From IMG/VR virus record IMGVR_UViG_3300044712_001255, positions 248,001 to 312,000 of that record: 64,000 nucleotides of DNA; one strand, written 5' to 3'. This document shows, piece by piece, positions 1-64,000 of the stretch; positions within the stretch are counted from its first letter, which is position 1; each line of letters opens with the position of its first letter. The notes under the pieces are model-generated. The model was given only the letters and a program-made list of their open reading frames with translations, did not search any database and was not told the DNA's origin. The translations under genes and the position numbers were made by a program.

Positions 1-7
1 TGACGAT

Positions 8-766
8 ATGTTGCTGCTTGGAAACACGACAATTAACACCGTATATCACGAGTCGTTGAGCAATTATCGCTATCATTACATGTCTGACGAAGATCAACCT
101 GATGCTTTGGGACACGTGCCTGTTTATTCGGCGAGATACAAGCGATCATTTGATACTTCTCCTGATTCACGATCGTTGCGTTGGCCTCGATTCAACCCAA
201 ATCGCCTTGATACAAAGGACGGGTGGCGAAAGATTGAGAGGTCGTACGTTCGAGCAACGCAAATTTCCCACCGTACGTGGAATAAATTGGGCGAAACGCT
301 CCTACAAACAATAGAAGAATGTTCACTCGCGGTTGTCAATAACGTGTATGTGTTGTTCAGAGAAGATGACGAGATATCAGCCATTGTTTTTGAGTTTACC
401 AAAGATGGTAAACTTCGATCGTTTGCGAATGTCACGAATAAGTCAGAGCTAGATTACACAAATCCTGGTATTGCGATCATTCATGAACAATTCTCGGCGA
501 CGATAATCTCTGCGTTCCGCCAAAACAGAAACGCGCAAAGACGTTACGAACTCATGCGGTTTGTTCTGATGCGTTGGGCGTTCCCCAAATACCACGCAAA
601 AGAAGAATTTGAGGTCATTGACGCGCCTGGATCTGTCGTTACGACCATTATCGCACGAGCTACACCTGATTGTCCATTTGACAGGGCATATGTGATGCAA
701 GGCAGCTCGCAAGAGGTGCATTTTCCTGCGTTTTGGCCATACGGAAGTTTGAACACGATTGAGTGA
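8..766 (+). CDS. hypothetical protein (start may lie outside the window)
   Basis: 252-aa ORF, no recognisable motif. Confidence 0.5.
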   Translation: MLLLGNTTINTVYHESLSNYRYHYMSDEDQPDALGHVPVYSARYKRSFDTSPDSRSLRWPRFNPNRLDTKDGWRKIERSYVRATQISHRTWNKLGETLLQTIEECSLAVVNNVYVLFREDDEISAIVFEFTKDGKLRSFANVTNKSELDYTNPGIAIIHEQFSATIISAFRQNRNAQRRYELMRFVLMRWAFPKYHAKEEFEVIDAPGSVVTTIIARATPDCPFDRAYVMQGSSQEVHFPAFWPYGSLNTIE

Positions 767-767
767 T

Positions 768-796
768 GTGTAGAAAAATCTTCTACATATTAGGAT
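768..796 (+). promoter_or_regulatory. putative phage promoter GTGTAG-17-TAGGAT
   Basis: Matches recurrent intergenic GTGTAV-N17-TANNNT motif. Confidence 0.55.
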
Positions 797-802
797 GATT
801 GT

Positions 803-949
803 ATGTTGAATCCAAATCTTGTGTTGTTGATGCTTACGTTCGCGCTTGCCGGGTTTCTTATCGGCGGTACGACGGGCGCTGTGAGTGGTGCTCTTGTTGT
901 TTGCATATTGGGACTTATTGCAAACTTTATTGACGTCTTTCGTCGATGA
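803..949 (+). CDS. small membrane protein (48 aa)
   Basis: Manual translation MLNPNLVLLMLTFALAGFLIGG..., hydrophobic; below ORF-track cutoff. Confidence 0.4.
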   Translation: MLNPNLVLLMLTFALAGFLIGGTTGAVSGALVVCILGLIANFIDVFRR

Positions 950-1284
950 TGCGTATGAGAACATTTTCAACTCTAACGTTCAAGCGAATCGTAACGCGAT
1001 CAAAGACGCATGAAGAAACGTGGTGCGCTCACGTTGGTACGAATCGTCTGTACTTGAAACGTACTCGTAGCAAATTGTTTCCAGGTGATACGTGGTCTCT
1101 TGAGGCTTGGGGTCGAGGCCACAATAGATTCGGCCTTGGTGATACGTGGATCGTTTACGATGATGGTGATTTTGACATCATTGATCATCACAGACAGTGC
1201 AGTGATGCGCAAGATCCTGATGTTTGGTTGGCACGTGATCCTGACGTGCTAATTGCTTTCTGGTTGAAGATACACGGAAGATGA
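946..1284 (+). CDS. hypothetical protein
   Basis: ORF with ATGA-type overlaps to neighbours. Confidence 0.5.
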   Translation: MMRMRTFSTLTFKRIVTRSKTHEETWCAHVGTNRLYLKRTRSKLFPGDTWSLEAWGRGHNRFGLGDTWIVYDDGDFDIIDHHRQCSDAQDPDVWLARDPDVLIAFWLKIHGR

Positions 1285-1808
1285 TCGATCAATCAAATTG
1301 GGCAAATACGCTTGAAAAGCTTGTGGGCGAAGAAGCGTCATTGTCAAATTGGGCGGCGTTTTTGTGGCGTAAACGGAAGCATACCCAAGTCAAAAAGATG
1401 CACGTAATTCATCTAAAGCATGAAGAACATAAAAATGCTTTTCGCCCTGGCGATGTTCTTCAGAACGTATACCGCCGCAGTGAGAAGGTGCGTGTTCAAT
1501 CATACGACGCAAAACGCGAACGTTATGATGTGGTGTATTGCGACTCAGGAACTTGTGGCTTTTACTCTGCGAGAAAACTTGAAGATGAATACACAAAAGT
1601 TTCATCTACGTTACAGACACGTCAGGAAAATTTGAATCTATTGCCAGGTATGATGTACAAGAACGTAAAAACTGGCGCATACATTTTCGTAGAAACAAAA
1701 CCAGATGCGAACATGAGAGTACTTGTGAACACTGATAATGGACATCGTACAATGAGCGTTGATGAATTTTGTGATGGTGACTGGCGTCGTGTTGATTTGC
1801 CTTATTAG
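1281..1808 (+). CDS. hypothetical protein
   Basis: 175-aa ORF coupled to upstream gene. Confidence 0.55.
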   Translation: MIDQSNWANTLEKLVGEEASLSNWAAFLWRKRKHTQVKKMHVIHLKHEEHKNAFRPGDVLQNVYRRSEKVRVQSYDAKRERYDVVYCDSGTCGFYSARKLEDEYTKVSSTLQTRQENLNLLPGMMYKNVKTGAYIFVETKPDANMRVLVNTDNGHRTMSVDEFCDGDWRRVDLPY

Positions 1809-1815
1809 TTAAACA

Positions 1816-1992
1816 ATGAGAATTACGCTCGGTGAGTTGAAGGCGCTTATTCATGAGGCGGCATCGAATGATCGTGGTAAGTGTCAAAAGTGTGGCAAAA
1901 TTGTGATGTTGACCGACGACGGGTTAATTGATCAACACGACGATTGTCGTGGGGCTGGCGTAAAACCTGTTTCGACGGCACCACTTACGTAG
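1816..1992 (+). CDS. small Zn-ribbon protein with N-terminal ITLGELxxLIxE motif
   Basis: Manual translation MRITLGELKALIHEA...CQKC...H..C. Confidence 0.55.
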   Translation: MRITLGELKALIHEAASNDRGKCQKCGKIVMLTDDGLIDQHDDCRGAGVKPVSTAPLT

Positions 1993-2037
1993 TTGCTTGC
2001 AAACGTTTACGGGTGATGTCCCTAAAAGGAAAATACG

Positions 2038-2373
2038 ATGCAGGAATTCATCAAATCAATACCCGTTCCTGTCTTCGTCATTGCGTATTCGTTGATGTAT
2101 ACGTTAGGTGAAGTGTTCTCAAAGTTGTGGGCTAACACTGGTAACATTCATAATTTTCTTGCTGCGTTTTCTACCTATTGCGTAGGTACGTTCATTTGGT
2201 TGATGTTGATACTGAACACGAATGAACTTGGAAGAATGGGATATCTCATCATCGCCCAAGGCACATTGGTGACATTCTTGCTTTCATTTTTCATTTTCTC
2301 AGAACGAATGTCAACTGCTCAGTACGTGGGCGTTGCGCTCGCCGCTATCTCTGTGTGGTTGTTATCGATGTAA
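2038..2373 (+). CDS. SMR/EamA-like (DMT superfamily) small membrane transporter
   Basis: 111 aa, four hydrophobic segments, Glu in TM1 (LGEVFSK), C-terminal FSERMSTAQYVGVAL. Confidence 0.6.
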   Translation: MQEFIKSIPVPVFVIAYSLMYTLGEVFSKLWANTGNIHNFLAAFSTYCVGTFIWLMLILNTNELGRMGYLIIAQGTLVTFLLSFFIFSERMSTAQYVGVALAAISVWLLSM

Positions 2374-2402
2374 CTGCACCATTTCTGTGATATACTTAAG
2401 AC

Positions 2403-2792
2403 ATGTTCAACTATCCGTCCGCAGGTGAGGGACACGTTCCCGCGTACCAGGTATCTGCTATTCCTTTCGTGTCTTCATCTACGATGGCTGTGGCTGAAAC
2501 GCAGCGAATTGATTTTGGTTTTCTAACAAGATTCTTGTTCGTAAAGAACACGGGAGCGGCTGCTACAAAACTCGCAGTTGGGTTCACCGCTAACGGCATG
2601 AATCCATCAAATGGGAATTTTTTCTATCTCGCGGGCTCTGAGAGTGTGAACGTAGACCTACGAGTCACTAGCATCTATCTCTCGAGTTCTGTGGGCACCC
2701 CAGGATATTCTGTTGTCGCCGGACTGACAGGTATTCCTGTGCAAAATGCGTCAATTCTAACCGGGTCGTCAGGCTATCCTGGCGTTGGATAA
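2403..2792 (+). CDS. putative virion-associated beta-rich protein
   Basis: Gly/Ser/Thr-rich 129 aa; preceded by ATACTTA late-type motif. Confidence 0.45.
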   Translation: MFNYPSAGEGHVPAYQVSAIPFVSSSTMAVAETQRIDFGFLTRFLFVKNTGAAATKLAVGFTANGMNPSNGNFFYLAGSESVNVDLRVTSIYLSSSVGTPGYSVVAGLTGIPVQNASILTGSSGYPGVG

Positions 2793-2794
2793 AG

Positions 2795-2989
2795 ATGATT
2801 GATCTAACAACGTGTGGTGGGTGGAACATCCCACGCCACGTCTTGCGTAAGTGTAAAAGAGAGAATCTTCTGCGTCTTGCGAGATTCTTACACTTACGTT
2901 ATGCGCTTGACTCAATGTCTGATAGACAATTGAGCAAGCTTGTGTATTGGAAACTAACTCGATGGAAGCAAATCTTGCGATTTGGGTGA
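2795..2989 (+). CDS. small basic hypothetical protein
   Basis: 64-aa ORF filling the gap to a convergent gene. Confidence 0.45.
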   Translation: MIDLTTCGGWNIPRHVLRKCKRENLLRLARFLHLRYALDSMSDRQLSKLVYWKLTRWKQILRFG

Positions 2990-3769
2990 TTACCCAATGA
3001 TCTTTTTGATTATTCGCTTGATTGCTTCTGTCACAGTTTCTATACGCCCACCCTTACCACGAACGCGTGACATACCAAGATCTATCAACACCAATTCACC
3101 GGTGTCAGGTCGCTTCATCATATTTCCTGCGTGGTAGTCGTGGAAGTCTATTCCGATCGCAGTTAATGTCTGGAAAAGATCACGTAGGTGAAATTTTGTA
3201 ACAAGCAAGTTCCACGCTGCGTTTGCTTTCTTAACAAATTCTTGTGCTTCTGGCGTAGAGATTCCACCAAAATCTTTCTTAGCTTTCGCGGCAATGTGTG
3301 ACTTCGTCTTCTCTTTCACAACAGACCAATCACCACCGCTCTTCGCCATCCACAGGGGTACAGCTGTCGCTATTAGCGCGCTATTGAACTCTTTTCCGTC
3401 TGCGTCGCTGATTGGTTCCAGCTTTTCTTGCAATATCGCAAACACGTTGGAATCGCCTAACTGCCATACGCCGAATACTTTTACCACGCCAGGAACATCA
3501 CCACCCAGGCCTGTCAACGCAGCGGACGCCGCTGCTTCTTTTTCATCATTTGTAACTTTTAAGACCTTACCGTCAGGCGTTTCTAACGCTGTACCACGTG
3601 TGCCCGTCGCAATTGTCTTCAATGATGACGCGTCAGATACGCCAATCTTCTCAAGGAATTTTGGAAATTTTGATAGCAACTGCGTAGATTGTGATGCGTC
3701 GACTGGTGATGAATTGATTGCTTCTTTGATCAACTTGCGAATATGACCTACTGTGGTGACGAATCTCAT
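2990..3769 (-). CDS. protein kinase-like fold protein
   Basis: ATGTRG loop, KVLKVT, catalytic HDYHAGN, LIDLG; start re-assigned to MRFVTT. Confidence 0.75.
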   Translation of the reverse strand: MRFVTTVGHIRKLIKEAINSSPVDASQSTQLLSKFPKFLEKIGVSDASSLKTIATGTRGTALETPDGKVLKVTNDEKEAAASAALTGLGGDVPGVVKVFGVWQLGDSNVFAILQEKLEPISDADGKEFNSALIATAVPLWMAKSGGDWSVVKEKTKSHIAAKAKKDFGGISTPEAQEFVKKANAAWNLLVTKFHLRDLFQTLTAIGIDFHDYHAGNMMKRPDTGELVLIDLGMSRVRGKGGRIETVTEAIKRIIKKIIG

Positions 3770-3821
3770 AGGGTTACTTATGGTCGTGAGCGTATTCAAT
3801 GACAAGAAGCTAGATATTGAT

Positions 3822-4295
3822 ATGAAACCAACAATCATCTTCGTTTCTTCGAAATCGTGGGTGTCGAAGGCAATTCAATTCATCACCGGCGGCAACGTAA
3901 CACACGCAATAATCGGTGGATTTACAATCGAGAGTGCCGACATTGTTATGCATTCTGCAACGAGCGGCGTCGCATTTTTGCCTCGAGAAAAAGCTCTCGT
4001 TGGTTGTGACATTGTAGGTGAATTTGCAATTTCACATGACGTTAACATCAAGCAGTTACTGAACGATCTTGGCCAGCCGTACGATTATCTCGAAATGCTT
4101 GGATATGTGTGGGTTTATCTAGGAAAATTGATCAAACAACGTTGGCATAACCCACTGGGTTCGTCGCAAAGTTTCGTATGCGTTGAACTCATAATGTCAA
4201 TGAATCTTCCGGAATTAAATCAACTTGACAAACACGCAACGTCTCCGCAAGATCTGTACAACGCGTGTAGTCTGTGCTATGATAGGATAAAATAA
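3822..4295 (+). CDS. permuted papain-like amidase (YaeF/YiiX, NlpC/P60 superfamily)
   Basis: SKAIQFITGGNVTHA (His first), YDY, FVCVEL (Cys late): permuted order. Confidence 0.7.
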   Translation: MKPTIIFVSSKSWVSKAIQFITGGNVTHAIIGGFTIESADIVMHSATSGVAFLPREKALVGCDIVGEFAISHDVNIKQLLNDLGQPYDYLEMLGYVWVYLGKLIKQRWHNPLGSSQSFVCVELIMSMNLPELNQLDKHATSPQDLYNACSLCYDRIK

Positions 4296-4302
4296 GCGCA
4301 CT

Positions 4303-4638
4303 ATGGCTCGATGGTTGTTGTGGCTTGATGATCAAGCCAATGATATTGACACACCTAATCGCCACCCACCACAAGGATACACAGCGGCGACGTCATCTCA
4401 TGATGCCATTGCGTTAGTGTTGGCGAAGGGCACACCAGAATTCATGGATCTTGACCATGATTTGGGCATGTTAAATGATGGTACTGTCGATGACGCCTTG
4501 CGTTTCTTGACTTGGTTACAAGAACACGCGCCAGAACCTATTCGTTATCGTGTTCACTCGCAGAATCCAATAGGCGCTCAACGCATTCACGCTTTTATGA
4601 AATCGTGGCGACGTTGGTGGCTGTCACAAATCTCATAA
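4303..4638 (+). CDS. receiver-like protein (cyclic-phosphate-processing receiver family)
   Basis: LWLDD, FMDLDHDLG, VHSQNPIGA motifs. Confidence 0.6.
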   Translation: MARWLLWLDDQANDIDTPNRHPPQGYTAATSSHDAIALVLAKGTPEFMDLDHDLGMLNDGTVDDALRFLTWLQEHAPEPIRYRVHSQNPIGAQRIHAFMKSWRRWWLSQIS

Positions 4639-5706
4639 TCCAAAAAACAGCCCGGGGTCAGAGATGACAAGCACGTCTTTTTCTCCGGGCCGCGCCATGA
4701 CGTTATCGCCATGCATATCGCCCCATTCTATGCCCATTTTTTGGCTCAACCAATTTAGCGCTACATGAAATGATCGTAGTTCGGGGTGCTGTTTAATCTT
4801 CTCAACGTCAACATCACGTTCACCAAATTCCATTGGAATCGGCGCTACAACGTTCTTTGTCAAAGCTCTATCGAATTCTACGAAGAAGTATTGTAGGTTG
4901 CGTTCATCAAAATTCTGGCCGCCAAGATCTTTAATCATGTCAACCATCGTTCCCGTAATCTTATCTCTTTCCTTTGTGATTTGTTTGATCACTTGGTCGA
5001 TATCCCATATCGACTCGTCGGCGTCAGAGTAAGCCTTTGGAGGATTGCTACGAACTATCTCTTTGATTTTTGTTACGAATAGGTTGAATGCTTTTGCTGC
5101 TGCATTGCGTGGTAAATTAGCAACGCACCCCTCCCAGAGATCTTGTAAATCATCGCTTTCTAAAAACGCTACAATTCGTTGGTAAGAAGCGTTCTCATCT
5201 AGTTCATAGCTATCAAAAAATGACGCCATCGCTCGTGACATAGGAATCAATGGTTCAACAACGATATACCAAAATGGATGAGTGGGTGATTTAAGCCTCT
5301 TTGAAATCGCAGTTTGCTTTCGTTCGCTTGGAATTTCTCCTATCTCTAAAATGTTCACCATGTGACGTTTCACAATGTCTGGCGCGGCTTCTCGAGCCTT
5401 TTGCCACTTTGCGTACGAGTCAGCCTCTTCTTTTGAGGTGATTTTTGCAATTGCGCGCTTGTTGTGCCAGAGTACTTCATGAGCCGTGCTGTACGCTCCA
5501 GAGCCGACAAAACCCATACCATGATGATCTCCGTCGCCCCTTGGTATTGGAATAAGTCCAACTGACAACAGACGTTTATCGTCTACGCTATTTGACGATT
5601 GCGCCCATTGCAATAGCTTCTCACGATAGAATTCGTCTCGCCCCTTTTCTTCCATGATGACGTTAATCATCGAACGTAACTGTCTAATCGTGATTTGCAT
5701 CATCAT
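4633..5706 (-). CDS. protein kinase-like fold protein
   Basis: VGSGAYS Gly loop, AIAKIT, GDMHGDNVM, ISDPGLF. Confidence 0.75.
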   Translation of the reverse strand: MMMQITIRQLRSMINVIMEEKGRDEFYREKLLQWAQSSNSVDDKRLLSVGLIPIPRGDGDHHGMGFVGSGAYSTAHEVLWHNKRAIAKITSKEEADSYAKWQKAREAAPDIVKRHMVNILEIGEIPSERKQTAISKRLKSPTHPFWYIVVEPLIPMSRAMASFFDSYELDENASYQRIVAFLESDDLQDLWEGCVANLPRNAAAKAFNLFVTKIKEIVRSNPPKAYSDADESIWDIDQVIKQITKERDKITGTMVDMIKDLGGQNFDERNLQYFFVEFDRALTKNVVAPIPMEFGERDVDVEKIKQHPELRSFHVALNWLSQKMGIEWGDMHGDNVMARPGEKDVLVISDPGLFFGL

Positions 5707-5712
5707 ATCTAG

Positions 5713-5741
5713 GTGTAGACGTATCACGCGTAATGTATCAT
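5713..5741 (+). promoter_or_regulatory. putative phage promoter GTGTAG-17-TATCAT
   Basis: Recurrent motif; TG extended -10; ATG at 5748. Confidence 0.65.
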
Positions 5742-5747
5742 AAGAAC

Positions 5748-6218
5748 ATGATCAAGCGTTGGTACGCGTTATTGCTTACGTGTGTTGCGTGCGGAAGCGC
5801 TCATCCTTACGACGGGTGGGACGGAGATCCAAATTATCGAGTCGCAGCGCCTGGACAGGGCGGCATGGCAACCGTTGAATACGTACCTGGGCCGTTCTCA
5901 AGATGCTCTCGATACGATTATATCTGCGCGAATGACCCGTCTGGAAAGTTTCATGCGTACAACGGTGATAGAGATCAGGTTGGCGCTGTACTACGTGATC
6001 CAAACGCTTGCGTTTCAATTCGTGCTGTGACACATGAACCGTCAGAGTGTTGCACCCCACTTGGTACGTGCGAAATCAATAAGGCGTTGGGTCTGTGCGG
6101 CACCGGACAGGTATACGTGTTGAACTGCGAGGCTACGAGTGATTTTGCAAAGCAACGTAGTTGTTCTGTGATTCCAAATGGTGGCGTGCCGTTTCCGGCA
6201 CTTTGCTGTACTTTGTAA
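5748..6218 (+). CDS. Cys-rich putative lipoprotein
   Basis: Signal MIKRWYALLLTCVAC with lipobox-like Cys; many further Cys. Confidence 0.55.
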   Translation: MIKRWYALLLTCVACGSAHPYDGWDGDPNYRVAAPGQGGMATVEYVPGPFSRCSRYDYICANDPSGKFHAYNGDRDQVGAVLRDPNACVSIRAVTHEPSECCTPLGTCEINKALGLCGTGQVYVLNCEATSDFAKQRSCSVIPNGGVPFPALCCTL

Positions 6219-6226
6219 GGAACGTA

Positions 6227-6715
6227 ATGATAAAGCTAGACAGTGACAAGCACCTGAACATTAAGATTCGTATCCAAGTCTCTGAGGTTGAGACTGGAAA
6301 ATTCATTGACTCAGATGACGTAGATACCACAATTCCAAGTTACGAAGTTCTTGAGTGGTTCACCAATTATGGACGTGCCATTACCTCCGTCTTCTGCGCG
6401 AAACAAAATGTTGGCATTCGCATAACTGGTCCTGCCGATCGCAAGATATTACAAATCAAGACTCTACGTGAAATGGGTATTGAAGTCGCCGGATACGTGG
6501 GATTGCGTGAAGCGAAGGACGCAATTGAACAAATCGATCGTGGCCCACACATGGTAATCGCAGGATTGTCGACCACGGGTATTGCTCGCATTCAGTCAAT
6601 TGCGCAAGCTGCTGGGGTGTCAATCGAACTTGCTGCGACGACATCAACAATCGCAGAAGGAAGAAATCAACAGCAATCACAATATGTCATCATGCTAACG
6701 GCGAAATCTGAGTGA
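6227..6715 (+). CDS. protein with ribosomal bL12 (L7/L12) C-terminal-like domain
   Basis: KILQIKTLRE...VGLREAKDAIE...AAGVSIEL resembles bL12 CTD KIxVIKxVRE..GLGLKEAKxLVE...EAGAxVEL. Confidence 0.55.
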   Translation: MIKLDSDKHLNIKIRIQVSEVETGKFIDSDDVDTTIPSYEVLEWFTNYGRAITSVFCAKQNVGIRITGPADRKILQIKTLREMGIEVAGYVGLREAKDAIEQIDRGPHMVIAGLSTTGIARIQSIAQAAGVSIELAATTSTIAEGRNQQQSQYVIMLTAKSE

Positions 6716-6740
6716 TGCAAATGCGCCCTGGGATGGTTAT

Positions 6741-6983
6741 TTGTTAACCAAGGGTAAGACAATGTTTGTTGCAGCATCACTAGATAAGAGCCTCAACGAC
6801 CAAATAATCGGTGGTGACGTCGTGCCATGTCCGTTCGATTGCGGCGGCACGCTTTCAGACGAAACGTCGTCAGCACCTATACGAATGATGCCGGCATCTC
6901 GAGCTCGGATGATCACCACTCGGTGTAGCGGATGTAACACGCTTTTTTACGCATGCGTGCCTGTTGCTCGGAGAGCGTCATAA
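6741..6983 (+). CDS. small Zn-ribbon hypothetical protein
   Basis: CPFDC and CSGC pairs. Confidence 0.4.
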   Translation: MLTKGKTMFVAASLDKSLNDQIIGGDVVPCPFDCGGTLSDETSSAPIRMMPASRARMITTRCSGCNTLFYACVPVARRAS

Positions 6984-6985
6984 TC

Positions 6986-7363
6986 ATGCGAGTTGATCTC
7001 ATTTCAATCGTATCGCTCGCTGTTGCGGTACCCTCTGCTGCTGGAGCGGGCATATTTGCCACGCTTGACATGCATCCATTTCTAATCATCGGCACCGCGT
7101 GTTGTGCCGTGGGTGGCATCGCTGTTGCGACGTGGAGATTTGTTTCAACGTCAACTACGTCTAAGTCACCAGCGAAAAAGGTGTTAAGGTGGCGGCGGTC
7201 GTCTCAACGCAAAAGAAAACGCTTGAAGAGCTTTCCAGAAGATATCAGAAACATCAAACCACTTATCAACACGCGGTATAGCTTTCGTGAATCATCCCCA
7301 CCCGAAGAAATGAACGAAGAGTTCAATTCTCAAGGAGACAGAAATAGCGATATTTTTGGGTGA
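6986..7363 (+). CDS. membrane protein, basic C-terminus
   Basis: Two hydrophobic segments then Lys/Arg-rich tail. Confidence 0.45.
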   Translation: MRVDLISIVSLAVAVPSAAGAGIFATLDMHPFLIIGTACCAVGGIAVATWRFVSTSTTSKSPAKKVLRWRRSSQRKRKRLKSFPEDIRNIKPLINTRYSFRESSPPEEMNEEFNSQGDRNSDIFG

Positions 7364-7410
7364 CCAGTGTAAATGTTTGAAACCGTGTATTATTCTATCA
7401 GTCACCTAAA

Positions 7411-7815
7411 ATGAACGAAACACATAACGTATCCGGGCTCATCGCTCGGTTGCATTCAGAAACATCTTTAATCACTTCACGTCCTGGCAATGAACTCGAA
7501 GAGCGCATCATTCGTTGGACTGCATTGAGTCCAAACGTAATGTCATACGAGGTAGACGCAATCAACGTCATGTTGGACGAACTTGTGAAAAATGAGCCAG
7601 ACGTTGGCGTAATGTTCACAGCGTTTGACACGATCAAATTCAGATTTGAACATGGTGAATCACCAGCGGCCGTCTTGCTTGCATGGGAAATGTGCACGCT
7701 GGCGGCTGCAAATACAAGATCAATGTCGGCATTGCGTCTTTGCAGTACCGTGATGTTCAGTACGGTACGCAAGATGCACCAATCCCTACATGATGAGGCA
7801 GGTCGTGCTGCGTGA
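7411..7815 (+). CDS. hypothetical protein
   Basis: ORF downstream of GTGTAA-type promoter at 7367. Confidence 0.5.
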   Translation: MNETHNVSGLIARLHSETSLITSRPGNELEERIIRWTALSPNVMSYEVDAINVMLDELVKNEPDVGVMFTAFDTIKFRFEHGESPAAVLLAWEMCTLAAANTRSMSALRLCSTVMFSTVRKMHQSLHDEAGRAA

Positions 7816-8164
7816 ACAAGATTTCGTTCCAGGCAACGTCATAGTACAACGTATCATGACACGCGTTGTGAAGCATGTCAACAAAAAAGGCAAGCAAAGT
7901 GCTTTGTTTGATATCGACAAACGCGAAAAAATTGAATATGAATACGTTGAAGATGCACGCTTCATGATCATTTCGTGTGTCAAGCAATTCACGCGTCGTC
8001 ACAACAAACACAAGGTCAACACTGGCAGGTGGGAAGTATTTCTAATGCCGCTTGGATGCAAGACTACAGCACCCGTCAAAATGTCATTTTTGTATGGGCG
8101 TCGTAGCGACTCAGCTGTGAATTATGATTATCAACGCCTGAACATTTACGCTTCAAAGAGGTAA
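7790..8164 (+). CDS. hypothetical protein
   Basis: ORF track; true start uncertain. Confidence 0.45.
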   Translation: MMRQVVLREQDFVPGNVIVQRIMTRVVKHVNKKGKQSALFDIDKREKIEYEYVEDARFMIISCVKQFTRRHNKHKVNTGRWEVFLMPLGCKTTAPVKMSFLYGRRSDSAVNYDYQRLNIYASKR

Positions 8165-8174
8165 ATTCCATCTC

Positions 8175-8393
8175 ATGGAAGATGAAGCGCAACGCAAGAA
8201 GGCGTTAGATGACTTTTTAAGTGTGTTCTCTCAGCAACAACGTGAATTTAAGTTCACTGCGCATGACACAAATGAGACGTTTCGGCCGCCGTTAGCAGGC
8301 GATGGCAATGAATGGCAATTTCAGGCATTTCAGGCATCACCTAAAACAACTGGCGTGGGATATGTGCTGTGGTCTAGAATTCGAAAGCCATGA
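8175..8393 (+). CDS. hypothetical protein
   Basis: 72-aa ORF, ATGA overlap with HNH gene. Confidence 0.45.
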   Translation: MEDEAQRKKALDDFLSVFSQQQREFKFTAHDTNETFRPPLAGDGNEWQFQAFQASPKTTGVGYVLWSRIRKP

Positions 8394-8758
8394 GCAAGAA
8401 AAAGGAGAAACGTGTTCCACGTCCTCGAGGTCGTACGTTGGAACAACTTGCAATTCGAATTGCGCAAACTGATAAAACATTCGACGCATTGCCCGATGGG
8501 TGGAGCGGAAAGTGTATTTTTTGTGGTGGCAGAGTGTTTGTGTCATCATCAGGTAAGACGAACGCTACCATAGAACACATAGTACCAGTTTCTGCGGGTG
8601 GGACAAATGATGAACTCAATGTTGCATTAGCTCATAGCTCTTGCAACTCAGAAAAGGGCGTTCGACACGATCCCAACTACCCAAAAGACCCTCGATCTGT
8701 AGAAGTTGTCAATAACCTGCTCCAAAGACGCCAGGAGAGGTTTCGATCTGATATTTAG
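8390..8758 (+). CDS. HNH endonuclease
   Basis: CIFC...TIEHIVPVSAGG..N.ALAHSSCNSEKG. Confidence 0.75.
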   Translation: MSKKKEKRVPRPRGRTLEQLAIRIAQTDKTFDALPDGWSGKCIFCGGRVFVSSSGKTNATIEHIVPVSAGGTNDELNVALAHSSCNSEKGVRHDPNYPKDPRSVEVVNNLLQRRQERFRSDI

Positions 8759-8762
8759 CTGC

Positions 8763-9209
8763 ATGGACAACATTGCGTTGCTGCGGCACATCATTCTCGA
8801 CGAGGCTAAGAAGATTCAAAAGGCGAAGAAAGCCAAGGTGAAGCCTTGGGATGAAGCGCCAACAGGTGAAGGCGAAACCCAAGACATGGGCGATACCAAG
8901 GATGCCAAGGTTGGCGACAAGGCAAAGCAAACTGCTTGGGAAGATGGCAAGCCAAAGGGCAAGCTAAAGGCGACTCGTGCCACCGAGCGTAAACTTACGG
9001 CCGAAGAATTGCGTCGTCTTGTTATTGACGAGGCCAAGAAGGCTAAGGCGGAGAACGCGTCTGTTACGTCAGCCCGCACGCCGTTGGAAGATCCGGATCA
9101 AGTTCCTGAGCTTCCGTGGGAAAAGGGAATGCGTAAGAAGGGCGAGCACAAGCATGCCGTGAAGCAGGAAAGCGTTCTCAAAGGCCTTGCTGATTCGCTA
9201 GAGGAGTGA
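8763..9209 (+). CDS. charged protein with repeated LRxxIxDE motif (putative virion internal protein)
   Basis: LLRHIILDEAKK and ELRRLVIDEAKK; preceded by ATATTTA. Confidence 0.55.
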   Translation: MDNIALLRHIILDEAKKIQKAKKAKVKPWDEAPTGEGETQDMGDTKDAKVGDKAKQTAWEDGKPKGKLKATRATERKLTAEELRRLVIDEAKKAKAENASVTSARTPLEDPDQVPELPWEKGMRKKGEHKHAVKQESVLKGLADSLEE

Positions 9210-9592
9210 TGCAAATCACCCTTGGACAATTAAGAACCATCGTGCGGCGCACGTTGTCCGAGCGCCGCCGTGGACACCGTAGACATCACTCACATTCATC
9301 GCATGGTCATGGTGGATTTGGCCCGGGTGATATCTTCAGCTGGGGATTGTTCGGTGGGTCAAAGGATTACGGTGGTTCTGAACCTGGGAGTTATTCCGGG
9401 GGCGGCTCGTGGGACATGTACGGCGGCTACGGAGACTATGGATATGGAGCGTATGCTTCTGGACACCATTATCACGACCCGCGCACAGACCCTGACGTTC
9501 CGGAGTTCATGAGGCCCTCTGGTGGAGTCACGGCAAGTACACATTCAGATGATTTTATGGATTTTGATGATGATTCTGACGGATTTGACTGA
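9206..9592 (+). CDS. Gly/His/Tyr-rich low-complexity protein with ITLGQLR motif
   Basis: MQITLGQLRTIVRRTLSE then His-rich, GYGDYGYG and acidic tail. Confidence 0.55.
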   Translation: MMQITLGQLRTIVRRTLSERRRGHRRHHSHSSHGHGGFGPGDIFSWGLFGGSKDYGGSEPGSYSGGGSWDMYGGYGDYGYGAYASGHHYHDPRTDPDVPEFMRPSGGVTASTHSDDFMDFDDDSDGFD

Positions 9593-9693
9593 GTGTAAAG
9601 GGTCAAGCGAGGCTATATACTAGAATCAACGCAACAGAAAATGCCACAGCGGTGGAAAATAGTTGTGTACAAGTGAAAGATTAATGATACTGT
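9593..9693 (+). promoter_or_regulatory. tandem promoters upstream of first RNA cluster
   Basis: GTGTAA(9593)-17-TATACT(9616) and GTGTAC(9665)-17-TACTGT(9688). Confidence 0.65.
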
Positions 9694-9742
9694 ATGATTA
9701 CCGAGGCGTTCATACCGCTCGGTCCTACAAATAGGAAATCCA

Positions 9743-9856
9743 ATGAAGACTGCAATCGCAAATATCGCAAAACAATATCGCCAACCAGAATGGCGTATTG
9801 AGGCGAATTATGCGATTCGCAATGCCAATCAGGAGAAGGATAAGATCCCGAGCTAG
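9743..9856 (+). CDS. putative leader peptide (37 aa)
   Basis: AGGAAA SD; MKTAIANIAKQYRQPEWRIEANYAIRNANQEKDKIPS*. Confidence 0.6.
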   Translation: MKTAIANIAKQYRQPEWRIEANYAIRNANQEKDKIPS

Positions 9857-9884
9857 CGTAGTTGAATAAATAAAGTTCAATGCG

Positions 9885-9920
9885 TCGGCTCGGAAGAAGA
9901 TTCCGGGCCGATTGTGTTTT
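9885..9920 (+). terminator. intrinsic terminator / attenuator hairpin before tRNA cluster
   Basis: 11-bp stem TCGGCTCGGAA/TTCCGGGCCGA, loop GAAGA, then TTGTGTTTT. Confidence 0.7.
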
Positions 9921-9925
9921 AGAAT

Positions 9926-10009
9926 GGTGCGTTGCCCGAATGGTTCAAGGGGCGAGGCTGTAGTCCTCGCGGTTAAGACCGATTGGTGGTTCGAATCCAT
10001 CACGCATCA
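9926..10009 (+). tRNA. tRNA-Tyr(GTA)
   Basis: Cloverleaf, CGAGG-CTGTAGT-CCTCG, long variable arm. Confidence 0.9.
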
Positions 10010-10055
10010 CCGGAACTAACGAGTTCTGATGTTCTCTGAAAACTGATCGTTGTAT

Positions 10056-10141
10056 GGATGTGTTGAGCAGGTGGTGAGCTCAGCTGACTGTAAATCAGCC
10101 GCCCGTAACGGGTTTGTCAGGTTCGATTCCTACCGCATCCA
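10056..10141 (+). tRNA. tRNA-Tyr(GTA)
   Basis: GCTGA-CTGTAAA-TCAGC, long variable arm. Confidence 0.9.
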
Positions 10142-10148
10142 CTCATAT

Positions 10149-10231
10149 TCTCGGGTCGGGAAATTGGTATCCCAAGAGATTGTTAATCTCTCGCACGTAA
10201 GTGTATGTAGGTTCGAGCCCTACTCCGAGAG
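10149..10231 (+). tRNA. tRNA-Asn(GTT) with long variable arm
   Basis: AGAGA-TTGTTAA-TCTCT, G73, variable region CGCACGTAAGTGTAT. Confidence 0.85.
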
Positions 10232-10232
10232 C

Positions 10233-10320
10233 GAACTCATAATGCAAGTGCCTGCGTGGAGCAGGAATACTGCAAGTGAAAGGAAGATTAACATACCAAG
10301 TAACACCAAACAGTGGGTTC
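10233..10320 (+). ncRNA. structured RNA with internal GTGAA...AGTAAC helix
   Basis: Closing GAACTC/GGGTTC, hairpin CCTGC/GCAGG, GTGAA 10276 and AGTAAC 10299. Confidence 0.45.
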
Positions 10321-10324
10321 ACAT

Positions 10325-10397
10325 TGCGTAGTAGGCAAATTGGTAAGCCGTGGAGTTGTTACCTCCTTGATTGCGGGTTCGAATCCTGCCTGCGCAG
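10325..10397 (+). tRNA. tRNA-Asn(GTT)
   Basis: TGGAG-TTGTTAC-CTCCT, G73. Confidence 0.85.
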
Positions 10398-10399
10398 CG

Positions 10400-10582
10400 C
10401 CGGATAGTGGTGGGTTCCACTGCGTAAGTGAATGAAGTAACTATGCTAATGCGACGCTTGGGTTCGAGTCCCAACAGGTAACAAATGGGCATAATGGTAA
10501 CGGTTACTGGTTACGCAAAACAAGTTGACTACGAGGGCAAATGTTAGCGTAATCTACTGGGTTCGATTCCCGATAGTCCGCA
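10400..10582 (+). ncRNA. structured RNA with two T-arm-like hairpins
   Basis: GGTTCGAGTCC and GGTTCGATTCC hairpins, GTAAC-TATGC/GCATA-GTTAC and TTACGC/GCGTAA helices; no cloverleaf. Confidence 0.45.
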
Positions 10583-10595
10583 AATCACAATGAAT

Positions 10596-10666
10596 GCCTC
10601 ACTAACATAATGGTAGTGTAACTGGTTCTTACCCAGCTAGTCTCAGTTCGATTCTGGGGTGTGGCA
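10596..10666 (+). tRNA. tRNA-Lys(CTT)
   Basis: ACTGG-TTCTTAC-CCAGC. Confidence 0.85.
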
Positions 10667-10667
10667 C

Positions 10668-10738
10668 TGCGGCGTAGTTCAATGGTAAAACAGCTCGCTC
10701 TGACCGAGTATCTGTAGGTTCAACTCCTACCGCCGCAA
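10668..10738 (+). tRNA. tRNA-Gln(CTG)
   Basis: GCTCG-CTCTGAC-CGAGT. Confidence 0.9.
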
Positions 10739-10741
10739 CGA

Positions 10742-10916
10742 GCCGACAATTCCAGTTTCGAGTACTGGACGCACTTGATAACATTGGCGCTTGAAAGGGC
10801 CCATTCACATTGTCTCGAGCACCAGTGTGATGGGCAGCAAGTACGTAAAACGCCTCACGACATCGTAGAAATAGCAATGAAAACAAAGTGTGTAATGCAA
10901 GTGGTAGCATATCGGC
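10742..10916 (+). ncRNA. circularly permuted tRNA-like RNA, copy 1
   Basis: 3' half 10742-10777 (GCCGA, T arm, CGCACTT-G) precedes 5' half 10886-10916 (AAGTGTG, D arm ATGC/GCAT, TCGGC); all four stems pair. Confidence 0.75.
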
Positions 10917-10924
10917 GTGTTTTT

Positions 10925-10995
10925 TGGAGCATCATCTAATGGCAGGATAGTAGCCTTTGAAGCTATGAATAGGGGTTCGAGTCCCTTTGCTCCAA
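10925..10995 (+). tRNA. tRNA-Gln(TTG)
   Basis: GTAGC-CTTTGAA-GCTAT. Confidence 0.9.
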
Positions 10996-10998
10996 CAA

Positions 10999-11151
10999 GC
11001 CCGAGACCTGGGTTCGAGTCCCAGTTGGACGGTGGCGCTTGAGAGCAAGTCAACGTGCTGATCACACGGAGACATCGCTAGTACGTAAGTCGCCGGCAAT
11101 TGGCTGATCACCTTTTGTCTTGTCCAGTAGTTTAGCGGTCAGAACACGGGC
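10999..11151 (+). ncRNA. circularly permuted tRNA-like RNA, copy 2 (Asp-like scaffold)
   Basis: 3' half 10999-11032 (GCCCG, T arm, TTGGACG-G) precedes 5' half 11121-11151 (TGTCCAG, D arm GTTT/GAAC, CGGGC). Confidence 0.8.
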
Positions 11152-11164
11152 AGTCCTTTCACAT

Positions 11165-11237
11165 GCACTAGTAACTCAATCGGTAGAGTAGACGGCCTTT
11201 AACCGTAAAGTTGAGAGTTCGAGCCTCTCCTGGTGCA
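11165..11237 (+). tRNA. tRNA-Lys(TTT), C33 variant
   Basis: Loop CCTTTAA. Confidence 0.8.
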
Positions 11238-11252
11238 CTTCAACAACGATTT

Positions 11253-11324
11253 GCTTCTGTACGCATCGGGTGAGGCGGGTGGATTGTCAATCCATTGAGG
11301 CGGGTTCGAGTCCCGTCAGAAGCG
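11253..11324 (+). tRNA. tRNA-Asp(GTC)
   Basis: GTGGA-TTGTCAA-TCCAT, G73. Confidence 0.9.
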
Positions 11325-11330
11325 CAATAC

Positions 11331-11403
11331 GTCCCTATAGCTCAACGGATAGAGCGCTTGGCTACGAACCAAGAGGTTGTAAGTTCGAATCTTGCTAGGG
11401 ACG
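11331..11403 (+). tRNA. tRNA-Arg(ACG)
   Basis: CTTGG-CTACGAA-CCAAG. Confidence 0.92.
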
Positions 11404-11404
11404 C

Positions 11405-11478
11405 TGCGGGTTAGAGAAGAGGCCCATCTCACTTGGCTCATAACCAAGAGACCGCCGGTTCGAATCCGGCATCCGCTA
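11405..11478 (+). tRNA. tRNA-Met(CAT), initiator-like
   Basis: CTCATAA loop, 1:72 mismatch; only two G-C pairs at base of anticodon stem. Confidence 0.8.
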
Positions 11479-11479
11479 C

Positions 11480-11554
11480 GACGCTGTAGCTCAAATGCAA
11501 GAGCAGCTGCAATTAAGCAGCAAGATGTTGGTTAAAATCCAGCTGGCGTCACCA
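11480..11554 (+). ncRNA. tRNA-shaped RNA with 6-nt non-canonical anticodon loop and encoded CCA
   Basis: Intact acceptor, D and T stems; GCTGC-AATTAA-GCAGC; ends ACCA. Confidence 0.65.
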
Positions 11555-11555
11555 T

Positions 11556-11631
11556 GGCCTTGTCGTCTATGAATGTAGGACGCCACCCCTTAGTCGAGGT
11601 GGAAAAACAGGTGCGAATACTGTCGAGGCCG
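11556..11631 (+). ncRNA. Glu-like tRNA scaffold with 10-nt anticodon loop
   Basis: GGCCTTG/CGAGGCC acceptor; CCACC-CCTTAGTCGA-GGTGG; degenerate T loop. Confidence 0.55.
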
Positions 11632-11637
11632 CAAATT

Positions 11638-11710
11638 GATTCTGTCGTCTATGAGTAAGACAATCCCAAATTGGTGGGAATAAAAGCTGATTCGTTGTCA
11701 GCCTGGATCA
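11638..11710 (+). ncRNA. tRNA-shaped RNA with non-canonical anticodon loop
   Basis: GTCT/AGAC D stem; TCCCA-AATTGG-TGGGA; GCTGA/TCAGC T stem. Confidence 0.55.
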
Positions 11711-11711
11711 C

Positions 11712-11785
11712 TGGCACATGATGTAGTGGTTTCTGCATGCTGGTCTGATAAATCAGTCGTACGAGTCCGATTCTCGTTGTGCCTA
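11712..11785 (+). tRNA. tRNA-Ile(GAT)
   Basis: CTGGT-CTGATAA-ATCAG; slightly atypical T loop. Confidence 0.75.
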
Positions 11786-11786
11786 C

Positions 11787-11858
11787 GGCCTTGTCGTCTA
11801 TCGGTAGGACAATTGGTTCTCAGCTAATAAAGGACGGGTTCGACTCCCTCCAAGGCTA
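11787..11858 (+). tRNA. tRNA-Glu(CTC)
   Basis: ATTGG-TTCTCAG-CTAAT. Confidence 0.85.
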
Positions 11859-11860
11859 CA

Positions 11861-11967
11861 CTCTTTTGCATTGTGGTCGTGTCTCGACGGGGACCAGCGA
11901 TAGGTTCAAATCCTATCATAAAATTTGGTAGCTGAGCGTTGGTTCGAATCCAACGGGTGTAAAAGAG
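11861..11967 (+). ncRNA. closed RNA with two tandem T arms
   Basis: 10-bp closing stem CTCTTTTGCA/TGTAAAAGAG; ATAGG-TTCAAAT-CCTAT and GTTGG-TTCGAAT-CCAAC. Confidence 0.6.
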
Positions 11968-11973
11968 ATTTTT

Positions 11974-12047
11974 GGTCCCATCTTCTAAATGGTCAGGATA
12001 CTAGACTTTCAATCTGGTAATGGCGAGTTCAAGTCTCCCTGGGATCA
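11974..12047 (+). tRNA. tRNA-Glu(TTC)
   Basis: CTAGA-CTTTCAA-TCTGG. Confidence 0.9.
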
Positions 12048-12133
12048 CCTCGAGTTTCCTTCATGAACTTTGTCGTGCCTGCGTGCGTGGAAAGCGACTA
12101 GATCACCTGGTGACAATCGGGAAAGACCGATAA

Positions 12134-12207
12134 CGGGGTGTACCTCAGTCTGGTAGAGGGCTTGTTTTGGGTACAAGACGTCGCACGTTCGATTCGTGTC
12201 ACCCCGA
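12134..12207 (+). tRNA. tRNA-Pro(TGG)
   Basis: CTTGT-TTTGGGT-ACAAG, C1-G72, A73. Confidence 0.9.
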
Positions 12208-12221
12208 CAACGAAAGATTAC

Positions 12222-12293
12222 ATGCCACTGGTGTTAATGGTAACATGTGGGTTTCCAAGTCCCGTGATGCGCGTTCGATTCGTGCGTGGCATG
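12222..12293 (+). tRNA. tRNA-Trp(CCA) (Gly TCC register less consistent)
   Basis: TGGGT-TTCCAAG-TCCCG, G73. Confidence 0.65.
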
Positions 12294-12360
12294 CTAAACA
12301 AAAATGTGTGATACAAGCTCACACATTAGGAATACAACATACAAACGCAAGGAAAAAGTC

Positions 12361-12876
12361 ATGAATATCAGCCAAGCTCTTCGTCGTATCTCAGTCATTA
12401 AGGGTCAGCTCGCAACCACAGCAACACGTTTCGCCAGTTCAGTCACGTGGATTGATGACGCAAAGCCAACATATTCGCTTGCTGAGTGCGATGTTGCGTG
12501 GGCTCGTCTCGTAGGTGAGCAGACGTCGCTTGAGGCCGCAGTGGCAATTGCCAATGCAACGAACAAGATCACCTATCGTGGTCAGGAATTCACGCTTGCG
12601 TTTGCCGTGAAGCAGTTGGCTGTTTTCAAGGCAAAGATTGCGCTCTTGCGAACCCTGAATTGTCAGGCGACTGCAGAACGCACCGATGTTACTCGTGATA
12701 CTGAGTACGTAAATGGAAATTACGTAACTGTCACTCGAGAGAAGAAGGTTCACTGTGCATTCACTGAGCGTGAGCGTGATACGAGTGTTCAGGTAGCGCA
12801 GACAGACTTTGACGAGCTCAACGCACTCGTCGAGGCGGCAAATCACACCATTCAGGTCGACCCTCAGGTCGTCTGA
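12361..12876 (+). CDS. helical/coiled-coil protein, DIP1984-like
   Basis: MNISQALRRISVIKGQL...IANATN...ELNALVEAAN resembles DIP1984-family pattern (recalled, not searched). Confidence 0.55.
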   Translation: MNISQALRRISVIKGQLATTATRFASSVTWIDDAKPTYSLAECDVAWARLVGEQTSLEAAVAIANATNKITYRGQEFTLAFAVKQLAVFKAKIALLRTLNCQATAERTDVTRDTEYVNGNYVTVTREKKVHCAFTERERDTSVQVAQTDFDELNALVEAANHTIQVDPQVV

Positions 12877-12883
12877 TGTGAGA

Positions 12884-13081
12884 TGCGCCGAAAGGGAAGT
12901 TGCTGTTGAAACCCTGTTGATTTAAAATCAACTCAACCCTAATAAGGAATGAAAGCTATTGGTATCGGTTCTGGCATCGCATTCAGCACTCAGCGTCCAG
13001 CATCTTTTCCTATCAGCTCATAGCCCTTAGCAGGTAGATTTCAGCAATCAGCAGTCAATTACAACACGCTTCCCTTGCGTT
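12884..13081 (+). ncRNA. structured RNA with 7-nt-period YAGC repeats
   Basis: Closing AAGGGAAGT/GCTTCCCTT; YAGC at 12984,12991,12998,13014,13021,13028,13042,13049. Confidence 0.6.
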
Positions 13082-13085
13082 GTAT

Positions 13086-13157
13086 GCGGTGATAGTTTAG
13101 TGACAAAACGGCAGGCAACCAAAGCCTGAGATCATGGGTTTGATTCCCACATCCGCG
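13086..13157 (+). pseudogene. degenerate Trp-like tRNA (loop AACCAAA)
   Basis: CAGGC/GCCTG stem, no U33, mismatched acceptor. Confidence 0.45.
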
Positions 13158-13269
13158 CTAAGTAACGAGAAAAATTATCGGGTGAAATACCCATATGCCT
13201 GATTGCGTAAGAAGGGTCGACACTTCTGCGATGGAGGTACAACGCCAGAGGAGCGTTAACGTGAAAGTT
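13157..13269 (+). ncRNA. AGUA/GAA-helix RNA
   Basis: AGTA-ACG (13161) ... CGT-GAA (13261), internal hairpins. Confidence 0.5.
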
Positions 13270-13270
13270 T

Positions 13271-13341
13271 GGGGCTTTCGTATAGCGGGATTACGCTGGC
13301 TTTGCAAGCCAGTCACACGGGTTCGAGTCCCGTAGGCTCCA
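13271..13341 (+). tRNA. tRNA-Ala(TGC)
   Basis: CTGGC-TTTGCAA-GCCAG, G3:U70. Confidence 0.92.
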
Positions 13342-13374
13342 CAAATCAACAATGACTGCGTTCAAAGTTGATCA

Positions 13375-13500
13375 ATTACGAGTAACTATTAAGCGGTGTA
13401 AATCCGCATTGTATGCAACGTCATCGACAGTTCGCCTCGATCGGGGTGACTGCCCTCTGCACGTTGACGTACTGGCCGGTGAGCCTAATGTGAAAGTAGT
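13375..13500 (+). ncRNA. AGUA/GAA-helix RNA
   Basis: ATTAC-G-AGTA-AC ... GT-GAA-A-GTAGT; GCGG-TGTAAAT-CCGC hairpin. Confidence 0.55.
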
Positions 13501-13505
13501 GTCAT

Positions 13506-13577
13506 GGGCCTGTAGTTTAATAGGGAAAATTCCTGCCTCGCACGCAGAAAACTCGGGTTCGAATCCCGATGGGTCCA
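13506..13577 (+). tRNA. tRNA-Ala(CGC)
   Basis: CCTGC-CTCGCAC-GCAGA, G3:U70. Confidence 0.88.
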
Positions 13578-13589
13578 CACAATCAACGA

Positions 13590-14630
13590 TCAGTTTGATA
13601 AGAGGTGCCTAAGAACGTCATTGTATGATTCAACCTTGACGTTTGACAATGCATTAAAGATTTCATCTTGCGTTGCCTTGTCTTTCACGTTCTGCTTGAT
13701 CCAATCAATCACTTGGTCCTTATTTACGCCGCCTTGCGTTTGTGATTGTGTACGTGAGCTGCTGTTGGTTTGTTGATTAGGTTGCTGTTCAGTAGACTCT
13801 TCATTAGACCGTTGTGATACTTGCGTATCAAAATTTTGGATCTCTTTGCCCACAGCTTGCATTTTTTCGATCATCGCTGCTAATTTGCCGCTTTTCACTA
13901 TTTGCGCAATTTCTCTTGCTATATTTGCATCAACGTTCATGCCAGCTTGCTTACCAGCTGACATTACAATTGATTGCAACGTATTACTTCCGTGTTGATC
14001 GCCTCGTGGCAATTCACTGCCGCCTGGTACCTTACCAGCATCTAGCGATGTTGCCTGCTTTGTTGGCCTTTGTGCTGTGATTTGTGGTTGTGGTTTTGGC
14101 TTTGGCGTCGCAGGTACAGGTTTCTTTCCAAACTTTGCATTTGCAAGTTCTTCATCTGATTGCACGCCACGTTCTTGTTCGTCTACTGCTTCCATTAGAC
14201 GACGAAACTTTGTGTGAAATGACTCATTGATTTCAGCAGCATCAACTTTTTGTGCAACAAGCTCGTAAAAATGCATACATTTCATGAACTCTTTTTCAAG
14301 AAGCTTGAAATCGCCGTCCTCGTCGTCAAAAATGTCCTTGGAAATACGACCTAAAAATCCTTTTATCTTATCAATGGTGCTTTTCTTATTAACTTGCTTG
14401 TACTTTGCGAATTTCCCTTTTATGTTATCAAGCGTTGTTGCAAGTTGATTTGCGATCGTTATTTGATCATTAGCTTTTAGTACGTCCACTGTTTGCTTCA
14501 CATTTTTGAAAAGCGCTTTGAATTTTGCAAATAACTCTTTATCGATTGCTTCATTCAATTGCTGACGAATGTTCTCATCGATCTTCAAAAGCTTTCGACG
14601 TTGCGCAAGCGTAAGTTTGCTGGTAGACAT
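13590..14630 (-). CDS. charged protein with Gln-rich linker (putative virion internal protein)
   Basis: IRQQLNEA and FRRLMEA motifs; ATAGTTA 10 nt upstream. Confidence 0.6.
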   Translation of the reverse strand: MSTSKLTLAQRRKLLKIDENIRQQLNEAIDKELFAKFKALFKNVKQTVDVLKANDQITIANQLATTLDNIKGKFAKYKQVNKKSTIDKIKGFLGRISKDIFDDEDGDFKLLEKEFMKCMHFYELVAQKVDAAEINESFHTKFRRLMEAVDEQERGVQSDEELANAKFGKKPVPATPKPKPQPQITAQRPTKQATSLDAGKVPGGSELPRGDQHGSNTLQSIVMSAGKQAGMNVDANIAREIAQIVKSGKLAAMIEKMQAVGKEIQNFDTQVSQRSNEESTEQQPNQQTNSSSRTQSQTQGGVNKDQVIDWIKQNVKDKATQDEIFNALSNVKVESYNDVLRHLLSN

Positions 14631-14878
14631 AGCGATATTCTAACTATTCGTTCGGTGATACACGATCAGTCTATGGCTTACTGTCAGCTTATGCAAGGAG
14701 AATACGTTAGGTGGCACGGGCAACTAGCCCTAGTTGTCTACGAATTTTGGGGCCTTGCAACGATTCGGTTGTGCGAGAAGCACTCGATCTACGAGGTTTT
14801 TTTGCACGATCTCAAACCTGTAACCCTTCAACCTGTCCGGTGTAATACCTGACTCAACGTGATAGGCTTGTCCTAGGC

Positions 14879-15256
14879 ATGGACACCACAACATACGTTT
14901 ATATCGCGCTTGGTGCAGTCGCCACAGGAACATCATTGTGGTGGGTAATTCGAACAATTCGTCGTCGATTGACGCGTCCTGCTGGTGGTTCACAGTCGGT
15001 GAACGTGAAACAGCTGCGTGTTCGACTTACAACGTTGACTGGCGAGATTTTTGATATCTCGTTTGAAGGCAAGGCATTCTACATCAATGACACAATCTGG
15101 ATGCAGACTGCTAAAGAAATTTTCAATGATTGGCGTGACGCAGGCGAACACGGTTTGTTTCGTGTTTCTCGTAACCAATGGATTGGCGCGCAGAACGTAA
15201 AGGAACTTCTCTTGGTGAAAGAGAGTGATCTTTTTATTGACGTGCCGTACTCTTGA
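14879..15256 (+). CDS. membrane-anchored hypothetical protein
   Basis: N-terminal TM; promoter GTGTAA(14840)-17-TAGGCT. Confidence 0.55.
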   Translation: MDTTTYVYIALGAVATGTSLWWVIRTIRRRLTRPAGGSQSVNVKQLRVRLTTLTGEIFDISFEGKAFYINDTIWMQTAKEIFNDWRDAGEHGLFRVSRNQWIGAQNVKELLLVKESDLFIDVPYS

Positions 15257-15258
15257 CG

Positions 15259-15287
15259 GTGTACAATCGCACACCGTGTATTATAAT
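15259..15287 (+). promoter_or_regulatory. putative phage promoter GTGTAC-17-TATAAT
   Basis: Perfect -10 hexamer with recurrent GTGTAV -35. Confidence 0.7.
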
Positions 15288-15318
15288 AGCAACCCAAAAA
15301 GAACAAGAAGGATAGAAA

Positions 15319-15705
15319 ATGGCAAAGAAGCTGAAGAAGAACGCAAAGTCCGAGACCGTTGTCGAGAACGTGGCCGCCGTCACTGTTGACGCTGCCCCTG
15401 CAAACCTGTTTGAGGCGTTCATTGATCTGAGTGATCCTGAGCTGTCTCAGGCAATCGAGCGGCTTGAGGCTGAGCGTAACAGCTGCCTGGCGCATCGAGA
15501 GGATCCTATGGAGATTGAGATTGAGAAGTGTTTCGCTCAGCGTGAGTGGAGACTGCGTGCTGAGCGTTGGAAGGCGCATTGCGCGTATCTCGATGCAGAC
15601 GCAGAGTCTCTTCGAGAGGATCAGTACCCGATCGCAGACCTCGATAATTGGGAGTTCGTCTCAATTTGCAACGGTTCGCGAGCGCCTCGCGTTCAGCGCG
15701 CCTAG
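15319..15705 (+). CDS. hypothetical acidic protein
   Basis: Strong SD AAGGA; 128 aa. Confidence 0.6.
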   Translation: MAKKLKKNAKSETVVENVAAVTVDAAPANLFEAFIDLSDPELSQAIERLEAERNSCLAHREDPMEIEIEKCFAQREWRLRAERWKAHCAYLDADAESLREDQYPIADLDNWEFVSICNGSRAPRVQRA

Positions 15706-15716
15706 GATTTCTTGAC

Positions 15717-16532
15717 ATGAAGCAAACGAGTAAAGAACCAAAGATAGTACAAACGTATCTCGACTCATTGACACGTTTGCCGCAGCTTTCGCACCCTGAT
15801 CTTGTGAACCTTTTCAAGGTTCTTGAAGATACTGAAGAGAAGCTTGCGGCAAAGGAACGAGCTCGCAAGAAGGTCATTGAGTGTAATCTTCGTCTTGTCG
15901 TATCAATCGCAAAGAAGTACTACAAGAACTACAAGTTGCCCATTGAAGACCTCATTCAAGAAGGCAACATTGGACTCATGAAAGCCGTAGAGCGATTTGA
16001 CTACAAGAAGGGTTGGCGGTTTTCAACGTACGCTACATGGTGGATTCGCCAAGCAATCGGTCAGCATGTTCAAAAGCGACGTCGAACCGTGCGATTGCCT
16101 GCGCATGCCGCTGCCGTTCAACGCAAGTTGATTCAGGCTGCTGATGATTTCAAGCAACTGCATGGTACTAATCCTTCGAGCGAAGAACTGCAGGAAGTCG
16201 TCAAGGCTTCAGAGACTGTGGTGCGAGCAACGATGTTTGCGTCTCGAGGAACTGTGTCATTGAATGATCCTGCGTATGCAGCTGCCGGTGGACCTACCAA
16301 GACAATTGCTGATGTTCTTGAGGATGAAGATCCGGGTGCTTGCCCATTCACCAACTGTGCTGACGTAGAGATTGTGAACATTGTTCGACAAATCATGAAA
16401 ACGTTGACGGTGAAAGAGTCTGCGATCCTACGTCTGAGGTTTGGCCTCATTGAGGATGATACGAATTCTGAAGAGTTCCCAATCACTCAAGATGAGATTG
16501 ACAACCTTGACGAAGGACGTGGTTTGACGTAG
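15717..16532 (+). CDS. sigma70-family RNA polymerase sigma factor lacking region 4.2
   Basis: NLRLVVSIAKKY, DLIQEGNIGLMKAVERFDYKKGWRFSTYATWWIRQAI; ends after LTVKESAILRLRFGL. Confidence 0.9.
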   Translation: MKQTSKEPKIVQTYLDSLTRLPQLSHPDLVNLFKVLEDTEEKLAAKERARKKVIECNLRLVVSIAKKYYKNYKLPIEDLIQEGNIGLMKAVERFDYKKGWRFSTYATWWIRQAIGQHVQKRRRTVRLPAHAAAVQRKLIQAADDFKQLHGTNPSSEELQEVVKASETVVRATMFASRGTVSLNDPAYAAAGGPTKTIADVLEDEDPGACPFTNCADVEIVNIVRQIMKTLTVKESAILRLRFGLIEDDTNSEEFPITQDEIDNLDEGRGLT

Positions 16533-16735
16533 CGATGGGCGGTGATGGATATGTATTATCTGTCATCGTTGCCATTTTCTGGAGTCAGCCATGAACTTTT
16601 CTGCTATCCTGGTCATAATTGGTCTCACATGCGCCGGTCTTAGCGCATTAGTTTTTACGTTACCGTTCATGGCCAGGATGCAGTGGTTCAAGGATCTTTT
16701 CATAGAGGAACAACCCGATATCGAAATAGTAGAAC

Positions 16736-17026
16736 ATGATGATGACGAATGAGATTACAGTTGGCATAGCTTTCATCATTGGCATTGCGTTGGGATATGT
16801 GGTGCGCTATGCAAGTGAATTCTTGACATCAAGAAAAGTACCAACACCAAAGCGCCTCAAAAAGGCAGACCTTGTAAAAGATATGCAAGATCGTATGCAC
16901 GATCGTCTCAATGAGATTGACTTGCCATTCGGTCGACCACGAAAAACAGAACATGCTCCGGTGACTGCGATTGGCAACGCTCGGGCAAGAACGATGTTGA
17001 TCAATAGAAAAGAAACAAAAGAGTAA
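16736..17026 (+). CDS. membrane-anchored hypothetical protein
   Basis: N-terminal TM. Confidence 0.5.
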   Translation: MMMTNEITVGIAFIIGIALGYVVRYASEFLTSRKVPTPKRLKKADLVKDMQDRMHDRLNEIDLPFGRPRKTEHAPVTAIGNARARTMLINRKETKE

Positions 17027-17028
17027 AA

Positions 17029-17328
17029 ATGAATCCAGGCAAGAAGTTCAAGGCGGGATATGCTACAGTTACAAGCGACAACGGTGGCGACAATTACCGT
17101 GAAATTGCCGAATTGATGACCCAGATAGGGTTCCCAATGAATCATTCATCTGCTCGTAATCACGTCATTAGGGCGATGCACAAGTTTGTGCTTGCATTTT
17201 GTCAAGCTCAAGGTATTGAATTCTCTGAAAAAGAGCAACTACGCATTGCTCGTGATCCTCGCTTTCAGGAGGCCATTTGCGATGTGATGCAGTACCTTGA
17301 GGCTGAGAAAGAAGATCGCCATATTTAA
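17029..17328 (+). CDS. helix-turn-helix protein resembling sigma region 4.2
   Basis: DNYREIAELMTQIGFPMNHSSARNHVIRAMHKF. Confidence 0.55.
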   Translation: MNPGKKFKAGYATVTSDNGGDNYREIAELMTQIGFPMNHSSARNHVIRAMHKFVLAFCQAQGIEFSEKEQLRIARDPRFQEAICDVMQYLEAEKEDRHI

Positions 17329-17332
17329 GGAC

Positions 17333-17785
17333 ATGAAACTGAAGATCAAGTACCAGCCCACAACGGCTGTGAGTCTTGAAAAGATGTTAAAGCGTCGCAA
17401 GATGTCGTTAGCAACATTCTTGACAGAACAGGGCATTAGCACATACGAAAGCTTGCGATCACGTTGCGCCACGATTGGCATCGTTCCGCCGTCGGAAGAA
17501 GAGTACCTACGTGTGTCTGGTCCAATTGTCTCAAACCCCCAAGAGGGCGTTGTGATTCTTGAGCCTATTCCTATCATCAATGATTCCACCGGTAAGGAAA
17601 CTGAGGAGATAGCTCCCGCACCATCTGCGGCTGATATCGCTGGTATAAAACAAACAGATGATGAGAAACCACGCAAGAAACGTGGAGGCTTTCAGCGATC
17701 TGCAGTCGTGGAATCTGTAGACGCTCCTGAGCGCGCCGACGTCATTGACGCGTTCATGTCTGGTTCAATTTTGCCAACTGCATGA
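17333..17785 (+). CDS. hypothetical protein
   Basis: ORF; ATATTTA at 17321. Confidence 0.55.
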   Translation: MKLKIKYQPTTAVSLEKMLKRRKMSLATFLTEQGISTYESLRSRCATIGIVPPSEEEYLRVSGPIVSNPQEGVVILEPIPIINDSTGKETEEIAPAPSAADIAGIKQTDDEKPRKKRGGFQRSAVVESVDAPERADVIDAFMSGSILPTA

Positions 17786-17820
17786 GTGTAGACAACGTAA
17801 TCATGAGATAGACTGGTCTC

Positions 17821-19149
17821 ATGATCAATCAGACCGTCGTCCAGATCCTAGAAGCACTCGAGAAAACTTCCAAGCGCACGGAGAAGGAAACCATCCTTAA
17901 GCAGCACGTAAAAAACGTGCTGCTTCGACAGGTCTTTGTTGCAGCAATGGATCCGTATACGAACTACGGCATTACGAAGTTTAAGAAGTGTCGTCCAGTC
18001 GCCCAGGAGAATGGCGGATCTGACGTTCTTCTAGAGGCGTATTTGACTCGTGTACTTCCTGTGTTGGCATCACGCGAAGTGAGTGGAAATGCGGCACGAG
18101 ATGTCATTGAAAAGACATTCAGCACGTTCAATGCTGACGAGCAGAAGTGGGCAGAACGCATTCTGTTGCATAATCTTCGATGCGGTGTGCAAGAGAAGAC
18201 TGTGAACAAGATCTGGCCCGGTACCATTTCTCCTTATGCGGTTCAGCTAGCAGTTCCTCTTGAACATCACGTTGTTGGTGAGAAAATCGTTCTTGACGAA
18301 CCCATCGTCTTTCCCGTTCTTGTTGAACCAAAGCTTGACGGTTTGCGACTCACTGCGACGAAAGAGAAGGGCGTTGTCACGCTGCGTACTCGAAACGGTA
18401 CTGAGCTTGATACGTTCCCGTCATTGATCAACTTTCTTACCGAGACCGACGGTGATGATTACGTTCTTGATGCCGAAGCCATGGGTGCAGATTGGAATGA
18501 AAGCGCATCTGTATTGATGTCTCGCAAGCGTAGCAAGGATGATAAGAACATGGTCTACAACTTGTTCGATGCCTTGACTCTGCAGGAGTGGAAGACACAA
18601 GATTGTAAGCGCACGCAAGGCACACGTAGAACTGACATGCTGTCATTGTGGAATCAACGCTGGCAGTGCGGTCCTATCAAGCCTACTGACGCGAAGCTGT
18701 GTCACAACCTTGAAGAAGTTCAAGCGTATTATGTAGAATGTGTTAACGCCGGGTACGAGGGCGTGATGATAAAGGATCCAAATGGTCTCTACACATTCGA
18801 TCGTACCAAGGCGTGGCGCAAGCTGAAGCCTTTCACTACGTACGAAGGCGTCGTGGTTGGGTGGTACGAGGGCAAGCGCGGCACGAAGCGTGAAGGAGAC
18901 TTTGGCGGGTTTAACGTTCTGTTGCCGAATGGCGTTGTCACAAACGTCGGTAGCGGATTCTCTGATGATGAGAAAGCAGAGATCAACAACGACCCAACGT
19001 CTTGGATCGGTAAGATCGTTGAAGTAAAGGGACAGCCCCCGCTGACTGACGACGGCAAGGTGCGCTTCCCGAGCAAGGTACGTTACCGCGAGGCGAGTGA
19101 CGTAGATCCCAAGGTTCTCGAAGCTTACGAAGCTTGGTCGGCTAGGTAA
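17821..19149 (+). CDS. lig: ATP-dependent DNA ligase
   Basis: EPKLDGLR (motif I), LDAE, YNLFD, YEGVMIKD, WRKLK, OB-fold VGSG; promoter at 17786. Confidence 0.92.
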   Translation: MINQTVVQILEALEKTSKRTEKETILKQHVKNVLLRQVFVAAMDPYTNYGITKFKKCRPVAQENGGSDVLLEAYLTRVLPVLASREVSGNAARDVIEKTFSTFNADEQKWAERILLHNLRCGVQEKTVNKIWPGTISPYAVQLAVPLEHHVVGEKIVLDEPIVFPVLVEPKLDGLRLTATKEKGVVTLRTRNGTELDTFPSLINFLTETDGDDYVLDAEAMGADWNESASVLMSRKRSKDDKNMVYNLFDALTLQEWKTQDCKRTQGTRRTDMLSLWNQRWQCGPIKPTDAKLCHNLEEVQAYYVECVNAGYEGVMIKDPNGLYTFDRTKAWRKLKPFTTYEGVVVGWYEGKRGTKREGDFGGFNVLLPNGVVTNVGSGFSDDEKAEINNDPTSWIGKIVEVKGQPPLTDDGKVRFPSKVRYREASDVDPKVLEAYEAWSAR

Positions 19150-19156
19150 TTACATC

Positions 19157-19447
19157 GTGGACAACGATCTGCAACATGCGTTCGCGCGAATAAGTTCTAT
19201 CTTGGAAGCTCACGAAATTATTGATTTTCGTGCAAGATGTTCCATGGGAATTTGGCAGGTCGTATTGCTTGGAAAAAATGGCGTCAAACGAGGCTCTGCC
19301 GACGTAGATCTGAGCAGAGCCTTTAATGACGCAGTGAATTACTACGTTGCAGCAACTACTGAGAATTCAACGGGATATTCACAGGATGGTATTGGAATTT
19401 CTCCCATTTCACTTGATCCACCGCCGTCTCCAAATCGTAGACGCTAG
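19157..19447 (+). CDS. hypothetical protein
   Basis: 96-aa ORF (GTG start). Confidence 0.45.
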   Translation: MDNDLQHAFARISSILEAHEIIDFRARCSMGIWQVVLLGKNGVKRGSADVDLSRAFNDAVNYYVAATTENSTGYSQDGIGISPISLDPPPSPNRRR

Positions 19448-19538
19448 ATCAATAAAATCAATACCTTGTACACGAGTGCAGGTTTACTTTGCCCATGGTA
19501 GAGTCAGACCATAGGCAAGGCAAAGGACACAAACACAC

Positions 19539-21179
19539 ATGGCTAAGAAGACTGCTAAGAATGTTGCTCCGGTTCAGATGTCTGAGGCTGACGCAGCGAA
19601 ACTGCGTGAGGCTGCGGCTCGATTCGATCTCAACGTTCACATCATCAATTTCCTCAGCTCTAACGCATTCTATGCTGAGATCTCTCGTCGAGTTCACAAG
19701 ATCAGCACGAAGGACATTCCCACCGCTGCTGTGGCTTGGAACCAGAAGCTCGACAACATCGTGTTGTACTACAACCCGGAATTCATGTGCCAGCACACCC
19801 CAAAGCAGGTGATTGGCATTCTGAAGCACGAATTCAGTCACTTGTTCTACGGACACTTGAACGCTCGTCGGAAGACTCCACACCGTATGTGGAACATCGC
19901 TACCGATCTTGCAATCAATTCGCTGATTGTTTCGAGCGAGCAGAATTCTGCTTCATATTCTAACATCAACAATCCTCAGGCTGTTTTGCCGGAATGCGCA
20001 TTGATTCCCGGCCACCCGGTTTTCTTTGCAGATCTCAAGCGGCCCTTGACGGCTGATGAGAAGGCTGCGCAGCCCATCGCTGCTCTTATCGAGAAGATGA
20101 AGCCGTTGCTCGCTTCTGAGGATTATTTCCAGCAGCTGATGAAGGTCGCAAAGGAACAGCAGAACACTTGCCCGATGTGTGGCGGTTCTGGCAAGATCAA
20201 GGTGAAGTCTGACGCGGGTGGAGATGAGAATAGCTCAGACGGGCGGGACGGCGTCGAGAAGGAAGGCCAGGACAAGGGCGAAAATGACAAGGGTAATGGG
20301 TCATCTCGCGGAGATGATTCTCACGACGAGGGATGCGAGGGCGATGGAAATTGTTCTTGTGGCCACGGCGATAACGAGCCCGGTGGTTGTAGTGGTCCTG
20401 ATGGTGAATATGATTGCCCTTGCTGCAAGGGCGATGGTGAGCTCGGTGACGGCATTGGTTCGATGGACGATCATGGATTTTGGGATGACATCCCGGAAGA
20501 TATGCGTGAATACGTCGAAAATCGTGTGCGTAACGTGATTGAGCGCGCTGTTGAATCCGCCGATCAGAGCTCGAATGGCTGGGGCTATATGCCTGCTTCG
20601 ATTCGTGAGGAGATTCGTCGGTTCGTATCCAAGAAGGTGCCGTGGCGCTCTGTACTCCGGCAGTTCATTGGAGTGCTTCTGCCAGGCGATCGTTCTACCA
20701 GCATCAAGCGCATCAATCGTCGCTATCCGTATATCCATCCCGGTGTGAAGCGTGGTCGCAAGGCTAAGCTTCTCGTCGCAATCGATATGTCTGGTTCTGT
20801 TGGAGAGGAACTTCTCGCAACGTTCTTTGCGGAACTAACCAACTTGGCAAAGAATTGTGAGATCGATGTTGTCCCGTTCGATTGCTCTGCTGAACCTGAA
20901 CATATCGTCAAGTGGCGACGTGGTGGTCCCCCTCCGATGGGTCGGGTGAAGGCCGGTGGTACCAGCTTTGATGCTCCCACTGACCTTGCCAATGATCCTA
21001 AGAACCGCGGTCGTTGGGATGGTCTGCTAATCGTCACAGACGGGATTTGCAACGCTCCCAAGGAAAGTCGGGTACGTCGCGGATGGGTTCTTGGTCCTGG
21101 GTGCAAGCTGCAATTCGACTCGAACGAGCTCCAGGTCTTCGTAGACAATGAGCGACCGATGGTCGGAGCGTGGAGGTGA
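19539..21179 (+). CDS. metallopeptidase-like plus vWA domain protein (DUF2201-type)
   Basis: HEFSH, NIATDLAIN, vWA DMSGS...GGT...IVTDG; promoter GTGCAG(19476)-17-TAGAGT. Confidence 0.8.
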   Translation: MAKKTAKNVAPVQMSEADAAKLREAAARFDLNVHIINFLSSNAFYAEISRRVHKISTKDIPTAAVAWNQKLDNIVLYYNPEFMCQHTPKQVIGILKHEFSHLFYGHLNARRKTPHRMWNIATDLAINSLIVSSEQNSASYSNINNPQAVLPECALIPGHPVFFADLKRPLTADEKAAQPIAALIEKMKPLLASEDYFQQLMKVAKEQQNTCPMCGGSGKIKVKSDAGGDENSSDGRDGVEKEGQDKGENDKGNGSSRGDDSHDEGCEGDGNCSCGHGDNEPGGCSGPDGEYDCPCCKGDGELGDGIGSMDDHGFWDDIPEDMREYVENRVRNVIERAVESADQSSNGWGYMPASIREEIRRFVSKKVPWRSVLRQFIGVLLPGDRSTSIKRINRRYPYIHPGVKRGRKAKLLVAIDMSGSVGEELLATFFAELTNLAKNCEIDVVPFDCSAEPEHIVKWRRGGPPPMGRVKAGGTSFDAPTDLANDPKNRGRWDGLLIVTDGICNAPKESRVRRGWVLGPGCKLQFDSNELQVFVDNERPMVGAWR

Positions 21180-21183
21180 TATC

Positions 21184-21459
21184 ATGTGGGGATTTCTTAG
21201 GGCAGTATTCTTTCTTTCATTGTTCTCAGGAGCGCTGAAATTCAGTCCACTGCTGAGATTGGTCACAGGAATCATCTTGACGCCAATCTGCGGGTTGGGG
21301 TTTGGAACCCTACTAAGCGTGCCATTTATTCTCCTGTTGCTCTTGGTGGGCGGTGGAGGAGGCTTAGGCTTGATGATTGGCGTATGGGGAACTTGTGTAC
21401 TCATTGCGTCAGGATGGGCATTCATCTCTTTGTTGCTTCCAAGCGTGAGTGACGATTAG
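21184..21459 (+). CDS. small membrane protein
   Basis: Three hydrophobic Gly-rich segments. Confidence 0.5.
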   Translation: MWGFLRAVFFLSLFSGALKFSPLLRLVTGIILTPICGLGFGTLLSVPFILLLLLVGGGGGLGLMIGVWGTCVLIASGWAFISLLLPSVSDD

Positions 21460-21467
21460 CTATATAC

Positions 21468-21719
21468 ATGACATTCTTCTGCGCCGGTGATGCGGTGACG
21501 GTGAAACCCGAATGGGACGCTGTCACCGTTTTTTCGTCATCAACGGCAAGTGATCGTGTTGCTATTGGAGAGTTCAAGCGTGGTCAACATGGTCTCGTAA
21601 TTTCAGTGGGTAAAGACATCGGGCAACCAATGATAGAGATCCTTGTAAGATCATTGGTTGGGTGGGTTGCTACAGCTGGCGTCATTAAGACATCATGGTC
21701 GTCGAACATTGACAGCTAA
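21468..21719 (+). CDS. hypothetical protein (SH3/KOW-like)
   Basis: Short beta-rich ORF; fold is a guess. Confidence 0.35.
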   Translation: MTFFCAGDAVTVKPEWDAVTVFSSSTASDRVAIGEFKRGQHGLVISVGKDIGQPMIEILVRSLVGWVATAGVIKTSWSSNIDS

Positions 21720-21857
21720 AATCCGCGTAGCGTGTGTATAGTATTGTTTGACGTTATGGCAATTCGTATTGTTCGTGGAATTGATCGCACTCGTAACAAA
21801 AAAGTGTATTCTTACGGACGACTAACTCATCCAGGATTAGGCGTAAGAAAAACATAT

Positions 21858-22607
21858 ATGAATGTACGTAATTCGCCAAATGATGGGTCGCCATTCCACC
21901 CAATGAATTTTGGATCAGATTTGAAGTTTTGGCTTCGGGGTGATCTTGGTGTGACGACAAGGGATTCATCAGTTGTAAAATGGGAATGTCAAGTTTCTGG
22001 TATTTCATTTGATGAAACTGGTTTTGGTGATCCTCCTACGCTTGTTGCACAGGATTCACGTCTTAACAACGTTGCAACAGTTCAATTCACAAATTCTCTA
22101 TTGACAAAATTATCGTCAACAGGTCCGATTATTTCAGATACGTGGACTTGGTTGATCATTGGATATTGGGATGCAATTAGCGACGCACCAAACTTGTGGC
22201 AGTTGAATTATTCAATCAGTCCAGCCCTTGTTGCTGGTTTCTTGTTTTCGCGACAAAATTACGTATCATCGTATGATCAAACAACCATTATCTCGGCGCA
22301 ATCAGATGACGCTGACGTTGATGCATTATCTGGAGTTAAGGCAGCATTTCTATTATCACAAGATGCAACAGGAGATGTTAATCAAACAACATTGGGATAT
22401 CGTAATGTGAATAGACGATTAGGCGCAACGGACTATGTTTATTCGCCTACGGCTATTCGATTGGACACAACGCTTTCCATGTCTAATACGTACAACAAAT
22501 TGAGTTCTATTGCTGAAGTACTGGTAATTTCAAAACCAATTTCTGATATCTTTAGGCTGAGCCCATATATTCGTGATCGCTACATGATCGATTTATTGGA
22601 CATCTAA
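21858..22607 (+). CDS. LamG/lectin-like beta-sandwich protein
   Basis: LKFWLRGDLGV..VVKW..SG opening typical of LamG-like tail-associated domains. Confidence 0.5.
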   Translation: MNVRNSPNDGSPFHPMNFGSDLKFWLRGDLGVTTRDSSVVKWECQVSGISFDETGFGDPPTLVAQDSRLNNVATVQFTNSLLTKLSSTGPIISDTWTWLIIGYWDAISDAPNLWQLNYSISPALVAGFLFSRQNYVSSYDQTTIISAQSDDADVDALSGVKAAFLLSQDATGDVNQTTLGYRNVNRRLGATDYVYSPTAIRLDTTLSMSNTYNKLSSIAEVLVISKPISDIFRLSPYIRDRYMIDLLDI

Positions 22608-22608
22608 T

Positions 22609-23364
22609 ATGAAAAACGTAATTGAACGCATCAAAAATGGTGAAATGTTGTTGGCATGGGAAACCATCACGCTTACAAGCTCAAAATCTCAATTGGTTGA
22701 TTGCACACTAGAAATTCAAGTGATGCAAGACGCAATGAAACTACAGAATGATTCTGGTAATTGGGTACGTTTCATGGTGACTGCATATCAACAGCAACAA
22801 ATCGCAGATATTGTTGGTGGAATTTTCCATTCTGAGAAGACGGCAGAAGAACGACACAAGCACGCAAATACAATAATTTCCCCAGTGACTCAAACGCCTC
22901 CAGGAAGCGGCAAAATAACTGCGCTCGCAACCGAGGACGATTACAATCACTACGTAGATCTAGCGCTTCAAAAGGCGCAGCCTGACGGCGTCTTTGGTAT
23001 TGTCTCTGCGGTTGGCAAGCCGTGGTGTCTAACAAACAATATGGCAGGTCAACAACGTTATGGTTCAAAAACAGCGTATAACTTCGGTTGGTTTGACAAT
23101 GGGGGCATATACACAAGCCCATGTGGGCTAAAGTGCTGGCAGGCTGTTGCAAGCGGCATGTCAGAATACGTACACAATGATTCTCACGCCGATCCCTCAC
23201 AAGTTTGTGAATTTCCACATAATGATTGCGTGCTGACACTAGCCGACGGGTCTAGACAAGATTGGAAACTAGCTGACGTCTATCAGCATGAGTTATACTG
23301 CGATTTCGTTACACACGGTGGGCCACTAAAGATCGTTAGACAAAATTCTGTCCCTCTTAGTTGA
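22609..23364 (+). CDS. hypothetical protein
   Basis: 251-aa ORF, conserved-looking YNFGW, HND.H.D.SQ. Confidence 0.55.
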   Translation: MKNVIERIKNGEMLLAWETITLTSSKSQLVDCTLEIQVMQDAMKLQNDSGNWVRFMVTAYQQQQIADIVGGIFHSEKTAEERHKHANTIISPVTQTPPGSGKITALATEDDYNHYVDLALQKAQPDGVFGIVSAVGKPWCLTNNMAGQQRYGSKTAYNFGWFDNGGIYTSPCGLKCWQAVASGMSEYVHNDSHADPSQVCEFPHNDCVLTLADGSRQDWKLADVYQHELYCDFVTHGGPLKIVRQNSVPLS

Positions 23365-23371
23365 TTTTTTA

Positions 23372-23400
23372 GTGTACTTGTGTGCGAGACATGATAACCT
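23372..23400 (+). promoter_or_regulatory. putative promoter GTGTAC-17-TAACCT for second RNA cluster
   Basis: Recurrent motif. Confidence 0.6.
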
Positions 23401-23406
23401 ATACTC

Positions 23407-23540
23407 AAGGTGCTGCGGCATCTACTTCAGGATGGTAAACATGCTACGCCAACTCAACACGATACAGAGAACACATACCGGCTTGATGCTGGTGTGCGGC
23501 CTGTCGTGTTTAGGTTTGCCATCCAGCGTCGGCCTCCTTA
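23407..23540 (+). ncRNA. rod-shaped structured RNA (6S-like?)
   Basis: GGATGGTAAAC/GTTTGCCATCC, AACACGA-CAG/CTG-TCGTGTT, CACATACCGGC/GCTGGTGTG nested helices. Confidence 0.35.
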
Positions 23541-23600
23541 CCCCCTCAGGGGTAAGATTTAGTTGCTGACATAGGCCCCTCGTCCTGGGCTAGAAGTTTT

Positions 23601-23670
23601 CAAAGCGTAGCTCAAAGAGAGCGGCTGATCGTGGAGATCAGTGATGCAGAATCGGTACCTGCCGCTTTGA
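23601..23670 (+). ncRNA. tRNA-shaped RNA with non-canonical anticodon and T arms
   Basis: CAAAGCG/CGCTTTG-A, GCTC/GAGC D stem, GCTGATC-GTGGA-GATCAGT. Confidence 0.5.
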
Positions 23671-23722
23671 CGGATCGAAAGAAAGTTGTTTCGATCTTGT
23701 TCATTGACAATCTGCATTCTTT

Positions 23723-23793
23723 CAGCCTATGGCGTAGTGGTAACGCTCCAGTTCGGGGAACTGGCATCATTGGTTCGATTCCGATTAGGCTGA
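23723..23793 (+). tRNA. tRNA-Pro(GGG), C33 variant
   Basis: CCAGT-TCGGGGA-ACTGG, C1-G72, A73. Confidence 0.75.
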
Positions 23794-23869
23794 CTGGGAA
23801 TACGTCATTTTCCTAGTGCAGGGACGCCTGTTGAGTGAGAGTGACGTAGACCATACACTAGAAAAATGA

Positions 23870-24466
23870 TTGATAGAATTGATCGATATGAAGAAATGTG
23901 ATGCATCTCTTGAAGAGATTCAAAGATTCGTAAAAGAATCAACATGTATTTCGCAAGTTGTCATTGCGCTCAAATTACCGTGTAATGCGAAGTACGCAGA
24001 ATTTGTTCGTCAATTGATCTCACAACACGCACTTGACACATCTCACTTCACACGCAAACGAAAATATGAACGAATCAGAAAAGCTTGTCCTGTTTGTCAA
24101 ACAACGTTTGAAACATACGTAAATCATCCTAAATACAACAAAACAACGTGTTCGTGTGCTTGCGCAAATTCATTCTTTCGTAGTGGAAATAACAACCCAA
24201 ACACAAAGCATGACGAAGATAAGGGAACGTGGATGTACACGTTATGTTGGAAAAATCATGAACATCAATGCGTCATTTGTGGTGAACAAAACATCGTAGC
24301 TGTTCACCATTTTAATGGTAAACATGATGACAATCGACCAGAGAATTTGGTACCTATGTGTCCAACACATCATCAATATTGGCACTCTAAATTTCGATCA
24401 CTCATAGAGGAAAAAGTAAACACATATGTAGAAAATTGGATCTCAACACATCAGAGATTAGTGTAG
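23870..24466 (+). CDS. HNH endonuclease
   Basis: CPVC, CSCAC, CVIC..AVHH.N..H.DN..NLVPMCPTHH; stop lies inside downstream tRNA. Confidence 0.7.
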   Translation: MIELIDMKKCDASLEEIQRFVKESTCISQVVIALKLPCNAKYAEFVRQLISQHALDTSHFTRKRKYERIRKACPVCQTTFETYVNHPKYNKTTCSCACANSFFRSGNNNPNTKHDEDKGTWMYTLCWKNHEHQCVICGEQNIVAVHHFNGKHDDNRPENLVPMCPTHHQYWHSKFRSLIEEKVNTYVENWISTHQRLV

Positions 24467-24522
24467 TGGTTGCACACCTGCCTTGGGGACAGGTTGTCGG
24501 AGTTCGATTCTCCGATCTCTGA
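24452..24522 (+). tRNA. tRNA-Pro(TGG)
   Basis: Loop CTTGGGG, C1-G72, A73. Confidence 0.85.
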
Positions 24523-24523
24523 C

Positions 24524-24770
24524 GCACACGTGGTGGAAAGGCAGACACAACATTAAAAGCGTAAGGTGCTTGTTGGCGTTGATTCGCCAGCATCAAGCAT
24601 GGATCGAGGGAGCGTAACGCGGTGCGGAAAACGGCCAACGGGTACGACAATCGTGAAGTGTGCAGCAGGTTTGCGGATGCACCGGAACGGCGCTCGAGGG
24701 TGTCGTAAGGGAAGCGAGCTTATCCTAAAAGCTGCAGATGTGGATGCGGGTTCGAGTCCCGCCGTGCGCA
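24524..24770 (+). ncRNA. tRNA scaffold with 182-nt structured insert replacing the anticodon loop
   Basis: Leu-type D arm GTG-GAAAGGCAGA-CAC, ACATT/GATGT stem, T arm GCGGG-TTCGAGT-CCCGC, A73. Confidence 0.7.
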
Positions 24771-24773
24771 AAT

Positions 24774-24844
24774 CAGGGACAGGTGTAATGGTTGCACCTC
24801 TGTTTCGGGAACAGATAGTCGGAGTTCGATTCTCCGGTCCTTGA
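24774..24844 (+). tRNA. tRNA-Pro(CGG)
   Basis: TCTGT-TTCGGGA-ACAGA. Confidence 0.88.
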
Positions 24845-24956
24845 CAACATCATAACACGACCAAATGGTGCCGGCAAAACCCCCGGAGTGCAAAATGTAG
24901 CTGTGGCAGGCGAATTGACGCCAAGGCGATAACATAGCAACGTGCGATGATGAAAT

Positions 24957-25028
24957 ACCGGGATAGCTCAGTGGTAGAGCGTCTCCCTTACAAGGAGAGT
25001 GTCGCAGGTTCGAGCCCTGTTCCCGGTA
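24957..25028 (+). tRNA. tRNA-Val(TAC)
   Basis: TCTCC-CTTACAA-GGAGA. Confidence 0.92.
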
Positions 25029-25029
25029 C

Positions 25030-25102
25030 GAGCGTCTGGTGTAGATGGTTCGCACAATACCCTGAAGACGTATGGGACTCGGTTCGATCCCGAGGGCGCT
25101 CG
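25030..25102 (+). tRNA. tRNA-Phe(GAA)
   Basis: Loop CTGAAGA. Confidence 0.8.
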
Positions 25103-25105
25103 CAA

Positions 25106-25179
25106 TCCCAAGTTGGTTAAGACGGATGAACGCGTGCCTGAAGAGCACGAGAGGGTGGTTCGATTCCACTGCTTGGGAC
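25106..25179 (+). tRNA. tRNA-Phe(GAA)
   Basis: CGTGC-CTGAAGA-GCACG; atypical D arm. Confidence 0.7.
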
Positions 25180-25206
25180 AATACGAGCAAGATATGTATG
25201 TTTGCT

Positions 25207-25812
25207 ATGTCTGGAGAGAAGAACGGCGTACGTATCAATTCATTAGCAGACGTTGAGGGACCATCGTCCTCCAACTGGCCGGCAAAGATACGCGCTAGTT
25301 CAGGAGAAAAGCTCAAAAATTGGGCCGCAGTGCTGATGGGCGTCGCGGCGCTTGTGACCGCTGGTGGCACATATATCAAGCCCGCGGATGACACAAAAAC
25401 ACGATCGACTTATGAAGAGATTCGACGCGAGATAGGCGAAATGTCGAAAGACATTAAGAATGTGTCGCAGGACGTTGAGTTCTTATACCAGGTGCGTATC
25501 TCTGATGAGAAACAACGACATGACGCGTTTGACAAAGAAGCAAAGATGCAGGAAGAGGAAGATTCATACATAGAGCAATTCCTTGCAAAGAAAAACGGAT
25601 CAAAAGCCGCGAAGGACTACATTGACAAGCGCAAGCTTGAACGTAAAAAGTTGCGTGTGTTGTTCAAGGTAAGTTCAGACAAACGTGAACTCGCACGCCC
25701 ACCGACTACGAGAAATCTTCCGTCGTATGACGCAGTTCCACAAACTTCGGCGAGTGCAGGCGCACCAAATACCAATGATGGTGGGTCAAGCAGGCCGAGT
25801 GTAAACAAGTAA
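25207..25812 (+). CDS. membrane-anchored coiled-coil protein
   Basis: TM WAAVLMGVAALVTAGG then helical region; start re-assigned downstream of tRNAs. Confidence 0.55.
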   Translation: MSGEKNGVRINSLADVEGPSSSNWPAKIRASSGEKLKNWAAVLMGVAALVTAGGTYIKPADDTKTRSTYEEIRREIGEMSKDIKNVSQDVEFLYQVRISDEKQRHDAFDKEAKMQEEEDSYIEQFLAKKNGSKAAKDYIDKRKLERKKLRVLFKVSSDKRELARPPTTRNLPSYDAVPQTSASAGAPNTNDGGSSRPSVNK

Positions 25813-25884
25813 CGCCAAGTGGTAGAACGATAATACATCCGGTTGCAACCCGGAAGATTGCAGGTTTAAGTCCTGTCTTGGCGT
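25813..25884 (+). tRNA. tRNA-Cys(GCA)
   Basis: TCCGG-TTGCAAC-CCGGA, U73. Confidence 0.85.
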
Positions 25885-25886
25885 CA

Positions 25887-26043
25887 GATCAAGTAACCAG
25901 ATCTTTTGATCCGATGTTGATAACGTAAGTCAACTTTTTGGCGGAACTGGCAGACGCGCCGGCCTAAGAAACTGGCATGATCATTTGAACAAAATTCTTG
26001 TGATCTATGTGGGTTCAAGTCCCACAAGAGAAGGTGAACGATC
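25887..26043 (+). ncRNA. tRNA mimic on AGUA/GAA helix, unit 1 (Leu AAG-like core)
   Basis: GATC-A-AGTA-ACC ... GGT-GAA-C-GATC enclosing D arm, loop CTAAGAA, long variable arm, T arm. Confidence 0.7.
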
Positions 26044-26047
26044 ATTT

Positions 26048-26119
26048 GCTGGAGTGGTGATAGTGGTAGCACAGTTGCTTGGTAAGCAACCTGCAGGGGT
26101 TCGATTCCCCTCCCCAGCA
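26048..26119 (+). tRNA. tRNA-Thr(GGT)
   Basis: GTTGC-TTGGTAA-GCAAC. Confidence 0.9.
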
Positions 26120-26121
26120 CA

Positions 26122-26212
26122 GAGCGCGGTAACTACGTTCGTTGTCATGGTTTGACAAGGAATTCTTTCAAAAATTCCTATTTTGGTTCGAATCCAAATA
26201 GGTGAAGCGCTC
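26122..26212 (+). ncRNA. tRNA mimic on GGUA/GAA helix, unit 2 (Glu-like core)
   Basis: GAGCGC-GGTA-ACT ... GGT-GAA-GCGCTC; D, anticodon-like (8-nt loop) and T arms. Confidence 0.7.
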
Positions 26213-26219
26213 AATCTTC

Positions 26220-26318
26220 AAACAAAAGTAACCTCACAAACGAAGTGTTGATAGTGACACAACTTGAGTTTAACAAGAAAAAGTAGGTGCAAGTCCTGCC
26301 GTGAAGGTGAAATTGTTT
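26220..26318 (+). ncRNA. tRNA mimic on AGUA/GAA helix, unit 3
   Basis: AAACAA-A-AGTA-ACC ... GGT-GAA-A-TTGTTT; loop AGTTTAA; T arm GTAGG/CCTGC. Confidence 0.7.
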
Positions 26319-26324
26319 CTTTTT

Positions 26325-26421
26325 CAACAAAGTAACTGTTTTCGTGTTGATTGATAATCATCTTAGCTTAAAACTAAGACAATCTGGTGAGACTCCAGAC
26401 TCGAGTTTAGGTGAAATGTTG
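26325..26421 (+). ncRNA. tRNA mimic on AGUA/GAA helix, unit 4
   Basis: CAACA-A-AGTA-ACT ... GGT-GAA-A-TGTTG; CTTAG-CTTAAAA-CTAAG; T arm TCTGG/CCAGA. Confidence 0.7.
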
Positions 26422-26428
26422 TACAAAC

Positions 26429-26505
26429 GTGATGAGTAACATACAATGTCAAGGTGACATCCACAAGATGTCATACGTGGTGCAAATCCCGGACGTGAAA
26501 ATCAT
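26429..26505 (+). ncRNA. reduced tRNA mimic on AGUA/GAA helix, unit 5
   Basis: GTGAT-G-AGTA-AC ... GT-GAA-A-ATCAT; GGTGCAAATCC T-loop-like. Confidence 0.55.
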
Positions 26506-26510
26506 ACGAT

Positions 26511-26581
26511 GCTGGTCTAGTATAGTGGCATTACAGCTGTTTCGTAAGCAGCCTACAGGGGTTCGATTCCCTTGACCAGCA
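26511..26581 (+). tRNA. tRNA-Thr(CGT)
   Basis: GCTGT-TTCGTAA-GCAGC. Confidence 0.88.
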
Positions 26582-26663
26582 CGATACTAAAAACACAGTA
26601 ACGAAAAAAAGCAATAAACGCTTTGAGAGATTATTGCTGAAGTGAAAATGAGAGTAGGTATCG
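26582..26663 (+). ncRNA. AGUA/GAA-type RNA without tRNA core, unit 6
   Basis: CGATACT/GGTATCG closing, AGTAAC 26597, GTGAA 26642, AGCAATAA/TTATTGCT hairpin; weaker flanking pairs. Confidence 0.4.
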
Positions 26664-26668
26664 ACGTC

Positions 26669-26741
26669 GCCCGTGTAGCTCAATTGGCAGAGCAAGCGCC
26701 CTGTAAGCGCGAGGTTAGGTGTTCGACTCACCTCATGGGCA
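26669..26741 (+). tRNA. tRNA-Thr(TGT), C33 variant
   Basis: Loop CCTGTAA. Confidence 0.82.
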
Positions 26742-26765
26742 TCAAGATCAACAATGATCTTTTAT

Positions 26766-26836
26766 GGACTGGAAGAGCAAACGGTTAGCCGACAGGTTGT
26801 GGCCCTGTCGTAGTGGGTTCGACTCCCGCCCAGCCC
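26766..26836 (+). tRNA. tRNA-His(GTG)
   Basis: ACAGG-TTGTGGC-CCTGT; atypical positions 8-9. Confidence 0.75.
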
Positions 26837-26838
26837 TC

Positions 26839-26921
26839 GCTGTCGTGGTGGAATTAGGCAGACACATCAGGTTGAGAGCCTGACGGTTTATACCATGCAG
26901 GTTCGACTCCTGTCGACAGCA
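26839..26921 (+). tRNA. tRNA-Leu(GAG)
   Basis: TCAGG-TTGAGAG-CCTGA, long variable arm. Confidence 0.92.
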
Positions 26922-26922
26922 C

Positions 26923-27006
26923 ACAACTGTGGCGGAATTGGCAGGCGCGCCAGACTTAGAATCTGGTGACCGCAAGGTCGTGGAGGTTCGATCCCTCTCA
27001 GTTGTA
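26923..27006 (+). tRNA. tRNA-Leu(TAG)
   Basis: CCAGA-CTTAGAA-TCTGG, long variable arm. Confidence 0.9.
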
Positions 27007-27014
27007 CGAGATAC

Positions 27015-27557
27015 ATGGCAAATCAATATTCTAAGTTTAAATGGGAAGATGAACGTCCATTTGAAGATCTGGGCCGAGTAAAACAACGTAACTTCCTAAT
27101 AAAAGAAGCGAATTTTAGTTGTTCTGCTTGCGGCTTCAATAAGTCAAGAGAAGACGGACGATCAATTTTAGAAATTCATCACATCGATGGGAATCATCAA
27201 AATAATGTTCGATCAAATTTGAAAGTGTTATGTCCAAATTGCCATGCCATGACGTTAAAATTCAGATTTTACGGAAAATCACATCTATCGTCAAAAGATC
27301 ATAGAGCTCGAACTATCAATAAAGAGCTCAGAATAAAACGTAAATTAGCGAGAGAACAACGCCAATCAAAAATTAGAGATCAGTTTTGTGAAACGATATT
27401 GTTATGTCATGAGACAAAAGAAATTGATTTCTCTAAATTTGGATGGGTATTACGTCTATCTGAGATGTTTGGCGTAACGCACCAAGCAATTGGTAGACGT
27501 ATAAGAAAATTGATGCCAGAATTCTACAATGATCATTGCTTCAAAAGGAAAGCATAA
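27015..27557 (+). CDS. HNH endonuclease
   Basis: CSAC...LEIHHIDGNHQNN..NLKVLCPNCH. Confidence 0.78.
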   Translation: MANQYSKFKWEDERPFEDLGRVKQRNFLIKEANFSCSACGFNKSREDGRSILEIHHIDGNHQNNVRSNLKVLCPNCHAMTLKFRFYGKSHLSSKDHRARTINKELRIKRKLAREQRQSKIRDQFCETILLCHETKEIDFSKFGWVLRLSEMFGVTHQAIGRRIRKLMPEFYNDHCFKRKA

Positions 27558-27562
27558 AATAC

Positions 27563-27642
27563 GGGACTCGCGGCTTATCCGGATGGTTTGCCGGAATCTG
27601 TCCTATGAACAGACGCCAATGGTTCAATTCCGACGAGTCCTA
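27563..27642 (+). tRNA. atypical tRNA-Ile(TAT)-like, C33, enlarged D loop
   Basis: TCTGT-CCTATGA-ACAGA; weak T stem. Confidence 0.5.
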
Positions 27643-27647
27643 CATAC

Positions 27648-27720
27648 ACCAACATGGCTGAGTGGTTGAGGCGCTCGCTTCATAAGCGAGTTTACGTGGG
27701 TTCGATTCTCACTGTTGGTA
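27648..27720 (+). tRNA. tRNA-Met/Ile2(CAT)
   Basis: CTCGC-TTCATAA-GCGAG. Confidence 0.85.
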
Positions 27721-27724
27721 CAAC

Positions 27725-28042
27725 ATGATAGCACAAAAAGCACGGTTGATGACTAAACTAGTCTCTCTATTGAGAAAGAAGTTGTTTGATAATTCACCTT
27801 TCATTGAAGAGGTGCTCACTCAACTCGACATATTGACTCTCGAGAGAGGCATCAAAGTATGCGTAGAAGATCAGTTGATCGTGGTGTATTTACCAAGCAA
27901 ACCGGGATTCAATCCAATTCCCGTCGCGGCTGGCGTGATGCACCAGGCTGACGTCATTTTTGAATATGAAGCTGGCACGGGACGCATTGTCAAGTGCCTC
28001 AAGCATCGTGAACGTAATCCAGAAGAATTCAATAACGTATGA
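27725..28042 (+). CDS. hypothetical protein
   Basis: 105-aa ORF coupled to next gene. Confidence 0.45.
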   Translation: MIAQKARLMTKLVSLLRKKLFDNSPFIEEVLTQLDILTLERGIKVCVEDQLIVVYLPSKPGFNPIPVAAGVMHQADVIFEYEAGTGRIVKCLKHRERNPEEFNNV

Positions 28043-28443
28043 AAATACTTGTTTGCGGCTCTAGACATTGGGATGACATCGAGACAATTGCGCGTGTGTT
28101 GGAGGGGTTACCCAAATCTGGTGTCACGATAATACATGGGGCGGCTCGAGGGGCTGACATGATAGCCGGAGAGGTGGCCAAGCAGTTTGGATGGAACGTA
28201 CGTGAATACCCGGCGCAGTGGGACAAACACGGTAAAGCTGCTGGACCTCTTAGGAATCAGCTCATGCTTGATCGTGAAAATCTACGAGACAATCCTATTG
28301 AACTGTGCATTGCATTTCATGATGAGTTGCACAAGCAAGAGGGCGGTACTTACGACATGGTGAGACGATCTGCAGCTCTTGGCATACCCGTTAGAAATGT
28401 GAGATCATCAAATGACTCAACAAATAACACGCTTCATCAATGA
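28039..28443 (+). CDS. SLOG-family protein (DUF2493/YspA-like)
   Basis: ILVCGSR, IIHGAARGAD, AAGPLRNQLM, AFH...GGT.DMV. Confidence 0.75.
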   Translation: MKILVCGSRHWDDIETIARVLEGLPKSGVTIIHGAARGADMIAGEVAKQFGWNVREYPAQWDKHGKAAGPLRNQLMLDRENLRDNPIELCIAFHDELHKQEGGTYDMVRRSAALGIPVRNVRSSNDSTNNTLHQ

Positions 28444-28876
28444 GTACGCATTTTTGAGCAGCTTTCATACGTCCACGGTGCGATGGGACGGTAGACTCTG
28501 GAAGTCGGTTGAACACGCGTATCAGGCAGCAAAGACGCTTGATGCCAAACAACGAGACATGATTCAGGCTGCAAAAACTCCTGGCGAAGCAAAGCGGATT
28601 GGGCAAGCTATCACGCTTCGACCTGATTGGGACGACGTAAAGTTGAACATCATGCGTGAATTGATTCATGAAAAGTTTATGAATCCTTTCCTGCGTCACA
28701 GGTTGCTTGAAACGGGTGAAGCAGAGTTGATTGAAATCAACTTTTGGAACGATAAATTTTGGGGCGTCTGTCGCGGTGAAGGAAAAAATCACTTAGGCAG
28801 AATTCTCATGGATGAGCGAGACAGCATACGAGAAGAATTGATCGCAGATAACACCACCGTGGAGGAACTTCGGTAG
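28412..28876 (+). CDS. NADAR family protein (YbiA-like)
   Basis: FLSSF, SVEHAYQAAK, AKRIG, LLETG, DKFWG, GKNHLGRILM. Confidence 0.85.
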   Translation: MTQQITRFINEYAFLSSFHTSTVRWDGRLWKSVEHAYQAAKTLDAKQRDMIQAAKTPGEAKRIGQAITLRPDWDDVKLNIMRELIHEKFMNPFLRHRLLETGEAELIEINFWNDKFWGVCRGEGKNHLGRILMDERDSIREELIADNTTVEELR

Positions 28877-28936
28877 ACTCGATAGACTCAGACTCTATTG
28901 TCGCAAGATGTGCAGGTTCGAATCCTGTCGGTGGTA
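28853..28936 (+). tRNA. tRNA-Leu(CAG), overlaps NADAR 3' end
   Basis: ATAGA-CTCAGAC-TCTAT, long variable arm. Confidence 0.85.
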
Positions 28937-28974
28937 CGAGTGTAGATACGTACAACATATTGTATCATGAGGTC

Positions 28975-29265
28975 ATGATGGAACAAGAAGACATGCAGAC
29001 GGTGAATGTGCCTGAGCGTCGACCTGACGCTGTCCTACTTGAGACTGGCGAGTTTGAAGTCGTTAGAAAGCTTCGCTCTCGCATCCTCGATCAACACGCC
29101 AAGATGTACCCGTGGGTGTATATCACCAGGGTTGGATACGGAGACGATGTGAAGTACGTCCTCTCGGTTGCGAATGGTTTCGGCGGAAAGCTGTCATCTA
29201 GCGAGCTTGAGAAGATTGCTGCCTCGGTCTCTGAAGAGCTGGAAAATCTCACGTTGCCTTCATAG
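28975..29265 (+). CDS. hypothetical protein
   Basis: ORF after promoter GTGTAG(28940)-17-TATCAT; stop inside tRNA-Arg. Confidence 0.5.
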   Translation: MMEQEDMQTVNVPERRPDAVLLETGEFEVVRKLRSRILDQHAKMYPWVYITRVGYGDDVKYVLSVANGFGGKLSSSELEKIAASVSEELENLTLPS

Positions 29266-29327
29266 TAAAACGGAAATAATGGTGCGCTTCGAACGCACAG
29301 TTCTAGGTTCGAATCCTAGTGAGGGCA
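29256..29327 (+). tRNA. tRNA-Arg(TCG)
   Basis: GTGCG-CTTCGAA-CGCAC. Confidence 0.85.
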
Positions 29328-29338
29328 CACCATTATTT

Positions 29339-29411
29339 CTCTTCGTAGTTCAGTGGATAGAACATCGCTTTCCTAAAGCGAATGTCATGTGTTCAAATCA
29401 CATCGAAGAGA
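29339..29411 (+). tRNA. tRNA-Arg(CCT)
   Basis: TCGCT-TTCCTAA-AGCGA. Confidence 0.9.
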
Positions 29412-29415
29412 CTAC

Positions 29416-29489
29416 GTCCCCATAGCTCAGCTGGATAGAGCGTCGGCCTTCTAAGCCGAATGTCGTAGGTTCGAATCCTACTGGGGATG
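29416..29489 (+). tRNA. tRNA-Arg(TCT)
   Basis: TCGGC-CTTCTAA-GCCGA. Confidence 0.93.
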
Positions 29490-29528
29490 CTAAGTGTAGA
29501 CGAACATAAAGTGTGGTAAGTTGAAATT

Positions 29529-29942
29529 ATGGAAACGTCAAATAGCAACATGGCGAACGTCATCATGGAAACTTGGACGGAATCCGAAAGCGGATGGGGC
29601 TGTCGTCCAGACGGATGTTCATTGCACCTCAATCTTGCTGATCTTGATGCTTACGTCAAGGAATATTGGGCAAAAATGCCTAAGGAAGTTCCGTATGAGT
29701 ATAGCACACCAGACGAAAGTCCTAAGTTGATTTCTATCCCAAGGGACAGTTCAGAATACAAACGCCTGTTGGAAACTTGCAATGGTGTTCGACTTTGTCA
29801 GGACGAAATCAATAAGCTACGTTATCCCAACGGGTGGAAACAAGGAGCACATGATGAAACAAACCCTCGCAAGATCGTTGATGATGTGTCTAGTAATGTT
29901 GTCACTCGTTCAACTGCTGACCAGCTGTTACGCAGAGTTTGA
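29529..29942 (+). CDS. hypothetical protein
   Basis: WTESESGWGCRPDG motif; promoter GTGTAG(29494)-17-TAAGTT. Confidence 0.5.
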   Translation: METSNSNMANVIMETWTESESGWGCRPDGCSLHLNLADLDAYVKEYWAKMPKEVPYEYSTPDESPKLISIPRDSSEYKRLLETCNGVRLCQDEINKLRYPNGWKQGAHDETNPRKIVDDVSSNVVTRSTADQLLRRV

Positions 29943-30065
29943 TTTTCCAATCAAGACTCCACGTACAGATCCTTGCACGTCAAAGACAGACGTGGCATAC
30001 GTGTACATCAATCCAACGTGTAGAAATCCTCGAATCATTGTTAGAAAGCCAGAATAGGAGAAAAC

Positions 30066-30305
30066 ATGGAAAAGAGTAAAAAGCAACAGGATATTGAAGG
30101 CAAGTTGGTGGCGTGGCGTAAGCTTACTCCCGCGGAGCAGCTCGCTGATTTGGACCGTCGCCTCGGTAAGGGCGTTGGCGCCGCAAAGCAGCGCGCTCGC
30201 ATTCAGGCAAAGCTCGATAAGCAGCCCGCCAAGGCTGAGGCGATTGCTACTGACGTTGTCAAGGAGCGTCCTCAGCGCCCGAAGCGGCAGAAGAAGGACA
30301 AGTGA
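30066..30305 (+). CDS. small basic hypothetical protein
   Basis: SD AGGAG; Lys/Arg-rich. Confidence 0.55.
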   Translation: MEKSKKQQDIEGKLVAWRKLTPAEQLADLDRRLGKGVGAAKQRARIQAKLDKQPAKAEAIATDVVKERPQRPKRQKKDK

Positions 30306-31363
30306 CAAATCGATCACTCACTGTCATTCAACAGGGTGCGCTTCGATGTGTCTCTTCTGAGGGATACAACTACACGTTTGATACCGAGACGGGTCGGTTT
30401 GCTCGATGGGGCAAGACTGCTAATGACGATCCCATCATGGCTCCACACCCAGAAATTGCAGATATTGAAGTAACCACTATCTGCGCTGGCGTTGGTGGAA
30501 AGCTGTGTGGGCACTGTTATAAGTCCAACACTCGCAGCGGATCGAACATGTCACTCGATACCTACAAGCGAGTTTTTGATCGCATCGCAGCGTCAGGCAC
30601 TCTCACGCAGGTTGCATTTGGCGCAGACAGCACTGGACGAGCAAATCCTGATCTCATTGAGATGATGAAATACACTCGTTCAAAGGGAGTTGTACCAAAC
30701 ATCACAATTGCCGACATTGATGACGACATGGCCCAGCAACTTGCAAGCGTTTGTGGTGCTGTGGCCGTGAGTCGATATGCTGACAAGAACTATTGCTATG
30801 ATTCTGTGGCGAGGTTGTCAGCAGCTGGTCTCAAGCAGATCAACATTCATTTGATGATCAGCCGCGAGACGTTTGATTGGGCATATGAGACGATCAAGGA
30901 CGTTCATTCTGATCCTCGACTAAAGGGGTTGAAGGCAGTAATCTTGCTGTCTCTCAAGCAAAAAGGTCGGGGAACTCGGTACAACACTCTCGTTCAGTCG
31001 CAGTTCGCAAAGCTTGTGCGAGAGTCCGTGGATTACAACGTTCAAATTGGATTTGACAGTTGCAGTTCATTGAAGTTCTTGAGAACACTCAAGAAGAATC
31101 ATCCGGATTACCCCCGCATCAAGCAGCAGGTCGAGCCGTGTGAAAGCACTCTGTTTTCAGTGTTTGTGAATCACAAGGGTGAGACTTTCCCGTGTTCCTT
31201 CACGGAAGGCACGCCAAATTGGGAAAGCGGAATTGATACACTTGCGTATGATGATTTCAATGATGTGTGGAATCACACCAGGATGCAAGACTTTAGGGCA
31301 AAATTGCTTGCGTCAGACAAGAATGAACATGAATGCCGAGAGTGCACGTTATTCAACGTGTGA
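30302..31363 (+). CDS. radical SAM protein with SPASM/twitch-like C-terminus
   Basis: CX7CX2C (CAGVGGKLCGHC), C..V..GETFPCSF, CREC. Confidence 0.85.
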   Translation: MTNRSLTVIQQGALRCVSSEGYNYTFDTETGRFARWGKTANDDPIMAPHPEIADIEVTTICAGVGGKLCGHCYKSNTRSGSNMSLDTYKRVFDRIAASGTLTQVAFGADSTGRANPDLIEMMKYTRSKGVVPNITIADIDDDMAQQLASVCGAVAVSRYADKNYCYDSVARLSAAGLKQINIHLMISRETFDWAYETIKDVHSDPRLKGLKAVILLSLKQKGRGTRYNTLVQSQFAKLVRESVDYNVQIGFDSCSSLKFLRTLKKNHPDYPRIKQQVEPCESTLFSVFVNHKGETFPCSFTEGTPNWESGIDTLAYDDFNDVWNHTRMQDFRAKLLASDKNEHECRECTLFNV

Positions 31364-31374
31364 AAGAAGGAAAA

Positions 31375-31911
31375 ATGAAGATTAGAGATGGTTTTGTAAG
31401 TAATAGCAGCTCAACGTCGTTCACTTGCTCAGTCACTGGCACAGTCCTCACGGGATATGACGGTGAATATGACGAAGCAATCTGTACTTGTCAGCATTGT
31501 GGTGCTGAATTTCTGGCGTCAGAGTTGTATACTCCCAAGCAACCCACTGAAGAATTTATGAAGATTGCTATTGCTGCTTCACGCAATGAATACGATGAAG
31601 ACGAAGACGACAATGTTGAGTCAAGCGCAATACCTGAGAAGCTGAGCGAACTTAAGAAAGCTTACAAGCTTGCAGTTGACAAGATCAAGTCTGGGAGTGG
31701 GAACACATACGTTCCAAAGGAAATGTGCCCAATTTGCACGCTTGATTACATTGATGATAATGATTTGCTTCATTATTTGATGGCAAAGACAGGCGTAGTT
31801 GACGTCTCTGAGATTTACGATGAGATCAAGGCAACTTTTCAGGACCATGATTTGTTGAAGAATTTTCTTGACACAATTGCAATCAAGAGGAGCAAGAAAG
31901 ATGAAGATTAG
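31375..31911 (+). CDS. MKIRDGFVSNSSSTSF-motif Cys-containing protein, paralog 1
   Basis: Conserved N-terminus plus three Cys pairs. Confidence 0.7.
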   Translation: MKIRDGFVSNSSSTSFTCSVTGTVLTGYDGEYDEAICTCQHCGAEFLASELYTPKQPTEEFMKIAIAASRNEYDEDEDDNVESSAIPEKLSELKKAYKLAVDKIKSGSGNTYVPKEMCPICTLDYIDDNDLLHYLMAKTGVVDVSEIYDEIKATFQDHDLLKNFLDTIAIKRSKKDED

Positions 31912-32437
31912 AGACGGATTTGTAAGTAATAGCAGCTCAACATCATTCACGTGTCAAATTTCCGGGCGTGCGTTAGCCGGTCGAGATGGTGAATATGAGG
32001 AAGGTACGTGTACGTGCATCAAATGTGGCACAGATTTTCTATCTCATTACGCACTTAAAGTTGACATTGATCAACTTTCTATTGCGCAAAAGCGTGACAT
32101 CTTGTCCGTAATGAATGAATCAAACTACGGCGGTGGCGCATTCGAAAATCTTGAAATTGACGATCCCAAGCAGATAATCAACGTGACGGATGATGTGATT
32201 ACGTCAACAATGATCGCCGTCAAGCAACAGATTGAAGATGGATATGAACACACCGACGTACACGAAGTTTTCTGTCCATGCTGCAATTTGACTCACATCA
32301 TTGATGCTGACGTAACTGATTATCTGATGGCAAAGTGCGGTTTCTTCACCAAAGATGCCGTACGAGATGAAATTCGTAGTGTTTTCAACTCACGAGAAAC
32401 ATTGCAAAACTTCACAAAGACAATGTTGCGTAAGTAA
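31901..32437 (+). CDS. MKIRDGFVSNSSSTSF-motif Cys-containing protein, paralog 2
   Basis: Identical first 17 aa to paralog 1, same Cys layout. Confidence 0.7.
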   Translation: MKIRDGFVSNSSSTSFTCQISGRALAGRDGEYEEGTCTCIKCGTDFLSHYALKVDIDQLSIAQKRDILSVMNESNYGGGAFENLEIDDPKQIINVTDDVITSTMIAVKQQIEDGYEHTDVHEVFCPCCNLTHIIDADVTDYLMAKCGFFTKDAVRDEIRSVFNSRETLQNFTKTMLRK

Positions 32438-32443
32438 CATTGA

Positions 32444-32517
32444 GTGCGGCGACTGTAGCTGGTGAAACTGCCTGCTCGACAAGCAGGATATGGTGGGTTC
32501 GATCCCCACGCTGCACA
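32444..32517 (+). tRNA. tRNA-Val(GAC), C33 variant
   Basis: CCTGC-TCGACAA-GCAGG. Confidence 0.75.
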
Positions 32518-32570
32518 CGGGAGTGTAACATACGCATCCGTTGGTATAGATTCAATAATCGGAGGTCTCA

Positions 32571-32957
32571 ATGAACGAAGTGAAGCAGGTGATCGTAGTT
32601 CGTAAAGATCTCTCAATGAGGAAAGGAAAAATGTGTTCTCAAGTTGCTCACGCAGCTATGAAGTTCATCCTTGATAACAATGACGCTGATAAAGCGGATA
32701 AAATTCAGGTCGATTTGACGGCGGCCGAGGCAGAATGGGTGAGTGGTACATTCACAAAAATTGTTGTAGGTTGTGATTCTGAGGATGAGCTTGAACAGCT
32801 TATTCTAAAGGCTCAAGTGATGGGCGTCACAGTTCACAAGATCATTGACAATGGCAATACAGAATTTCATGGTGAGAAAACACTGACATGCGCGGCCTTC
32901 GGACCTGCGTATACAGATGAGCTCAATCCAATCACAGGACACCTAAAGTTGCTGTGA
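32571..32957 (+). CDS. pth2: peptidyl-tRNA hydrolase, Pth2 type
   Basis: KQVIVVRKDLSMRKGKMCSQVAHA, KIVV, IDNGNTEF, T..AFGP...ITGHLKLL. Confidence 0.9.
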   Translation: MNEVKQVIVVRKDLSMRKGKMCSQVAHAAMKFILDNNDADKADKIQVDLTAAEAEWVSGTFTKIVVGCDSEDELEQLILKAQVMGVTVHKIIDNGNTEFHGEKTLTCAAFGPAYTDELNPITGHLKLL

Positions 32958-32961
32958 ATTT

Positions 32962-33033
32962 GGCCCACGCACCAGCTGGTGACGGTACTTGGCTTACACC
33001 CAAGCATGCACAGTTCGATCCTGCGGTGGGCTA
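32962..33033 (+). tRNA. tRNA-Val(TAC)
   Basis: CTTGG-CTTACAC-CCAAG; G8. Confidence 0.8.
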
Positions 33034-33035
33034 CG

Positions 33036-33260
33036 ATGTCAGAAGATAAGACATATATCTTTTTTGGTAGTGGAAGCAATCGTTCGTTGGTGGCTCAAGA
33101 CCTCGAGGGTGCCCTCGTTCAATTGGTGAGCATAAAGGGTAGGCTTCCCAATACAATGGGCGCTGTTCCCAAGGGTGACTTTCGAAGAACTAAAGAAAAT
33201 GACTATGAATTCTTCCCAAATGGAGAATTTTCTGAAACACTGTTTGAAACAACATGGTAG
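33036..33260 (+). CDS. hypothetical protein
   Basis: MSEDKTYIFFG..., between tRNAs. Confidence 0.4.
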   Translation: MSEDKTYIFFGSGSNRSLVAQDLEGALVQLVSIKGRLPNTMGAVPKGDFRRTKENDYEFFPNGEFSETLFETTW

Positions 33261-33282
33261 AACGTACTAAAAGATAAATCAT

Positions 33283-33370
33283 AGAAGGTTGGCCGAGTGG
33301 TCTAAGGCGACGATTTTGAAAATCGTAGGTCCTCAAAAGGGACCCGGGAGTTCGAATCTCTCACCTTCTG
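33283..33370 (+). tRNA. tRNA-Ser(TGA)
   Basis: ACGAT-TTTGAAA-ATCGT, long variable arm, G73. Confidence 0.92.
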
Positions 33371-33381
33371 CTATGTACTTT

Positions 33382-33466
33382 GGAAGTGTGTCCGAGAGGC
33401 TTAAGGTAGCTGTTTGCTAAACAGCCGGCGGTAAAACGCCCGCAGGTTCGATTCCTGCCACTTCCG
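33382..33466 (+). tRNA. tRNA-Ser(GCT)
   Basis: GCTGT-TTGCTAA-ACAGC. Confidence 0.92.
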
Positions 33467-33469
33467 TGA

Positions 33470-33712
33470 ATGAAATTTACAATTAAAACACTTGTGAGTG
33501 AAAAGAACTTCACACTCGAGCACTTCGAAGGCTACATCATCTGTCTTCGCAAAGAAGTCGCAGGTGTGAAGGGATTCATGTTGCTTGGGTTTCTTCAAGA
33601 ACTCTGGATACCAATTTCATTATTGACATTGTCACAAATCAAAGTATTGTTGAAAGTGATGAGAGATCGTAAGAAAAGATATCCATTGGTGATTTCAAAA
33701 AAACGTAAGTAA
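33470..33712 (+). CDS. hypothetical protein
   Basis: 80-aa ORF between tRNA-Ser genes. Confidence 0.4.
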   Translation: MKFTIKTLVSEKNFTLEHFEGYIICLRKEVAGVKGFMLLGFLQELWIPISLLTLSQIKVLLKVMRDRKKRYPLVISKKRK

Positions 33713-33713
33713 T

Positions 33714-33800
33714 GGAAATGTGGCCGAGAGGTTTAAGGCACCAATTTCGAAAATTGGCAGGGGCTACCGCCCCTCATAGGTTCGAATCCTATTGCTTCTG
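33714..33800 (+). tRNA. tRNA-Ser(CGA)
   Basis: CCAAT-TTCGAAA-ATTGG. Confidence 0.88.
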
Positions 33801-33954
33801 CTGGAGTAAAGTATGTTACGCAAAATTCTACGTTGGCTTGATGAATATGCATTTTTACGATATGGACATCAATTCACTACGGTTAAGTACGAAGAACCAA
33901 TTTCAACTTGTTTGATTCCTAAAGAAATCATCTTAACTGACGAGGACATTACGT

Positions 33955-34176
33955 ATGGAAAACAGCTCGCAGAACAACTCGCAAAAAGAAGCGCTAACGC
34001 AGGATATCGATAATGATATCGCGTGGCTAAAGAAAAAGAGCCACCAGAAACTCAAGACAGAACAGGAGACAAGAGAGGCTCGTCGTATCTTCAAACGCCT
34101 GACGTCTAAGAAGCAACGTAAATATGGTAAGAAGATTATAGAAAATGTTGATGAGGACGATGAAGCGATCGATTGA
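33955..34176 (+). CDS. small charged hypothetical protein
   Basis: 73-aa ORF. Confidence 0.4.
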   Translation: MENSSQNNSQKEALTQDIDNDIAWLKKKSHQKLKTEQETREARRIFKRLTSKKQRKYGKKIIENVDEDDEAID

Positions 34177-34189
34177 TACTTAAAACATC

Positions 34190-34591
34190 ATGGGCGTACC
34201 GACGAGAGACACATTGGTCGAAAATGTAGCGCGGGGATGCTACGAATTGCAACTGATTCAATATGAACTCAAGGGAATTTTTCTGCCGCATTGGGACAAC
34301 AATGATCCCAACCTTGACGCAAGCGCAAGAGCGCTTTTAGAAGCATCAAAGACAGATATGTTGGGATTCACATATGCATCTCTCGCAGGATGGGATCCAA
34401 TACGCCAACACGAATCGTGGTTATTTGATCAGGCAGTTCTTGGATGGACATACGGTGATTCATATGATCCCGTAAATAAAAAAGATCCACGCATGGTTCA
34501 TTGGGATGAGTACCCACAAGAGAAACAAATGGAAATTATGCAAGCGTTCAAGGTGATTCGTACGCTTTGTGCGCTTATTGGACTAATTTAG
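34190..34591 (+). CDS. RyR-domain protein
   Basis: QHESW..GWTYG..YD..KKDPRMVHWDEYP. Confidence 0.65.
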   Translation: MGVPTRDTLVENVARGCYELQLIQYELKGIFLPHWDNNDPNLDASARALLEASKTDMLGFTYASLAGWDPIRQHESWLFDQAVLGWTYGDSYDPVNKKDPRMVHWDEYPQEKQMEIMQAFKVIRTLCALIGLI

Positions 34592-34676
34592 TAGGGTGGC
34601 CGAGAGGCTTAAGGCACCGCGCTGGAAACGCGGAGGTCCCGTAAGGGACCCGCACGTTCGAATCGTGTCTCTACTG
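34590..34676 (+). tRNA. tRNA-Ser(GGA)
   Basis: CCGCG-CTGGAAA-CGCGG. Confidence 0.92.
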
Positions 34677-34694
34677 CGGTGGAATAGTTAAGAC

Positions 34695-34928
34695 ATGCGT
34701 ATCAAGGTTGGTGAACTTCGTAAGTTAGTGCGTGAATCGTTGGAAGGGCCAACAGCCTGGAGTGATTTGCCACGAATTGAGCAGATCAAGTCAGAATATT
34801 CGGACATCTACAAGGAAAAATTTGGCATTCGTCCAAGATGGAAGCTAGCAGAGCTTGAACAGATGTCGTTAGAAGACGCAGAGGCTGTTCTTCAGGAACT
34901 TCTTGACACGCCGGGTGATGAATTTTGA
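34695..34928 (+). CDS. small protein with IKVGELRKLVRE motif
   Basis: N-terminal motif shared with other late genes; ATAGTTA upstream. Confidence 0.55.
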   Translation: MRIKVGELRKLVRESLEGPTAWSDLPRIEQIKSEYSDIYKEKFGIRPRWKLAELEQMSLEDAEAVLQELLDTPGDEF

Positions 34929-34957
34929 GTGTAAGTGTTTGAAACACCAGATATAAT
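34929..34957 (+). promoter_or_regulatory. putative promoter GTGTAA-17-TATAAT for Gly/Leu tRNAs
   Basis: Perfect -10, recurrent -35. Confidence 0.7.
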
Positions 34958-34965
34958 GGTGTTAT

Positions 34966-35038
34966 GCGGTAGTAGTTCAGTTGGTAGAACGTCTGCTTGC
35001 CATGCAGAAGGTCGCGGGATCGTACCCCGCTTACCGCT
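34966..35038 (+). tRNA. tRNA-Gly(GCC)
   Basis: TCTGC-TTGCCAT-GCAGA, U73. Confidence 0.88.
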
Positions 35039-35039
35039 C

Positions 35040-35110
35040 GCGGAATTGGTATATTGGTCGTGCCTTGGGTTTCCAACCCAAAGAAACCGTTTCGATTACG
35101 GTATTCCGCT
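35040..35110 (+). tRNA. tRNA-Gly(TCC)
   Basis: TTGGG-TTTCCAA-CCCAA, U73. Confidence 0.88.
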
Positions 35111-35139
35111 CATAAGAATGCAGATTGTTTGAAAATTAC

Positions 35140-35222
35140 GCTATCGTGGTGGAACTGGCAGACACGCTAGTCTCAAAAACTGGTGCCCAAAAGGCGTGTG
35201 GGTTCGACTCCCACCGATAGCA
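35140..35222 (+). tRNA. tRNA-Leu(CAA)
   Basis: CTAGT-CTCAAAA-ACTGG. Confidence 0.92.
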
Positions 35223-35223
35223 C

Positions 35224-35307
35224 GGCCCCTTGTTGGAATTGGTAGACAACGTCGATTTAAAATCGATTGCGATAAAAAGCGTCTCGGTTCGAGTCCGGGA
35301 GGGGCTA
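35224..35307 (+). tRNA. tRNA-Leu(TAA)
   Basis: GTCGA-TTTAAAA-TCGAT. Confidence 0.92.
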
Positions 35308-35311
35308 CAAA

Positions 35312-35632
35312 ATGTCGAATCGCAAGAAGGAAATAAGAGAAGTATTTCGACAATGCGTTTTTTCTCGAGACAAATTTAGATGTGTGATGTGTGGAATTGC
35401 AGGAACGCAAGATACGCTTGATGCACATCATATTACTGATCGTAAATTGATGCCCAATGGTGGGTATGTTGTTTCAAATGGAATTAGTCTTTGCGCTGAT
35501 TGTCACATAAAGGCTGAAGAATTTCATATATCTGGAGGCGATCATGTTGACATCGGGTGGGCGCCCGTTGACCTTTATAAGAGAATCAACTCTTCATTTC
35601 AAAGAGCATTCATTGATAGCGAAAAATTATGA
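35312..35632 (+). CDS. HNH endonuclease
   Basis: CVMC..LDAHHI..NGISLCADCH. Confidence 0.7.
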   Translation: MSNRKKEIREVFRQCVFSRDKFRCVMCGIAGTQDTLDAHHITDRKLMPNGGYVVSNGISLCADCHIKAEEFHISGGDHVDIGWAPVDLYKRINSSFQRAFIDSEKL

Positions 35633-35934
35633 GCGATGGTAGCAAATTACACATTCAATCTCTTCTAGAAGGAATTCCCGTCAAATTTCGTCCTCACGGC
35701 AATAGCATGGTGCCAATCATTTACAGCGGTCAACTTGTGACGATCTCCCCCTTGACGCGAGAACCAGAAGTTGGTGACGCAGTGCTATGCAAGGTTCGAG
35801 GGCGACAAATGTTGCATAAGGTAATTGCAATTGGCAGTGACGGACGTTTCCAAATTGGGAACAATCATGGTCTCATCAACGGGTGGTGCACCAGACAAAA
35901 TATTTTTGGCGTCCTTACCTGTGTCGAACCATGA
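35629..35934 (+). CDS. S24/S26 peptidase-like protein
   Basis: GNSMVPII..G...VLCK....LHKV. Confidence 0.6.
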   Translation: MSDGSKLHIQSLLEGIPVKFRPHGNSMVPIIYSGQLVTISPLTREPEVGDAVLCKVRGRQMLHKVIAIGSDGRFQIGNNHGLINGWCTRQNIFGVLTCVEP

Positions 35935-35964
35935 AAATTCTTCCTGTCGACATAATTGAAAGAT

Positions 35965-36126
35965 ATGGCCAATTTCAAGAGAGGTCGCGCAAAGAACAGA
36001 AGACACGGATGCCTGCTTTGCAAGCCGTGGAAGATGAACGGCGGCAAGAAGAAGTTGTGCAAACACAAGTATCGTTGCGAATCGATCTCTATGCGTGAGC
36101 AGATCAACGAACTAGATGAACGTTGA
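35965..36126 (+). CDS. small basic Cys-containing protein (53 aa)
   Basis: Manual translation MANFKRGRAKNRRHGCLLCKPWKMNGGKKK... Confidence 0.45.
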   Translation: MANFKRGRAKNRRHGCLLCKPWKMNGGKKKLCKHKYRCESISMREQINELDER

Positions 36127-36625
36127 CAATACACCCCCACTCAAGTGCTTCTTTTGCCAATAACTTTGCGCCATTGATGTGAAAGTTATTGTCATCATAG
36201 AATTCCACTTGACGTAGGCCACGTTGCTTGATCAATTGCGCAATATATCGCGCCTTTCCAGGTGGAATGTCTGCTTTCTCGCCGAGTGCCATGACTTCGC
36301 ATCCCGGCATATTGTGCATATCAAGGAACTCCTTGGGTCCATTGGGAGATCCTCGGGCAGTCATCACCATCACGCCTTCAGGACCCAATCGCTTGTATGC
36401 GTCCTTTGCTATGTCGAGAATCTCATCATTCTCGTGAAATTCGGGCGCAAGCGACTGGAATTGACTCATATCGTATGAGTACTGTGTTTCGTCCATGCGA
36501 TGTTCTCGCCATTGTCGAGAATCTAGCCATTGGACCTCACCAGTGTCGAGGTCAGTTACCTTGATGCGTGCATCAGAGACACACAACGTATCATCAAAGT
36601 CGAAAATGTAAAGCTTGTTTGGCAT
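36104..36625 (-). CDS. HAD-superfamily phosphatase (RNA-repair type)
   Basis: IFDFDDTL, VMTAR, K, FYDD. Confidence 0.72.
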   Translation of the reverse strand: MPNKLYIFDFDDTLCVSDARIKVTDLDTGEVQWLDSRQWREHRMDETQYSYDMSQFQSLAPEFHENDEILDIAKDAYKRLGPEGVMVMTARGSPNGPKEFLDMHNMPGCEVMALGEKADIPPGKARYIAQLIKQRGLRQVEFYDDNNFHINGAKLLAKEALEWGCIVNVHLVR

Positions 36626-36702
36626 CTAGCTTACCTAGCAAATCCTATCCCTCTTATACGCGGTGTACTCGAGCGTCATTGTGTGGTAATGTACCTATAA
36701 AT

Positions 36703-37938
36703 ATGGCACACAATATTCCCATAGTGATCGAATACTTGAAGACCCACTCTCTCCAGGAGCTGGAGGATGAGCATGGCGTCAAAGCTCGTCCTGACGCGGC
36801 GAACACCAAGTTTAGCCTAAATTACGATCAATTGGCTATCAAGGGCGGTGACAAGCTTGCTGAGCAGTGCCGCGGTATGGTTGTTCGTCCAATCAATGTT
36901 GCAACTTCTGGCGCATCATTTGATTGGGAAAAGCTACGTTCTGCACCCGTTGGCGAGTGCGTTGTCCTGTGTCGGCCAATGGATCGATTCTACAATGACG
37001 GTGATTTCTACGCCGCAAAGATAGACTATGATTCTGCCGTCGTGTATGAGAAGCTCGACGGTACTATGATGGCTGCATATTGGGACCCGCTCAAGGCTGC
37101 ATGGCACACCGCAACTCGATCAATTCCTGAGGCTGACCTGCCAATTCGGTTGGGAGACTTGGTGTTGGAAGATACCACGTTCCGTGGTCTGTTCGATCAG
37201 GCATTGGAATACATGATTAATGGTGAACGTGATCCAATGTTTCCAAATGCAATGACGTGGTGGAATCGACTCAACAAGCAATACACCTATGTCTTTGAAC
37301 TGACGAGCCCATTGAATCGTGTAGTTGTGCAGTATGACGAACCACGTATTACTGCGATCGCTTGTCGAGATAACGTATCTGGTCGTGAATGTCTCACTGG
37401 TATGTATCAACTCTGGCCTCGCCCTCGCACGTGGAAGCTCAATGACACTCATGCTATTAAGGCATTGGCGGATTCATTCTCTCCCGCTGAGTTGGAGGGG
37501 TTTGTAGTGTGTGATGTTCATTTCAAACGCGTCAAGATCAAGAATGCTGCATACGTCTTGGCACACCACGCCAAGGATGGCATCGTGTCTTCAAAGCGCA
37601 ATGCGCTTGTCGCAGCATTCAAGGGAATCCTTGATGACGTCATGCCCATGGTCGATCCTGCAACGCGAAAGGCAATGGAGGAACTGCAATTTGCTGTTGG
37701 CAAGTTCATCAAGGAGAGCGAAGCAAAGTACGCAGATTGGGCATCGCAGTGCGAACCCGGTGACAACAAGACGTTTGCGTCCTTTGTGAGCGCAAATCAA
37801 CCCGTGTTGTCGTCAGCGTACTATGCCGTGTTCCGCGGCAAGAGCAAGACCATCGGAGAATACATGACTCAACACATTGGCGAAGGAATGATTGGCGACA
37901 AGGCACTCGACAATATTCTTACCTACTTGAAGGTGTGA
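36703..37938 (+). CDS. T4 Rnl1-like RNA ligase
   Basis: EKLDGT (motif I), HTATR, YVFELTSP, EGFVV, VKIKN; start re-assigned to MAHNIP. Confidence 0.8.
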   Translation: MAHNIPIVIEYLKTHSLQELEDEHGVKARPDAANTKFSLNYDQLAIKGGDKLAEQCRGMVVRPINVATSGASFDWEKLRSAPVGECVVLCRPMDRFYNDGDFYAAKIDYDSAVVYEKLDGTMMAAYWDPLKAAWHTATRSIPEADLPIRLGDLVLEDTTFRGLFDQALEYMINGERDPMFPNAMTWWNRLNKQYTYVFELTSPLNRVVVQYDEPRITAIACRDNVSGRECLTGMYQLWPRPRTWKLNDTHAIKALADSFSPAELEGFVVCDVHFKRVKIKNAAYVLAHHAKDGIVSSKRNALVAAFKGILDDVMPMVDPATRKAMEELQFAVGKFIKESEAKYADWASQCEPGDNKTFASFVSANQPVLSSAYYAVFRGKSKTIGEYMTQHIGEGMIGDKALDNILTYLKV

Positions 37939-37976
37939 TCCACATCTGCACAAGAAGAATAAACGGATGCCATGAG

Positions 37977-38006
37977 ATGGGCTCGATGATATTGCGTCGA
38001 GCCCAT
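37977..38006. terminator. hairpin between convergent genes
   Basis: ATGGGCTCGA/TCGAGCCCAT 10-bp stem. Confidence 0.6.
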
Positions 38007-38012
38007 TTGCCG

Positions 38013-38366
38013 TTATATGTTCTGCAGGATCTTGGCTAGTGTAGCAGCGCGTGTCAGCTGACTTCGTTTTGTTTCTGGGTAATCAACCCAATGCATCAAA
38101 CGTGGATCGGTTTTTGCGACATCATCGTACTGTTCACCGAACGTCCACCCAGCCAGAAGCTGGTCGACCACCCAAGATTCTTGATGTGCTTCTGGGGTTT
38201 TACCTTCAAACATCGCAATCACAAAAGCAATAAGCTCCTGTTGCGCAAGCGTTGGGTAATCCTCCCAGTGAGGCATTGTCCCGCTTGATTCTATACGATC
38301 AAGTTCACATATTGCTTGCGCAACTAACGAGGCTTTTGCTATCATTGCACTTGGTAATGTTGTCAT
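38013..38366 (-). CDS. RyR-domain protein
   Basis: HQESW..GWTFG..YD..KTDPRLMHWVDYP. Confidence 0.65.
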   Translation of the reverse strand: MTTLPSAMIAKASLVAQAICELDRIESSGTMPHWEDYPTLAQQELIAFVIAMFEGKTPEAHQESWVVDQLLAGWTFGEQYDDVAKTDPRLMHWVDYPETKRSQLTRAATLAKILQNI

Positions 38367-38374
38367 GTTTCACC

Positions 38375-41300
38375 TTAGAAGTTGATTGGACGCCAGACTC
38401 CATTCAGATAAATGAAGTTTCCTTGACGTGCGTTCATGCGAATTTGACCATTTCTTGGGCTCGCGGGCGCCGAGAAGTCGGCGAATGCTGCGGCAGATGG
38501 TGTGAATGCTTGTCCCTTATATCGAGCCCAACCAGAAACACGTACTTCGTCCATGTATCCTAACATTGGTTGACTAATGATGCCACCAATTCTTATACGA
38601 TCTCCGCCGTACATGTATGGAACATATGCTGTAGCTGTTTGGAACGTTCCATCAATGGCCATTCTTACTATGCCATCGTATCGTTCAACACATATATGAT
38701 GCCATGCGTTCAATCCAATCGTTGTAATTGTTGAATTTGATGAGAATGATCCAGCCCACGTACCAGGTGTGATAGACCACGCAAATGACGGTTTGCTATT
38801 ACTTGTTTCAACATAAATGATTGGACCAATTTGATCACCACCAGCTGCGTTGGTGGCAGCGAACCACATGTTATAACCCGTGCCAGACGTAGGATACGCC
38901 CAAAACTCTATTGTGAAATCACCAAATTCTGGGAAGAATGTTGTGTTGGTCACTGTCAAATAGTTTGCAGCATTATCACCAGTATTCAATGACGTTGAAC
39001 CAAATTTCTTTTGTGTTGAACTGCGTGTGGGTGAGCCGGCGGCAGTTACTGTTTGATTACCAATACCTGAATCTGTCCAAGCCGCACCTTCAAAGTGAAG
39101 GTGCAAGTAGTTTAAACATGTGTCAAGCGTAAGAGGAGTCGTATCACTAATTGGATCAACGTAACTGAATGGTACGCCATCGTCAGACGCCGCTGGCGCT
39201 GGTACGCCTTTCAATCGTTTTGAATATAGATTCAATCCATCATTTTCAAATTGATAAGCAGTAACGCCGTTCAAATATACGGATGCGACTGTACCCGCCC
39301 TTATGGATGTCCTAAATAACGTCCATGAGCCAAGCGCTACGCCGCCGCCAGCTTCAACAACGTCTGTCGATAGAATATCAGTGAGACCGCCATACCCTGA
39401 GCGCGTCGTTATCACTGATTCGCCGTCAGACACTCTGATGAGACCAGATGTTGATCCTGAATACGCTGCTCGAGCAGAATACAATGCGTCTCTTGCAACC
39501 CAAGAACCACTGACATTTTGAATCAATTGATTATTGATTCCAGACGGTAACGTCCCAGAAAATATCTGTAGAAGCGTTTTGCCAGTAGGTATTGTTTCGT
39601 CTGTAAACAATAATGATTGATTTACTCGAGTTAATTTGATGCTTGACGTACCAAATTGAACATCGTTAGACGTTATTGTAATAGAACCAGTACCAACTGT
39701 AAGTGATCCTGAAATTCTTACATCACCCGCAAATAGCGCAATTTTGCGATTTGATCCTGATGACACTCCGACAGACCCAGAGACATAAAAGAATACGTCA
39801 CTCCCGGCTAATGATCCAGAATCAAGAAATTGTGTAGGAGAACCAAACGCGACAGAACCTGTTGATAACAACGAACCGCTAAAGTCCATCCATCCGGCAA
39901 ATGATCTTCGTCGTGTAAAATCCGCAAATTGCTCAGTTGGAACTGAGAATGCAACAGGGTATCTGTCTATGCCAACCGTTATTCTAACATCGTCAATATA
40001 TCCATTAAGCGTTCTTGCGCCGCCTGGGAAGTACGGGTAATGTCCAATCCAACACTTGGTGCTTGTGTACATGCTAGTCGCGTATGCGTATGTGCCGGCA
40101 TACACTCCATCGTACCAAAGTCGTATTTGACCACCACTTCTGCTTGCAGCGACATGATGCCAAGCACCTGCGGTTGGCGTAATCACCCCGCCTGGGCCAC
40201 CAGCCCACCCCACCCCAGCAGCAGATACAAGAAACTGTAACGTATTATTCGACTCAAGATAGAGTATTGGTCCCTGCCCATCGGCCGACGTTGCGAACAT
40301 GATAATCGGTTGATAGCCGACACTGACACTTGTGAACCAAACCCAACATTCAATCGTCCAATCACCTGAACCGAGCGTGATAACGCCACCAGAGTTATCA
40401 GCATATAACGTGTTTGTGTTAACTCCATTAAGACCTAATGATGTAGTGCCCCATTTCACCTGAGTGTTTGATAACTGAATTGTTCCCGCCGACGTCATTG
40501 TCATCGGATTACGAGAAGAATCTATCATTGTTGTGCTGCCATTTGACCCATTGAAATGTAGCAACAATTTAGTGTAATCAAAATATGAATCGCCCAAAAA
40601 TAACCCAGAATCACCGCCAGATGCCGTAGATGAAATAGTGACTTGCCCGTTTGATTGAGTCACTATCGCTATATTGCTGCCTGCTGTAAGATACGTTTGT
40701 CCGTTTGTAAGTTTTTGTAATGATCCTCTTAACCCACCAACAAAGTCTACATTACCAGTGAATGTAGCGCCTGATATTGTCGCAACAATGTCATCGTCAA
40801 TAGCAAGCGTGAAAAATCCCGCGCCCCCACCGAGTGGATCTACGACTTGATCATTGAGTTCTAATGCAATAAATGAAACATTATCAACAGTAGACGCATA
40901 GACGTTATCACCATTTTTTGCATATAACTCATACGTATGAGTTCCTGCTGTAGGTGAATCTACAAATGTTATGAATGATGAATTATACGTATATGATGTT
41001 GAAGGAGAATTAGTAACGCCAGGATTCGTAACGCTTATTCCATGTACGGCATTGCTAAGTGGTTGGCCATCTCGATAAATGTTGAATACAGCTGACGCTG
41101 AGTAAAATGGCGTTGGCGTAGTCAGATAGAACGTATTAGCGCATGTTCCCATCAACAGAATTTTCTTACCAAGAGTTGATAGTGTGATGGAATTTGCAAT
41201 AGGTTGATATGACGATGATAACGTCATCGAATTTGATAGGAACGCTGAACCGTAGTTAACGTCAGGCGTTAGTTCGATCGCAATGACTTGTGAAAGTCGT

Positions 41301-43096
41301 GGTACACTGGCCACTTGGCCATTCACTACAAAATTTGATGCAACGTATCCACCTACTTTGACATTGTAGTTATGTGTTCCCGCCGGGGGCGAATCTACAT
41401 GAACAAATGTATCATTAATGTAGCTAAAATCAGAACCAAGGTGCACGCTAAGTGCTGTTTCATCTCGATACGCATGTACGCCTTGAATATATTGATATTG
41501 AGGTGATTGATAGTTCACCTGGCCCAGCATCAAAACAGGGTATCCTGTTGTTGTAATTGACGCAGTTAAATATGGGATTGTCCATAAACTAGCGTCAAAC
41601 CCAAATGACATAACGCTTGACGTTGATCCACTTGCCCAATTTAATGTCGGTGAGAACTCAATCACAGAAAATTGAGCTCTATCGACTGCCGTTGTGTCTG
41701 CGATGATTGACCAATCTTGAGCCTTTTTATTTCTAACGGCTGCAATTGAGTGCGTGCCGGCCGGCGGTGTTTCCATGAAAAAACACCCAAGATTTGCGTA
41801 ATGTTTGTAATTGTGTAGAAACCATGTAGAGTATTCGACATAGTGAGACGCAATTGATGCTGTCGATAAAAATAGACCATCACGACTGTAATATACGTCA
41901 GGATACCACGTACTTCCAGCAGATGTTGTCGCGAAGAGAGACGCAACATACAATACCGGACCGCCCCTTGTGACAATCGATCCTGAAAATTCAGGTATAA
42001 TTGGTGGCCATTGCGTCAGATCATCAGGCCCTGGCATATCGTGAGTTGTAAATGAACTCGTCGTGAATAGCCCATATGTCACAGATGATGCTGACGATGC
42101 TAGCTGTAGACCAAGCCCAGCGTGAAGCACAAGCGAATTTGTGAGTGATGATGTTACGTTGGCAAGAATGTAATACGGGTAAATGTCGCCAGGTCTAGTG
42201 TTTGTGAATGTAATTTGACCATTTGATTGTGTTACTATCGATATGCCTAAGCCTTCTGAGAGATATGACACCCCGTTAGTTGTTTGTTGTAATGAGCCGC
42301 TAAGACCGCCATTGAAATTAACGACACCTGTAAATGTTGATCCTGATATCGTAGCAACAATATTGTTATTGATATTAAGGCTATACGTACTTCCTGCTCC
42401 ATTGTCTGTGCCTATGAGGCTAGGACCAGGAGTGAACACTCGTTCATCTGTGAGATATGTATCAGTTGTTAGCGTGAGGTATTGTGCTGACGATACCGGA
42501 CCAGTTGCGCCCGTGGGACCTGTCGGACCCGTCGGGCCTATCGCGCCAGTCGCTCCAGCAGCACCGGTCGCCCCCGTGGGACCTATAGGACCCGTAGGAC
42601 CTACGCCACCTCCTGACCCTCCCGTGGCCCAAGCGTGCCACTGATCATCATACCAATACGCAGCGTATGATCCATAATCTGTTGATATAGTTTGTGTATA
42701 CGAATCATCGATTGTGATTTTGTTTAATGAATCATCACCAGCAATGATGATGTTTACGCTGGACGCGAGTCCAGAAGCGTCTTTCGCTATGATTAATTGG
42801 CCTTCTCGCGGTGAAGGCGGCAACACAAGAGTTACGCTTCCACTCGGTCCCGTTAGCGTTGAGACAAAATCAACCTCAATTATTGAATCATTGTTATTTG
42901 CGTATTGAACTTCTGTATCGCTAGAAAAAGTATGCTTTACTACATTGATCGATAATCGTCCTGTTATATCAAGTTCAGCAGGTTTATTCACCGTGCCGAT
43001 TTGGAAGTCGCTTGTTGCAGCGACGCGTTGAATATTTCCAAATTGGTCCTGTGCTATAAAGAACAGCGATGTGAGTGTATCGATAGATGTCGGCAT
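38375..43096 (-). CDS. tail fibre protein with collagen-like repeat and LamG-like domains
   Basis: GPTGPIGPTGATG collagen run; two F-H/W-TIECW..WHH...G.IDEVR LamG-like blocks. Confidence 0.8.
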   Translation of the reverse strand: MPTSIDTLTSLFFIAQDQFGNIQRVAATSDFQIGTVNKPAELDITGRLSINVVKHTFSSDTEVQYANNNDSIIEVDFVSTLTGPSGSVTLVLPPSPREGQLIIAKDASGLASSVNIIIAGDDSLNKITIDDSYTQTISTDYGSYAAYWYDDQWHAWATGGSGGGVGPTGPIGPTGATGAAGATGAIGPTGPTGPTGATGPVSSAQYLTLTTDTYLTDERVFTPGPSLIGTDNGAGSTYSLNINNNIVATISGSTFTGVVNFNGGLSGSLQQTTNGVSYLSEGLGISIVTQSNGQITFTNTRPGDIYPYYILANVTSSLTNSLVLHAGLGLQLASSASSVTYGLFTTSSFTTHDMPGPDDLTQWPPIIPEFSGSIVTRGGPVLYVASLFATTSAGSTWYPDVYYSRDGLFLSTASIASHYVEYSTWFLHNYKHYANLGCFFMETPPAGTHSIAAVRNKKAQDWSIIADTTAVDRAQFSVIEFSPTLNWASGSTSSVMSFGFDASLWTIPYLTASITTTGYPVLMLGQVNYQSPQYQYIQGVHAYRDETALSVHLGSDFSYINDTFVHVDSPPAGTHNYNVKVGGYVASNFVVNGQVASVPRLSQVIAIELTPDVNYGSAFLSNSMTLSSSYQPIANSITLSTLGKKILLMGTCANTFYLTTPTPFYSASAVFNIYRDGQPLSNAVHGISVTNPGVTNSPSTSYTYNSSFITFVDSPTAGTHTYELYAKNGDNVYASTVDNVSFIALELNDQVVDPLGGGAGFFTLAIDDDIVATISGATFTGNVDFVGGLRGSLQKLTNGQTYLTAGSNIAIVTQSNGQVTISSTASGGDSGLFLGDSYFDYTKLLLHFNGSNGSTTMIDSSRNPMTMTSAGTIQLSNTQVKWGTTSLGLNGVNTNTLYADNSGGVITLGSGDWTIECWVWFTSVSVGYQPIIMFATSADGQGPILYLESNNTLQFLVSAAGVGWAGGPGGVITPTAGAWHHVAASRSGGQIRLWYDGVYAGTYAYATSMYTSTKCWIGHYPYFPGGARTLNGYIDDVRITVGIDRYPVAFSVPTEQFADFTRRRSFAGWMDFSGSLLSTGSVAFGSPTQFLDSGSLAGSDVFFYVSGSVGVSSGSNRKIALFAGDVRISGSLTVGTGSITITSNDVQFGTSSIKLTRVNQSLLFTDETIPTGKTLLQIFSGTLPSGINNQLIQNVSGSWVARDALYSARAAYSGSTSGLIRVSDGESVITTRSGYGGLTDILSTDVVEAGGGVALGSWTLFRTSIRAGTVASVYLNGVTAYQFENDGLNLYSKRLKGVPAPAASDDGVPFSYVDPISDTTPLTLDTCLNYLHLHFEGAAWTDSGIGNQTVTAAGSPTRSSTQKKFGSTSLNTGDNAANYLTVTNTTFFPEFGDFTIEFWAYPTSGTGYNMWFAATNAAGGDQIGPIIYVETSNSKPSFAWSITPGTWAGSFSSNSTITTIGLNAWHHICVERYDGIVRMAIDGTFQTATAYVPYMYGGDRIRIGGIISQPMLGYMDEVRVSGWARYKGQAFTPSAAAFADFSAPASPRNGQIRMNARQGNFIYLNGVWRPINF

Positions 43097-43115
43097 CTCA
43101 AACTACCTAGCTGCG

Positions 43116-46100
43116 TTAGATCACAAGATTACCGTTTGAATCAGTTGTGATGCTTTGTAAAGTTTGGTTGAGTTGTAGGGGATTGATTGTCGATCGATTG
43201 TGAGCTTCACCATCGAAATATGGTAATGATGACGTTGCTTCAAGACTTAGATTTGACGACCACGTGGTTTCTGGTTCAACGTGTTGACTTGTGATTGGGT
43301 TCACAAAACGAACTTGTACAGGTGAATCCTCTATGTTGTTATCAACAAACATTTTTGTGTCAATCCCTTGTTCAAGCATATCGCGGAATTGACCAAAACG
43401 ACCGCGACGAAATACGAGAGATGTGTTAGATGTTATTCCGCTGAACAGCCCGTATTTCCACCCACGAATCATTACACCATATACGTTATTTCGACCCCAT
43501 AGATCGACTGTCTTAAATTGTGGAAGATGATTTGCTCCACATCTTATCGTATTTGATGAAATATGTTGTAATGTAGAGGGAATTGTTTGTGTACCGTAAT
43601 TGGGATGAGAAAAATCAAAATCATTTCCATTCTTTACACCCAATGCAATGTTGTTTAGATCACCAAATCCAAAAATGATTTTACGTATTTCATCTCTAGA
43701 GATATTAACAGTTCCCGGACCACCTCGATACCACCACGCACCATTTGGTTCAAATTTTAGTGGCGAGTAAAATCCTGTAGGTGACGCATTTGCCCATCCA
43801 CCATAATAGACGTAAATGTTATGTGACGTCCTTAGCAAAACACTGGTGTTAATAACGTCTGGAGCAAGTCCATTCAAATTATATAGTGATGAATTCCAAT
43901 AACGATTGGTATCATAAACAGAAATGAATGGATCAAGTGATCTATCAATAGATGCGTATCTTGATTCAAATGGAAACCCAAATGGCCAATCATTATCGGT
44001 TATATTTGCCGTACCTGGTGTTGCTGGTGGTAATCCACACCAAGACCATAAAATACCACTTACACCGCCAAATTCAGTAGTTTCTGTTGACGTATCAGAA
44101 ATATTTGCAATTGGGAAATTTGTCTCTTGCAATAAATTTGAAAGTGAAGGAACAAATGAATCATAAATGATTTGTTGTGATGTCATTCTTACATTGCTGA
44201 TTATGCCTGCTACTTCGAATTGCTTGCGTAACGCAACATCTCTTTGCATCACCGTATCAGAATATAATTGATTGATGTCTGATAAATCATAGAAAGTATT
44301 TTGAGATGCACTTACAATATTGAATTGTTTTTTACGTTCCTGTAGGGACATAGATCCCGTGACATACGCGTCATTGTACGTACCGTAAAGCGCACGTCTT
44401 CCATAAACTTCAAATTGATCAAGTGCAGGATCATTACCAATAACATCGCTTATTATCGTAGATTGAAATTTCGTATTACGAACATCATGGAATTCTTTTG
44501 CTTCACGTAAGTAACTTCCAAAAAATGTGATCTTTACTGATGATCCTGATGGGATCTTGATGTCATGGCCTAATGTGCCAGTTACATAAAATCTATCATT
44601 AGGATCTCCACCTACGAATGTTGCTCGTTTCACGCATGGTCGTGTTTTACTCACTGCTAACGTAAGCTTTTGATTTGGGAAAATAACATATGGACTTTTT
44701 TGCGTTTGCATTACGCAAATGGGTTGTGTTAACGTAAATGACTGGGCTGCTAACGCAGATGATTTCTCTGTATCTGACATGTAGAAATACTTGTTTTTGT
44801 ATTTCAATGGTGATCGAGATGTAATTTGTTCACGACCAAAAATTGATTGTCCAGACCCGACAAATCCATCTTGGTTTCTTCCAATGTTATTGATCCAATT
44901 TATTCGGTAGTGATTATCATTTCCACCTACAAACAATTTTGTGTCTGTGGACGTTATGATGAATTCCTCTGTACTCACAAATTGAGAAAATCTTAATCTA
45001 TTGTTGTCTGTTCCGCCATTAAGCGCATCGAAACGTAACGTTCCGATGACCCCGTTGGTAATGGCACTCTCGGCAAGTAATTTAACACTACCTGTGAATT
45101 CATAATTGGATTTATTAGGATAAACAATAGTTGATGCTGATGGCAAAAATGAGTTTATGCCGCGAATTTGTCCAACTGCTTCCAACAGCGGCCAAATGAT
45201 TTCTGGACCTTGACTGCCAGTGAAGTCATTACAATTTGTTATTGTAGCAGATAGAATAAGCTCTTGTCGCGTTAGATTATTGTACGTAGTTTGAGCAAAT
45301 AGTGCGACCGTGACCAGCGGACCACCTATATCAATAAACGTGTTCTCCGTGCTTGTCCAATCGTATCCATATGGTTGCACGCAACGAGTTACGTCATCAA
45401 ACCAGGTTTTACCAGCCTCAAGAGGCAATTCAATCATTGCTTTTTCAATAATGAAAGGTTCATTGATTGGCAATGAAAATGTTTCCGTGTTTGACGGAAC
45501 GTACTCTTGATTTATGCAAATACTTTTTGCATACTCCTTTTGAATCGCAACATTGTAATTTTGCTCATTGAAAACATTATTGATATTGTCGTCAGATGAA
45601 TTTGCGATATAATACGGTGGTGCTGTTACAATTGCATCGCTTCCACTAACAATCAAATTGCCTAATGGACCAAATCCCCGGTAATCTTCTGACGTACGTT
45701 TACTATCGATATAAGCCATTCCGTCAGCGAGATCACTTGGATTTTTCACCAAAAATTGTTTATATCGAGTATCATAATACATGATTGAGCTTGTGAGCCC
45801 AAGCATCGGAGTCGTATATTGAATTGGAAGTTCAATATTGATTTGATTCTTTGATTGTAATGTTTCAGTGAGATCTGCGTTGGCATTCACAAAAAATACA
45901 CCATTTGGGGTGGTGATATCATCAATCATAATTTGACGATTGTGCTCACTAAATGGTTTAATTCTTGACCAATTTCGAGGATCATTCTCGGCGATTGAGT
46001 TGATGTCAAGCGTTGCAAACGTTGATCCTGTGGCTTGAATTGTCGTGCCACTTAGGATATCTTCAAGAGATTGAATTTGTTGTGTGTATCCGAGGTTATT

Positions 46101-47492
46101 ACGACTTATCATTGCAGGATATGACACAACGGCTTGAGTTGAGAATATTGTTGATTTTTGATCATCAAACATTCCAATCGAAACACTTGACCCATCATAT
46201 TTTGATGATACACGAGGAAGAAGCTTACGTCTCACCGCAGGAGGTTGAAACACTAATGATGTTGCATTTCCTTGTTGACAAGGCCAATCATACGCCGTCA
46301 ACAAATAGTTGTAGTACGTAGTTGGCATTGACCAGTATTTTTTGTATTGCGCAGGTGTGCTTATTCCACCAAGTGGATGACGTTCAACAGAATTTAAAGA
46401 TGAAACCATTCCCCCTAAAGATGGCGCCCATTCAGGGAATATCAATAATGAAGATCCAATATTGATTTCTGACGTAAAATCTCTAAACCCGTTTTTTGTG
46501 AAAACACCTACGCAAGCAGCGTGGTTTGATTCAAAGTTGTAATTTGCGTAAACACCCGTCTCTTTTATCTGTTCTCCCCCACGTAACTTACGATACGTAA
46601 ATTCTAGACGTCCATTCTCAAAAATTTTCAATTGAAATTGAAAACTTGAAGAAATTGTAGGTACTTTCATCTCAAGATCGGCATACGTTATATGATGAAA
46701 CGAACACCATTGAATTGCTCTATAAAGACCATGTACTGTGTCTGATAGAACTTGTGTCCATCGCACTCCTGCTTTTGAGGGTGAGAAAATTAAATCTGGG
46801 GGTTGTGTCATCCCATAATGAATCTTTTCTACAAGATCATCAGAGTTATATCCCCCCAAATCTACAAGCGATTCATAGTAAATCGATCCAGATAACGCAC
46901 CCGTATTAGGGATCACCTCATTTTGATATTTTGATCCACTAAGATTTGCAATGTAATTAACGGGCGTAGATCCTAATGAGGCAAGGCTATTGGACGGTAA
47001 TGTTGGACCATTTATTTGATAGTTGTCAAGATTAATAGAAAACCATGGTGCAACTAATACACCGTCAAATGTCATGTTCAAATTGATTGAGTGCGGTGAA
47101 CCTGGACCCATACAATTTGTGGGAGAATAAAGATCACGCGCCATTGTATTCCACAATGACGAACTAACGTGCGTAAGTAGATCAGGGTTTTTGCCAATAA
47201 TGCAATATCCTGACATACTGATAACGATATGATCGTATTCTTCACCATTCATACGAAATGAAAAGCCAAGAGGAATAGGCAACGACTGTGGTTCTGTGTG
47301 CCATGTTGTGTTATCAGTTCCAACGTACCCAACTAACGCAACTAACCCGCCAATAGAAGGATCATGTACGGTAGTTGCAGGAATCTTTGTGAACAACGCA
47401 TCATCTAACATCGCCGTGTTGGATACTCTTTTCAACGCGTAATCGTTGATATAGTTTGTGCGTGTTCTTTGTACTTTAGGTGTTGCAGGCAT
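43116..47492 (-). CDS. large virion structural protein
   Basis: 1458 aa, beta-rich, within tail/baseplate operon. Confidence 0.6.
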   Translation of the reverse strand: MPATPKVQRTRTNYINDYALKRVSNTAMLDDALFTKIPATTVHDPSIGGLVALVGYVGTDNTTWHTEPQSLPIPLGFSFRMNGEEYDHIVISMSGYCIIGKNPDLLTHVSSSLWNTMARDLYSPTNCMGPGSPHSINLNMTFDGVLVAPWFSINLDNYQINGPTLPSNSLASLGSTPVNYIANLSGSKYQNEVIPNTGALSGSIYYESLVDLGGYNSDDLVEKIHYGMTQPPDLIFSPSKAGVRWTQVLSDTVHGLYRAIQWCSFHHITYADLEMKVPTISSSFQFQLKIFENGRLEFTYRKLRGGEQIKETGVYANYNFESNHAACVGVFTKNGFRDFTSEINIGSSLLIFPEWAPSLGGMVSSLNSVERHPLGGISTPAQYKKYWSMPTTYYNYLLTAYDWPCQQGNATSLVFQPPAVRRKLLPRVSSKYDGSSVSIGMFDDQKSTIFSTQAVVSYPAMISRNNLGYTQQIQSLEDILSGTTIQATGSTFATLDINSIAENDPRNWSRIKPFSEHNRQIMIDDITTPNGVFFVNANADLTETLQSKNQINIELPIQYTTPMLGLTSSIMYYDTRYKQFLVKNPSDLADGMAYIDSKRTSEDYRGFGPLGNLIVSGSDAIVTAPPYYIANSSDDNINNVFNEQNYNVAIQKEYAKSICINQEYVPSNTETFSLPINEPFIIEKAMIELPLEAGKTWFDDVTRCVQPYGYDWTSTENTFIDIGGPLVTVALFAQTTYNNLTRQELILSATITNCNDFTGSQGPEIIWPLLEAVGQIRGINSFLPSASTIVYPNKSNYEFTGSVKLLAESAITNGVIGTLRFDALNGGTDNNRLRFSQFVSTEEFIITSTDTKLFVGGNDNHYRINWINNIGRNQDGFVGSGQSIFGREQITSRSPLKYKNKYFYMSDTEKSSALAAQSFTLTQPICVMQTQKSPYVIFPNQKLTLAVSKTRPCVKRATFVGGDPNDRFYVTGTLGHDIKIPSGSSVKITFFGSYLREAKEFHDVRNTKFQSTIISDVIGNDPALDQFEVYGRRALYGTYNDAYVTGSMSLQERKKQFNIVSASQNTFYDLSDINQLYSDTVMQRDVALRKQFEVAGIISNVRMTSQQIIYDSFVPSLSNLLQETNFPIANISDTSTETTEFGGVSGILWSWCGLPPATPGTANITDNDWPFGFPFESRYASIDRSLDPFISVYDTNRYWNSSLYNLNGLAPDVINTSVLLRTSHNIYVYYGGWANASPTGFYSPLKFEPNGAWWYRGGPGTVNISRDEIRKIIFGFGDLNNIALGVKNGNDFDFSHPNYGTQTIPSTLQHISSNTIRCGANHLPQFKTVDLWGRNNVYGVMIRGWKYGLFSGITSNTSLVFRRGRFGQFRDMLEQGIDTKMFVDNNIEDSPVQVRFVNPITSQHVEPETTWSSNLSLEATSSLPYFDGEAHNRSTINPLQLNQTLQSITTDSNGNLVI

Positions 47493-48394
47493 CAGTAAGT
47501 CAAGCCTCCAAATGCTATCGAGTCAGTTCCAACGCCTTGTACGCTGTCATACACAAATCCACATGGCGCTGACACTTGATTGTACCTCACGTATGAATCT
47601 GTGCTATATGCAACATGACCTGTTGCATTGTCTATATCTTGTAAATTCAACGCTACATTCATCTGCGAATCATTTGTTTGTGATAGAGGTACACCGCGAG
47701 GTAAACGTTGATCAGTGAATGGTAACAATGAGGTTTGATCATCATTCACATAACCAACAATCACTGTATTTCCAAGATTGTCAGCCGTGTCGATGAACGA
47801 AATGGGCGTGGGATGTGGATTGAAGTAATCAAGAGATAAAATTTGTGGAGTCGCCTTACGAATGTTCGCAGTTCCCCCACACACTTCACCATAAACAGCA
47901 TGCGCTTCAAATGGAGAATCAATACTACTAAATGATGCAACGTTACGAATTGAAAGTGGCTCAATTACGCCATCAAAATCATCTGGTGCGCCGTCGTTAT
48001 CAGGCAACACAACTGGCCAAGCTGCGAATTTCGTTGGTGACAAGTTTGCAGGATCATATACATCAGATGACTGTAACGCGATGTATTGCGTAGGATCAAA
48101 TGGCGCAACGTCTTCAAATTCTGCTATATTTTCTCGATATGTGATACCTTGACCAAACGTACGTTTTGGAATGACATGGCCGGGTTCGCCCGCGTGAATC
48201 TTACAGACGCCAGCGTCCCAATCTGATTGATGTCGTAGTTCAACACCTTGCTTATATGTCGCAATTTGTGACGTGTCTATCGATGACGTGTTGATCATCG
48301 ATGCAACAATCTTTTTGTCATGTACGGGTGGTCCGTCATCAAACCATAACGTTTGCGCGACGAACGGTTGAATCGTTGCGTTTATGACAATCAT
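47492..48394 (-). CDS. virion structural protein
   Basis: Operon context; ends DSIAFGGL. Confidence 0.55.
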   Translation of the reverse strand: MIVINATIQPFVAQTLWFDDGPPVHDKKIVASMINTSSIDTSQIATYKQGVELRHQSDWDAGVCKIHAGEPGHVIPKRTFGQGITYRENIAEFEDVAPFDPTQYIALQSSDVYDPANLSPTKFAAWPVVLPDNDGAPDDFDGVIEPLSIRNVASFSSIDSPFEAHAVYGEVCGGTANIRKATPQILSLDYFNPHPTPISFIDTADNLGNTVIVGYVNDDQTSLLPFTDQRLPRGVPLSQTNDSQMNVALNLQDIDNATGHVAYSTDSYVRYNQVSAPCGFVYDSVQGVGTDSIAFGGLTY

Positions 48395-48403
48395 GGTTGA
48401 TCC

Positions 48404-51400
48404 TTAGTATTTGCGCAAAGATCCAACGACTTGTTGAACCAACAGAACGTCTCTGATCCTTGAGCGATTGCTTTCACCAACATACATCTCTTCAAAATGA
48501 TACTGCAACTTGTGACGTTCCAACATGTGAGATTCAATCAAGAAGTTTGTGCCCTTGAAATTACTCTTATGTGGAATCAGCTGCTCGATAAATGTGCCAA
48601 TGGCGACATCGAACCACCGGAAGAAATCAAAGAAAGCTCTAAAGTTGATTTTTTCCTGTACCTGCGTAAAGTATATGTTACGCAGCTGCTCAAGATCAGG
48701 ATAATCTGATGAGAACGCAAGCTCTGGCGCACCGATTGCTTCATTCAACTTCTCGAACGTTGAAAAGATCGTGATGATATCGCGATTCAATGAATCAATT
48801 AGCGAAAATTCAACAGAGAATTTTGAACTATCAGTTGGCTTTTCAGCTGGTGGGACTTCATACACGGGGGCAAATTGCGTCCATGGATTCATTTCAACTA
48901 CGTCTAATTCCTTTGCGCTTCTAATTCTAATCTTATCAGCTGACACAGCTTCATCAAAATACGGCGACAAGTAGCTGTACCCAAACGTTTGTCCACCAAG
49001 CGCAAGAGTTCCCACGGTAAATTGAGATCCCGTGAGGTGGTTTCCATTAAGACTAAGATCCCACATTATTACGGACCCTGTTGGGAGCCCGAGTGAGGCA
49101 GTTGCGAGCGGATAACGGTAATCGTCTTGTTGCCAGATTGAGAATAACCTAAGTCGTTCCCAAGAACCAGAACTTGTTGTGTTGAAGTTGTAGTTGATCC
49201 ATGGATCGTCCACACCGACGCTCTTGTAGTTACGAACGTGTTCTTTGAATTCTATTTCTGTCTGAGACTTCGTCCAGAATCTAACGTTTGACATTCTTCC
49301 GACAAACATTGTTGTTCGCGCTACAGAATCTACAGAGTCATCATTAAGGAATGCGCCGCCAGTTGTAGTTGACATTGACGTATTACCCCAACGTAATGAA
49401 CTACCTGAAACGTTATCTGACGACTTTGTTTTCAGAACGTTATCTTCTGTATAGAAGACTTCTGAGAAGTACGATGACGTCATCGTCAACTTTGTGATGT
49501 CGCCAAAATCATTTTGTGCAGCTCGCAAAAAATACGTACCAGATGCAGTACCAGATTCTGATGAGTCGATGTATCCAAATGAAACATTCCACGGATCACC
49601 ATCAAATAATCCATCGCCAGATAGATTTAGAGGCATTGCAAGCAGCGGAGAATTTGCGCTGTTACCGGGACGTGCGTATAATGTGAGTTTTGAGCCATTC
49701 TCAACAACAAGGTTCATTATTGTGCGTTCGCTATTCGGAGTAGAACCTGTGATGATGAAGCGTACCAATGATTGCTGATCTTCGAATGAATATTGTCGTT
49801 TCTGTATTGCCAGCGGAAAATGATAGATCGCTTCATACGTCCAGGACGCTCGTGTCAATAACCCATCATTCGCGTTATTTGAGATTCCATGTGGTGGATG
49901 AACGTCTTTTTGCACAAAAGTTCCATACGGCGTCGGAAATCCTGGTTCGATACGAGACGCCGTAAGAAATGGTGTAGTGACTATTGATCCACTGGACATG
50001 TTTATCATTAGTCCAGATTCAATGTGACGTTCTCTAGACGCGTCTAACATTTGTTCTGTTGGACCACCATATTCTCGAATACGAACGCTGTTGTTGGGAT
50101 CAATACCAAGCGCTCTTAAAAATGCTTCAATTGCGTATCGAGTTCCCTTAGATCGTAGGATTTTTGGGAGGTAAATTAGCACCCTTTTCAACAATTCGTC
50201 CTGTACAGTGCGTAATGCTATTGGTCCTGTGTTGATTTCATCATCTATGTTTTCTGCGTAGATGTATTGATCAATTGTTGATTCGTTGAAAAGTGGAGGT
50301 AAGTCTACACCCCATGTACGAGCAACGTCAATCAAAAATGGATTTGGTACTGTGTCATGTGTATCATGAGATACACTTCGCATGTTTGCAAATTGATCGA
50401 TTAGAATTTTGATGTTATCGAAAAACTTTGCATACACGTATAAGAACGACAAGATCAGGTGCGTTGAACCCATTTCGCCTTGTCCGGGAATACCTTCGCC
50501 ACCATACGCATTATTTGCGTCACCCAATTGCGTTTTAAATCCTTCGTATGATTGCCCTTGCAAAATGAGATTTTCTGGCACGAGCTTCGTGATGATGTTG
50601 GGATTTGCTGCATCATACAGTGATGCACTTTGTAGTAGCGTTTCATTCAATGACACAATTGATGGATACGCTGGGAACAAAACAGGCGATAGCTCATCAC
50701 GCTCATAGATCATCAATGATGAAGCTTCATCATCAACGCTCTTACGTAGAGTGCCGACAAAAGCGTTTACTAATGCATGTAAGCTATTTCCAGAGCTATC
50801 AAGCACAATAGCATTCACGTACCCGTTGTCGGGAACCAACGGAGGTGGTGGCTCATTGAACTTATAGTAGAGCTTCAAATCGTCAGACGCTGTAATCAAT
50901 TTTTGATGATATGCTTGTTGCTGTGCAATTGTCCTAACGCTGTGAAAGAATCGAAACTCGTCAAGGCTTCCTGAGAATGTTTGCGTCGGCGTAATTACTG
51001 ACGTGCCATTTATCCACGATGATCCCGACGCAATCGTTAGGGGTGACGTTGTTAACGCAAGGTTTCCAATGACGGGCGTTGTTCGTGATGTCGCCAATAA
51101 TGAAAAATTCTGGTAAAGCGCAGCCAACGCAGGCCCATTGTCTTTGTTCAATACTGCGGCGATGTGCGTGAACGTACCTTTTGGAATTTCCCCTGTTGCA
51201 AATACGCTTGTTGATCCTGAAACTACATTGAAACACAATGTTGCAGCAGCAGAACTAACTGACGGTTCCAAATACAAGGAGAATCCATTGCCATCATTTT
51301 GTTTTTGGCAAATCACCTGTAAATCATTCGCAACTGGTGCAACAAATACATGTGTCTCAACACTAAATGATTTATCGCCGGGATTCATTATCCCGAGACC

Positions 51401-51883
51401 AGTTGCATTTTTTGCAAGCTCTGGGAATAGCGCGCCAGCTTTATCTTGTATGGATATCCAATTACCCAACGCGCCATCCTCGCCTACTTGCGTGCCAGAG
51501 AACATCAAGAATCCATGATACTTTGGGAATTGATCGAATACCCAACGTTCAAATCCAGTCAATTCGTCAAAAAAACGTTCAATCTCTAACTTTGTTCCAT
51601 CAAATGGGAATCCATTGATGATTTGATCGAATGTTGCGTTCACAAGAACTTCAGCTGGCATGAAGAAGCAATGATTCTCAAATTGAGACCAATCAACGTT
51701 CAACTGTTGTGTTGACTTTAGAGGTTCACCACGTGGATCGTATTTGAAAGAGCTAGATGATGCTACGTTTGTATCGATGACATCTTCAAGAGTCATCGTT
51801 ACAGGTCGTACACCTTCTATTGCCGCCTTAAGAAAGCTTGGTACGCCAAACGTTTTTGTTGGAGAATTTGATTTAATGTCCAT
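48404..51883 (-). CDS. baseplate/tail protein with LamG-like domains
   Basis: LRSKGT..AIEAFLRALG (wedge/gp7-like motif), SGSLDEFRFF, LKLYYKFNE. Confidence 0.65.
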   Translation of the reverse strand: MDIKSNSPTKTFGVPSFLKAAIEGVRPVTMTLEDVIDTNVASSSSFKYDPRGEPLKSTQQLNVDWSQFENHCFFMPAEVLVNATFDQIINGFPFDGTKLEIERFFDELTGFERWVFDQFPKYHGFLMFSGTQVGEDGALGNWISIQDKAGALFPELAKNATGLGIMNPGDKSFSVETHVFVAPVANDLQVICQKQNDGNGFSLYLEPSVSSAAATLCFNVVSGSTSVFATGEIPKGTFTHIAAVLNKDNGPALAALYQNFSLLATSRTTPVIGNLALTTSPLTIASGSSWINGTSVITPTQTFSGSLDEFRFFHSVRTIAQQQAYHQKLITASDDLKLYYKFNEPPPPLVPDNGYVNAIVLDSSGNSLHALVNAFVGTLRKSVDDEASSLMIYERDELSPVLFPAYPSIVSLNETLLQSASLYDAANPNIITKLVPENLILQGQSYEGFKTQLGDANNAYGGEGIPGQGEMGSTHLILSFLYVYAKFFDNIKILIDQFANMRSVSHDTHDTVPNPFLIDVARTWGVDLPPLFNESTIDQYIYAENIDDEINTGPIALRTVQDELLKRVLIYLPKILRSKGTRYAIEAFLRALGIDPNNSVRIREYGGPTEQMLDASRERHIESGLMINMSSGSIVTTPFLTASRIEPGFPTPYGTFVQKDVHPPHGISNNANDGLLTRASWTYEAIYHFPLAIQKRQYSFEDQQSLVRFIITGSTPNSERTIMNLVVENGSKLTLYARPGNSANSPLLAMPLNLSGDGLFDGDPWNVSFGYIDSSESGTASGTYFLRAAQNDFGDITKLTMTSSYFSEVFYTEDNVLKTKSSDNVSGSSLRWGNTSMSTTTGGAFLNDDSVDSVARTTMFVGRMSNVRFWTKSQTEIEFKEHVRNYKSVGVDDPWINYNFNTTSSGSWERLRLFSIWQQDDYRYPLATASLGLPTGSVIMWDLSLNGNHLTGSQFTVGTLALGGQTFGYSYLSPYFDEAVSADKIRIRSAKELDVVEMNPWTQFAPVYEVPPAEKPTDSSKFSVEFSLIDSLNRDIITIFSTFEKLNEAIGAPELAFSSDYPDLEQLRNIYFTQVQEKINFRAFFDFFRWFDVAIGTFIEQLIPHKSNFKGTNFLIESHMLERHKLQYHFEEMYVGESNRSRIRDVLLVQQVVGSLRKY

Positions 51884-51893
51884 CTTTCACCGT

Positions 51894-53396
51894 CTAGCGT
51901 AGGTCATTCACTCTAAATGCTGGGGATACGTTTCGATATACGTACTCATTACCTTGCGTAGAAATCATAATGTCTATCGTATACGTGCGTTGATCACGCA
52001 ATGATGACATATCAAGCTCAAAGTACATTCCATCGCCATCACTTGATACTCTTGTCGAGTTGTATGTTGTGTCAAATGGAATGATATTGTCATCAGTCGA
52101 GATGTCTCGTATCTGATAGTGAACATCACGGATCACTAACCCTGGGAGCGCCAAAAACTCCTTTGTTAACTTGATGTATGGAGACAGATAATCGAATATG
52201 TTTACCCTCACAAACACCATCTCATTGGTCTTATGCGACTGACGTAGGCCCGTTGTTGTCACAGTGTAATGGCTATGTTCAATGCGTTTATTCGTCCGTA
52301 GTGGTGGTCTAATTGACAACATCGAACCTGTGACAAACCCGATCGTGTTGTCAACTGACCCCCAAATTGGTATGAATTCAACTGACCCTGATAACAACAA
52401 TTTTGATGCAATTTGATTCGTTAGTGGTACGTTGATTGTAGCGTAGTAAATGCCATCAACTGGTATTGATCCACGAGTGTGTTGTGAACCAGTGAAACCA
52501 AATTCTAACATTCCACCAGAAACTGCCGTTTGTAGTCGAAGAGTGATGCAATTTGTTCCAGTCACTGGCATTGACGCCGACATTAGATTTTGTAATGAAT
52601 TGAATCTATAGTTGTACAGAAATACGTTACAATCACTATCAAATTCAAGTATTTGTGTATCATCTTGTACTGAGTCGTCAAAGCGCACAACTAGACGAGG
52701 ATGCTTTTCTTCATTATATGCATTGCGAGCTGCAAATCTCTTCACAAAGTACGTTCGCGCGTCGTTTTCAAAGTCAGAACTTAGTGAAATACGAAATCCT
52801 TCATCTGGGATTTGACTTGACAATGTGGCGGATATTGCAGCTGTAACGTCTACTGACAGATTTTCTTCTCCGGTTGTGAAGAATTGAGATGCCTTTAGCG
52901 ACACCGCATTTACTGATGTTAAATAATCATGCGCACCAGATGCATCGCCCCCATCATTTGCGCCAGACGCTATCCACACAGAATTTGGATATGAAGCTGT
53001 CAAAAAATTCGTTACATCAAAATCTGCATATTTGACAACGTCACGACCTCTTCCTTCGTCGAAGGATTGAGATAATGGAAAAACATCTATTGTGAAGTTT
53101 TCAGGTGTTGGTTGACCACCATAAACATCAAACAGTTGTAGCTGCGCATTGAAACTTGCATCCGTAATGTCAAGTTCCTTATTTACGATTGCTTTTCGCA
53201 ACTCAGAAAGATCGAACTTTACAAGTAAACGTGACAATTCAATAGGAGATCCAGACAACACGTAGTTGCCTTCGTTGTATAATTTGAACAAATCAAGCGT
53301 AGCTGCGGTACCAACGTTTGAAGTTGAACATCGTACGTTATTGATCACCTTGTCGGTGATGTACGTGTCCTTTGTGACCTGTAGAACCTTGAACAT
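51894..53396 (-). CDS. virion structural protein (DNRLRE-like N-domain)
   Basis: KDTYI...SRLLVKFDL pattern. Confidence 0.55.
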   Translation of the reverse strand: MFKVLQVTKDTYITDKVINNVRCSTSNVGTAATLDLFKLYNEGNYVLSGSPIELSRLLVKFDLSELRKAIVNKELDITDASFNAQLQLFDVYGGQPTPENFTIDVFPLSQSFDEGRGRDVVKYADFDVTNFLTASYPNSVWIASGANDGGDASGAHDYLTSVNAVSLKASQFFTTGEENLSVDVTAAISATLSSQIPDEGFRISLSSDFENDARTYFVKRFAARNAYNEEKHPRLVVRFDDSVQDDTQILEFDSDCNVFLYNYRFNSLQNLMSASMPVTGTNCITLRLQTAVSGGMLEFGFTGSQHTRGSIPVDGIYYATINVPLTNQIASKLLLSGSVEFIPIWGSVDNTIGFVTGSMLSIRPPLRTNKRIEHSHYTVTTTGLRQSHKTNEMVFVRVNIFDYLSPYIKLTKEFLALPGLVIRDVHYQIRDISTDDNIIPFDTTYNSTRVSSDGDGMYFELDMSSLRDQRTYTIDIMISTQGNEYVYRNVSPAFRVNDLR

Positions 53397-53399
53397 GGG

Positions 53400-55235
53400 T
53401 TAGACCGCCCTTCCAATGATATCGACTTCCGGGTATCTGATTTCAAACATTCCTCCCGGAGGTGGGAAAATGATATCCTTGAACGTATTGGATGTTACGT
53501 CAAACGTTCTGTCACTGTAAGAACGATTGTTCACCATACCCGTCATTGTCGTGAATGTCAAAGCATCTGGTCTCACTGAGATGACGCCACGAATTGCCGA
53601 CAATGAATTACGAACCTCTGATAGAATGATGGGTTGATCGATGTAGAAATTTTGTGTTTTGAAGAATTGTTGTAGGCGATTGAGCACGCTTGTTAATACA
53701 AGTTGTTTGTTTAATGCCGGGTCTATCACCACATCAAAATTCAAGCGTAAGTTAATGATTTGACCATCTAACACATCGATCGCGTCTGAGATCATGCGAT
53801 ATGGCGACAAGTATTTCACAAGATTCAACTTTAGTGAATCTGGTGCTGTCACCATCAACCCGTCTGCATCACGTGAAATGATGAATAACTGGGTCGCCAT
53901 TGGATTGTTGGGATTTGCACGAACAGCGGCTCTATACACTCTACCAAAGTTGCTTGGGATAGTATAGACATGCGCAAGCAAGTCTTGACGTGACACCATA
54001 CGTTCCTGCGCTGCTTTTGTCGCAGGAATCAATTCCTTTAACTCATTAATTGTTAACGCGTCCTCTCCACCTGCTGCCCTAGCGTCATTGCTAACTTCGA
54101 TACTGTTTCTTACCTGTGCAGCTATCACAGCAGACGGATTATTTGGGAACGTCATCGTCAATTGAGATACGATTCGAATCTCATTAGGACCAACGTTGTG
54201 ATTTAGACCACCGCCGTATCGATACGTGGCATACAACGTAGTGTTGGTACCAGCAACACCCAAAGTATTTGTCTGCATCATCTTCGTTGGATTAATTGGT
54301 TGTCGAGAGAACGTGCGACGATATGGGTACCGAATTGCAAACGTTGAAGGGTCTGGTATGATATCGTCTTCAAGTGAGTCTGCAGAACCACCACCAAACG
54401 TTAGAGTTGTTTTTCGGCTACCGATATTGACGTTCTTCGTAAATCTGTAAGGCGCAGGAATGATCTTGATAGCTTCGGGTACATCACCAGAATCATCGCG
54501 ATAATTTGGAATGTTTTGATACACTACATCATCAGTCAACGCTGAAACTTCGTAGTAATCATTTCCCAAGGCATCATATACAGATATGATTTGTGTTACA
54601 TGCGCATTTGTGAGTGTTAGTTGTCTGAACGGAACAAACTGCGTTCCAATTTCAAACGTGTCAGTTGTTTCCTGCCCAGAGATACACTCTCCCGACATGA
54701 ACATAACATAAGACAGCACGGCACCTGACGATGATGTTTTGCCAATTTTGATCGTTGCGTAATAATCGCCATTTGCCTTCTTGCGTGTGAAGTCAACGTC
54801 TTCTAACAAAATAAATTGCACGCCATTGTCTGATAACAACGTTGAGTTTGCCTTAATGATGGGTAACGCGTCTACATTTGGGCCCGTCGGTCCAGCGGGT
54901 ACTTGAATGTAGAAAGATACGTCAACTACGGCTGGTGATGCGCCAGACACAGGAACGCCAGAATTGAGCAGGTGTCTTTCTACGTTTCTATTTTCAACTG
55001 CGAGTTGCGGGTCTAGTTCATGGTATTGATGATCTAGATAAAACGCCATGTTATCGCCGACGAATGCGGCAAAATCGATGAGCAAACCACCAAGACCGTT
55101 CTCAGAAAAATCCTGAATCTTGTCAGGGTAGTACCGCCTGGCATAATTCACGAGTTCTGCTCGCAGTGAGTCGAAGTCTCGAGCCAGATAGTTGCGTTGG
55201 CGTGGCTCCTTGATGATAGTATTTTTGAGTGCCAT
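53400..55235 (-). CDS. baseplate wedge protein (T4 gp6/J-like)
   Basis: YLARDFDSLRAEL, DFAAFVGDNMAFYLD, AAGGED, QERMVSRQD. Confidence 0.8.
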   Translation of the reverse strand: MALKNTIIKEPRQRNYLARDFDSLRAELVNYARRYYPDKIQDFSENGLGGLLIDFAAFVGDNMAFYLDHQYHELDPQLAVENRNVERHLLNSGVPVSGASPAVVDVSFYIQVPAGPTGPNVDALPIIKANSTLLSDNGVQFILLEDVDFTRKKANGDYYATIKIGKTSSSGAVLSYVMFMSGECISGQETTDTFEIGTQFVPFRQLTLTNAHVTQIISVYDALGNDYYEVSALTDDVVYQNIPNYRDDSGDVPEAIKIIPAPYRFTKNVNIGSRKTTLTFGGGSADSLEDDIIPDPSTFAIRYPYRRTFSRQPINPTKMMQTNTLGVAGTNTTLYATYRYGGGLNHNVGPNEIRIVSQLTMTFPNNPSAVIAAQVRNSIEVSNDARAAGGEDALTINELKELIPATKAAQERMVSRQDLLAHVYTIPSNFGRVYRAAVRANPNNPMATQLFIISRDADGLMVTAPDSLKLNLVKYLSPYRMISDAIDVLDGQIINLRLNFDVVIDPALNKQLVLTSVLNRLQQFFKTQNFYIDQPIILSEVRNSLSAIRGVISVRPDALTFTTMTGMVNNRSYSDRTFDVTSNTFKDIIFPPPGGMFEIRYPEVDIIGRAV

Positions 55236-55265
55236 AGCGGTTCACACGATAAGTATCGAGCTGCA

Positions 55266-55742
55266 TTACGTCACATACAACGTGATTTCGATGATAGCGT
55301 TCTTGACGTCTAGCGCAGCGACGTCGTACGTTACCATGATCTTAATCGCGGCAACGCGGTTGTTTTTGTTGTTTCTGTCGACGGACGACGCGAAGTTGTT
55401 CAATGAGATATACGGCATCCACTTCGTCACGGCGTTTCTGATGCGTTCAATTGCTTGAGAATCAAAATCATCCAATGAGACGAGTTCTGTTGTTATCGGT
55501 CGGAGGTTGGCACCGTAGTCGTAAAGACCGAGTCTTTCACCGTAGTTTGTAAGTAATAGATTGCGTAGATTGTCGGCAACTTGGTCTTTCAATGAATATG
55601 TGACATCAAATATCAACCCACCCGTAGACGAACGTAACGGGGTCTTAATGCCATACATTGTAGGCGTTTTTGCAGCAGAAGTTGATGACTCAATGTTGTC
55701 TTGAGTTGTTTTGCCGGCGCTGCGAAAGCTAAAGTTTCCCAT
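55266..55742 (-). CDS. baseplate gp25-like protein
   Basis: QVADNLRNLLLTNYGERL..YGANL...I..W.PYI. Confidence 0.8.
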   Translation of the reverse strand: MGNFSFRSAGKTTQDNIESSTSAAKTPTMYGIKTPLRSSTGGLIFDVTYSLKDQVADNLRNLLLTNYGERLGLYDYGANLRPITTELVSLDDFDSQAIERIRNAVTKWMPYISLNNFASSVDRNNKNNRVAAIKIMVTYDVAALDVKNAIIEITLYVT

Positions 55743-55749
55743 TTAGACC

Positions 55750-57381
55750 TCAATCGTTATATTTGTTCTCTGACGACGTGTCAGGTTGATACTCTTTCGG
55801 TTTTGGACGTCCAGTATCAGCAGTAACTACCTTCTCACTGTCGATGACATACCGAACAACGCGTCGATTGCCTGTCTTAGTTGAATTTAGCGCGAACGGA
55901 ACCTGATAAGTCTTGTTGCTTGACCCAAGCTCAAATCTGTATTCATCTGAAGCGACAGCAGACGGGTACAGTGGGCCGTTGGGATCTGAAGTCTTGGGGT
56001 TCAACTTATCGGGTGATCCTCCACCAATTGTTGCTATCGTTTTCCCATTATTTTCTCCACCGCCGTAATCATCTACGAACAGTTCAGCGTGCAACTCAGC
56101 GTCAGTCGCGCCGATGATAACGAAATCTCCCTTTTTGAACGATGGTATTGTTTTGTCACCTTTTTCATAGTTGAATAACACGGCATCACGTCTTGTTGCT
56201 TCACGAATTAGCAATGTTATGGCAGAGCCGTCTGCGTAAGGTCCTTCAAAATAACCTGTTTGTTTACCGTTCTTTTCATATTCTACAAAGTCGCGAGTGC
56301 CCGCTGCTATCAAACAACTTCTGACAAACATGCCACATGAAGATGCTGTTTTTGCGAAATTCACTGCTTTTTGCAATGGGTCACCAGTTTTAGGATCAAG
56401 ATCAGTTGGCATCAACGATTGTGTATACTTCTGGCTGTCTTTCCCCCAACTGCTGTTCACCATTTTATTTGCGTGGTCAATAATCTTTTCCCTTGGAGAG
56501 CGTTGTTTTGCTGTAGATTTCTCTGGTGGTGGTGGACGATACCCATACATGTCGCCAAGCCCGCCAACTGCCCCACCAGATGCTGAACCTAACGTAGCGC
56601 CTACTATGAGAATCGAAGCACATTCTACAGTTTTCTTTACAAGAACAATGTTCGTAGCGATTTGTAATGCTGGATTTGGGCCATTCGGCGCAGGAAAAGC
56701 GCCATAAATCAACTTACAGATGCCTGATAGTTGTAAGCCTAACAATGGTAATAAAATGTCAGGTGATAACATCCCAGGCACTATCATTGTTGGCAATTCT
56801 AACAACTTCAGGTTCAGCTTCACCAACTCGCCCATAAGCGCAATATCATACGATGGAAAATTCACCTTTGGTATGTCAATAGCAGGCGGTTTTGGTATAC
56901 ACAATTGAGCCAACTCAGGAATCTTTACTGCGAAATCTGGTGGTTGTATTTCCAATTTCATTAGAAGCATTGGAAGATTACCCATCAAACTTGGAAATTC
57001 TCCAAAGCTAATCTGTGGCATTGGCAAATTTGCTGATGCTGCCAATGATATTGGATCGAACATTAGTGGAAATAATGCTCGAATGCCTTCGACATTGAAT
57101 GCCGCAGCGATGTTGGCGTACGTACCAAAATTTGTGCTACGCCAATCATGATAGATTTCTTTGTTTGTTAAGTAATCATCTGGTAAAGTCGTACCAGCGG
57201 GTAACGGTGGAACAACAGGAAAGCAATCTCCAAACATCGGTGGAATGACACTTGACGATCCGTCAGACAACACCTTTTTGACGTCTTTGATAAAGCTGTC
57301 TTTTGCGCCAGACGTAAGAATAGCTTTTCCTGTGTGGCTACCCACTATTAGGACACCAGCGTCTTCTTGAGTCCACCCCAT
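55750..57381 (-). CDS. tail-associated protein with Pro-rich region and possible CHAP/NlpC-like C-terminus
   Basis: ASSCGMFVR (Cys), LHAELF (His). Confidence 0.45.
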   Translation of the reverse strand: MGWTQEDAGVLIVGSHTGKAILTSGAKDSFIKDVKKVLSDGSSSVIPPMFGDCFPVVPPLPAGTTLPDDYLTNKEIYHDWRSTNFGTYANIAAAFNVEGIRALFPLMFDPISLAASANLPMPQISFGEFPSLMGNLPMLLMKLEIQPPDFAVKIPELAQLCIPKPPAIDIPKVNFPSYDIALMGELVKLNLKLLELPTMIVPGMLSPDILLPLLGLQLSGICKLIYGAFPAPNGPNPALQIATNIVLVKKTVECASILIVGATLGSASGGAVGGLGDMYGYRPPPPEKSTAKQRSPREKIIDHANKMVNSSWGKDSQKYTQSLMPTDLDPKTGDPLQKAVNFAKTASSCGMFVRSCLIAAGTRDFVEYEKNGKQTGYFEGPYADGSAITLLIREATRRDAVLFNYEKGDKTIPSFKKGDFVIIGATDAELHAELFVDDYGGGENNGKTIATIGGGSPDKLNPKTSDPNGPLYPSAVASDEYRFELGSSNKTYQVPFALNSTKTGNRRVVRYVIDSEKVVTADTGRPKPKEYQPDTSSENKYND

Positions 57382-57384
57382 GAT

Positions 57385-58896
57385 TCACGCCTTCACCAAT
57401 AAACGATTTGCCCAAACGCCTTGAGCTGGTACACCTGTCACTAATTGCCCACCCATCGTAGATATCGGACCAGGGCCTGACACCTTGCCAGTGTCTCTGT
57501 CAAACGTGCATTTTATGCCAGACACTAAAACGCCCTTATCGGCGTCTTCACCACCAAGCTTGATGCAACCACGTTTGCCAGGCTTGAAAATGAAATCACC
57601 AGCTGGTGTTATCGCAAACGCTGCCCATTCATCAATGTTCTCGACGCGTTTCATGCGTCCTTCATTGTCCCCATCTGGTTCATATGTTGTCACGTAAAAT
57701 ACAACGTCAGAACGAGCGATGATGCGTACTTTGTCTGAGGACACGACAACACCACTATCACCAGACACGGCAGATGTTAATTTTTCTTTATCTTCCCCTC
57801 TGTCTAAGATTGCCTTGCCACCGTCTTGTTCTGTGAAATTCGCCTTATTGAACTTGTCTATTTTGAAATTACGATCTATTAACGTCGTGTTTGCTATCAA
57901 CACTCTAGAACGATCATTCACGTAATCAATATCGCCTTCGTTAGGCACGAGTTCTTGCGCAGCTTTTCCAAGTTCATCAAATCCTATTAGATTTGTGACG
58001 ACTTTTCCAGAAGTTTCTGGTGTTTGCCCACGGCCCACAACAAGATCTAAAACGCCGGTATTCTTACCCGTAACGTCAGTTGTTGGTATTGATGTTGTGA
58101 TACCACGTTCATCATCTTTTTCTGTTGTCAGAGCCTTATTCAAGCGATCAGTTCCAAAGATGATAGCTTGGTTATTTGACCCTTCGAACACAAGGTCGGC
58201 AGGGCGCTTACGAAAACGTGGTACTGCTTCTTTATTGATAAGACCACTTACGATGCTATTAGTGATTATATCTTCATACGCATCAGGACCGCCCGAGATG
58301 TATCTTGAATCTGCTAGCGTGAATGGCTCATCATTCTCGTCTTTTGCCGCGATACCATTGTACAGATGGTATATTGGGTCTGTCTTTCCAGACGCTAACG
58401 CTTTTGCAGATTCACCAAGAAAAAAGCCAGGATCGACGTCTCTTGGCGCATGTGAATGATTCACGTCATCAGTGTGTTGAAACGTCACTGCTCTCCACAA
58501 CCACCAACATATTTCTATGCTTTTCACTTCTGGCGATTCAGCAAATGCCCAAACATGTTCGCCAGGTTTGCACGGCAGAGAAATATGTGAAGGCAAAAAT
58601 GGAAAGAAGAATTGTGGTTGCGTTAGTTCTGACGCATCTAGTAACAGTCTCTGACCAACGATTGTATTTCTTGGTAACACGGCACCAAGATTTGCATTGA
58701 TCACCCCAAGATCTTGAAAGTATGTCAAGGTAGCATTATCGATTACAGTTGGATCACAAATTACGTCTAACACAACGACGCGAAAGAAATTTGGTACGGG
58801 AGGTCCATCACCACGATGATACAATGCCTCCCAATTTCGAGCTACGTCAGCTTTACCTTGGGCAATTGCTCCAAATTTGTCGATAATGCCGGTCAT
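57385..58896 (-). CDS. baseplate hub/spike-like (gp5/VgrG-like) protein
   Basis: FPF.P.H..LPCKPGEHVW, DLVFEGSNNQAIIFG; next to gp25. Confidence 0.55.
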   Translation of the reverse strand: MTGIIDKFGAIAQGKADVARNWEALYHRGDGPPVPNFFRVVVLDVICDPTVIDNATLTYFQDLGVINANLGAVLPRNTIVGQRLLLDASELTQPQFFFPFLPSHISLPCKPGEHVWAFAESPEVKSIEICWWLWRAVTFQHTDDVNHSHAPRDVDPGFFLGESAKALASGKTDPIYHLYNGIAAKDENDEPFTLADSRYISGGPDAYEDIITNSIVSGLINKEAVPRFRKRPADLVFEGSNNQAIIFGTDRLNKALTTEKDDERGITTSIPTTDVTGKNTGVLDLVVGRGQTPETSGKVVTNLIGFDELGKAAQELVPNEGDIDYVNDRSRVLIANTTLIDRNFKIDKFNKANFTEQDGGKAILDRGEDKEKLTSAVSGDSGVVVSSDKVRIIARSDVVFYVTTYEPDGDNEGRMKRVENIDEWAAFAITPAGDFIFKPGKRGCIKLGGEDADKGVLVSGIKCTFDRDTGKVSGPGPISTMGGQLVTGVPAQGVWANRLLVKA

Positions 58897-59264
58897 TAAT
58901 TCTTGCCTTTGATCTGATTGAAGAGATCTTCAGCGGACACATTCTCTTCGGAACTTTTTGCCTTTGCAACAAGTTCTGCTAGACGAATCAATTGGTCATT
59001 TGCCTTACTCATACGTTCAAGAAAAGACGCCATGGTTTTGCCATGTACGGCGTGTTCCGAGCTTTTCTTTTGGCATATCTCAACTAACACCAAGTAGTTT
59101 TGCATCGCATTCTGTCGATCAGTGATTGCATTTTCGTAGATTTCCAACCACAAAAGACGCTTTTTATCGTCCAGACTTTCAATGTCAGACAGCAACTGCC
59201 TGAAATTGACAAGCTTTTTGCCAATGCTGACTACGTTATCATTCAAAGAGTCTGAATCGGGCAT
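58896..59264 (-). CDS. helical hypothetical protein
   Basis: 122-aa coiled ORF coupled to sigma-like gene. Confidence 0.55.
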   Translation of the reverse strand: MPDSDSLNDNVVSIGKKLVNFRQLLSDIESLDDKKRLLWLEIYENAITDRQNAMQNYLVLVEICQKKSSEHAVHGKTMASFLERMSKANDQLIRLAELVAKAKSSEENVSAEDLFNQIKGKN

Positions 59265-60066
59265 CTGTCTTTATCCTTCGATAGTGTCGCTTGATTTGCT
59301 GCATGGTTGTTGTGAGTTGCTTTGGGCTGAGTCCAGACAGCTCTCTTAGATAGAGCAAAATTGCGCCCTTATTCAACAAATCAAGATCATCAATGTTTTC
59401 AAAAATAGTGATGATAGAATTGATGCATACGAGCTCGTTCTCTGTCTTTGACTTCCCTCTAATCTCATATAGCATGTCAACAATTCCTTGAGCCGAATTT
59501 TGTTGTTCAAGGATGACATCTTGGCTTGGAATAGTACAGTGATCTTCAATGATCTTCGTTTCATGCGCATTTAGTGCATCTGGATCATCTAGACTCACTG
59601 AGCGACGAGATCGAGTTGTCTTTTGTTTTGTCTTGATGACGAGCCAATTTTTTGCAACAACGTTGAAATAACTGAACGCATTTGTCCCACGGGTTGCATC
59701 AAATTTGCTGATCGTTTCGAACAAAAAGTTGACGCAATCATTCTTCAGATCATCGTAAGATTCATGCATCGCAGAAAATTTATGGATGTTTATCAGGTTC
59801 TCAGCGAGCTTCTGAAATGCTGGCATGATATCTGTGACATAAATCTTCTCACGCTCCTTTGCAAGCGTTGACTGCTGATACGCTACGATTGCCGCTTGCG
59901 TACCCGCATGAAAATACATCTTGTTAGGATTGGGCGCGGCACCCGTCTTGCCTCGACGTCGAATAACGCGAGGCTTTGCATCAACGACCTTTTTCTTTTC
60001 CTTAGGTTGTTTCTTGGTCGTTTGCTTGACTTGAGTTTTCTTGTTCTTGACGGGTGTTGTACTCAT
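59239..60066 (-). CDS. gp55-like late sigma factor
   Basis: YFHAGTQAAI..Y, LKNDCVNFL...KFDATRGTNAFSYFNVVAKNWL. Confidence 0.65.
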   Translation of the reverse strand: MSTTPVKNKKTQVKQTTKKQPKEKKKVVDAKPRVIRRRGKTGAAPNPNKMYFHAGTQAAIVAYQQSTLAKEREKIYVTDIMPAFQKLAENLINIHKFSAMHESYDDLKNDCVNFLFETISKFDATRGTNAFSYFNVVAKNWLVIKTKQKTTRSRRSVSLDDPDALNAHETKIIEDHCTIPSQDVILEQQNSAQGIVDMLYEIRGKSKTENELVCINSIITIFENIDDLDLLNKGAILLYLRELSGLSPKQLTTTMQQIKRHYRRIKTDARFRLFE

Positions 60067-60379
60067 CTATTGCCTCTCGTAGATTCTCTAGCAGCCCTGT
60101 GATGTCATCACGCCCTTGTTTGACCACCTTTACCAGGTGTTGAATGATGGGATCGTCGCTTGTGACCGGATATTTGGAAACCTTGTCAATATCATTATGA
60201 ATTCGTGATATGACAGTTCGTGTTTGATTGAGAAATTTCGCGCCGATATCATGCGCTTCTTCAACATCGCTTTCAAGCTGGATGACTTGGTTTGCTAGCG
60301 ACAAGGCTCGCGTCAACAACCAAATTGATGTACCAAGAAAAAGCAACGTCGTTATTGCGAAAATGATCGTCCAAATCAT
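60002..60379 (-). CDS. membrane-anchored coiled-coil protein
   Basis: N-terminal TM. Confidence 0.5.
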   Translation of the reverse strand: MIWTIIFAITTLLFLGTSIWLLTRALSLANQVIQLESDVEEAHDIGAKFLNQTRTVISRIHNDIDKVSKYPVTSDDPIIQHLVKVVKQGRDDITGLLENLREAIDEYNTRQEQENSSQANDQETT

Positions 60380-61533
60380 AGCACACCTTGGAACGTAGAT
60401 TCATACGTTTTTGCAATTTCATTGAATGAGTAACGTGGAACGATCTTTGATTGTAAGTCAAGAGCCCACTGTCGTGGTACGTCGTGAGATTCATAGAACT
60501 TACGAACTCTCTTCTTGAAGTCTAATGCTGACGGTTCAGCCCACTTTGCACCTTCCATGAAGATCTGATTATCAACTCGAGACTTGTGAATTGCTCGAAG
60601 GTCATAATACACTTCGATGAATTTGCCAAGCTTGAGGAAGTCCATATGACCAGACCACCCGGTTGCGATGATAGGCAATCCACTTGCAGCTGCCTCTAGC
60701 GTTGGCAAACCGTATCCTTCGCCACGTGTCAAAGAAACGAAGCACTTTACCTTTGGATGTTGGTATAGCGCTGCAACTTCATCATCAGACATTGCGCCGT
60801 GTAGCAAGTGAATGCGTGGATATGGGCCCTTACGCACTTCACCAATCAATTTCTGCACGAGGCGCGTGACATTGTGTCGATCGATGCGAGTATTTCTTGC
60901 AGTGTTTGTCTTCAAGATGATGCCAACGTCGCCGTTATTTGCAAACTCTTCGCACAACCAACGCAACGTGTAAAAGATGTTCTTGCGATCATTTTCTGGA
61001 TTTGTACCCGTTATTTGACCGAACACAAGAAAGTTGAAATCAGTAGAAATGTCAAGATCAAGCTGCGGCATCTTCGTAGCTACGGCGTCATGATAAGCCT
61101 CTGGGATGACGTGCAGTGGAACTGTGATGTTACCCGTATTTGTCAATGCCTTCTTGACATGTTCCGACGGTACTACGATTGCCTGCATCTTGTTGCACGC
61201 ATTGATCCACGCAGGATTGCACTTATCAGTTTCAACTGCGGCAGTTACACCAACATTGAATCGCGCCAAATTTGGATCCCATTCATTTGGTAACTGAACT
61301 TGAAAACTTACGTCTACAGGCTGATTGATGGGTTTTGATCTCTGCATGATCTTACCGATCAACCCATCGTTCAATGATTCATTCAATAACCAAGGCGTTG
61401 CACCCCATGGAAGCGCGCCCATTATGACATCATTATCGCCCGGTCGTTCAATCAACCAACGAGCGATTTGTCGAGAATGAACGCCATACCCAGACTGCGT
61501 GAGAACAGGGCCTCTTACAACAATTTGCTTCAT
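60376..61533 (-). CDS. glycosyltransferase family 4
   Basis: SGYG N-terminus, RKN, RGEGYGLPTLEA (EX7E). Confidence 0.8.
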   Translation of the reverse strand: MKQIVVRGPVLTQSGYGVHSRQIARWLIERPGDNDVIMGALPWGATPWLLNESLNDGLIGKIMQRSKPINQPVDVSFQVQLPNEWDPNLARFNVGVTAAVETDKCNPAWINACNKMQAIVVPSEHVKKALTNTGNITVPLHVIPEAYHDAVATKMPQLDLDISTDFNFLVFGQITGTNPENDRKNIFYTLRWLCEEFANNGDVGIILKTNTARNTRIDRHNVTRLVQKLIGEVRKGPYPRIHLLHGAMSDDEVAALYQHPKVKCFVSLTRGEGYGLPTLEAAASGLPIIATGWSGHMDFLKLGKFIEVYYDLRAIHKSRVDNQIFMEGAKWAEPSALDFKKRVRKFYESHDVPRQWALDLQSKIVPRYSFNEIAKTYESTFQGVL

Positions 61534-61534
61534 T

Positions 61535-62779
61535 TTAGATCTCCTTAATTGACCACGGCTTGTAATTTTGACGCCAATTCTTCAACGTTGATTCGAGTGA
61601 TTCATCCCATTTGGTTATCAAATCATCCATACGATAATCGCGTTCTGCGTGGGCTCGGCACTTCTTTGAAAGTTCGATCTTTTCGTCTACTGACAACGCA
61701 TAAATCTTCATGATAGCGTCGCTAAACGTCTTGTTGGAAACAAAATCCTCGTAGATATAAGGGATTGCCTGATTTCCGGTACACACCCTGACCTCCGGAT
61801 CAAGACCAATTCCATAGTGGACGCCAGTCTGATGATCAACAAGCTGGCGTGTTAGCCCACCTGTCTTTATGGTGATAGCTGGAACACCCGCTAGTTTTCC
61901 TTCCAGGATAGGCACGCCAAATCCTTCATTACATGATCTGTTTAGCTGCACATCAGAGATGTTGTAGAGCATATTCATCATATCGAAGCCAATACGCTCT
62001 TGCGAATAGACAACATTGTCAGTTATACCGTACATGTTGACAACTTCATACAGATTTGACCCTTCCTTGTCAAGAGGATCGGTATGCATCACCAACGTAG
62101 CTTTACGATGTCCATGCTTTTGCTGTAATTCATCAAGGAAGATCTTCCATGATGCTATGATATCATTCACCATCTTTCGTCGAGCGTTACGGCCTACGTA
62201 CAACCCAATGAAATGATCTGCCCGTTGATCGCCAATCAAACGTCGCTTGTGTTGTAACGCTTCTTCTCGAGAGAACGGCTTGTAAATCTCAAATGGCACA
62301 GCATGTGGAATGTAGTTCGTACGTTCTGGTAACCACTTATGCACCATCTCGTACGTTGGATAGTTGATGCAATTGATCAAGTCAGTGGATTCGTATAGCA
62401 CCTTATTAAACTCAGGGGCTGGGTCGTTATCCCACAGATGGTTATAAACTATTGGACAGACTTGATGTATTTCATCCTCCTGTTCCCAAACCCAATAGAA
62501 GAATCTAGGGTCAGTAAATAGAAAAATTGCATCTGGCTTTTCGATCGCCAATGCTTGTCTAAGCATCTGTGGATCGCCAAATCCATCCGTTGGCTTAATG
62601 ATGAAATCCTCATTAACAACTACGGTACGATAATCTTCGTGCTTTACCGCTCCCCCAAAACAACGAAAGCTATATTTACCTGTCTTAACAAGTCCTTCTA
62701 TCAACCAACGTGCCTGAACACCGACACCCGACGTTGATAAAGGGTGATCACTTAACATCAAAATCTTATGCTTATGCAT
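61535..62779 (-). CDS. glycosyltransferase family 4
   Basis: STSGVG, GRNARRK, NEGFGVPILE (EX7E). Confidence 0.8.
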   Translation of the reverse strand: MHKHKILMLSDHPLSTSGVGVQARWLIEGLVKTGKYSFRCFGGAVKHEDYRTVVVNEDFIIKPTDGFGDPQMLRQALAIEKPDAIFLFTDPRFFYWVWEQEDEIHQVCPIVYNHLWDNDPAPEFNKVLYESTDLINCINYPTYEMVHKWLPERTNYIPHAVPFEIYKPFSREEALQHKRRLIGDQRADHFIGLYVGRNARRKMVNDIIASWKIFLDELQQKHGHRKATLVMHTDPLDKEGSNLYEVVNMYGITDNVVYSQERIGFDMMNMLYNISDVQLNRSCNEGFGVPILEGKLAGVPAITIKTGGLTRQLVDHQTGVHYGIGLDPEVRVCTGNQAIPYIYEDFVSNKTFSDAIMKIYALSVDEKIELSKKCRAHAERDYRMDDLITKWDESLESTLKNWRQNYKPWSIKEI

Positions 62780-62800
62780 AAGTCAACAATACTACGATCG

Positions 62801-63724
62801 TTAGCATTGTGTAATGCTATCCGGCAATAATGCTTTGATACGTAACAATTCGTAAATATCGGTCTTTAATATTTCAACGTCAGTAATACGTGTGAGATGC
62901 AACGTTGATTGTTGCGTAAACCAAATATCTTGTTCACGGTCTCGCAACCACTTTTTATAGATCGCCTTGTCAACACAAGAAATAGATGTCTTTATTGATG
63001 TTATGTCTCTGTTGAGGCCATGCCAATACACACCGTCTACTTGGACGTATGTGTTGAGTGGTACAATCAATATGTCCATTGACCACCCATTCAACATGGT
63101 GTGAATTAATATATTTGTGTTCCCCCATACATCAATTAATGCATTACGTAACTGAACTTCTGGACGTGATTCCAGCAGTTTACCTGTTTTTCTCTTTGTT
63201 TCATATGCTTTCAAAAATCGTTCACGTCTATTGAACTTTACGAATCTTGAGTTAGCTGCACAGTGACACCCAAAACGTTCGTAGATTGCAACTTGTGCTT
63301 TATTTTGTACGTCTTTACGCGTGAATGGAGAAACAAATGATCTACAATGAATATTGTGAATGTGACCGTATCGTATAAGATTTGTTTTAGATACTTTTTC
63401 ACGCACAGCGCTCGCTTGCATTGCGTGCTTAACGCCAAATCGCATCCATAGTGTGGATGCGATTTTTTCGTTCAATTTTGATCCAAAAGAACCTACGTAA
63501 CCATATCGTTCTTGCATTGTCGATTGATGTCGCAACGCAGTCAACAGACGATGAAATTCTTCTACTGGCACACTATCATGACATTTTTCTAAGCAAGATA
63601 TCGAACAATAGTGGTATTTGTGATTGTTTTTCTTTCCTCTTACAATCTCAGATGAACAACAATCACAAACATAGACATATCTTGCATTTTTTCCTTCATG
63701 TCTTCTACATAGAAACAATTTCAC
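62801..63724 (-). CDS. free-standing Vsr/DUF559-like endonuclease
   Basis: SRPEVQL, SMDI, VQVDGVYWHG; N-terminal CDCC..YCSISC. Confidence 0.6.
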   Translation of the reverse strand: MKLFLCRRHEGKNARYVYVCDCCSSEIVRGKKNNHKYHYCSISCLEKCHDSVPVEEFHRLLTALRHQSTMQERYGYVGSFGSKLNEKIASTLWMRFGVKHAMQASAVREKVSKTNLIRYGHIHNIHCRSFVSPFTRKDVQNKAQVAIYERFGCHCAANSRFVKFNRRERFLKAYETKRKTGKLLESRPEVQLRNALIDVWGNTNILIHTMLNGWSMDILIVPLNTYVQVDGVYWHGLNRDITSIKTSISCVDKAIYKKWLRDREQDIWFTQQSTLHLTRITDVEILKTDIYELLRIKALLPDSITQC

Positions 63725-64000
63725 ACCTTTCTAAACACAGAGTCACAGTGCTCGGTGCCAAAAAAATCGCACCATTGACATGACATTCTGTTTTTTAGAG
63801 CTACATTTCTTTCCATACTTGTCAACATATTTCTCACAAGCTGCGTTGACTTTTGAATTGTCGTTTCTCCGACTGACACTGGAAATAACTCACAATGATT
63901 CCCAGGCTTTGCAGATCTTTTCAAAATGACAAATCCACAACGAACGTCCTTGATGGGCGTAGACGTCTTTCTTGTCCAGAAATCCTTGTACAAAATCAAC
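63721..64000 (-). CDS. C-terminal part of PD-(D/E)xK (Cas4/RecB-like) nuclease, partial
   Basis: C-terminal CQWCDFFGTEHC cluster; start outside window. Confidence 0.5.
   Translation of the reverse strand, partial: LILYKDFWTRKTSTPIKDVRCGFVILKRSAKPGNHCELFPVSVGETTIQKSTQLVRNMLTSMERNVALKNRMSCQWCDFFGTEHCDSVFRKV

What the first reader, a model, noticed from the sequence alone, without database searches (positions are those of the whole stretch)
768..36692. Recurrent non-canonical promoter class GTGTAV-N17-TANNNT
Intergenic copies with a 17-nt spacer at 768, 5713, 9593, 9665, 14840, 15259, 17786, 23372, 28940, 29494, 34929 (variant GTGCAG at 19476; 18-nt spacer at 7367, 32523, 36663). The -10 is sigma70-like, often with TG, but the -35 is GTGTA(G/C/A), not TTGACA. 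Inference: a phage-specific early/middle promoter read by the window's own sigma system or by an unusual host sigma.
Basis: partly seen in the sequence, partly recalled or inferred. Interest (0 to 1): 0.6.

Follow-up and report, generated by a model that had tools for sequence, protein, structure and literature searches.

The report
Phage promoter class making leaderless mRNAs
The recurring GTGTA-N17-TANNNT signal is a real promoter class of an uncultured 324-kb soil phage. It is placed so that transcription should begin at the start codon itself, giving leaderless mRNAs, but whether the host sigma or the phage's own truncated sigma plus a small sigma-region-4 protein reads its odd -35 box is still open.

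Summary
GTGTAV-N17-TANNNT occurs 14 times in the window against 1.06 expected. Eleven of the 14 sites are intergenic, and 12 are on the gene strand.

It is the strict core of a wider class: GTG(T/A/C)A, then 17 nt, then a G-rich extended -10 and TAnnnT. There are about 100 sites in the 324-kb phage contig, densest just upstream of the window.

In 47 of 469 called genes the -10 hexamer ends exactly 6 nt before the ATG, so the predicted +1 is the A of the start codon (leaderless mRNAs). A few sites sit 8-9 nt before mature tRNA 5' ends.

The same design recurs in related jumbo phages from soil and groundwater (GC 36-61%) that share this sigma family.

The window's sigma (15717-16532) has a primary-type region 2 but lacks the region 4.2 helix that reads -35. 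A conserved 86-aa protein elsewhere in the genome carries a primary-sigma-like 4.2 helix-turn-helix. ORF 17029 shows nothing sigma-like.

I put about 0.4 on the phage's two-piece sigma after a host start-up, and 0.35 on host primary sigma alone. No RNA data exist.

The parts
768..796 (+). Class promoter GTGTAG-N17-TAGGAT. Predicted +1 = 803 = A of the ATG of a small ORF (leaderless).
2368..2396 (+). Variant promoter ATGTAA-N17-TATACT. Predicted +1 = 2403 = ATG of ORF 2403-2792 (leaderless).
4265..4293 (+). Class promoter GTGTAG-N17-TAAAAT inside the 3' end of ORF 3753-4295. ATG of the next gene is at 4303 (leader about 3 nt).
5713..5741 (+). Class promoter GTGTAG-N17-TATCAT. Predicted +1 = 5748 = in-frame ATG of ORF ending at 6218 (leaderless).
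7367..7396 (+). Class promoter with 18-nt spacer, GTGTAA-N18-TATTCT. Gene ATG at 7411 (leader about 8 nt).
9593..9621 (+). Class promoter GTGTAA-N17-TATACT, the first of two tandem promoters ahead of the tRNA array at 9926-13578.
9665..9693 (+). Class promoter GTGTAC-N17-TACTGT with TGn extended -10, 233 nt ahead of the tRNA array.
14840..14868 (+). Class promoter GTGTAA-N17-TAGGCT (TGn). Gene ATG at 14879 (leader about 4 nt).
15259..15287 (+). Promoter of the sigma operon: GTGTAC-N17-TATAAT, with a 25-nt leader carrying a Shine-Dalgarno site, to ATG 15319. Its position is conserved in relatives as xTGTAC-N17/18-TANNNT.
15319..15705 (+). 128-aa ORF directly preceding sigma. It holds the same position in relatives. 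No family match.
15717..16532 (+). Phage sigma-70-family protein, 271 aa. Regions 1.2-2-3-4.1 are primary-sigma-like. It ends in an acidic tail where the region 4.2 recognition helix should be.
17786..17814 (+). Class promoter GTGTAG-N17-TAGACT. Predicted +1 = 17821 = ATG of the ATP-dependent DNA ligase (leaderless).
19476..19504 (+). Variant GTGCAG-N17-TAGAGT. A 28-nt leader runs to ATG 19539 (DUF2201 metallopeptidase / VWA-like protein).
23372..23400 (+). Class promoter GTGTAC-N17-TAACCT (TGn), ahead of the tRNA array that starts at 23723.
28940..28968 (+). Class promoter GTGTAG-N17-TATCAT, starting 3 nt after tRNA-Leu (28853-28937). Predicted +1 = 28975 = ATG (leaderless).
29494..29522 (+). 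Class promoter GTGTAG-N17-TAAGTT (TGn), starting 4 nt after tRNA-Arg (29416-29490). Predicted +1 = 29529 = ATG (leaderless).
32523..32552 (+). Class promoter with 18-nt spacer, GTGTAA-N18-TAGATT, just after a tRNA (32444-32517). A leader with GGAGG runs to ATG 32571.
34929..34957 (+). Class promoter GTGTAA-N17-TATAAT. Predicted +1 = 34964, 2 nt before the mature 5' end of tRNA-Gly (34966). This shows the element is a transcription signal, not a translation signal.
36663..36692 (+). Class promoter with 18-nt spacer, GTGTAC-N18-TAATGT (TGn). ATG at 36703 of an RNA-ligase-like gene (leader about 4 nt).

Best explanation
These sites are genuine sigma-70-family promoters of an uncultured jumbo phage. 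The phage record is a 324-kb contig that encodes no RNA polymerase beta subunit.

The anatomy is a -35 box GTG(T/A/C)A(A/G), a 17-nt spacer (18 in relatives), a G-rich extended -10 (G at -14, often TGn) and TAnnnT. The -10 hexamer usually ends exactly 6 nt before the ATG. Transcription should therefore start at the A of the start codon and produce leaderless mRNAs. At a few sites the RNA would start 1-2 nt before a mature tRNA 5' end.

The class serves the non-structural part of the genome: small ORFs, tRNA arrays, the sigma operon and the ligases.

My committed reading of who reads it is as follows.
1. Host core polymerase with host primary sigma fires these promoters first and weakly. The box keeps the canonical T-34 and G-33 and an extended -10 G. 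These first promoters include the sigma operon and the gene of an 86-aa sigma-region-4 protein.
2. The phage's own sigma then takes over. Its region 2 is nearly identical to that of primary sigmas, so it should read TAnnnT, but its region 4.2 recognition helix is missing.
3. The 86-aa protein supplies the -35-reading helix-turn-helix.

Shown: the motif, its statistics, its placement, its conservation across the clade, and the domain make-up of both proteins. Inferred: the start sites, the timing, and which protein touches the -35 box.
For: Promoter status:
- 14 sites against 1.06 expected.
- 11 of 14 intergenic against 10.8% of bases; spacer controls flat.
- GTGTA ranks first among all 5-mers and spacings.
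- The refined matrix finds 101 sites against 8-14 in shuffles, with no conservation in the spacer, so this is not duplicated DNA.
- 53 sites lie in genome 220-250 kb, all on the gene strand.

Leaderless geometry:
- TANNNT ends exactly 6 nt before the called start in 47 of 469 genes; other gaps give 3-13.
- Those 47, chosen without regard to the -35, give T 36/47, G 36/47 and A 30/47 at the same box.
- 6 of 17 window sites are exact, and the predicted +1 is A in 14 of 17.
- Promoters sit 8-9 nt before tRNA 5' ends in G000, G001 and G002.

Clade conservation:
- In the complete relative G001, GTGAA is found 54 times against 4.6 expected, and TANNNT-6-ATG 119 times against about 25-45. G002 and G003 behave likewise.
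- Across 47 sigma-flank loci there are 244 sense against 39 antisense sites, and 100 with N6-ATG against 10 with N9-ATG.
- The sigma-operon promoter keeps its position in 19 of 25 loci.

Phage reader:
- There is a single sigma region 2 gene and no beta subunit gene.
- The sigma ends in a conserved acidic tail where region 4.2 should be.
- The 86-aa protein's profile hits only region 4.2 of primary sigmas in the PDB.
- It is present in both relatives that are at least 90% complete, and in 4 of 5 records searched.
- Both region-4-less sigmas and stand-alone region 4 proteins form large viral clusters.
- Complex prediction gives weak support: 0.50 against a best control of 0.00, partner pLDDT at least 72, at least 81% contact agreement. 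In the tool's calibration the pass mark was reached by 58 of 80 solved complexes and 2 of 110 mismatched pairs, but at scores of 0.60 or under by only 7 of those 80 solved complexes and by both mismatches that passed.
- Canonical sigma-70 promoters are not enriched.
- In relatives the box is long and sharp (CAGTGTAAG, CGGTGCAAA), more than a host -35 usually is.
Against: - There are no RNA data, so no start site has been observed.
- The sigma operon itself sits behind a class promoter.
- Dense one-promoter-per-small-gene clusters look like classical host-read early regions (an analogy from memory with T4).
- The box keeps T-34 and G-33 at canonical spacing, and its first base drifts with GC content (G in high-GC members, T or A in low-GC members). 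Any primary sigma could plausibly read it.
- The 86-aa protein has Cys where sigma-70 has R588 and Met where it has E585. By my recollection of sigma-70 genetics, R588 reads G-33, which is the best conserved base here. That is awkward for a simple homology mapping.
- A second, -35-less motif (ATAGTTA) would suit a sigma without region 4 at least as well.
- A more distant phage with a truncated sigma (G011, 87% complete) has no detectable 86-aa homologue.
- The complex score is in the band the tool calls more often wrong than right.
- The fold of the 86-aa protein was predicted only at pLDDT 58.
Confidence: 0.4

Rival explanations
1. Host primary sigma alone reads the class. These would be early promoters with a phage-specific variant of the -35 hexamer (xTGyAA in place of TTGACA), helped by the extended -10 G. 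The phage's region-4.2-less sigma would instead serve a different, -35-less class (ATAGTTA, late). The 86-aa protein would be an unrelated regulator or a competitor for the polymerase flap.
For: - T-34 and G-33 are kept at canonical spacing, and G at -14 is 80%.
- The sigma operon and the 86-aa gene themselves lie behind class-like promoters.
- 53 promoters in 30 kb of small ORFs look like an early region.
- The first base of the box follows GC content, so it is probably not specifically read.
- ATAGTTA is intergenic in 14 of 17 cases, lies upstream of structural-region genes, has no -35 partner and recurs in G001.
- Actinobacterial primary-sigma promoters have a similar look: TTGNCA with GNTANANTNG in Corynebacterium (PMC3917453).
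- More than 20% leaderless genes are inferred in Actinobacteria and Deinococcus-Thermus from a TA signal about 10 bp upstream of the start (PMC3160421).
Against: - Canonical TTGACA promoters are not enriched at all.
- A at -31 replaces the C that primary sigma prefers.
- In relatives the box is 9-10 bp long and nearly invariant.
- The design is conserved across phages of 36-61% GC and tracks the sigma family.
- It leaves unexplained why a sigma lacking 4.2 and a stand-alone primary-type 4.2 domain are conserved together.
Confidence: 0.35
2. Sigma appropriation. Host primary sigma reads the -10, while a phage protein replaces or remodels host region 4 and reads the GTGyAA box. The best candidate is the 86-aa region-4-like protein. 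This would resemble T4 middle promoters with AsiA and MotA. The phage sigma would not be needed for this class.
For: - The box sits at a fixed distance from a canonical -10.
- The conserved stand-alone region 4.2 homologue has changed specificity residues.
- Such proteins are widespread in tailed phages.
- Phage factors that displace region 4 are known: gp39 of P23-45 and AsiA (PMC7403470).
Against: - No MotA or AsiA homologue was looked for or seen.
- The box is at -35, not centred at -30, and is not the MotA box sequence.
- The co-conserved truncated sigma would be left without a role in this class.
Confidence: 0.12
3. It is not a promoter class. The pattern would be chance, duplicated upstream DNA of paralogous genes, an operator or terminator element, or a translation signal.
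For: - Some spacers contain small inverted repeats (for example at 768 and 34929).
- The 223-242 kb cluster shares a very similar -10 and start region.
Against: - None of 100 shuffles reached the count.
- Spacer positions carry no information, so this is not copied DNA.
- The sites show strict strand and intergenic bias, and the pattern is specific to one spacing.
- The same element precedes tRNA genes, which are not translated.
- The design is conserved in relatives with about 55% identical sigma and different GC content.
Confidence: 0.03

Closest known systems
Bacterial sigma-70-type -35/-10 promoters, including extended -10 (TGnTATAAT)
   Same: Two boxes 17-18 nt apart. The -10 is TAnnnT with A-11 and T-7. 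G at -14 is common. T-34 and G-33 of the -35 hexamer are kept. Purine at +1 and C at -1.
   Different: The -35 consensus is GTG(T/A/C)A(A/G), and CAGTGTAAG-like in relatives, not TTGACA. Canonical sites are not enriched. Placement relative to the start codon is fixed.
Leaderless genes of Actinobacteria, Deinococcus-Thermus and mycobacteria (PMC3160421, PMC4633059)
   Same: A TA-rich -10 signal about 10 bp upstream of the start codon, no Shine-Dalgarno site, and the start codon at the 5' end of the RNA.
   Different: Here it is a phage programme: about 10% of genes in this phage and about 90 in relative G001. It is coupled to a sharply conserved -35 box. The host is unknown, and other genes of the phage do use Shine-Dalgarno leaders.
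T4 early promoters (host sigma-70, phage-specific -35 variant) and T4 middle promoters (MotA box plus AsiA)
   Same: Phage-specific upstream box combined with a host-type -10, with many promoters in front of small early genes. This comparison is from my own knowledge and was not tested here.
   Different: The box sequence and position differ. No MotA or AsiA was identified. This phage also carries its own primary-like sigma.
Multi-polypeptide sigma factors: T4 gp55 with gp33, SPO1 gp33/gp34, Bacillus SigO-RsoA (from my own knowledge)
   Same: Promoter recognition functions are divided between a region-2-bearing protein and a second protein.
   Different: Here the region-2 protein is nearly a full primary sigma lacking only 1.1 and 4.2. 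The second protein is a primary-type 4.2 helix-turn-helix with an N-terminal four-cysteine segment. Their physical association has only weak in-silico support.
Thermus phage P23-45 gp39 system (PMC7403470)
   Same: A phage shifts polymerase away from host -35-dependent promoters by acting on sigma region 4 and the flap.
   Different: gp39 favours -35-less extended -10 promoters. This class has a strong -35-position box.

Membership tests
Sigma-70-type bipartite promoter | -10 hexamer TAnnnT with A at -11 and T at -7 | tested here: met
   T 98%, A 92% and T 73% in the refined matrix of 101 sites.
Sigma-70-type bipartite promoter | Second box 16-18 nt upstream of the -10 | tested here: met
   Enrichment appears only at the 17-nt spacer (5-mer at 18; z = 10), with a minor share at 18. 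It is flat at 16, 19 and 21.
Sigma-70-type bipartite promoter | -35 consensus TTGACA | tested here: not met
   The consensus is GTG(T/A/C)A(A/G); only the TG is shared. TTGACA/TATAAT-like sites number 20 against 25.6 expected.
Sigma-70-type bipartite promoter | Intergenic, sense orientation upstream of genes | tested here: met
   11 of 14 sites are intergenic against 10.8% of bases (p = 6e-9). 12 of 14 lie on the gene strand.
Sigma-70-type bipartite promoter | Transcription starts 6-8 nt downstream of the -10 | not testable with these tools
   No RNA run holds the sequence. The start is inferred only from the fixed 6-nt gap to the ATG.
Leaderless mRNA genes | -10 element ends 6-7 nt before the start codon, leaving no room for a Shine-Dalgarno site | tested here: met
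   47 of 469 genes at a gap of exactly 6, against 3-13 at other gaps. In relatives the counts are 91, 45, 43 and 17 genes.
Leaderless mRNA genes | Mapped 5' end at the first base of the start codon | not testable with these tools
   No RNA data.
Primary-like (group 1/2) sigma-70 protein, for ORF 15717-16532 | Region 2 (core binding, -10 recognition) | tested here: met
   Pfam Sigma70_r2, E = 4e-22. It aligns to SigA and RpoD structures at about 1e-40.
Primary-like (group 1/2) sigma-70 protein, for ORF 15717-16532 | Region 4.2 helix-turn-helix that reads the -35 hexamer | tested here: not met
   The protein ends in an acidic tail where the recognition helix should be. The Pfam region 4 match is only E = 0.097 and partial. 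The same C-terminus is conserved in 19 of 19 aligned homologues.
T4 middle promoter (MotA/AsiA sigma appropriation) | MotA box (a/t)(a/t)(a/t)TGCTT(t/c)A centred near -30 | tested here: not met
   The box sequence is GTGyAA at -35 to -30. The MotA box sequence is recalled from memory.
T4 middle promoter (MotA/AsiA sigma appropriation) | MotA and AsiA homologues present | not tested
   No search was made for them.
Two-polypeptide sigma factor | Separate genes for the -10-reading and -35-reading modules in one genome | tested here: met
   A sigma without 4.2, plus an 86-aa region-4 protein at G000:12232-12492(-): Pfam 5e-8 and PDB profile hits to sigma region 4.2 only. The two occur together in G001, G002, G003 and G005.
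Two-polypeptide sigma factor | The two polypeptides bind each other or the polymerase and act together | tested here: inconclusive
   The complex prediction gives weak support: 0.50 against a best control of 0.00. The tool rates this band as more often wrong than right.

The most novel reading that the evidence does not exclude
A large clade of tailed phages, jumbo phages of soil, rhizosphere and groundwater among them, uses a naturally split primary-type sigma factor. One polypeptide carries regions 1.2 to 4.1. A separate protein of about 85 aa, with four conserved cysteines, carries region 4.2 with changed specificity residues. Together they would redirect host core polymerase to a private -35 box (GTGyAA), placed so that about a hundred phage genes are expressed as leaderless mRNAs. 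That would be a combined takeover of transcription and translation, alongside a near-complete phage tRNA set.
Probability: 0.3. Interest if true: 0.85.

Novelty: new variant of a known kind. Interest (0 to 1): 0.66.

Why it matters
Promoters of uncultured jumbo phages are almost unknown. This gives a testable, clade-wide promoter model that improves gene-start annotation: many starts are fixed by the -10 hexamer. It predicts that roughly a tenth of the phage's genes are leaderless, which bears on host range and on how phages compete for ribosomes.

It also pairs two widespread but uncharacterised viral protein families: sigmas without region 4.2, and stand-alone region 4 proteins. If the pairing is real, it would be a new way of building promoter specificity and a compact orthogonal transcription part for synthetic biology.

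Tried and rejected
- **No near-identical phage.** A megablast of 10 kb against 50,697 phage records found nothing. Only distant baseplate relatives turned up: an uncultured 484-kb phage, Flavobacterium phage immuto and Microcystis phage Mel-JY01.
- **Pattern search with the single sigma.** It found no viral relatives; the alignment-based search did.
- **ORF 17029-17328 and the other small ORFs around sigma.** No family match.
- **Terminase_6C search of the genome.** Nothing found, so I did not place the phage taxonomically.
- **RNA evidence.** The only holders are two DNA runs from rhizosphere metagenomes.
- **Covariation between the recognition helix of the 86-aa protein and the box.** Only one divergent lineage was available. 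G005 has helix TTRMQICRVER and box TTGAAC. Two further records had the common helix but too few promoters. This is suggestive only.
- **Structure of the 86-aa protein.** Mean pLDDT was 58, too poor for a fold search, so none was run.
- **Complex of sigma with the 86-aa protein.** Weak support only.
- **Literature.** I found no paper describing this box or a split phage sigma in four full-text searches. The P23-45 transcription paper was not held, so I make no claim about leaderless transcripts in that phage.
- **TTGACG next to the sigma-operon promoter.** I considered that it marks a canonical promoter and rejected this: the spacing to any TAnnnT is 20-23 nt.

Full report
**Setting**

The window is bases 248001-312000 of a single 324,468-bp viral contig from IMG/VR. 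It is linear, CheckV estimates it as 86% complete, and its GC content is 46.6%. The DNA is held by rhizosphere metagenome runs.

No phage record is near-identical. Only distant baseplate relatives exist. The genome has no RNA polymerase beta gene and a single gene with sigma-70 region 2, so it must use host core polymerase.

The window holds 45-48 tRNA genes, the sigma gene, DNA and RNA ligases, and a radical-SAM/SPASM protein on the + strand up to about 38 kb. From 38 kb onward a tail/baseplate block and glycosyltransferases lie on the - strand.

Yes.

- GTGTAV-N17-TANNNT occurs 14 times against 1.06 expected, and no shuffle reached 14.
- A 16-nt spacer gives the chance number. An 18-nt spacer gives 3 against 0.89, which is not significant alone, but all three sites lie directly upstream of genes.
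- 11 of the 14 are intergenic although only 10.8% of bases are (p = 6e-9). Shifted-spacer controls show no such bias.
- An unbiased scan of every 5-mer at nine distances from TANNNT ranks GTGTA at this distance first (33 against 6.7). GTGAA, GTGCA and their shifted versions also appear among the top 30.
- Canonical TTGACA/TATAAT look-alikes are not enriched: 20 against 25.6 +/- 6.2.
- The two minus-strand matches lie antisense inside ORFs and match the chance expectation.

Printing the sites showed an ATG six bases after the -10 hexamer again and again.

Over all 469 genes I called with a simple codon-usage caller, TANNNT ends exactly 6 nt before the start codon in 47. Every other gap gives 3-13. 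With the hexamer at -12 to -7, a 6-nt gap puts +1 on the A of the ATG. That is the geometry of leaderless mRNAs, and a TA signal about 10 bp upstream of the start is the accepted in-silico mark of such genes (PMC3160421).

Those 47 sites were chosen without looking at the -35 region. They still give the same box at the same distance: T 36/47, G 36/47, T or A 37/47, A 30/47.

A matrix seeded on the strict sites converges on 101 sites genome-wide, against 8-14 in shuffles. The consensus is GTG(T/A/C)A(g), an uninformative spacer, G at -16, -14 and -13, TAtAnT, gagaCC, ATG. The empty spacer excludes copied DNA.

53 sites lie in genome 220-250 kb, all on the gene strand, just upstream of the window. 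The window holds the tail of the class.

In the window:
- six promoters are exactly leaderless (+1 at 803, 2403, 5748, 17821, 28975 and 29529);
- four leave 3-8 nt;
- three have leaders with a Shine-Dalgarno site (15259, 19476, 32523);
- four serve tRNA arrays.

At 34929 the predicted start is 2 nt before the mature tRNA-Gly 5' end. Similar cases occur in relatives. The element therefore acts in transcription, not translation.

**Relatives**

The sigma has more than a hundred homologues of 260-300 aa at 53-61% identity. Some lie on contigs of 309-370 kb from soil and groundwater.

In sigma-flank loci from IMG/VR:
- The closer group (47 loci, 613 kb, GC 36-61%) has 244 sense against 39 antisense GTG[TAC]A-N18/19-TANNNT sites. 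100 of them have N6-ATG, against 10 with the N9-ATG control.
- The group with more distant sigmas has only 6 sites with N6-ATG.

Whole genomes confirm this.
- In the complete 369-kb relative G001 (56% GC, 58 tRNAs), GTGAA occurs at the box position 54 times against 4.6 expected. TANNNT-6-ATG occurs 119 times on the gene strand against about 25-45 for other gaps.
- G002 and G003 behave likewise.
- The spacer is one base longer in these relatives.

In individual relatives the box is long and sharp (CAGTGTAAG, CGGTGCAAA). In low-GC relatives it begins with T or A (TTGCAA, ATGCAA). The core conserved across the clade is therefore TG.AA, and GTGTAV is a local flavour.

The promoter of the sigma operon keeps its position in 19 of 25 loci, as xTGTAC-N17/18-TANNNT 446-628 nt before the sigma ATG. 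By my rough uniform-composition estimate, chance would give fewer than two.

Because these phages are kin, shared features are partly inherited. The strand, spacing and gap controls are what carry the argument.

**The sigma**

ORF 15717-16532 has region 2 (Pfam 4e-22) and a weak region 3. It aligns with SigA and RpoD structures from region 1.2 to region 4.1, with a near-identical region 2.3-2.4 core.

It ends 10-11 residues after the point where the region 4.2 recognition helix begins, and the residues there are acidic. The same C-terminus is conserved in all 19 homologues aligned, so it is not a truncation artefact. Many more distant phage sigmas also stop after region 4.1. The nearest Atlas clusters are viral and carry regions 1.2, 2 and 3 only.

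This sigma should therefore read TAnnnT but cannot read a -35 box in the usual way. ORF 17029 has nothing sigma-like.

**A candidate -35 reader outside the window**

The only strong region 4 match in the genome is an 86-aa ORF at G000:12232-12492 on the minus strand. A profile of it and its homologues hits only region 4.2 of primary sigmas in the PDB.

Relative to the E. coli helix:
- Arg at the R584 and R586 positions, Ile at I587 and Gln at Q589 are kept;
- E585 is Met and R588 is Cys, and both are invariant in the family;
- four cysteines in the N-terminal half are also invariant.

Homologues are present in both relatives that are at least 90% complete, and in 4 of 5 records searched. A more distant phage with a truncated sigma shows none. 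Small stand-alone region 4 proteins form many viral clusters.

A complex prediction of sigma with this protein gave weak support: 0.50 against a best control of 0.00, partner pLDDT at least 72, at least 81% contact agreement. The tool warns that this band is more often wrong than right.

The gene's own promoter is TTGTAC, TTGAAC or GTGTAC, then N17/18, then TACATT (TACTGT in one genome), with a Shine-Dalgarno leader, in 4 of 5 genomes.

One divergent lineage (G005) has a changed helix, and its 17 leaderless genes carry TTGAAC rather than GTGyAA. This is a single case.

**A second motif**

ATAGTTA, often as cTGATAGTTAa, occurs 17 times against about 55 expected from base composition. 14 of the 17 are intergenic, and 12 lie in sense orientation upstream of genes at 33-194 kb. 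There is no -35 partner.

It recurs in G001 before genes with Shine-Dalgarno leaders, before leaderless ATGs and before tRNAs. It may be a -35-independent, possibly late, class.

**Who reads the GTGyAA class?**

Sequence alone cannot decide.

For the phage system:
- no canonical promoter enrichment;
- a long, sharp, private box;
- conservation across phages of very different GC content;
- the complementary pair of a sigma without 4.2 and a free 4.2 domain;
- the weak complex support.

For host primary sigma:
- the sigma operon itself sits behind such a promoter;
- the dense one-promoter-per-small-ORF layout looks early;
- T-34, G-33 and G-14 are canonical;
- the first base drifts with GC content;
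- the ATAGTTA class would suit a sigma without region 4;
- the look resembles actinobacterial primary-sigma promoters, TTGNCA with GNTANANTNG (PMC3917453).

I commit to a start-up by host sigma followed by the phage's two-piece sigma as the main reader, at about 0.4. Host sigma alone gets 0.35, and an appropriation-type mechanism using host sigma plus the 86-aa protein gets about 0.12.

That these are promoters placed to give leaderless transcripts I hold at about 0.9.

**Novelty**

I found no description of this box, of the mass use of leaderless genes by a jumbo phage, or of a split primary-type phage sigma in four full-text searches. The library is incomplete, so absence there is weak evidence.

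The promoter is a new variant of a known kind. The split-sigma reading, if true, would be the more notable result.

Noticed in passing
window 14641-14647 (-) and 34684-34690 (+); G000 33-194 kb; G001: A second conserved motif, ATAGTTA (often cTGATAGTTAa). It occurs 17 times in the genome against about 55 expected. 14 are intergenic, 12 lie in sense orientation upstream of structural-region genes, and there is no -35 partner. It also occurs in the complete relative G001 before genes and tRNAs. It is a candidate -35-independent (late?) promoter class.
   Followed up: partly
G000:12232-12492 (-), outside the window (L002:1489-1746:-): An 86-aa protein with four invariant cysteines followed by a helix-turn-helix that matches only region 4.2 of primary sigmas. 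Met and Cys stand at the sigma-70 E585 and R588 positions. It is conserved in related jumbo phages and belongs to large viral clusters.
   Followed up: partly
window 9926-13578, 23723-27721, 28853-29490, 32444-35308: 45 tRNA genes by ARAGORN and 46 by Rfam (three of them not called by ARAGORN), in four arrays on the + strand. This is a near-complete decoding set. Several class promoters start 3-6 nt after a tRNA 3' end.
   Followed up: partly
G000:313007-313079 (-), about 1 kb beyond the window's end; G002:228801: ARAGORN calls a suppressor tRNA with anticodon tta (reads TAA) in this phage, and a tRNA-Pyl in relative G002. I did not examine whether stop-codon reassignment is in play. All ORF work here used table 11.
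   Followed up: no
window 15240-15265 and relatives L013-L059: The sigma-operon promoter box is xTGTAC, with the palindrome TGTACA in the window, and has a variable first base across relatives. The promoter of the 86-aa gene also has TGTAC or TGAAC. Both have Shine-Dalgarno leaders, unlike most of the class. This may mark a distinct regulatory subclass.
   Followed up: partly
L061-L086 (IMG/VR loci): Many more distant phage sigma-70-family proteins also end shortly after the LRLRFG motif of region 4.1. Sigmas without region 4.2 therefore seem widespread in large phages. Their flanks lack the leaderless design.
   Followed up: partly
window 768-796, 34929-34957, 7367-7396: Some promoter spacers contain short inverted repeats, for example GTAGAA...TTCTAC at 768 and GTGTTT..AAACAC at 34929. 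This is not a consistent feature of the class, and its meaning is unknown.
   Followed up: no
window 38375-58896 (-), 60376-62779 (-), 62801-63724 (-): A tail-fibre and baseplate block with proteins of 1573, 1458 and 1159 aa, mostly without family matches. It also holds two glycosyltransferases and a homing-endonuclease-like ORF. No class promoters serve this block.
   Followed up: no
window 30302-31363 (+), 19539-21179 (+): A SPASM-domain (radical-SAM type) protein and a DUF2201 metallopeptidase/VWA-like protein lie among the promoter-served genes. An AAA_5 ATPase and DNA ligase are syntenic with sigma in relatives.
   Followed up: no

Follow-up and report, generated by a model that had tools for sequence, protein, structure and literature searches.

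Architecture of the leader region

The region analyzed precedes the first of two tRNA arrays in an uncultured jumbo phage with a genome of 324,468 bp. Coordinates refer to the window, the whole 64,000-nucleotide stretch of this genome that was examined (IMG/VR record IMGVR_UViG_3300044712_001255, positions 248,001 to 312,000), and all features lie on the plus strand. A promoter-like motif (9655-9698) is followed by a leader ORF (9743-9856), a terminator-like hairpin (9884-9912), and tRNA array 1 (9926-13578). The array encodes two tRNAs each for Tyr, Asn, Lys, Gln, Glu, and Ala, one each for Asp, Arg, Met, Ile, Leu, Pro, and Trp, one odd tRNA, and a protein gene at 12361-12876. There is no room for a promoter between the hairpin and tRNA-Tyr, so the array would depend on read-through. 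TAGAAT at 9921-9926 was considered as a promoter for tRNA-Tyr, but was rejected because the start site would fall inside the tRNA.

The promoter-like motif consists of an A-tract, (T)TGTGTACA, 13-14 nt, and TGATACTGTATGAT; its core (GTGTACA, 13-14 nt, TGATACTGTAT) spans 9665-9695 and the transcript start is inferred to be at about 9698-9701. The pattern GTGTA-N14-18-TGATA-N3-TAT occurs only twice in the 324-kb genome, at window positions 9665 and 23372, each time ahead of a tRNA array. The original prediction described tandem promoters, but a sigma-70 scan found no site scoring 9/12 or better in 9600-9742. A second, upstream element (9593-9626; GTGTAAA, 14 nt, TATATACTAGAAT), right after the stop of the preceding gene, is tentative. 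It has no sigma-70 hit and is supported only by a perfectly conserved 13-nt island (CATATACTAGAAT) in a stretch otherwise 71% identical to the close relative described below.

The predicted leader RNA begins with a 5'-terminal hairpin (9700-9723). A Shine-Dalgarno-like AGGA (9733-9736) lies 6 nt before the ATG and partly within a weak 5-bp hairpin (9723-9736). The ORF comprises 37 codons plus TAG (9854-9856), and codons 4-27 form a long imperfect hairpin (9751-9822) that could act as a pause or timing hairpin, although this role is inferred. The 226-nt leader folds with z = -4.55. In the terminator-like hairpin, 9885-9895 pairs with 9901-9911 to give 11 bp, including one U.G at 9890/9906, or 12 bp with G9884.U9912, around the loop GAAGA. 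The U-rich tail TTGTGTTTT (9912-9920) ends 5 nt before tRNA-Tyr. A terminator scan of 8000-14500 listed this hairpin, with a predicted stability of -19 to -20.5 kcal/mol, first, and a genome-wide scan ranked it as the most stable terminator-like hairpin of the phage, at -20.5 kcal/mol.

CCGAGC (9848-9853), the Pro36-Ser37 codon pair, is the exact complement of GCTCGG (9888-9893) in the 5' arm of this hairpin. The observation made in the original prediction, comprising the ORF with its Shine-Dalgarno, the hairpin with its U-tract, and this complementarity, is confirmed to the base. The alternative pairing extends beyond the 6 bp first noted. It is a three-part helix formed by 9848-9854/9887-9893, 9856-9860/9880-9884, and 9862-9867/9875-9880. 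Its 5' strand (9848-9860; CCGAGCU, A, GCGUA) spans the last two codons, the stop codon, and 4 nt beyond, an A/U-rich apical hairpin (9862-9880) stacks inside it, and its 3' strand (9880-9893) overlaps the 5' arm of the terminator. As a result, the two helices are mutually exclusive.

Conservation in related phages

Two relatives retain this layout. The close relative, L086, was found by exact look-up of the leader peptide, and the distant relative, L088, by a search with the 19-nt core of the hairpin. The leader of L086 is 95.6% identical to that of the window and the ORF 98.2%, whereas third codon positions of a neighboring gene are 54% identical and spacers 34-49%. None of the 10 differences breaks a major helix. 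C9847T lengthens the outer antiterminator helix to 9 bp, and the differences at 9860-61, 9871, and 9874-75 keep the helix (U.G to U-A, A-U to G.U). The promoter-like motif is 97% identical in L086.

L088 is much more divergent, with flanking proteins 38% identical. It nevertheless keeps the key words of the promoter motif, which occurs twice in the relative phage, both times ahead of tRNA arrays. A 5' hairpin is also predicted in both relatives; its central GGCG.TCAT..CGCT is conserved, while the outer stem differs between lineages. L088 has a 32-codon ORF at the same place, with a strong internal hairpin at non-homologous positions, but its Shine-Dalgarno is poor (GGA, 3 nt before the ATG). 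The 19-nt hairpin core, including the loop, is identical and is the longest exact word the two phages share in this region. Across the three sequences, three outer pairs change on both sides and one changes U.G to U-A, although covariation statistics are thin with only two independent lineages. The U-rich tail of L088 is TGCGTTTT, and about 108 nt separate the hairpin from its first tRNA-like gene.

A complement of the 5' arm is also present in L088, as TTCCGAG starting 2 nt after the stop codon. The element lies at -6..+1 from the stop in the window and +2..+10 in L088, in both cases within a ribosome footprint of about 30 nt although its position has shifted. When the leader was folded up to the terminator loop, the 5' arm paired with the stop-codon region in the window, L086, and L088. 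The stabilization was -13.5, -16.7, and -10.7 kcal/mol (P 0.01, <0.003, and 0.037 against 300 dinucleotide shuffles of the upstream sequence). The antiterminator core never varies, so compensation bears neither for nor against this helix. An ORF whose stop covers the element arises in 17-34% of shuffles for the window, depending on the minimum ORF length required, and in 0.7-9% for L088, depending on minimum ORF length and whether the stop is kept.

The peptide itself is not conserved. An exhaustive HMMER search and a word-index search, covering 1.84 billion representatives and 5.8 billion proteins, returned only the peptide itself. BLASTP found no alignment with the L088 peptide, and a shuffle test gave P 0.15. 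Substitutions between the window and L088 ORFs, counted by eye, showed no third-position excess, although the divergence is too high for this to be informative. We therefore rejected the ORF as a conserved small protein gene.

Other searches for relatives returned little. Flanking proteins found nothing in IMG/VR, and the DNA ligase found only distant phages at 48% identity or less with no tRNAs in reach. No cultured phage matches the region, apart from tRNA-Tyr fragments in Streptomyces phages. A profile of the Gly-rich neighbor protein returned only the L088 phage again. The 19-mer matched 11 loci in JGI metagenomes; one is the L088 contig again, and the other ten are matches inside unrelated sequence, two of them the same sequence. 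A loop-free version of the hairpin pattern gave only chance hits, and the core extended to 23 nt (R at the G/A-variable position) is absent from 185,579 prokaryote genomes. Four metagenome runs, all DNA, hold the same phage with no variation in the leader, and no RNA run was found.

Codon content of the leader ORFs

While no single codon occurs in a tandem run, the ORF is written almost only in codons read by the tRNAs that follow. Array-1 tRNAs read 33 of the 36 codons after the ATG, compared with 4 read by array 2 (P<1e-4). The ORF samples about 12 amino acids served by the array, for example Ile, Lys, and Asn; Gly, Val, Phe, His, Cys, and Leu are absent. It ranks first of 1,214 small ORFs in the genome for array-1 codon share, at 0.92 against 0.74 for the next, and the other two frames of the same DNA give 19/36 and 18/36. 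In L088, the figure is 20/31 (P 3e-4). This is a different form of enrichment from the classical one, and the test was conceived after looking at the peptide and is partly confounded by the genetic code, given array 1 serves mostly hydrophilic NAN codons and array 2 mostly hydrophobic or small residues.

The second array is also preceded by a copy of the promoter motif (23372-23406) and a leader ORF (23441-23569). This ORF has 42 codons in both phages, and array-2 tRNAs read 36/41 and 37/41 of its codons (P 4e-4 and <1e-4). However, its RNA architecture differs and no obvious equivalent switch was found.

Proposed mechanism

We propose, with moderate confidence, that the region is a trp-type ribosome-mediated transcription attenuator with negative feedback on tRNA supply. 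In this model, a dedicated promoter starts a leader RNA near 9700. As RNA polymerase moves on, the stop-codon region (9848-9860) would zip onto 9880-9893 around the apical hairpin, sequestering the 5' arm of the terminator and allowing read-through into tRNA-Tyr and the rest of the array. A ribosome that has translated the whole ORF and sits on the last codons or the stop codon would cover the antiterminator 5' strand. The 5' arm would then pair with 9901-9911 and transcription would stop in the U-tract. Given the codon content of the ORF, a ribosome would reach the stop in time only when the array's own tRNAs are sufficient. A shortage of these tRNAs, from whatever cause, would give read-through and more phage tRNA, whereas sufficiency would give termination. 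Lack of peptide conservation is expected if the act of translation matters and the product does not.

The elements, their conservation, the alternative pairing, and the codon match are shown by the sequence and comparisons. In contrast, the transcript start, translation of the ORF, termination at the hairpin, the kinetic competition, the dependence of read-through on ribosome position, and the sign of the regulation are inferred. At equilibrium, the terminator wins in all three sequences, by about 4 kcal/mol in the window and L086 and about 20 in L088, and masking a ribosome footprint barely changes its predicted probability. The model therefore needs kinetic trapping. In addition, no stable partner is predicted for 9848-9860 and there is no clear protector (1:2) helix, so an untranslated leader would read through.

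The interpretation in the original prediction is thus partly supported. The attenuator geometry is real and stronger than first described, and absence of the layout from relatives, which had been named as grounds for refutation, was not observed, as both keep the promoter, leader ORF, antiterminator complement, and terminator. However, the prediction viewed the peptide, not being enriched in one amino acid, as a possible sensor of general translation failure such as host tRNA cleavage. The ORF instead looks tuned to the tRNAs it would gate, and a link to host tRNA cleavage is speculative.

A broader reading, which we put forward tentatively, is that each of the two arrays is headed by its own ‘codon-mirror’ leader ORF: a short, sequence-unconserved frame written almost only in codons that the array behind it decodes. 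By a strict-wobble count, array 1 serves 24 codons and array 2 serves 39. Ribosome progress through the mirror ORF would report whether those particular tRNAs are sufficient and set transcription of the array accordingly. Each block of tRNAs would then have its own homeostat, which would also switch on phage tRNA supply if the host pool were depleted.

How phages control expression of their tRNA genes is largely unknown. No bacterial or phage tRNA operon is known to be governed by a leader-peptide attenuator, and literature searches found none. If the reading is right, the phage measures the very thing its tRNAs are meant to fix, namely the speed of decoding a defined set of codons, and feeds that measurement back onto tRNA transcription. 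This would extend classical attenuation from sensing one amino acid to sampling a whole tRNA set and would explain why tRNAs are sorted into arrays. It would also yield a compact, portable sensor of codon-specific translation capacity, and the codon-mirror index provides a simple computational handle for finding similar leaders in other large phages.

Alternative explanations

The best-surviving alternative, though unlikely, is an ordinary leaky terminator. The promoter would drive a small stand-alone gene or stable leader RNA ending at the hairpin, a fixed fraction of polymerases would read through, and the upstream complement would regulate nothing. This is consistent with the equilibrium folding, with the 5' hairpin, 3' hairpin, and U-tail typical of a stable small RNA, and with the chance frequency of the window's ORF. 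It does not explain why the complement is kept beside the stop codon in a lineage as distant as L088, why the codons match the downstream array, or why the 19-nt core is more conserved than the tRNAs themselves.

It is somewhat less likely that the switch is real but flipped by another factor, such as a phage or host RNA-binding protein or an RNA such as a tRNA, that recognizes the invariant core or loop or the repeated TTCCGAG element. The identity of the core across lineages fits sequence-specific recognition as well as dual pairing, the element occurs as two direct copies plus one inverted copy, and the ribosome-binding site of L088 is weak. However, no Rfam family, T-box included, matches the leader at E<=10 or the wider region at E<=1, no candidate binding protein was identified, and neither the codon match nor the retention of the ORF is explained.

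We consider it doubtful that the hairpin is not a terminator but a processing or stability element that, after RNase P cleavage at 9925/9926, protects the leader or upstream mRNA from 3' exonucleases or helps present the first pre-tRNA. Phage tRNA arrays are heavily processed, the hairpin lies 14 nt upstream of the cleavage site and abuts the first tRNA in the window and L086, and the relative carries an RNase P-like RNA, although none was found in the window's own genome. Adjacency is not conserved in L088, and the conserved U-rich tail and competing helix have no role in this reading. Least likely is a DNA operator for a dimeric repressor acting on this transcription unit: while the perfect 9-bp inverted repeat and its 5-bp spacer are invariant and a third TTCCGAG copy lies 30-40 bp upstream, the site is about 190 bp downstream of the promoter motif, its outer stem changes keep pairing but not sequence, which points to RNA or hairpin selection, the following T-tract is conserved, and it appears nowhere else in the genome as an operator set.

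Comparison with known systems

Phage tRNA clusters such as those of T4 and T5 are discussed as counter-measures to anticodon nucleases (PMC11464382). Array 1 holds Lys, Tyr, Asn, Asp, Gln, Arg, and Glu tRNAs. These are species that anticodon nucleases often target. No report of a translation-sensing leader for those clusters was found in literature searches, and a link to defence is speculation here. The hairpin resembles intrinsic (Rho-independent) terminators in its G+C-rich stem of 11-13 bp, 5-nt loop, and U-rich tail. It differs in lying in front of the genes it precedes with no promoter after it, in having a conserved competing helix, and in a core sequence frozen across distant relatives.

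In pyrBI-type attenuation, translation of a leader ORF also sets termination frequency, but through a closely following ribosome that physically blocks the terminator hairpin. Here, the ORF does not run up to or through the hairpin: the stop codon is 27-28 nt (24 nt in L088) upstream of the stem, a distance at which direct repression of a terminator by the ribosome is nearly gone in E. coli (PMC4824070). The sign of regulation would also be opposite. T-box riboswitches are terminator/antiterminator leaders that report on tRNA status. However, Rfam searches gave no hit other than tRNAs at E<=1 in 8000-37000 and nothing meaningful at E<=10 in 9550-9930, no specifier or T-box bulge is evident, and sensing here would be through the ribosome.

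The closest parallels are the leader-peptide attenuators of proteobacterial amino-acid operons (trp, his, leu, thr, ilv, pheA) and of pheST. In these systems too, a short ORF close to the promoter is followed by an intrinsic terminator, an antiterminator shares a strand with the terminator, and a ribosome at the stop codon would mask the antiterminator strand. The peptide sequence is not conserved and, in the proposed reading, codon content carries the information. The stop-to-U-tract distance (about 66 nt) and helix energies resemble those of the E. coli trp leader, although the lack of a clear protector helix means that an untranslated leader should read through, unlike trp. The phage element further differs in that the gated genes are tRNAs rather than enzymes or a synthetase, in that its ORF samples many amino acids instead of carrying a run of one regulatory codon, and in that it is carried by a phage.

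Genomic context and relatives

The window spans bases 248,001-312,000 of a 324,468-bp IMG/VR virus contig (CheckV completeness 86%) that derives from a rhizosphere metagenome. It carries 45 tRNA genes detected by ARAGORN, all on the + strand, in two main arrays (9926-13578 and 23723-35308); a few additional tRNAs are detected only by Rfam. The phage encodes a sigma-70-family protein as well as T4-like baseplate and RNA-ligase proteins, and no cultured phage is close to it. Its genome (G000) also encodes a tmRNA outside the window (49473-49828, + strand) with the tag ANDNATVLRAAA. Tags of this ANDN... type are typical of Proteobacteria, which may hint at the host. More distant relatives of the protein gene inside array 1 (loci L083 and L084) sit next to tmRNA genes. 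HNH endonuclease genes lie beside and between the tRNA arrays (8390-8758 and 19539-21179, both + strand), and homing endonucleases also occur in the T4 tRNA region. The upstream neighbors of the window and the gene content inside the array differ between relatives, which fits mobile insertions.

The tRNAs are sorted between the arrays. Array 1 (9926-13578) serves mostly codons with A in the second position (Tyr, Asn, Lys, Gln, Asp, Glu) plus Arg(CGN), Met, Ile, Trp, Ala, Pro, and Leu(UUG). Array 2 (23723-35308) serves Pro, Thr, Ser, Gly, Cys, Val, Phe, Leu, His, and Arg(AGR, CGR). The distant relative described below keeps the same partition. A tRNA-like gene at 11480-11551 (+) scores 44.7 bits in Rfam but has an abnormal anticodon loop; ARAGORN calls it only at a relaxed threshold and cannot assign an anticodon. 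Elsewhere in the genome (313007-313079, - strand), there is a tRNA with anticodon TTA, which would read the UAA stop codon.

Searches with flanking proteins returned no relatives, and the other sequencing runs examined hold only the identical phage. Two relatives were found by other routes. L086 is a 3.2-kb contig from another sample that encodes the identical leader peptide. L082, a sequence from the same sample as L086, is syntenic with the window downstream of the array and encodes a homologue of gene 12361-12876 that is 78% identical in protein; we take it to be the same relative phage. L088 is a 190.7-kb IMG/VR contig that was hit by the 19-nt core of the terminator-like hairpin. It is syntenic upstream, though its neighboring proteins are only 38% identical to those of the window.

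Organization of the leader

Every coordinate in the original prediction proved to be right. An ATG at 9743 opens a 37-codon ORF that ends with TAG at 9854-9856, and AGGA is present at 9733-9736. Downstream, a stem pairs 9885-9895 with 9901-9911, forming 11 bp with one U.G, or 12 bp if 9884/9912 is included, around the loop GAAGA. The tail TTGTGTTTT occupies 9912-9920 and tRNA-Tyr starts at 9926. The CCGAGC at 9848-9853 is complementary to the GCTCGG at 9888-9893. The hairpin tops the terminator scan of the neighborhood. In a scan of both strands of the whole genome, it is the most stable terminator-like hairpin, at -20.5 kcal/mol, and only about ten comparable hairpins exist in 324 kb. The 226-nt leader folds far better than shuffles (z = -4.55). 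No promoter can fit between the hairpin and the tRNA, so the array must be transcribed through this hairpin.

The pattern GTGTA-N14-18-TGATA-N3-TAT occurs exactly twice in the genome, at 9665 and 23372, and each copy lies just upstream of one tRNA array. The relative phage also has the motif exactly twice, again ahead of its two arrays. This makes a dedicated promoter for the arrays likely and places the inferred transcript start near 9700, at the foot of the 5' hairpin, although a generic sigma-70 scan finds nothing here. The original prediction had proposed tandem promoters; the second of these is supported only by a 13-nt conserved island at 9614-9626.

Conservation in the close and distant relatives

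In the close relative L086, the leader is 95.6% identical and the ORF 98.2%. By contrast, the stretch just upstream is 71% identical, inter-tRNA spacers are 34-49% identical, and the protein gene is 74.6% identical, with third codon positions at 54%. The leader is therefore as constrained as the tRNA genes, and its synonymous sites are far more conserved than protein coding alone would require. Of the ten differences, two are synonymous changes (Pro15, Ile35) and none breaks a major predicted helix. The change 9906 G>A turns the U.G of the stem into U-A, a change at 9875 does the same in the apical hairpin, and 9860 A>G keeps a pair as G.U. The change 9847 C>T lengthens the outer helix of the antiterminator from 7 to 9 bp. 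Compared with L082, non-coding stretches between the tRNA-Ala genes and after gene 12361-12876 (12880-13270 and 13343-13505) also have long blocks that are nearly identical. This conservation is much higher than at third codon positions of the neighboring gene, so these stretches may hold further stable RNAs.

The distant relative L088 keeps the promoter-like words (TGTGTACA, 14 nt, TGATACTGTAT), a 5' hairpin with a conserved center, an ATG in the same CAATGA context, a 32-codon ORF, TTCCGAG beginning 2 nt after its stop codon, and the hairpin, with an identical 19-nt core and a TGCGTTTT tail. This core is the longest exact word shared between 37 kb of the window and the L088 locus, and is longer than anything in the tRNAs. 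The three outer stem pairs differ on both sides yet still pair. Overall, the stem has 13 pairs, of which 3 are compensatory, 1 is one-sided, and 8 are invariant, and it forms 94.9% standard pairs against 15-51% when the partner strand is slid. L088 has a weak ribosome-binding site, however, and a 108-nt gap before its first tRNA-like gene. This phage also carries a 207-nt match to bacterial RNase P RNA class A (10596-10802, + strand; 118.5 bits, gathering score 100) at the end of its first tRNA array, which may be a miniature phage-encoded RNase P RNA. No such match is found in the genome of the window.

Predicted alternative folds of the leader RNA

To represent the nascent RNA before the 3' arm exists, we folded each leader up to the terminator loop. 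In all three sequences, the 5' arm pairs with the stop-codon region. In the window, this is a composite helix consisting of 9848-9854/9887-9893, 9856-9860/9880-9884, and 9862-9867/9875-9880; in L086, the helix is even part of the minimum-free-energy fold of the longest transcript tested. The stabilization is -13.5, -16.7, and -10.7 kcal/mol in the window, L086, and L088, and is reached by 1%, 0%, and 3.7% of 300 dinucleotide shuffles of the upstream sequence. The comparison rests on only two independent lineages, and the antiterminator core is frozen, so it offers no covariation test. At equilibrium, once the 3' arm is present, the terminator is favored (by about 4, 4, and 20 kcal/mol), and masking a ribosome footprint changes little. 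The switch, if real, is therefore kinetic, as is trp attenuation. The stop codon lies 27-28 nt (24 nt in L088) before the stem. In E. coli, direct repression of a terminator by a terminating ribosome has nearly vanished at about 30 nt (PMC4824070). The ribosome would therefore act through the antiterminator rather than on the terminator itself. No protector helix is evident in the leader.

Codon content of the leader ORFs

As to whether the ORF is translated, the peptide has no homologue in the databases searched, and the peptides of the two lineages are not significantly similar. An ORF whose stop lets a ribosome cover the antiterminator strand arises in 17-34% of shuffles for the window and 0.7-9% for L088, which is suggestive only. 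The stronger evidence is codon content. Under strict wobble rules, the tRNAs of array 1 read 24 codons. They read 33 of the 36 leader codons after the ATG, compared to a shuffle average of 20.9 (P<1e-4), and array 2 reads only 4 of them. At the amino-acid level, the share is 35/37, with P 3e-4 against shuffles and 4e-4 against 37-residue windows of the phage's own long ORFs. Among all 1,214 ATG ORFs of 30-60 codons in six frames of the genome, this ORF ranks first for array-1 share, at 0.92 with the runner-up at 0.74, while the other two frames of the same DNA give 19/36 and 18/36. The L088 leader ORF gives 20/31 (P 3e-4), and its Lys, Gln, and Glu codons lean to the G-ending forms, the only ones its C34 tRNAs read.

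The second array has its own leader ORF, at 23441-23569 in the window and 4308-4436 of sequence L100 in the relative. Both are exactly 42 codons, and they share only about 20% identity in a gapless count made by eye. Their codons mirror array 2, with 36/41 and 37/41 readable (P 4e-4 and <1e-4), and none of 68,496 proteome windows reaches the amino-acid share of the second-leader peptide of the window (37/41). These tests were devised after seeing the first peptide and are partly entangled with the genetic code, because array 1 serves mainly hydrophilic NAN codons. We count them as two independent observations rather than four. Even so, they are hard to ascribe to chance.

The second leader (23372-23722 in the window, L100 4237-4570) has the same promoter motif as the first. 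It is a 300-nt, highly structured RNA (z -4.5 and -3.2) with a hairpin at 23537-23556 inside the ORF, a stop codon embedded in a block conserved with the relative (GCTGACATAGGCCCC...GGGCTAGAA), a tRNA-like remnant, and a final hairpin at about 23672-23699. Its ORF runs through a hairpin, its RNA architecture differs from that of the first leader, and we could not recognize an equivalent switch in it. The motif TTGTTC(A/C)TTGACAA, preceded by a short A/T-rich hairpin, lies 15-20 nt before the first tRNA of three of the four arrays (window 23690-23722, L088 7488-7514, L100 4540-4570) and is absent from array 1 of the window. It is too close to the tRNA to be a sigma-70 promoter for it, so it may be a processing or binding signal.

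Proposed mechanism and alternatives

Taken together, the best reading is a ribosome-mediated attenuator. By default, or when the ribosome lags or stalls on any of the first 30 or so codons, the antiterminator would form and the array would be transcribed. When the ribosome reaches the last codons or the stop in step with the polymerase, it would cover 9848-9860, the terminator would form, and transcription would end 5 nt before tRNA-Tyr. Because the ORF samples the array's own codons, this would be negative feedback on the supply of those tRNAs. The elements, their conservation, the competing pairing, and the codon match are shown by the sequence and the comparisons; in contrast, the transcript start, translation of the ORF, termination at the hairpin, and the dependence of read-through on ribosome position are inferred from sequence alone. 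The original prediction was accurate as an observation. Its interpretation is supported in part: the idea that the leader senses tRNA loss remains possible but speculative, and the data refine its "general translation failure" to decoding capacity for the codons that this array serves.

Other explanations can be considered. The leader may end in a constitutive leaky terminator of a small RNA or gene or, less probably, may contain a switch flipped by a protein or RNA that reads the invariant core. A hairpin for 3'-end protection or processing is a weaker possibility. None of these accounts for the codon match. A DNA operator is the least likely alternative and likewise leaves the codon match unexplained.

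Comparison with known systems

Literature searches found no attenuator described for phage or bacterial tRNA gene clusters, although the literature searched was incomplete and this is absence of evidence only. The element is not a T-box, as indicated by the Rfam searches, and is not a pyrBI-type device. As proposed here, it would work like the leader-peptide attenuators of trp, his, leu, thr, ilv, pheA, and pheST. It meets their structural criteria except for the tandem regulatory codons and the protector helix, and differs from these systems in that the genes it would control are tRNAs.

What the first reader, a model, noticed from the sequence alone, without database searches (positions are those of the whole stretch)
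10785..11094. Conserved RNA domain inside both permuted-tRNA linkers
Both linkers contain TGGCG-CTTGA(A/G)AG...AGTACGTAA-NN-CGCC (10785-10854 and 11033-11094): a GGCG/CGCC helix closing conserved purine-rich strands around a variable insert (a 12-bp hairpin in copy 1). Conservation of the linker while tRNA stems covary suggests it is functional (protein-binding site, processing signal or small ribozyme) and replaces the CCA end. I cannot match it to hammerhead, twister, pistol, hatchet or hairpin consensus.
Basis: partly seen in the sequence, partly recalled or inferred. Interest (0 to 1): 0.72.

Follow-up and report, generated by a model that had tools for sequence, protein, structure and literature searches.

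The report
Conserved cap in circular phage tRNA-mimics
A 324-kb soil phage carries two tRNA-like genes written in reverse half-order. Their acceptor stems are closed by an almost identical structured RNA module found nowhere else, and one public RNA data set shows one of them joined end to end into a 182-nt ring that still holds the module.

Summary
Both linkers (10785-10854 and 11033-11094) hold the same blocks, identical at 25 of 26 positions. The paired tRNA stems around them agree at only 15 of 34 positions, yet every stem still pairs.

Both linkers lie in real circularly permuted tRNA-like genes, ptRNA1 (10740-10921) and ptRNA2 (10997-11156). Each is wedged without spacer between ordinary tRNAs of a jumbo phage.

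An estuary metatranscriptome holds a contig that runs through the whole ptRNA1 linker and then joins 10921 back to 10740. This closes a 7-nt anticodon-type loop (GUGUU|GA). The two DNA runs lack this joint.

The module reads best as:
- an 8-bp interrupted helix (GGCG/CGCC, a one-base bulge, CUUG/UAAR);
- an asymmetric loop (AR versus AGUACG);
- a variable hairpin.

Rfam has no matching family. Exact-pattern scans of viral, metagenome and genome collections found no homologue.

Both ptRNAs lack the C that follows the discriminator in 44 of 46 ordinary tRNA genes here, and both break universal tRNA positions.

I therefore think the module is a retained, sequence-specifically recognised cap on an end-less tRNA mimic, not a spacer or a ribozyme (confidence 0.4). 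Its function is untested. There are no comparators beyond two paralogues and one near-identical variant.

The parts
10740..10921 (+). ptRNA1: circularly permuted tRNA-like gene in the order 3' half, linker, 5' half. Its two ends are the ones joined in the RNA contig.
   Evidence: back-joint 10921->10740.
10742..10776 (+). ptRNA1 3' half: anticodon-stem 3' strand GCCGA (10742-46), variable loop, T arm (10752-68, loop TTCGAGT), acceptor 3' strand ACGCACT (10769-75), discriminator T (10776) followed by G, not C.
10785..10854 (+). Linker domain, copy 1. P1a GGCG/CGCC (10786-89 / 10851-54); bulge A10850; P1b CTTG/TAAA (10790-93 / 10846-49, with C.A at the base); loop strands AAAGG (10794-98) and AGCA+AGTACG (10836-45); P2 hairpin 10799-10835 with apical CTCGAG.
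   Evidence: The variant in run X3 has A10849G, which makes C10790-G10849 pair, and C10802T, which turns C-G into U.G in P2.
10855..10886 (+). ptRNA1 linker 3' part: a 32-base A-rich stretch between the domain and the acceptor 5' strand. It shares no block of 9 or more bases with copy 2.
10887..10921 (+). ptRNA1 5' half: acceptor 5' strand AGTGTGT, AA at positions 8-9, D arm with GG, anticodon-stem 5' strand TCGGC (10912-16), five-base tail GTGTT (10917-21). TTT (10922-24) follows and is absent from the joined RNA.
10997..11156 (+). ptRNA2: second permuted tRNA-like gene. Its ends are predicted by analogy (AA + GCCCG ... CGGGC + AGTCC, then TTT). No RNA evidence.
   Evidence: Run X3 has no depth here.
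11033..11094 (+). Linker domain, copy 2. P1a GGCG/CGCC (11034-37 / 11091-94); bulge T11090; P1b CTTG/TAAG (11038-41 / 11086-89); loop strands AG (11042-43) and AGTACG (11080-85); P2 interrupted hairpin 11044-11079 with apical loop CTGATCA.
10668..10739 (+). tRNA-Gln(CTG) plus the C after its discriminator. It abuts the first base of ptRNA1.
10925..10996 (+). tRNA-Gln(TTG) plus the C after its discriminator. It lies between the two ptRNAs and abuts ptRNA2.
11165..11238 (+). tRNA-Lys(TTT), which follows ptRNA2 after TTT and CACAT.
36568..37938 (+). Rnl1-like (T4 RnlA family) RNA ligase gene at the end of the tRNA region. It is a candidate sealing enzyme by inference only.
   Evidence: phrog_562 at E 2.9e-34. 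TIGR02308 scores 57.5 bits and PF09511 25.3 bits, both below their cut-offs.

Best explanation
**What it is.** The two linkers hold one orphan structured RNA module: P1a of 4 bp, a one-base bulge, P1b of 4 bp, an asymmetric loop AR/AGUACG, and a variable hairpin. The module closes the acceptor stem of two circularly permuted, non-canonical tRNA-like RNAs.

**Shown.**
- The genes fold as permuted cloverleaves.
- The module is identical between paralogues whose stems have otherwise been rewritten.
- RNA of ptRNA1 exists with its anticodon-side ends covalently joined into a 7-nt loop while the whole linker is still present.

**Inferred.**
- Processing of the abutting tRNAs frees the ends. The 5' cut falls right after the C that follows the upstream discriminator. 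The 3' end lies five bases past the stem, before UUU.
- The ends are sealed in the anticodon-loop geometry by one of the phage's ATP-dependent RNA ligases, with the T4-type Pnkp healing them if needed.
- The product is an end-less ring shaped like a tRNA. It cannot receive CCA or an amino acid, because the module occupies the acceptor end.
- The module is kept as a sequence-specifically recognised cap: a docking site for a protein or RNA partner and a block to RNase P, 3' trimming and charging. It is not excised as junk.

What the ring does afterwards (decoy or sponge for tRNA-binding or tRNA-cleaving factors) is conjecture.
For: - **Motif.** Two copies only, both in ptRNA linkers. 25 of 26 block positions are identical, against 15 of 34 stem positions with all stems still pairing. 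Two collinear 9-mers arose in 3 of 20,000 shuffles.
- **RNA.** A 208-base contig in RNA run X3 covers 10764-10921 and then 10740-10789. The joint has no shared letters on either side. The joint is absent from DNA runs X1 and X2, and X1's contig is collinear with the window. X3 has no depth on the flanking tRNA-Gln genes or on the rest of the 3.9-kb stretch, so this is not stray phage DNA.
- **Joint geometry.** The joint gives exactly a 7-base loop with U at position 33.
- **Variant.** Both listed differences in the X3 variant keep or improve pairing (C-G to U.G in P2; C.A to C-G in P1b).
- **Retention rather than removal.** The linker is present in the joined RNA. Both ptRNAs lack the C after the discriminator that 44 of 46 ordinary tRNA genes have. 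ptRNA1 has A at position 8, U-A at 53-61, and G at 32 and 37. ptRNA2 would have G at 33.
- **Enzymes.** T4-type Pnkp (HAD_PNKP 161 bits), two PF09414 RNA ligases and an Rnl1-like ligase are present. There is no RtcB, tRNA-intron endonuclease or CCA-adding enzyme.
- **DNA-level signals.** No promoter-like or terminator-like site lies in either linker.
Against: - The RNA evidence is a single assembled contig at depth 2.6 in one small run. It comes from a 98%-identical relative in a different habitat. A de Bruijn contig cannot tell a ring from a head-to-tail repeat.
- Linker presence would also be seen in a short-lived circular intermediate. Mature tRNAs are poorly captured by such libraries.
- A 7-bp acceptor plus T arm is a good RNase P substrate, and M. 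smegmatis YrlA is cut there (PMC4201824).
- The helices P1a and P1b never vary, so they have no covariation support. ptRNA1's own minimum-energy fold pairs GCUUG with CAAGU instead.
- No partner is known, and no homologue was found anywhere.
- ptRNA2 has no RNA evidence. Its predicted loop (AGUCCAA) lacks U33.
- The nuclease that makes the ends is unidentified. The 3' end used lies 3 bases upstream of the RNase P site of the next tRNA.
Confidence: 0.4

Rival explanations
1. Intervening sequence with a processing signal, as in algal permuted tRNA genes. The ring is only an intermediate. RNase P and a 3' endonuclease then cut the linker out, CCA is added, and a working tRNA results (ptRNA1 would read Asn codons with GUU). 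The conserved module positions or times these cuts.
For: The permuted order plus a back-joined RNA that still holds the linker is exactly what the algal pathway's intermediate looks like (pathway from my own knowledge of Soma et al. 2007). The acceptor has 7 bp and an intact T arm, and the leader before the acceptor 5' strand is A-rich and unstructured. RNase P cuts the closed acceptor stem-loop of M. smegmatis YrlA and CCA is added (PMC4201824).
Against: Neither ptRNA has the C after the discriminator that 44 of 46 tRNA genes here have. The distance from discriminator to module is 9 bases in one copy and 1 in the other, which is odd for a ruler-like signal. ptRNA1 has U73 (E. coli tRNA-Asn uses G73; own knowledge), G37 next to U36, G32, A8 and U53-A61. 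ptRNA2 lacks U33. Two ordinary tRNA-Asn(GTT) genes already exist. Linkers of algal permuted tRNAs are not conserved (own knowledge).
Confidence: 0.28
2. The excised linker is the product. The permuted tRNA is a processing cassette whose acceptor stem lets RNase P and a 3' endonuclease cut out a 90-110-nt small RNA. That RNA carries the conserved module and acts on its own.
For: The module is the only strongly conserved part outside universal tRNA positions. tRNA-guided release of neighbouring small RNAs is an established principle (own knowledge: mascRNA, tRNA-snoRNA units, stable RNAs in the T4 tRNA cluster).
Against: D arm and anticodon stem are kept by compensatory changes in both copies, although RNase P and RNase Z do not need them. 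The ends at the anticodon side are precisely sealed, which a mere cassette would not need. The linker parts outside the module are not conserved.
Confidence: 0.12
3. There is no function of its own. The blocks are leftovers of a shared ancestor (the unit tRNA-Gln + ptRNA was duplicated), or the result of patchy gene conversion or of a small inserted element.
For: The unit tRNA-Gln + ptRNA occurs twice in tandem. No homologue was found elsewhere. Only two paralogues are available.
Against: The duplicated tRNA-Gln genes are only 61% identical, and ptRNA stems agree at 15 of 34 positions, so the duplication is old. The blocks are nevertheless 25 of 26 identical. The blocks flank an unrelated insert and are complementary to each other, unlike a conversion tract. 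The variant's changes fall on a wobble-tolerant pair and on the one mismatched pair.
Confidence: 0.12
4. Small self-cleaving or self-ligating ribozyme that makes or seals the ends.
For: The internal loop has a loose likeness to loop B of the hairpin ribozyme (own recollection, not a test). Rings of this size are typical products of hairpin-type ligation.
Against: No ribozyme family of Rfam 15 matches at E<=10. The two cut sites share no sequence with each other. In the tRNA fold they lie at the opposite end from the module. The base after the 5' cut is G in ptRNA1 and A in ptRNA2. The phage has a full protein healing and sealing set.
Confidence: 0.05

Closest known systems
Circularly permuted tRNA genes of the red alga Cyanidioschyzon merolae and some other algae and archaea (Soma et al. 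2007, own knowledge)
   Same: The 3' half lies upstream of the 5' half in one transcript. The halves fold into a cloverleaf. An RNA exists whose anticodon-side ends are joined while the intervening sequence still closes the acceptor stem.
   Different: The host is a bacteriophage. No bulge-helix-bulge can form at the ends, because ordinary tRNAs abut them. There is no splicing endonuclease or RtcB in the phage. The intervening sequence carries a conserved structured module. The tRNA bodies break universal positions and lack this phage's usual 3' C.
YrlA-type bacterial and phage Y RNAs (Rfam RF02553; Chen et al. 2014, PMC4201824)
   Same: Both have a tRNA-like module with the order T arm, closed acceptor stem-loop, D arm, and with the RNA's ends at the anticodon-stem side. 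Both occur in phages. An acceptor of 7 bp can be cut by RNase P.
   Different: There is no Ro60/TROVE gene in the phage, no long Ro-binding stem and no GNCGAAN0-1G motif. The ends are sealed, not extended. The acceptor stem-loop is enlarged to 89-111 nt with its own conserved module. The Rfam model does not match.
Two-piece tmRNA from permuted ssrA genes (own knowledge)
   Same: The gene order of a tRNA-like domain is permuted, with an intervening segment between the acceptor 3' and 5' strands.
   Different: tmRNA keeps a free CCA end, has no D arm or anticodon stem of this kind, and carries a tag reading frame. ARAGORN reports no tmRNA here.
Kink-turn (k-turn) motif (own knowledge of the consensus)
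   Same: GGCG/CGCC followed on one strand by three bases (CUU) and then G-A fits a C helix, a 3-nt bulge and G.A/A.G. The X3 variant reads G-A before CGCC, the consensus. Window ptRNA1 reads A-A, which is known as a rare natural variant.
   Different: ptRNA2 reads G-U before CGCC, which puts U opposite the key G. No regular non-canonical helix follows. The reading excludes the P1b pairing that fits all three sequences.

Membership tests
Circularly permuted tRNA gene | The 3' half (anticodon 3' strand, T arm, acceptor 3' strand) lies upstream of the 5' half (acceptor 5' strand, D arm, anticodon 5' strand) on one strand, and all four stems are complementary. | tested here: met
   Both loci have 7/7 acceptor pairs, 5/5 anticodon-stem pairs, a T arm and a D arm. 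The minimum-energy fold gives the permuted cloverleaf. The scanner found none in 1.09 Mb of control loci.
Circularly permuted tRNA gene | An RNA whose anticodon-side ends are joined (circular intermediate). | tested here: met
   For ptRNA1 only: the joint 10921->10740 occurs in one contig of RNA run X3 and is absent from DNA runs X1 and X2. ptRNA2 was not seen.
Circularly permuted tRNA gene | A bulge-helix-bulge motif at the ends, cut by the tRNA splicing endonuclease. | tested here: not met
   Only 2 bases lie between the upstream tRNA's 3' C and the anticodon-stem strand, and 8-13 unpaired bases follow the other strand, so no 4-bp helix with 3-nt bulges can be drawn. PF01974 is absent from the genome.
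Circularly permuted tRNA gene | The linker is removed to give a mature CCA-ending, chargeable tRNA. | not testable with these tools
   Indirect evidence argues against it: no C after the discriminator and non-canonical universal positions. No small-RNA data are available.
YrlA Y RNA (RF02553) | A match to the family's covariance model. | tested here: not met
   There is no hit on either ptRNA at E<=10. The only weak hit (20.2 bits, gathering score 69) spans two ordinary neighbouring tRNAs at 11295-11356.
YrlA Y RNA (RF02553) | Encoded next to a Ro60 (TROVE) gene, with a GNCGAAN0-1G motif near the 5' end. | tested here: not met
   PF05731 is absent from the 324-kb record. The 5' end is only 2 bases from the stem. 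The feature is as described in PMC4201824.
YrlA Y RNA (RF02553) | The topology T arm, closed acceptor stem-loop, D arm. | tested here: met
   the topology is as described in PMC4201824.
Known self-cleaving ribozymes in Rfam 15 | A match to any Rfam ribozyme family model. | tested here: not met
   cmscan of 10700-11200 at E<=10 and of 9600-13700 at E<=5 gave only tRNA and chance hits.
Permuted (two-piece) tmRNA | A tRNA-like acceptor/T domain with a tag reading frame. | tested here: not met
   ARAGORN reports no tmRNA in the window.
Kink-turn | C helix, 3-nt bulge, tandem G.A / A.G pairs. | tested here: inconclusive
   By inspection and the variant, it fits the X3 variant, is marginal for window ptRNA1 (A.A at the second pair) and fails for ptRNA2 (G opposite U).

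The most novel reading that the evidence does not exclude
A bacteriophage makes covalently closed, tRNA-shaped RNA rings from permuted genes. It does so by a protein route unrelated to the archaeal and eukaryotic splicing machinery: neighbouring-tRNA processing followed by a phage RNA ligase. The conserved module that replaces the CCA end is the docking site through which the ring captures or misleads a host tRNA-binding or tRNA-cleaving factor. That would make the ring a new class of phage counter-defence or takeover RNA.
Probability: 0.2. Interest if true: 0.92.

Novelty: new variant of a known kind. Interest (0 to 1): 0.77.

Why it matters
My searches of the held literature found no report of permuted tRNA genes in bacteriophages. 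The known cases depend on bulge-helix-bulge cutting by the splicing endonuclease, which bacteria and this phage lack.

If the ring is real, this is a second, independent route to circular tRNA-like RNA. It would give a natural role to phage RNA ligase beyond repairing cut tRNAs.

The conserved module is what turns this from a curiosity of gene order into a testable functional RNA. It is short (about 25 fixed bases), has a simple predicted fold and can be mutated, pulled down and probed.

It would also add a member to the small set of tRNA mimics (tmRNA, YrlA, viral tRNA-like structures). It suggests that 'spacers' in large phage tRNA arrays deserve to be read as genes.

Tried and rejected
**Homologue searches, all empty or chance**
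- Exact motif in IMG/VR: none.
- Exact motif in JGI metagenome contigs: 6 hits, all in coding DNA, none followed by CGCC and none with tRNAs nearby.
- Relaxed motif keeping one P1 pair, in IMG/VR: 7 coding-region hits.
- Full motif in one genome per prokaryote species: none.
- Mismatch-tolerant scan of the genome and all fetched loci: only the two copies are credible. The best other hit, in L003/L006, lies inside a gene on the other strand.
- blastn against GenBank phages: only the tRNA-Gln part matches.

**Relatives through proteins**
- Ligase relatives at 47-49% identity have no tRNAs at all in their records.
- The Rnl1-like ligase, the sigma factor and the 190-aa ORF have no close relatives in IMG/VR.
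- The nearest GenBank phage matches at 30% in a baseplate protein.
- A true relative (78% and 61% protein identity) exists in JGI sample 3300071648. Its two contigs stop at either edge of the tRNA array and it is not in IMG/VR.
- More distant relatives of the 171-aa protein sit beside tRNAs or a tmRNA, on contigs too short or without ptRNAs.

**Other attempts**
- A whole-ptRNA covariance model was not built, because MAFFT misaligns the T arms of the two copies.
- A relaxed ptRNA scanner gave only noise.

**Ideas considered and dropped**
- Sarcin-ricin/loop E reading of AGUA with GAA: the flanks do not pair, and copy 2 has GAG.
- UAA/GAN motif: the flanks do not fit.
- Pairing of the P2 apical loop with the 5-base tail: 5 bp in ptRNA1, nothing in ptRNA2.
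- Pairing of CUUGAR with the T-loop UUCGAG: possible in both copies, but it would undo the tRNA elbow and the T-loop sequence is common.
- Ro60-binding motif: does not fit.
- Promoter or terminator in the linker: none.
- A tRNA with tRNA-Gln as an 'intron': the 5' half of ptRNA1 and the 3' half of ptRNA2 are not complementary.
- A literature search for the 9-mer found only primers and siRNAs.

Full report
**Setting.** The window is bases 248001-312000 of a 324,468-base IMG/VR virus record, estimated 86% complete. Near-identical DNA occurs in rhizosphere metagenomes. It is a large tailed phage, with a baseplate wedge protein, glycosyltransferases, a DNA ligase, HNH endonucleases, a sigma factor and peptidyl-tRNA hydrolase PTH2. 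It has no close relative in GenBank phages; the best match is 30% in a baseplate protein. ARAGORN finds 45 tRNA genes and Rfam finds 46, all on the + strand, in several arrays.

**The observation.**
- The combined pattern occurs twice in the genome and nowhere else in it.
- The blocks T-GGCG-CTTGA-R-AG, AGTACGTAA and CGCC are identical at 25 of 26 positions.
- Two collinear exact matches of at least 9 bases between the two linkers arose in 3 of 20,000 dinucleotide-preserving shuffles.
- Between the blocks lie unrelated hairpins: 6+7 pairs in copy 1, 3+3+4 pairs in copy 2.

**The carriers are permuted tRNA-like genes.**
- My scanner asked for a T arm, a fully paired 7-bp acceptor, a D arm and a fully paired 5-bp anticodon stem, in the order 3' half, linker, 5' half. 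It picks out 10740-10921 (ptRNA1) and 10997-11156 (ptRNA2).
- Its few other hits in the genome were neighbouring isoacceptor tRNAs or G-U-rich chance matches. It found nothing in 1.09 Mb of unrelated phage loci.
- Unconstrained folding of either stretch returns the permuted cloverleaf.
- The paired stems of the two genes agree at only 15 of 34 positions, yet all pairs are kept.
- The tRNA-Gln genes that precede each ptRNA are 61% identical. The unit tRNA-Gln + ptRNA was therefore duplicated long ago, and the linker blocks have been held fixed since.
- Each ptRNA is wedged between ordinary tRNAs without spacer. ptRNA1 and ptRNA2 each start right after the upstream tRNA's discriminator plus one C. 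ptRNA1 ends 3 bases (TTT) before tRNA-Gln(TTG). ptRNA2, by analogy, ends 8 bases (TTT CACAT) before tRNA-Lys.

**RNA evidence.** I laid three public runs on 9800-13700.
- The two DNA runs give contigs collinear with the window and no joint.
- The RNA run X3 (an estuary metatranscriptome of 85 million letters) gives one 208-base contig. It covers 10764-10921 and then continues at 10740-10789. This is a back-joint from 10921 to 10740, with no letters shared between the two sides.
- The contig carries the whole linker.
- X3 has no depth on the flanking tRNA-Gln genes or on the rest of the 3.9 kb, apart from a 45-base piece with 6 mismatches on a conserved tRNA. The signal is therefore not stray phage DNA. 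The unprocessed junctions were not abundant enough to break the contig.
- The joint turns TCGGC-GTGTT + GA-GCCGA into a 5-bp stem with a 7-base loop G-U-G-U-U-G-A. That loop has U at position 33 and GUU at the anticodon positions.
- The contig differs from the window at three places, of which two are listed.
- Limits: this is one contig at depth 2.6, from a 98%-identical relative. An assembly cannot tell a ring from a head-to-tail repeat. A second search for RNA runs found only X3 again.

**Shape of the module.**
- In ptRNA2 the minimum-energy fold pairs GGCG with CGCC and, after one bulged base, CUUG with UAAG.
- In ptRNA1 the same register gives GGCG/CGCC, a bulged A, then U-A, U-A, G.U and a C.A mismatch. 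The variant's A10849G turns that mismatch into C-G.
- I therefore read the module as an 8-bp helix with a one-base bulge (P1a, P1b). Next comes an asymmetric internal loop: A-R plus 0-3 bases on the 5' strand, and AGUACG preceded by 0-4 bases on the 3' strand. Last comes a variable hairpin P2.
- This register fits all three sequences, but it has no true covariation. ptRNA1's own best fold prefers GCUUG/CAAGU, which copy 2 cannot form.
- A kink-turn reading (GGCG/CGCC, bulge CUU, G.A, A.G) fits the variant perfectly, ptRNA1 marginally and ptRNA2 not at all.
- Because even the helical bases are invariant while every tRNA stem has been rewritten, the constraint is on sequence, not only on pairing. 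This points to a specific partner.
- Both P2 apical loops hold a 6-base palindrome (CUCGAG and UGAUCA). I note this without a test.

**Is the module known?** It is not. Rfam 15 gives nothing on either linker at E<=10. The only YrlA hit is the expected false match across two neighbouring tRNAs. Exact-pattern scans of IMG/VR, JGI metagenome contigs and one genome per prokaryote species gave no homologue. Every hit lay in coding DNA without the closing CGCC or any tRNA.

**Is the module conserved in relatives?** I could not test this. A relative with 78% and 61% protein identity exists in JGI sample 3300071648. Its tRNA-Trp is already rewritten, so it would be an ideal comparator. Its two contigs stop at both edges of the tRNA array. 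More distant relatives of the neighbouring 171-aa protein also sit among tRNAs or next to a tmRNA. Those contigs are short and hold no ptRNA.

**Removed or retained?**
- In 44 of 46 ordinary tRNA genes the base after the discriminator is C, never CCA. Where two tRNAs abut, that single C is the whole spacer.
- Both ptRNAs break this rule: T then G, and G then T. At a base rate of 2 in 46, the chance that both break it is about 0.002.
- ptRNA1 has A at position 8, U-A at 53-61, and G at 32 and 37. Its discriminator is U.
- ptRNA2's predicted loop AGUCCAA lacks U33.
- Together with the linker's presence in the joined RNA, this favours a retained module on a tRNA mimic over a spacer that is cut out to release a working tRNA.
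- It does not exclude the second reading. The ring could be an intermediate, and a 7-bp acceptor is an RNase P substrate in M. smegmatis YrlA (PMC4201824).

**How the ends might be made and sealed (inference).**
- The 5' end coincides with the place where every tRNA of this phage ends, after the extra C.
- The 3' end lies five bases past the stem and before UUU in ptRNA1, and the same layout exists in ptRNA2.
- The phage lacks RtcB, the tRNA-intron endonuclease, a CCA-adding enzyme and Ro60.
- It has a T4-type polynucleotide kinase-phosphatase (G000 112499-113455), two PF09414 RNA ligases (115179-116045 and 162202-163227) and an Rnl1-like ligase at window 36568-37938.
- T4 Rnl1 seals breaks in tRNA anticodon loops (own knowledge). 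A ptRNA folded as a cloverleaf presents just such a break.
- Which nuclease trims the ends is open.

**Comparison with the known.**
- The gene order and the joined RNA match the permuted tRNA genes of Cyanidioschyzon. The cutting signal, the enzymes, the host and the conserved linker do not.
- The topology (T arm, closed acceptor stem-loop, D arm) is that of YrlA Y RNAs, which also occur in phages. The Ro60 gene, the Ro-binding stem and its motif, and the covariance model all fail.
- I therefore file it as a new variant of the permuted or mimic tRNA kind, carrying an orphan module.

**Verdict.** My best reading is a retained, specifically recognised cap on a circular tRNA mimic (0.4). The main rival is a processing signal in a removable intervening sequence (0.28). 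The strongest new fact is the RNA back-joint. The weakest point is the lack of any independent homologue.

Noticed in passing
window, all tRNA arrays (9926-35308): In 44 of 46 tRNA genes the base after the discriminator is C and is never followed by CA. Where two tRNAs abut (12 cases), that one C is the entire spacer. The base before the tRNA's first base is C or T in 43 of 46. This suggests a uniform 3'-end rule for this phage's tRNAs (ending at C74, completed by the host CCA-adding enzyme).
   Followed up: partly
window 11480-11551: A tRNA seen by Rfam (44.7 bits) but not by ARAGORN. Its anticodon stem GCUGC/GCAGC closes a 6-base loop AAUUAA, not the usual 7-base loop.
   Followed up: partly
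window 13086-13157: A weak tRNA-like element (21.6 bits, below the gathering score). It has a T arm and an anticodon-type hairpin with loop AACCAAA (no U33) and an imperfect acceptor. It may be a decayed or non-canonical tRNA.
   Followed up: partly
window 10399-10595 and 11552-11711: These are two long 'spacers' inside the first tRNA array. The first holds two T-arm-like segments (TTGGG TTCGAGT CCCAA near 10458, and TGGG TTCGATT CCCG near 10558) without a recognisable tRNA around them. Both fold into several hairpins. No Rfam match.
   Followed up: partly
window 10813-10822, 11058-11064, 11103-11111: The apical loops of the two variable hairpins each hold a 6-base palindrome (CTCGAG and TGATCA). 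In ptRNA2 the 9-mer GCTGATCAC occurs a second time in the linker's 3' part, so loop and tail could pair over 6 bases, or two molecules could kiss.
   Followed up: no
G000 112499-113455, 115179-116045, 162202-163227; window 36568-37938: The phage has a full RNA healing and sealing set: a T4-type Pnkp (kinase plus HAD_PNKP phosphatase), two PF09414 RNA ligases and an Rnl1-like ligase. RtcB and a CCA-adding enzyme are absent.
   Followed up: yes
G000 135456-136310: A metallo-beta-lactamase-fold protein scores above the cut-off for the anti-Pycsar family Apyc1 (83 bits). It also gives weak matches to RNase Z models.
   Followed up: partly
window 12361-12876 (171-aa product); L101, L105, L106, L107, L108, L109: The protein encoded just after the first tRNA array belongs to a family of about 260 representatives of roughly 170 aa (weak DUF6847). 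In the contigs I could read, it again lies directly after tRNA genes, or after a phage tmRNA gene (tag GSNQYFAAAAA). This may be a tRNA-linked function.
   Followed up: partly
window 28039-28876, 32571-32957, 30302-31363: Between the tRNA arrays lie genes for a YspA-type SLOG domain protein, a NADAR domain protein, peptidyl-tRNA hydrolase PTH2 and a SPASM-domain protein. Several HNH endonucleases are there too (19539-21179, 23870-24466, 27015-27557, 35312-35632, 8390-8758).
   Followed up: no
window 10149-10232: ARAGORN calls a tRNA-Asn(GTT) of 84 bases, 10 bases longer than the 74-base tRNA-Asn(GTT) at 10325-10398. The extra length was not examined.
   Followed up: no
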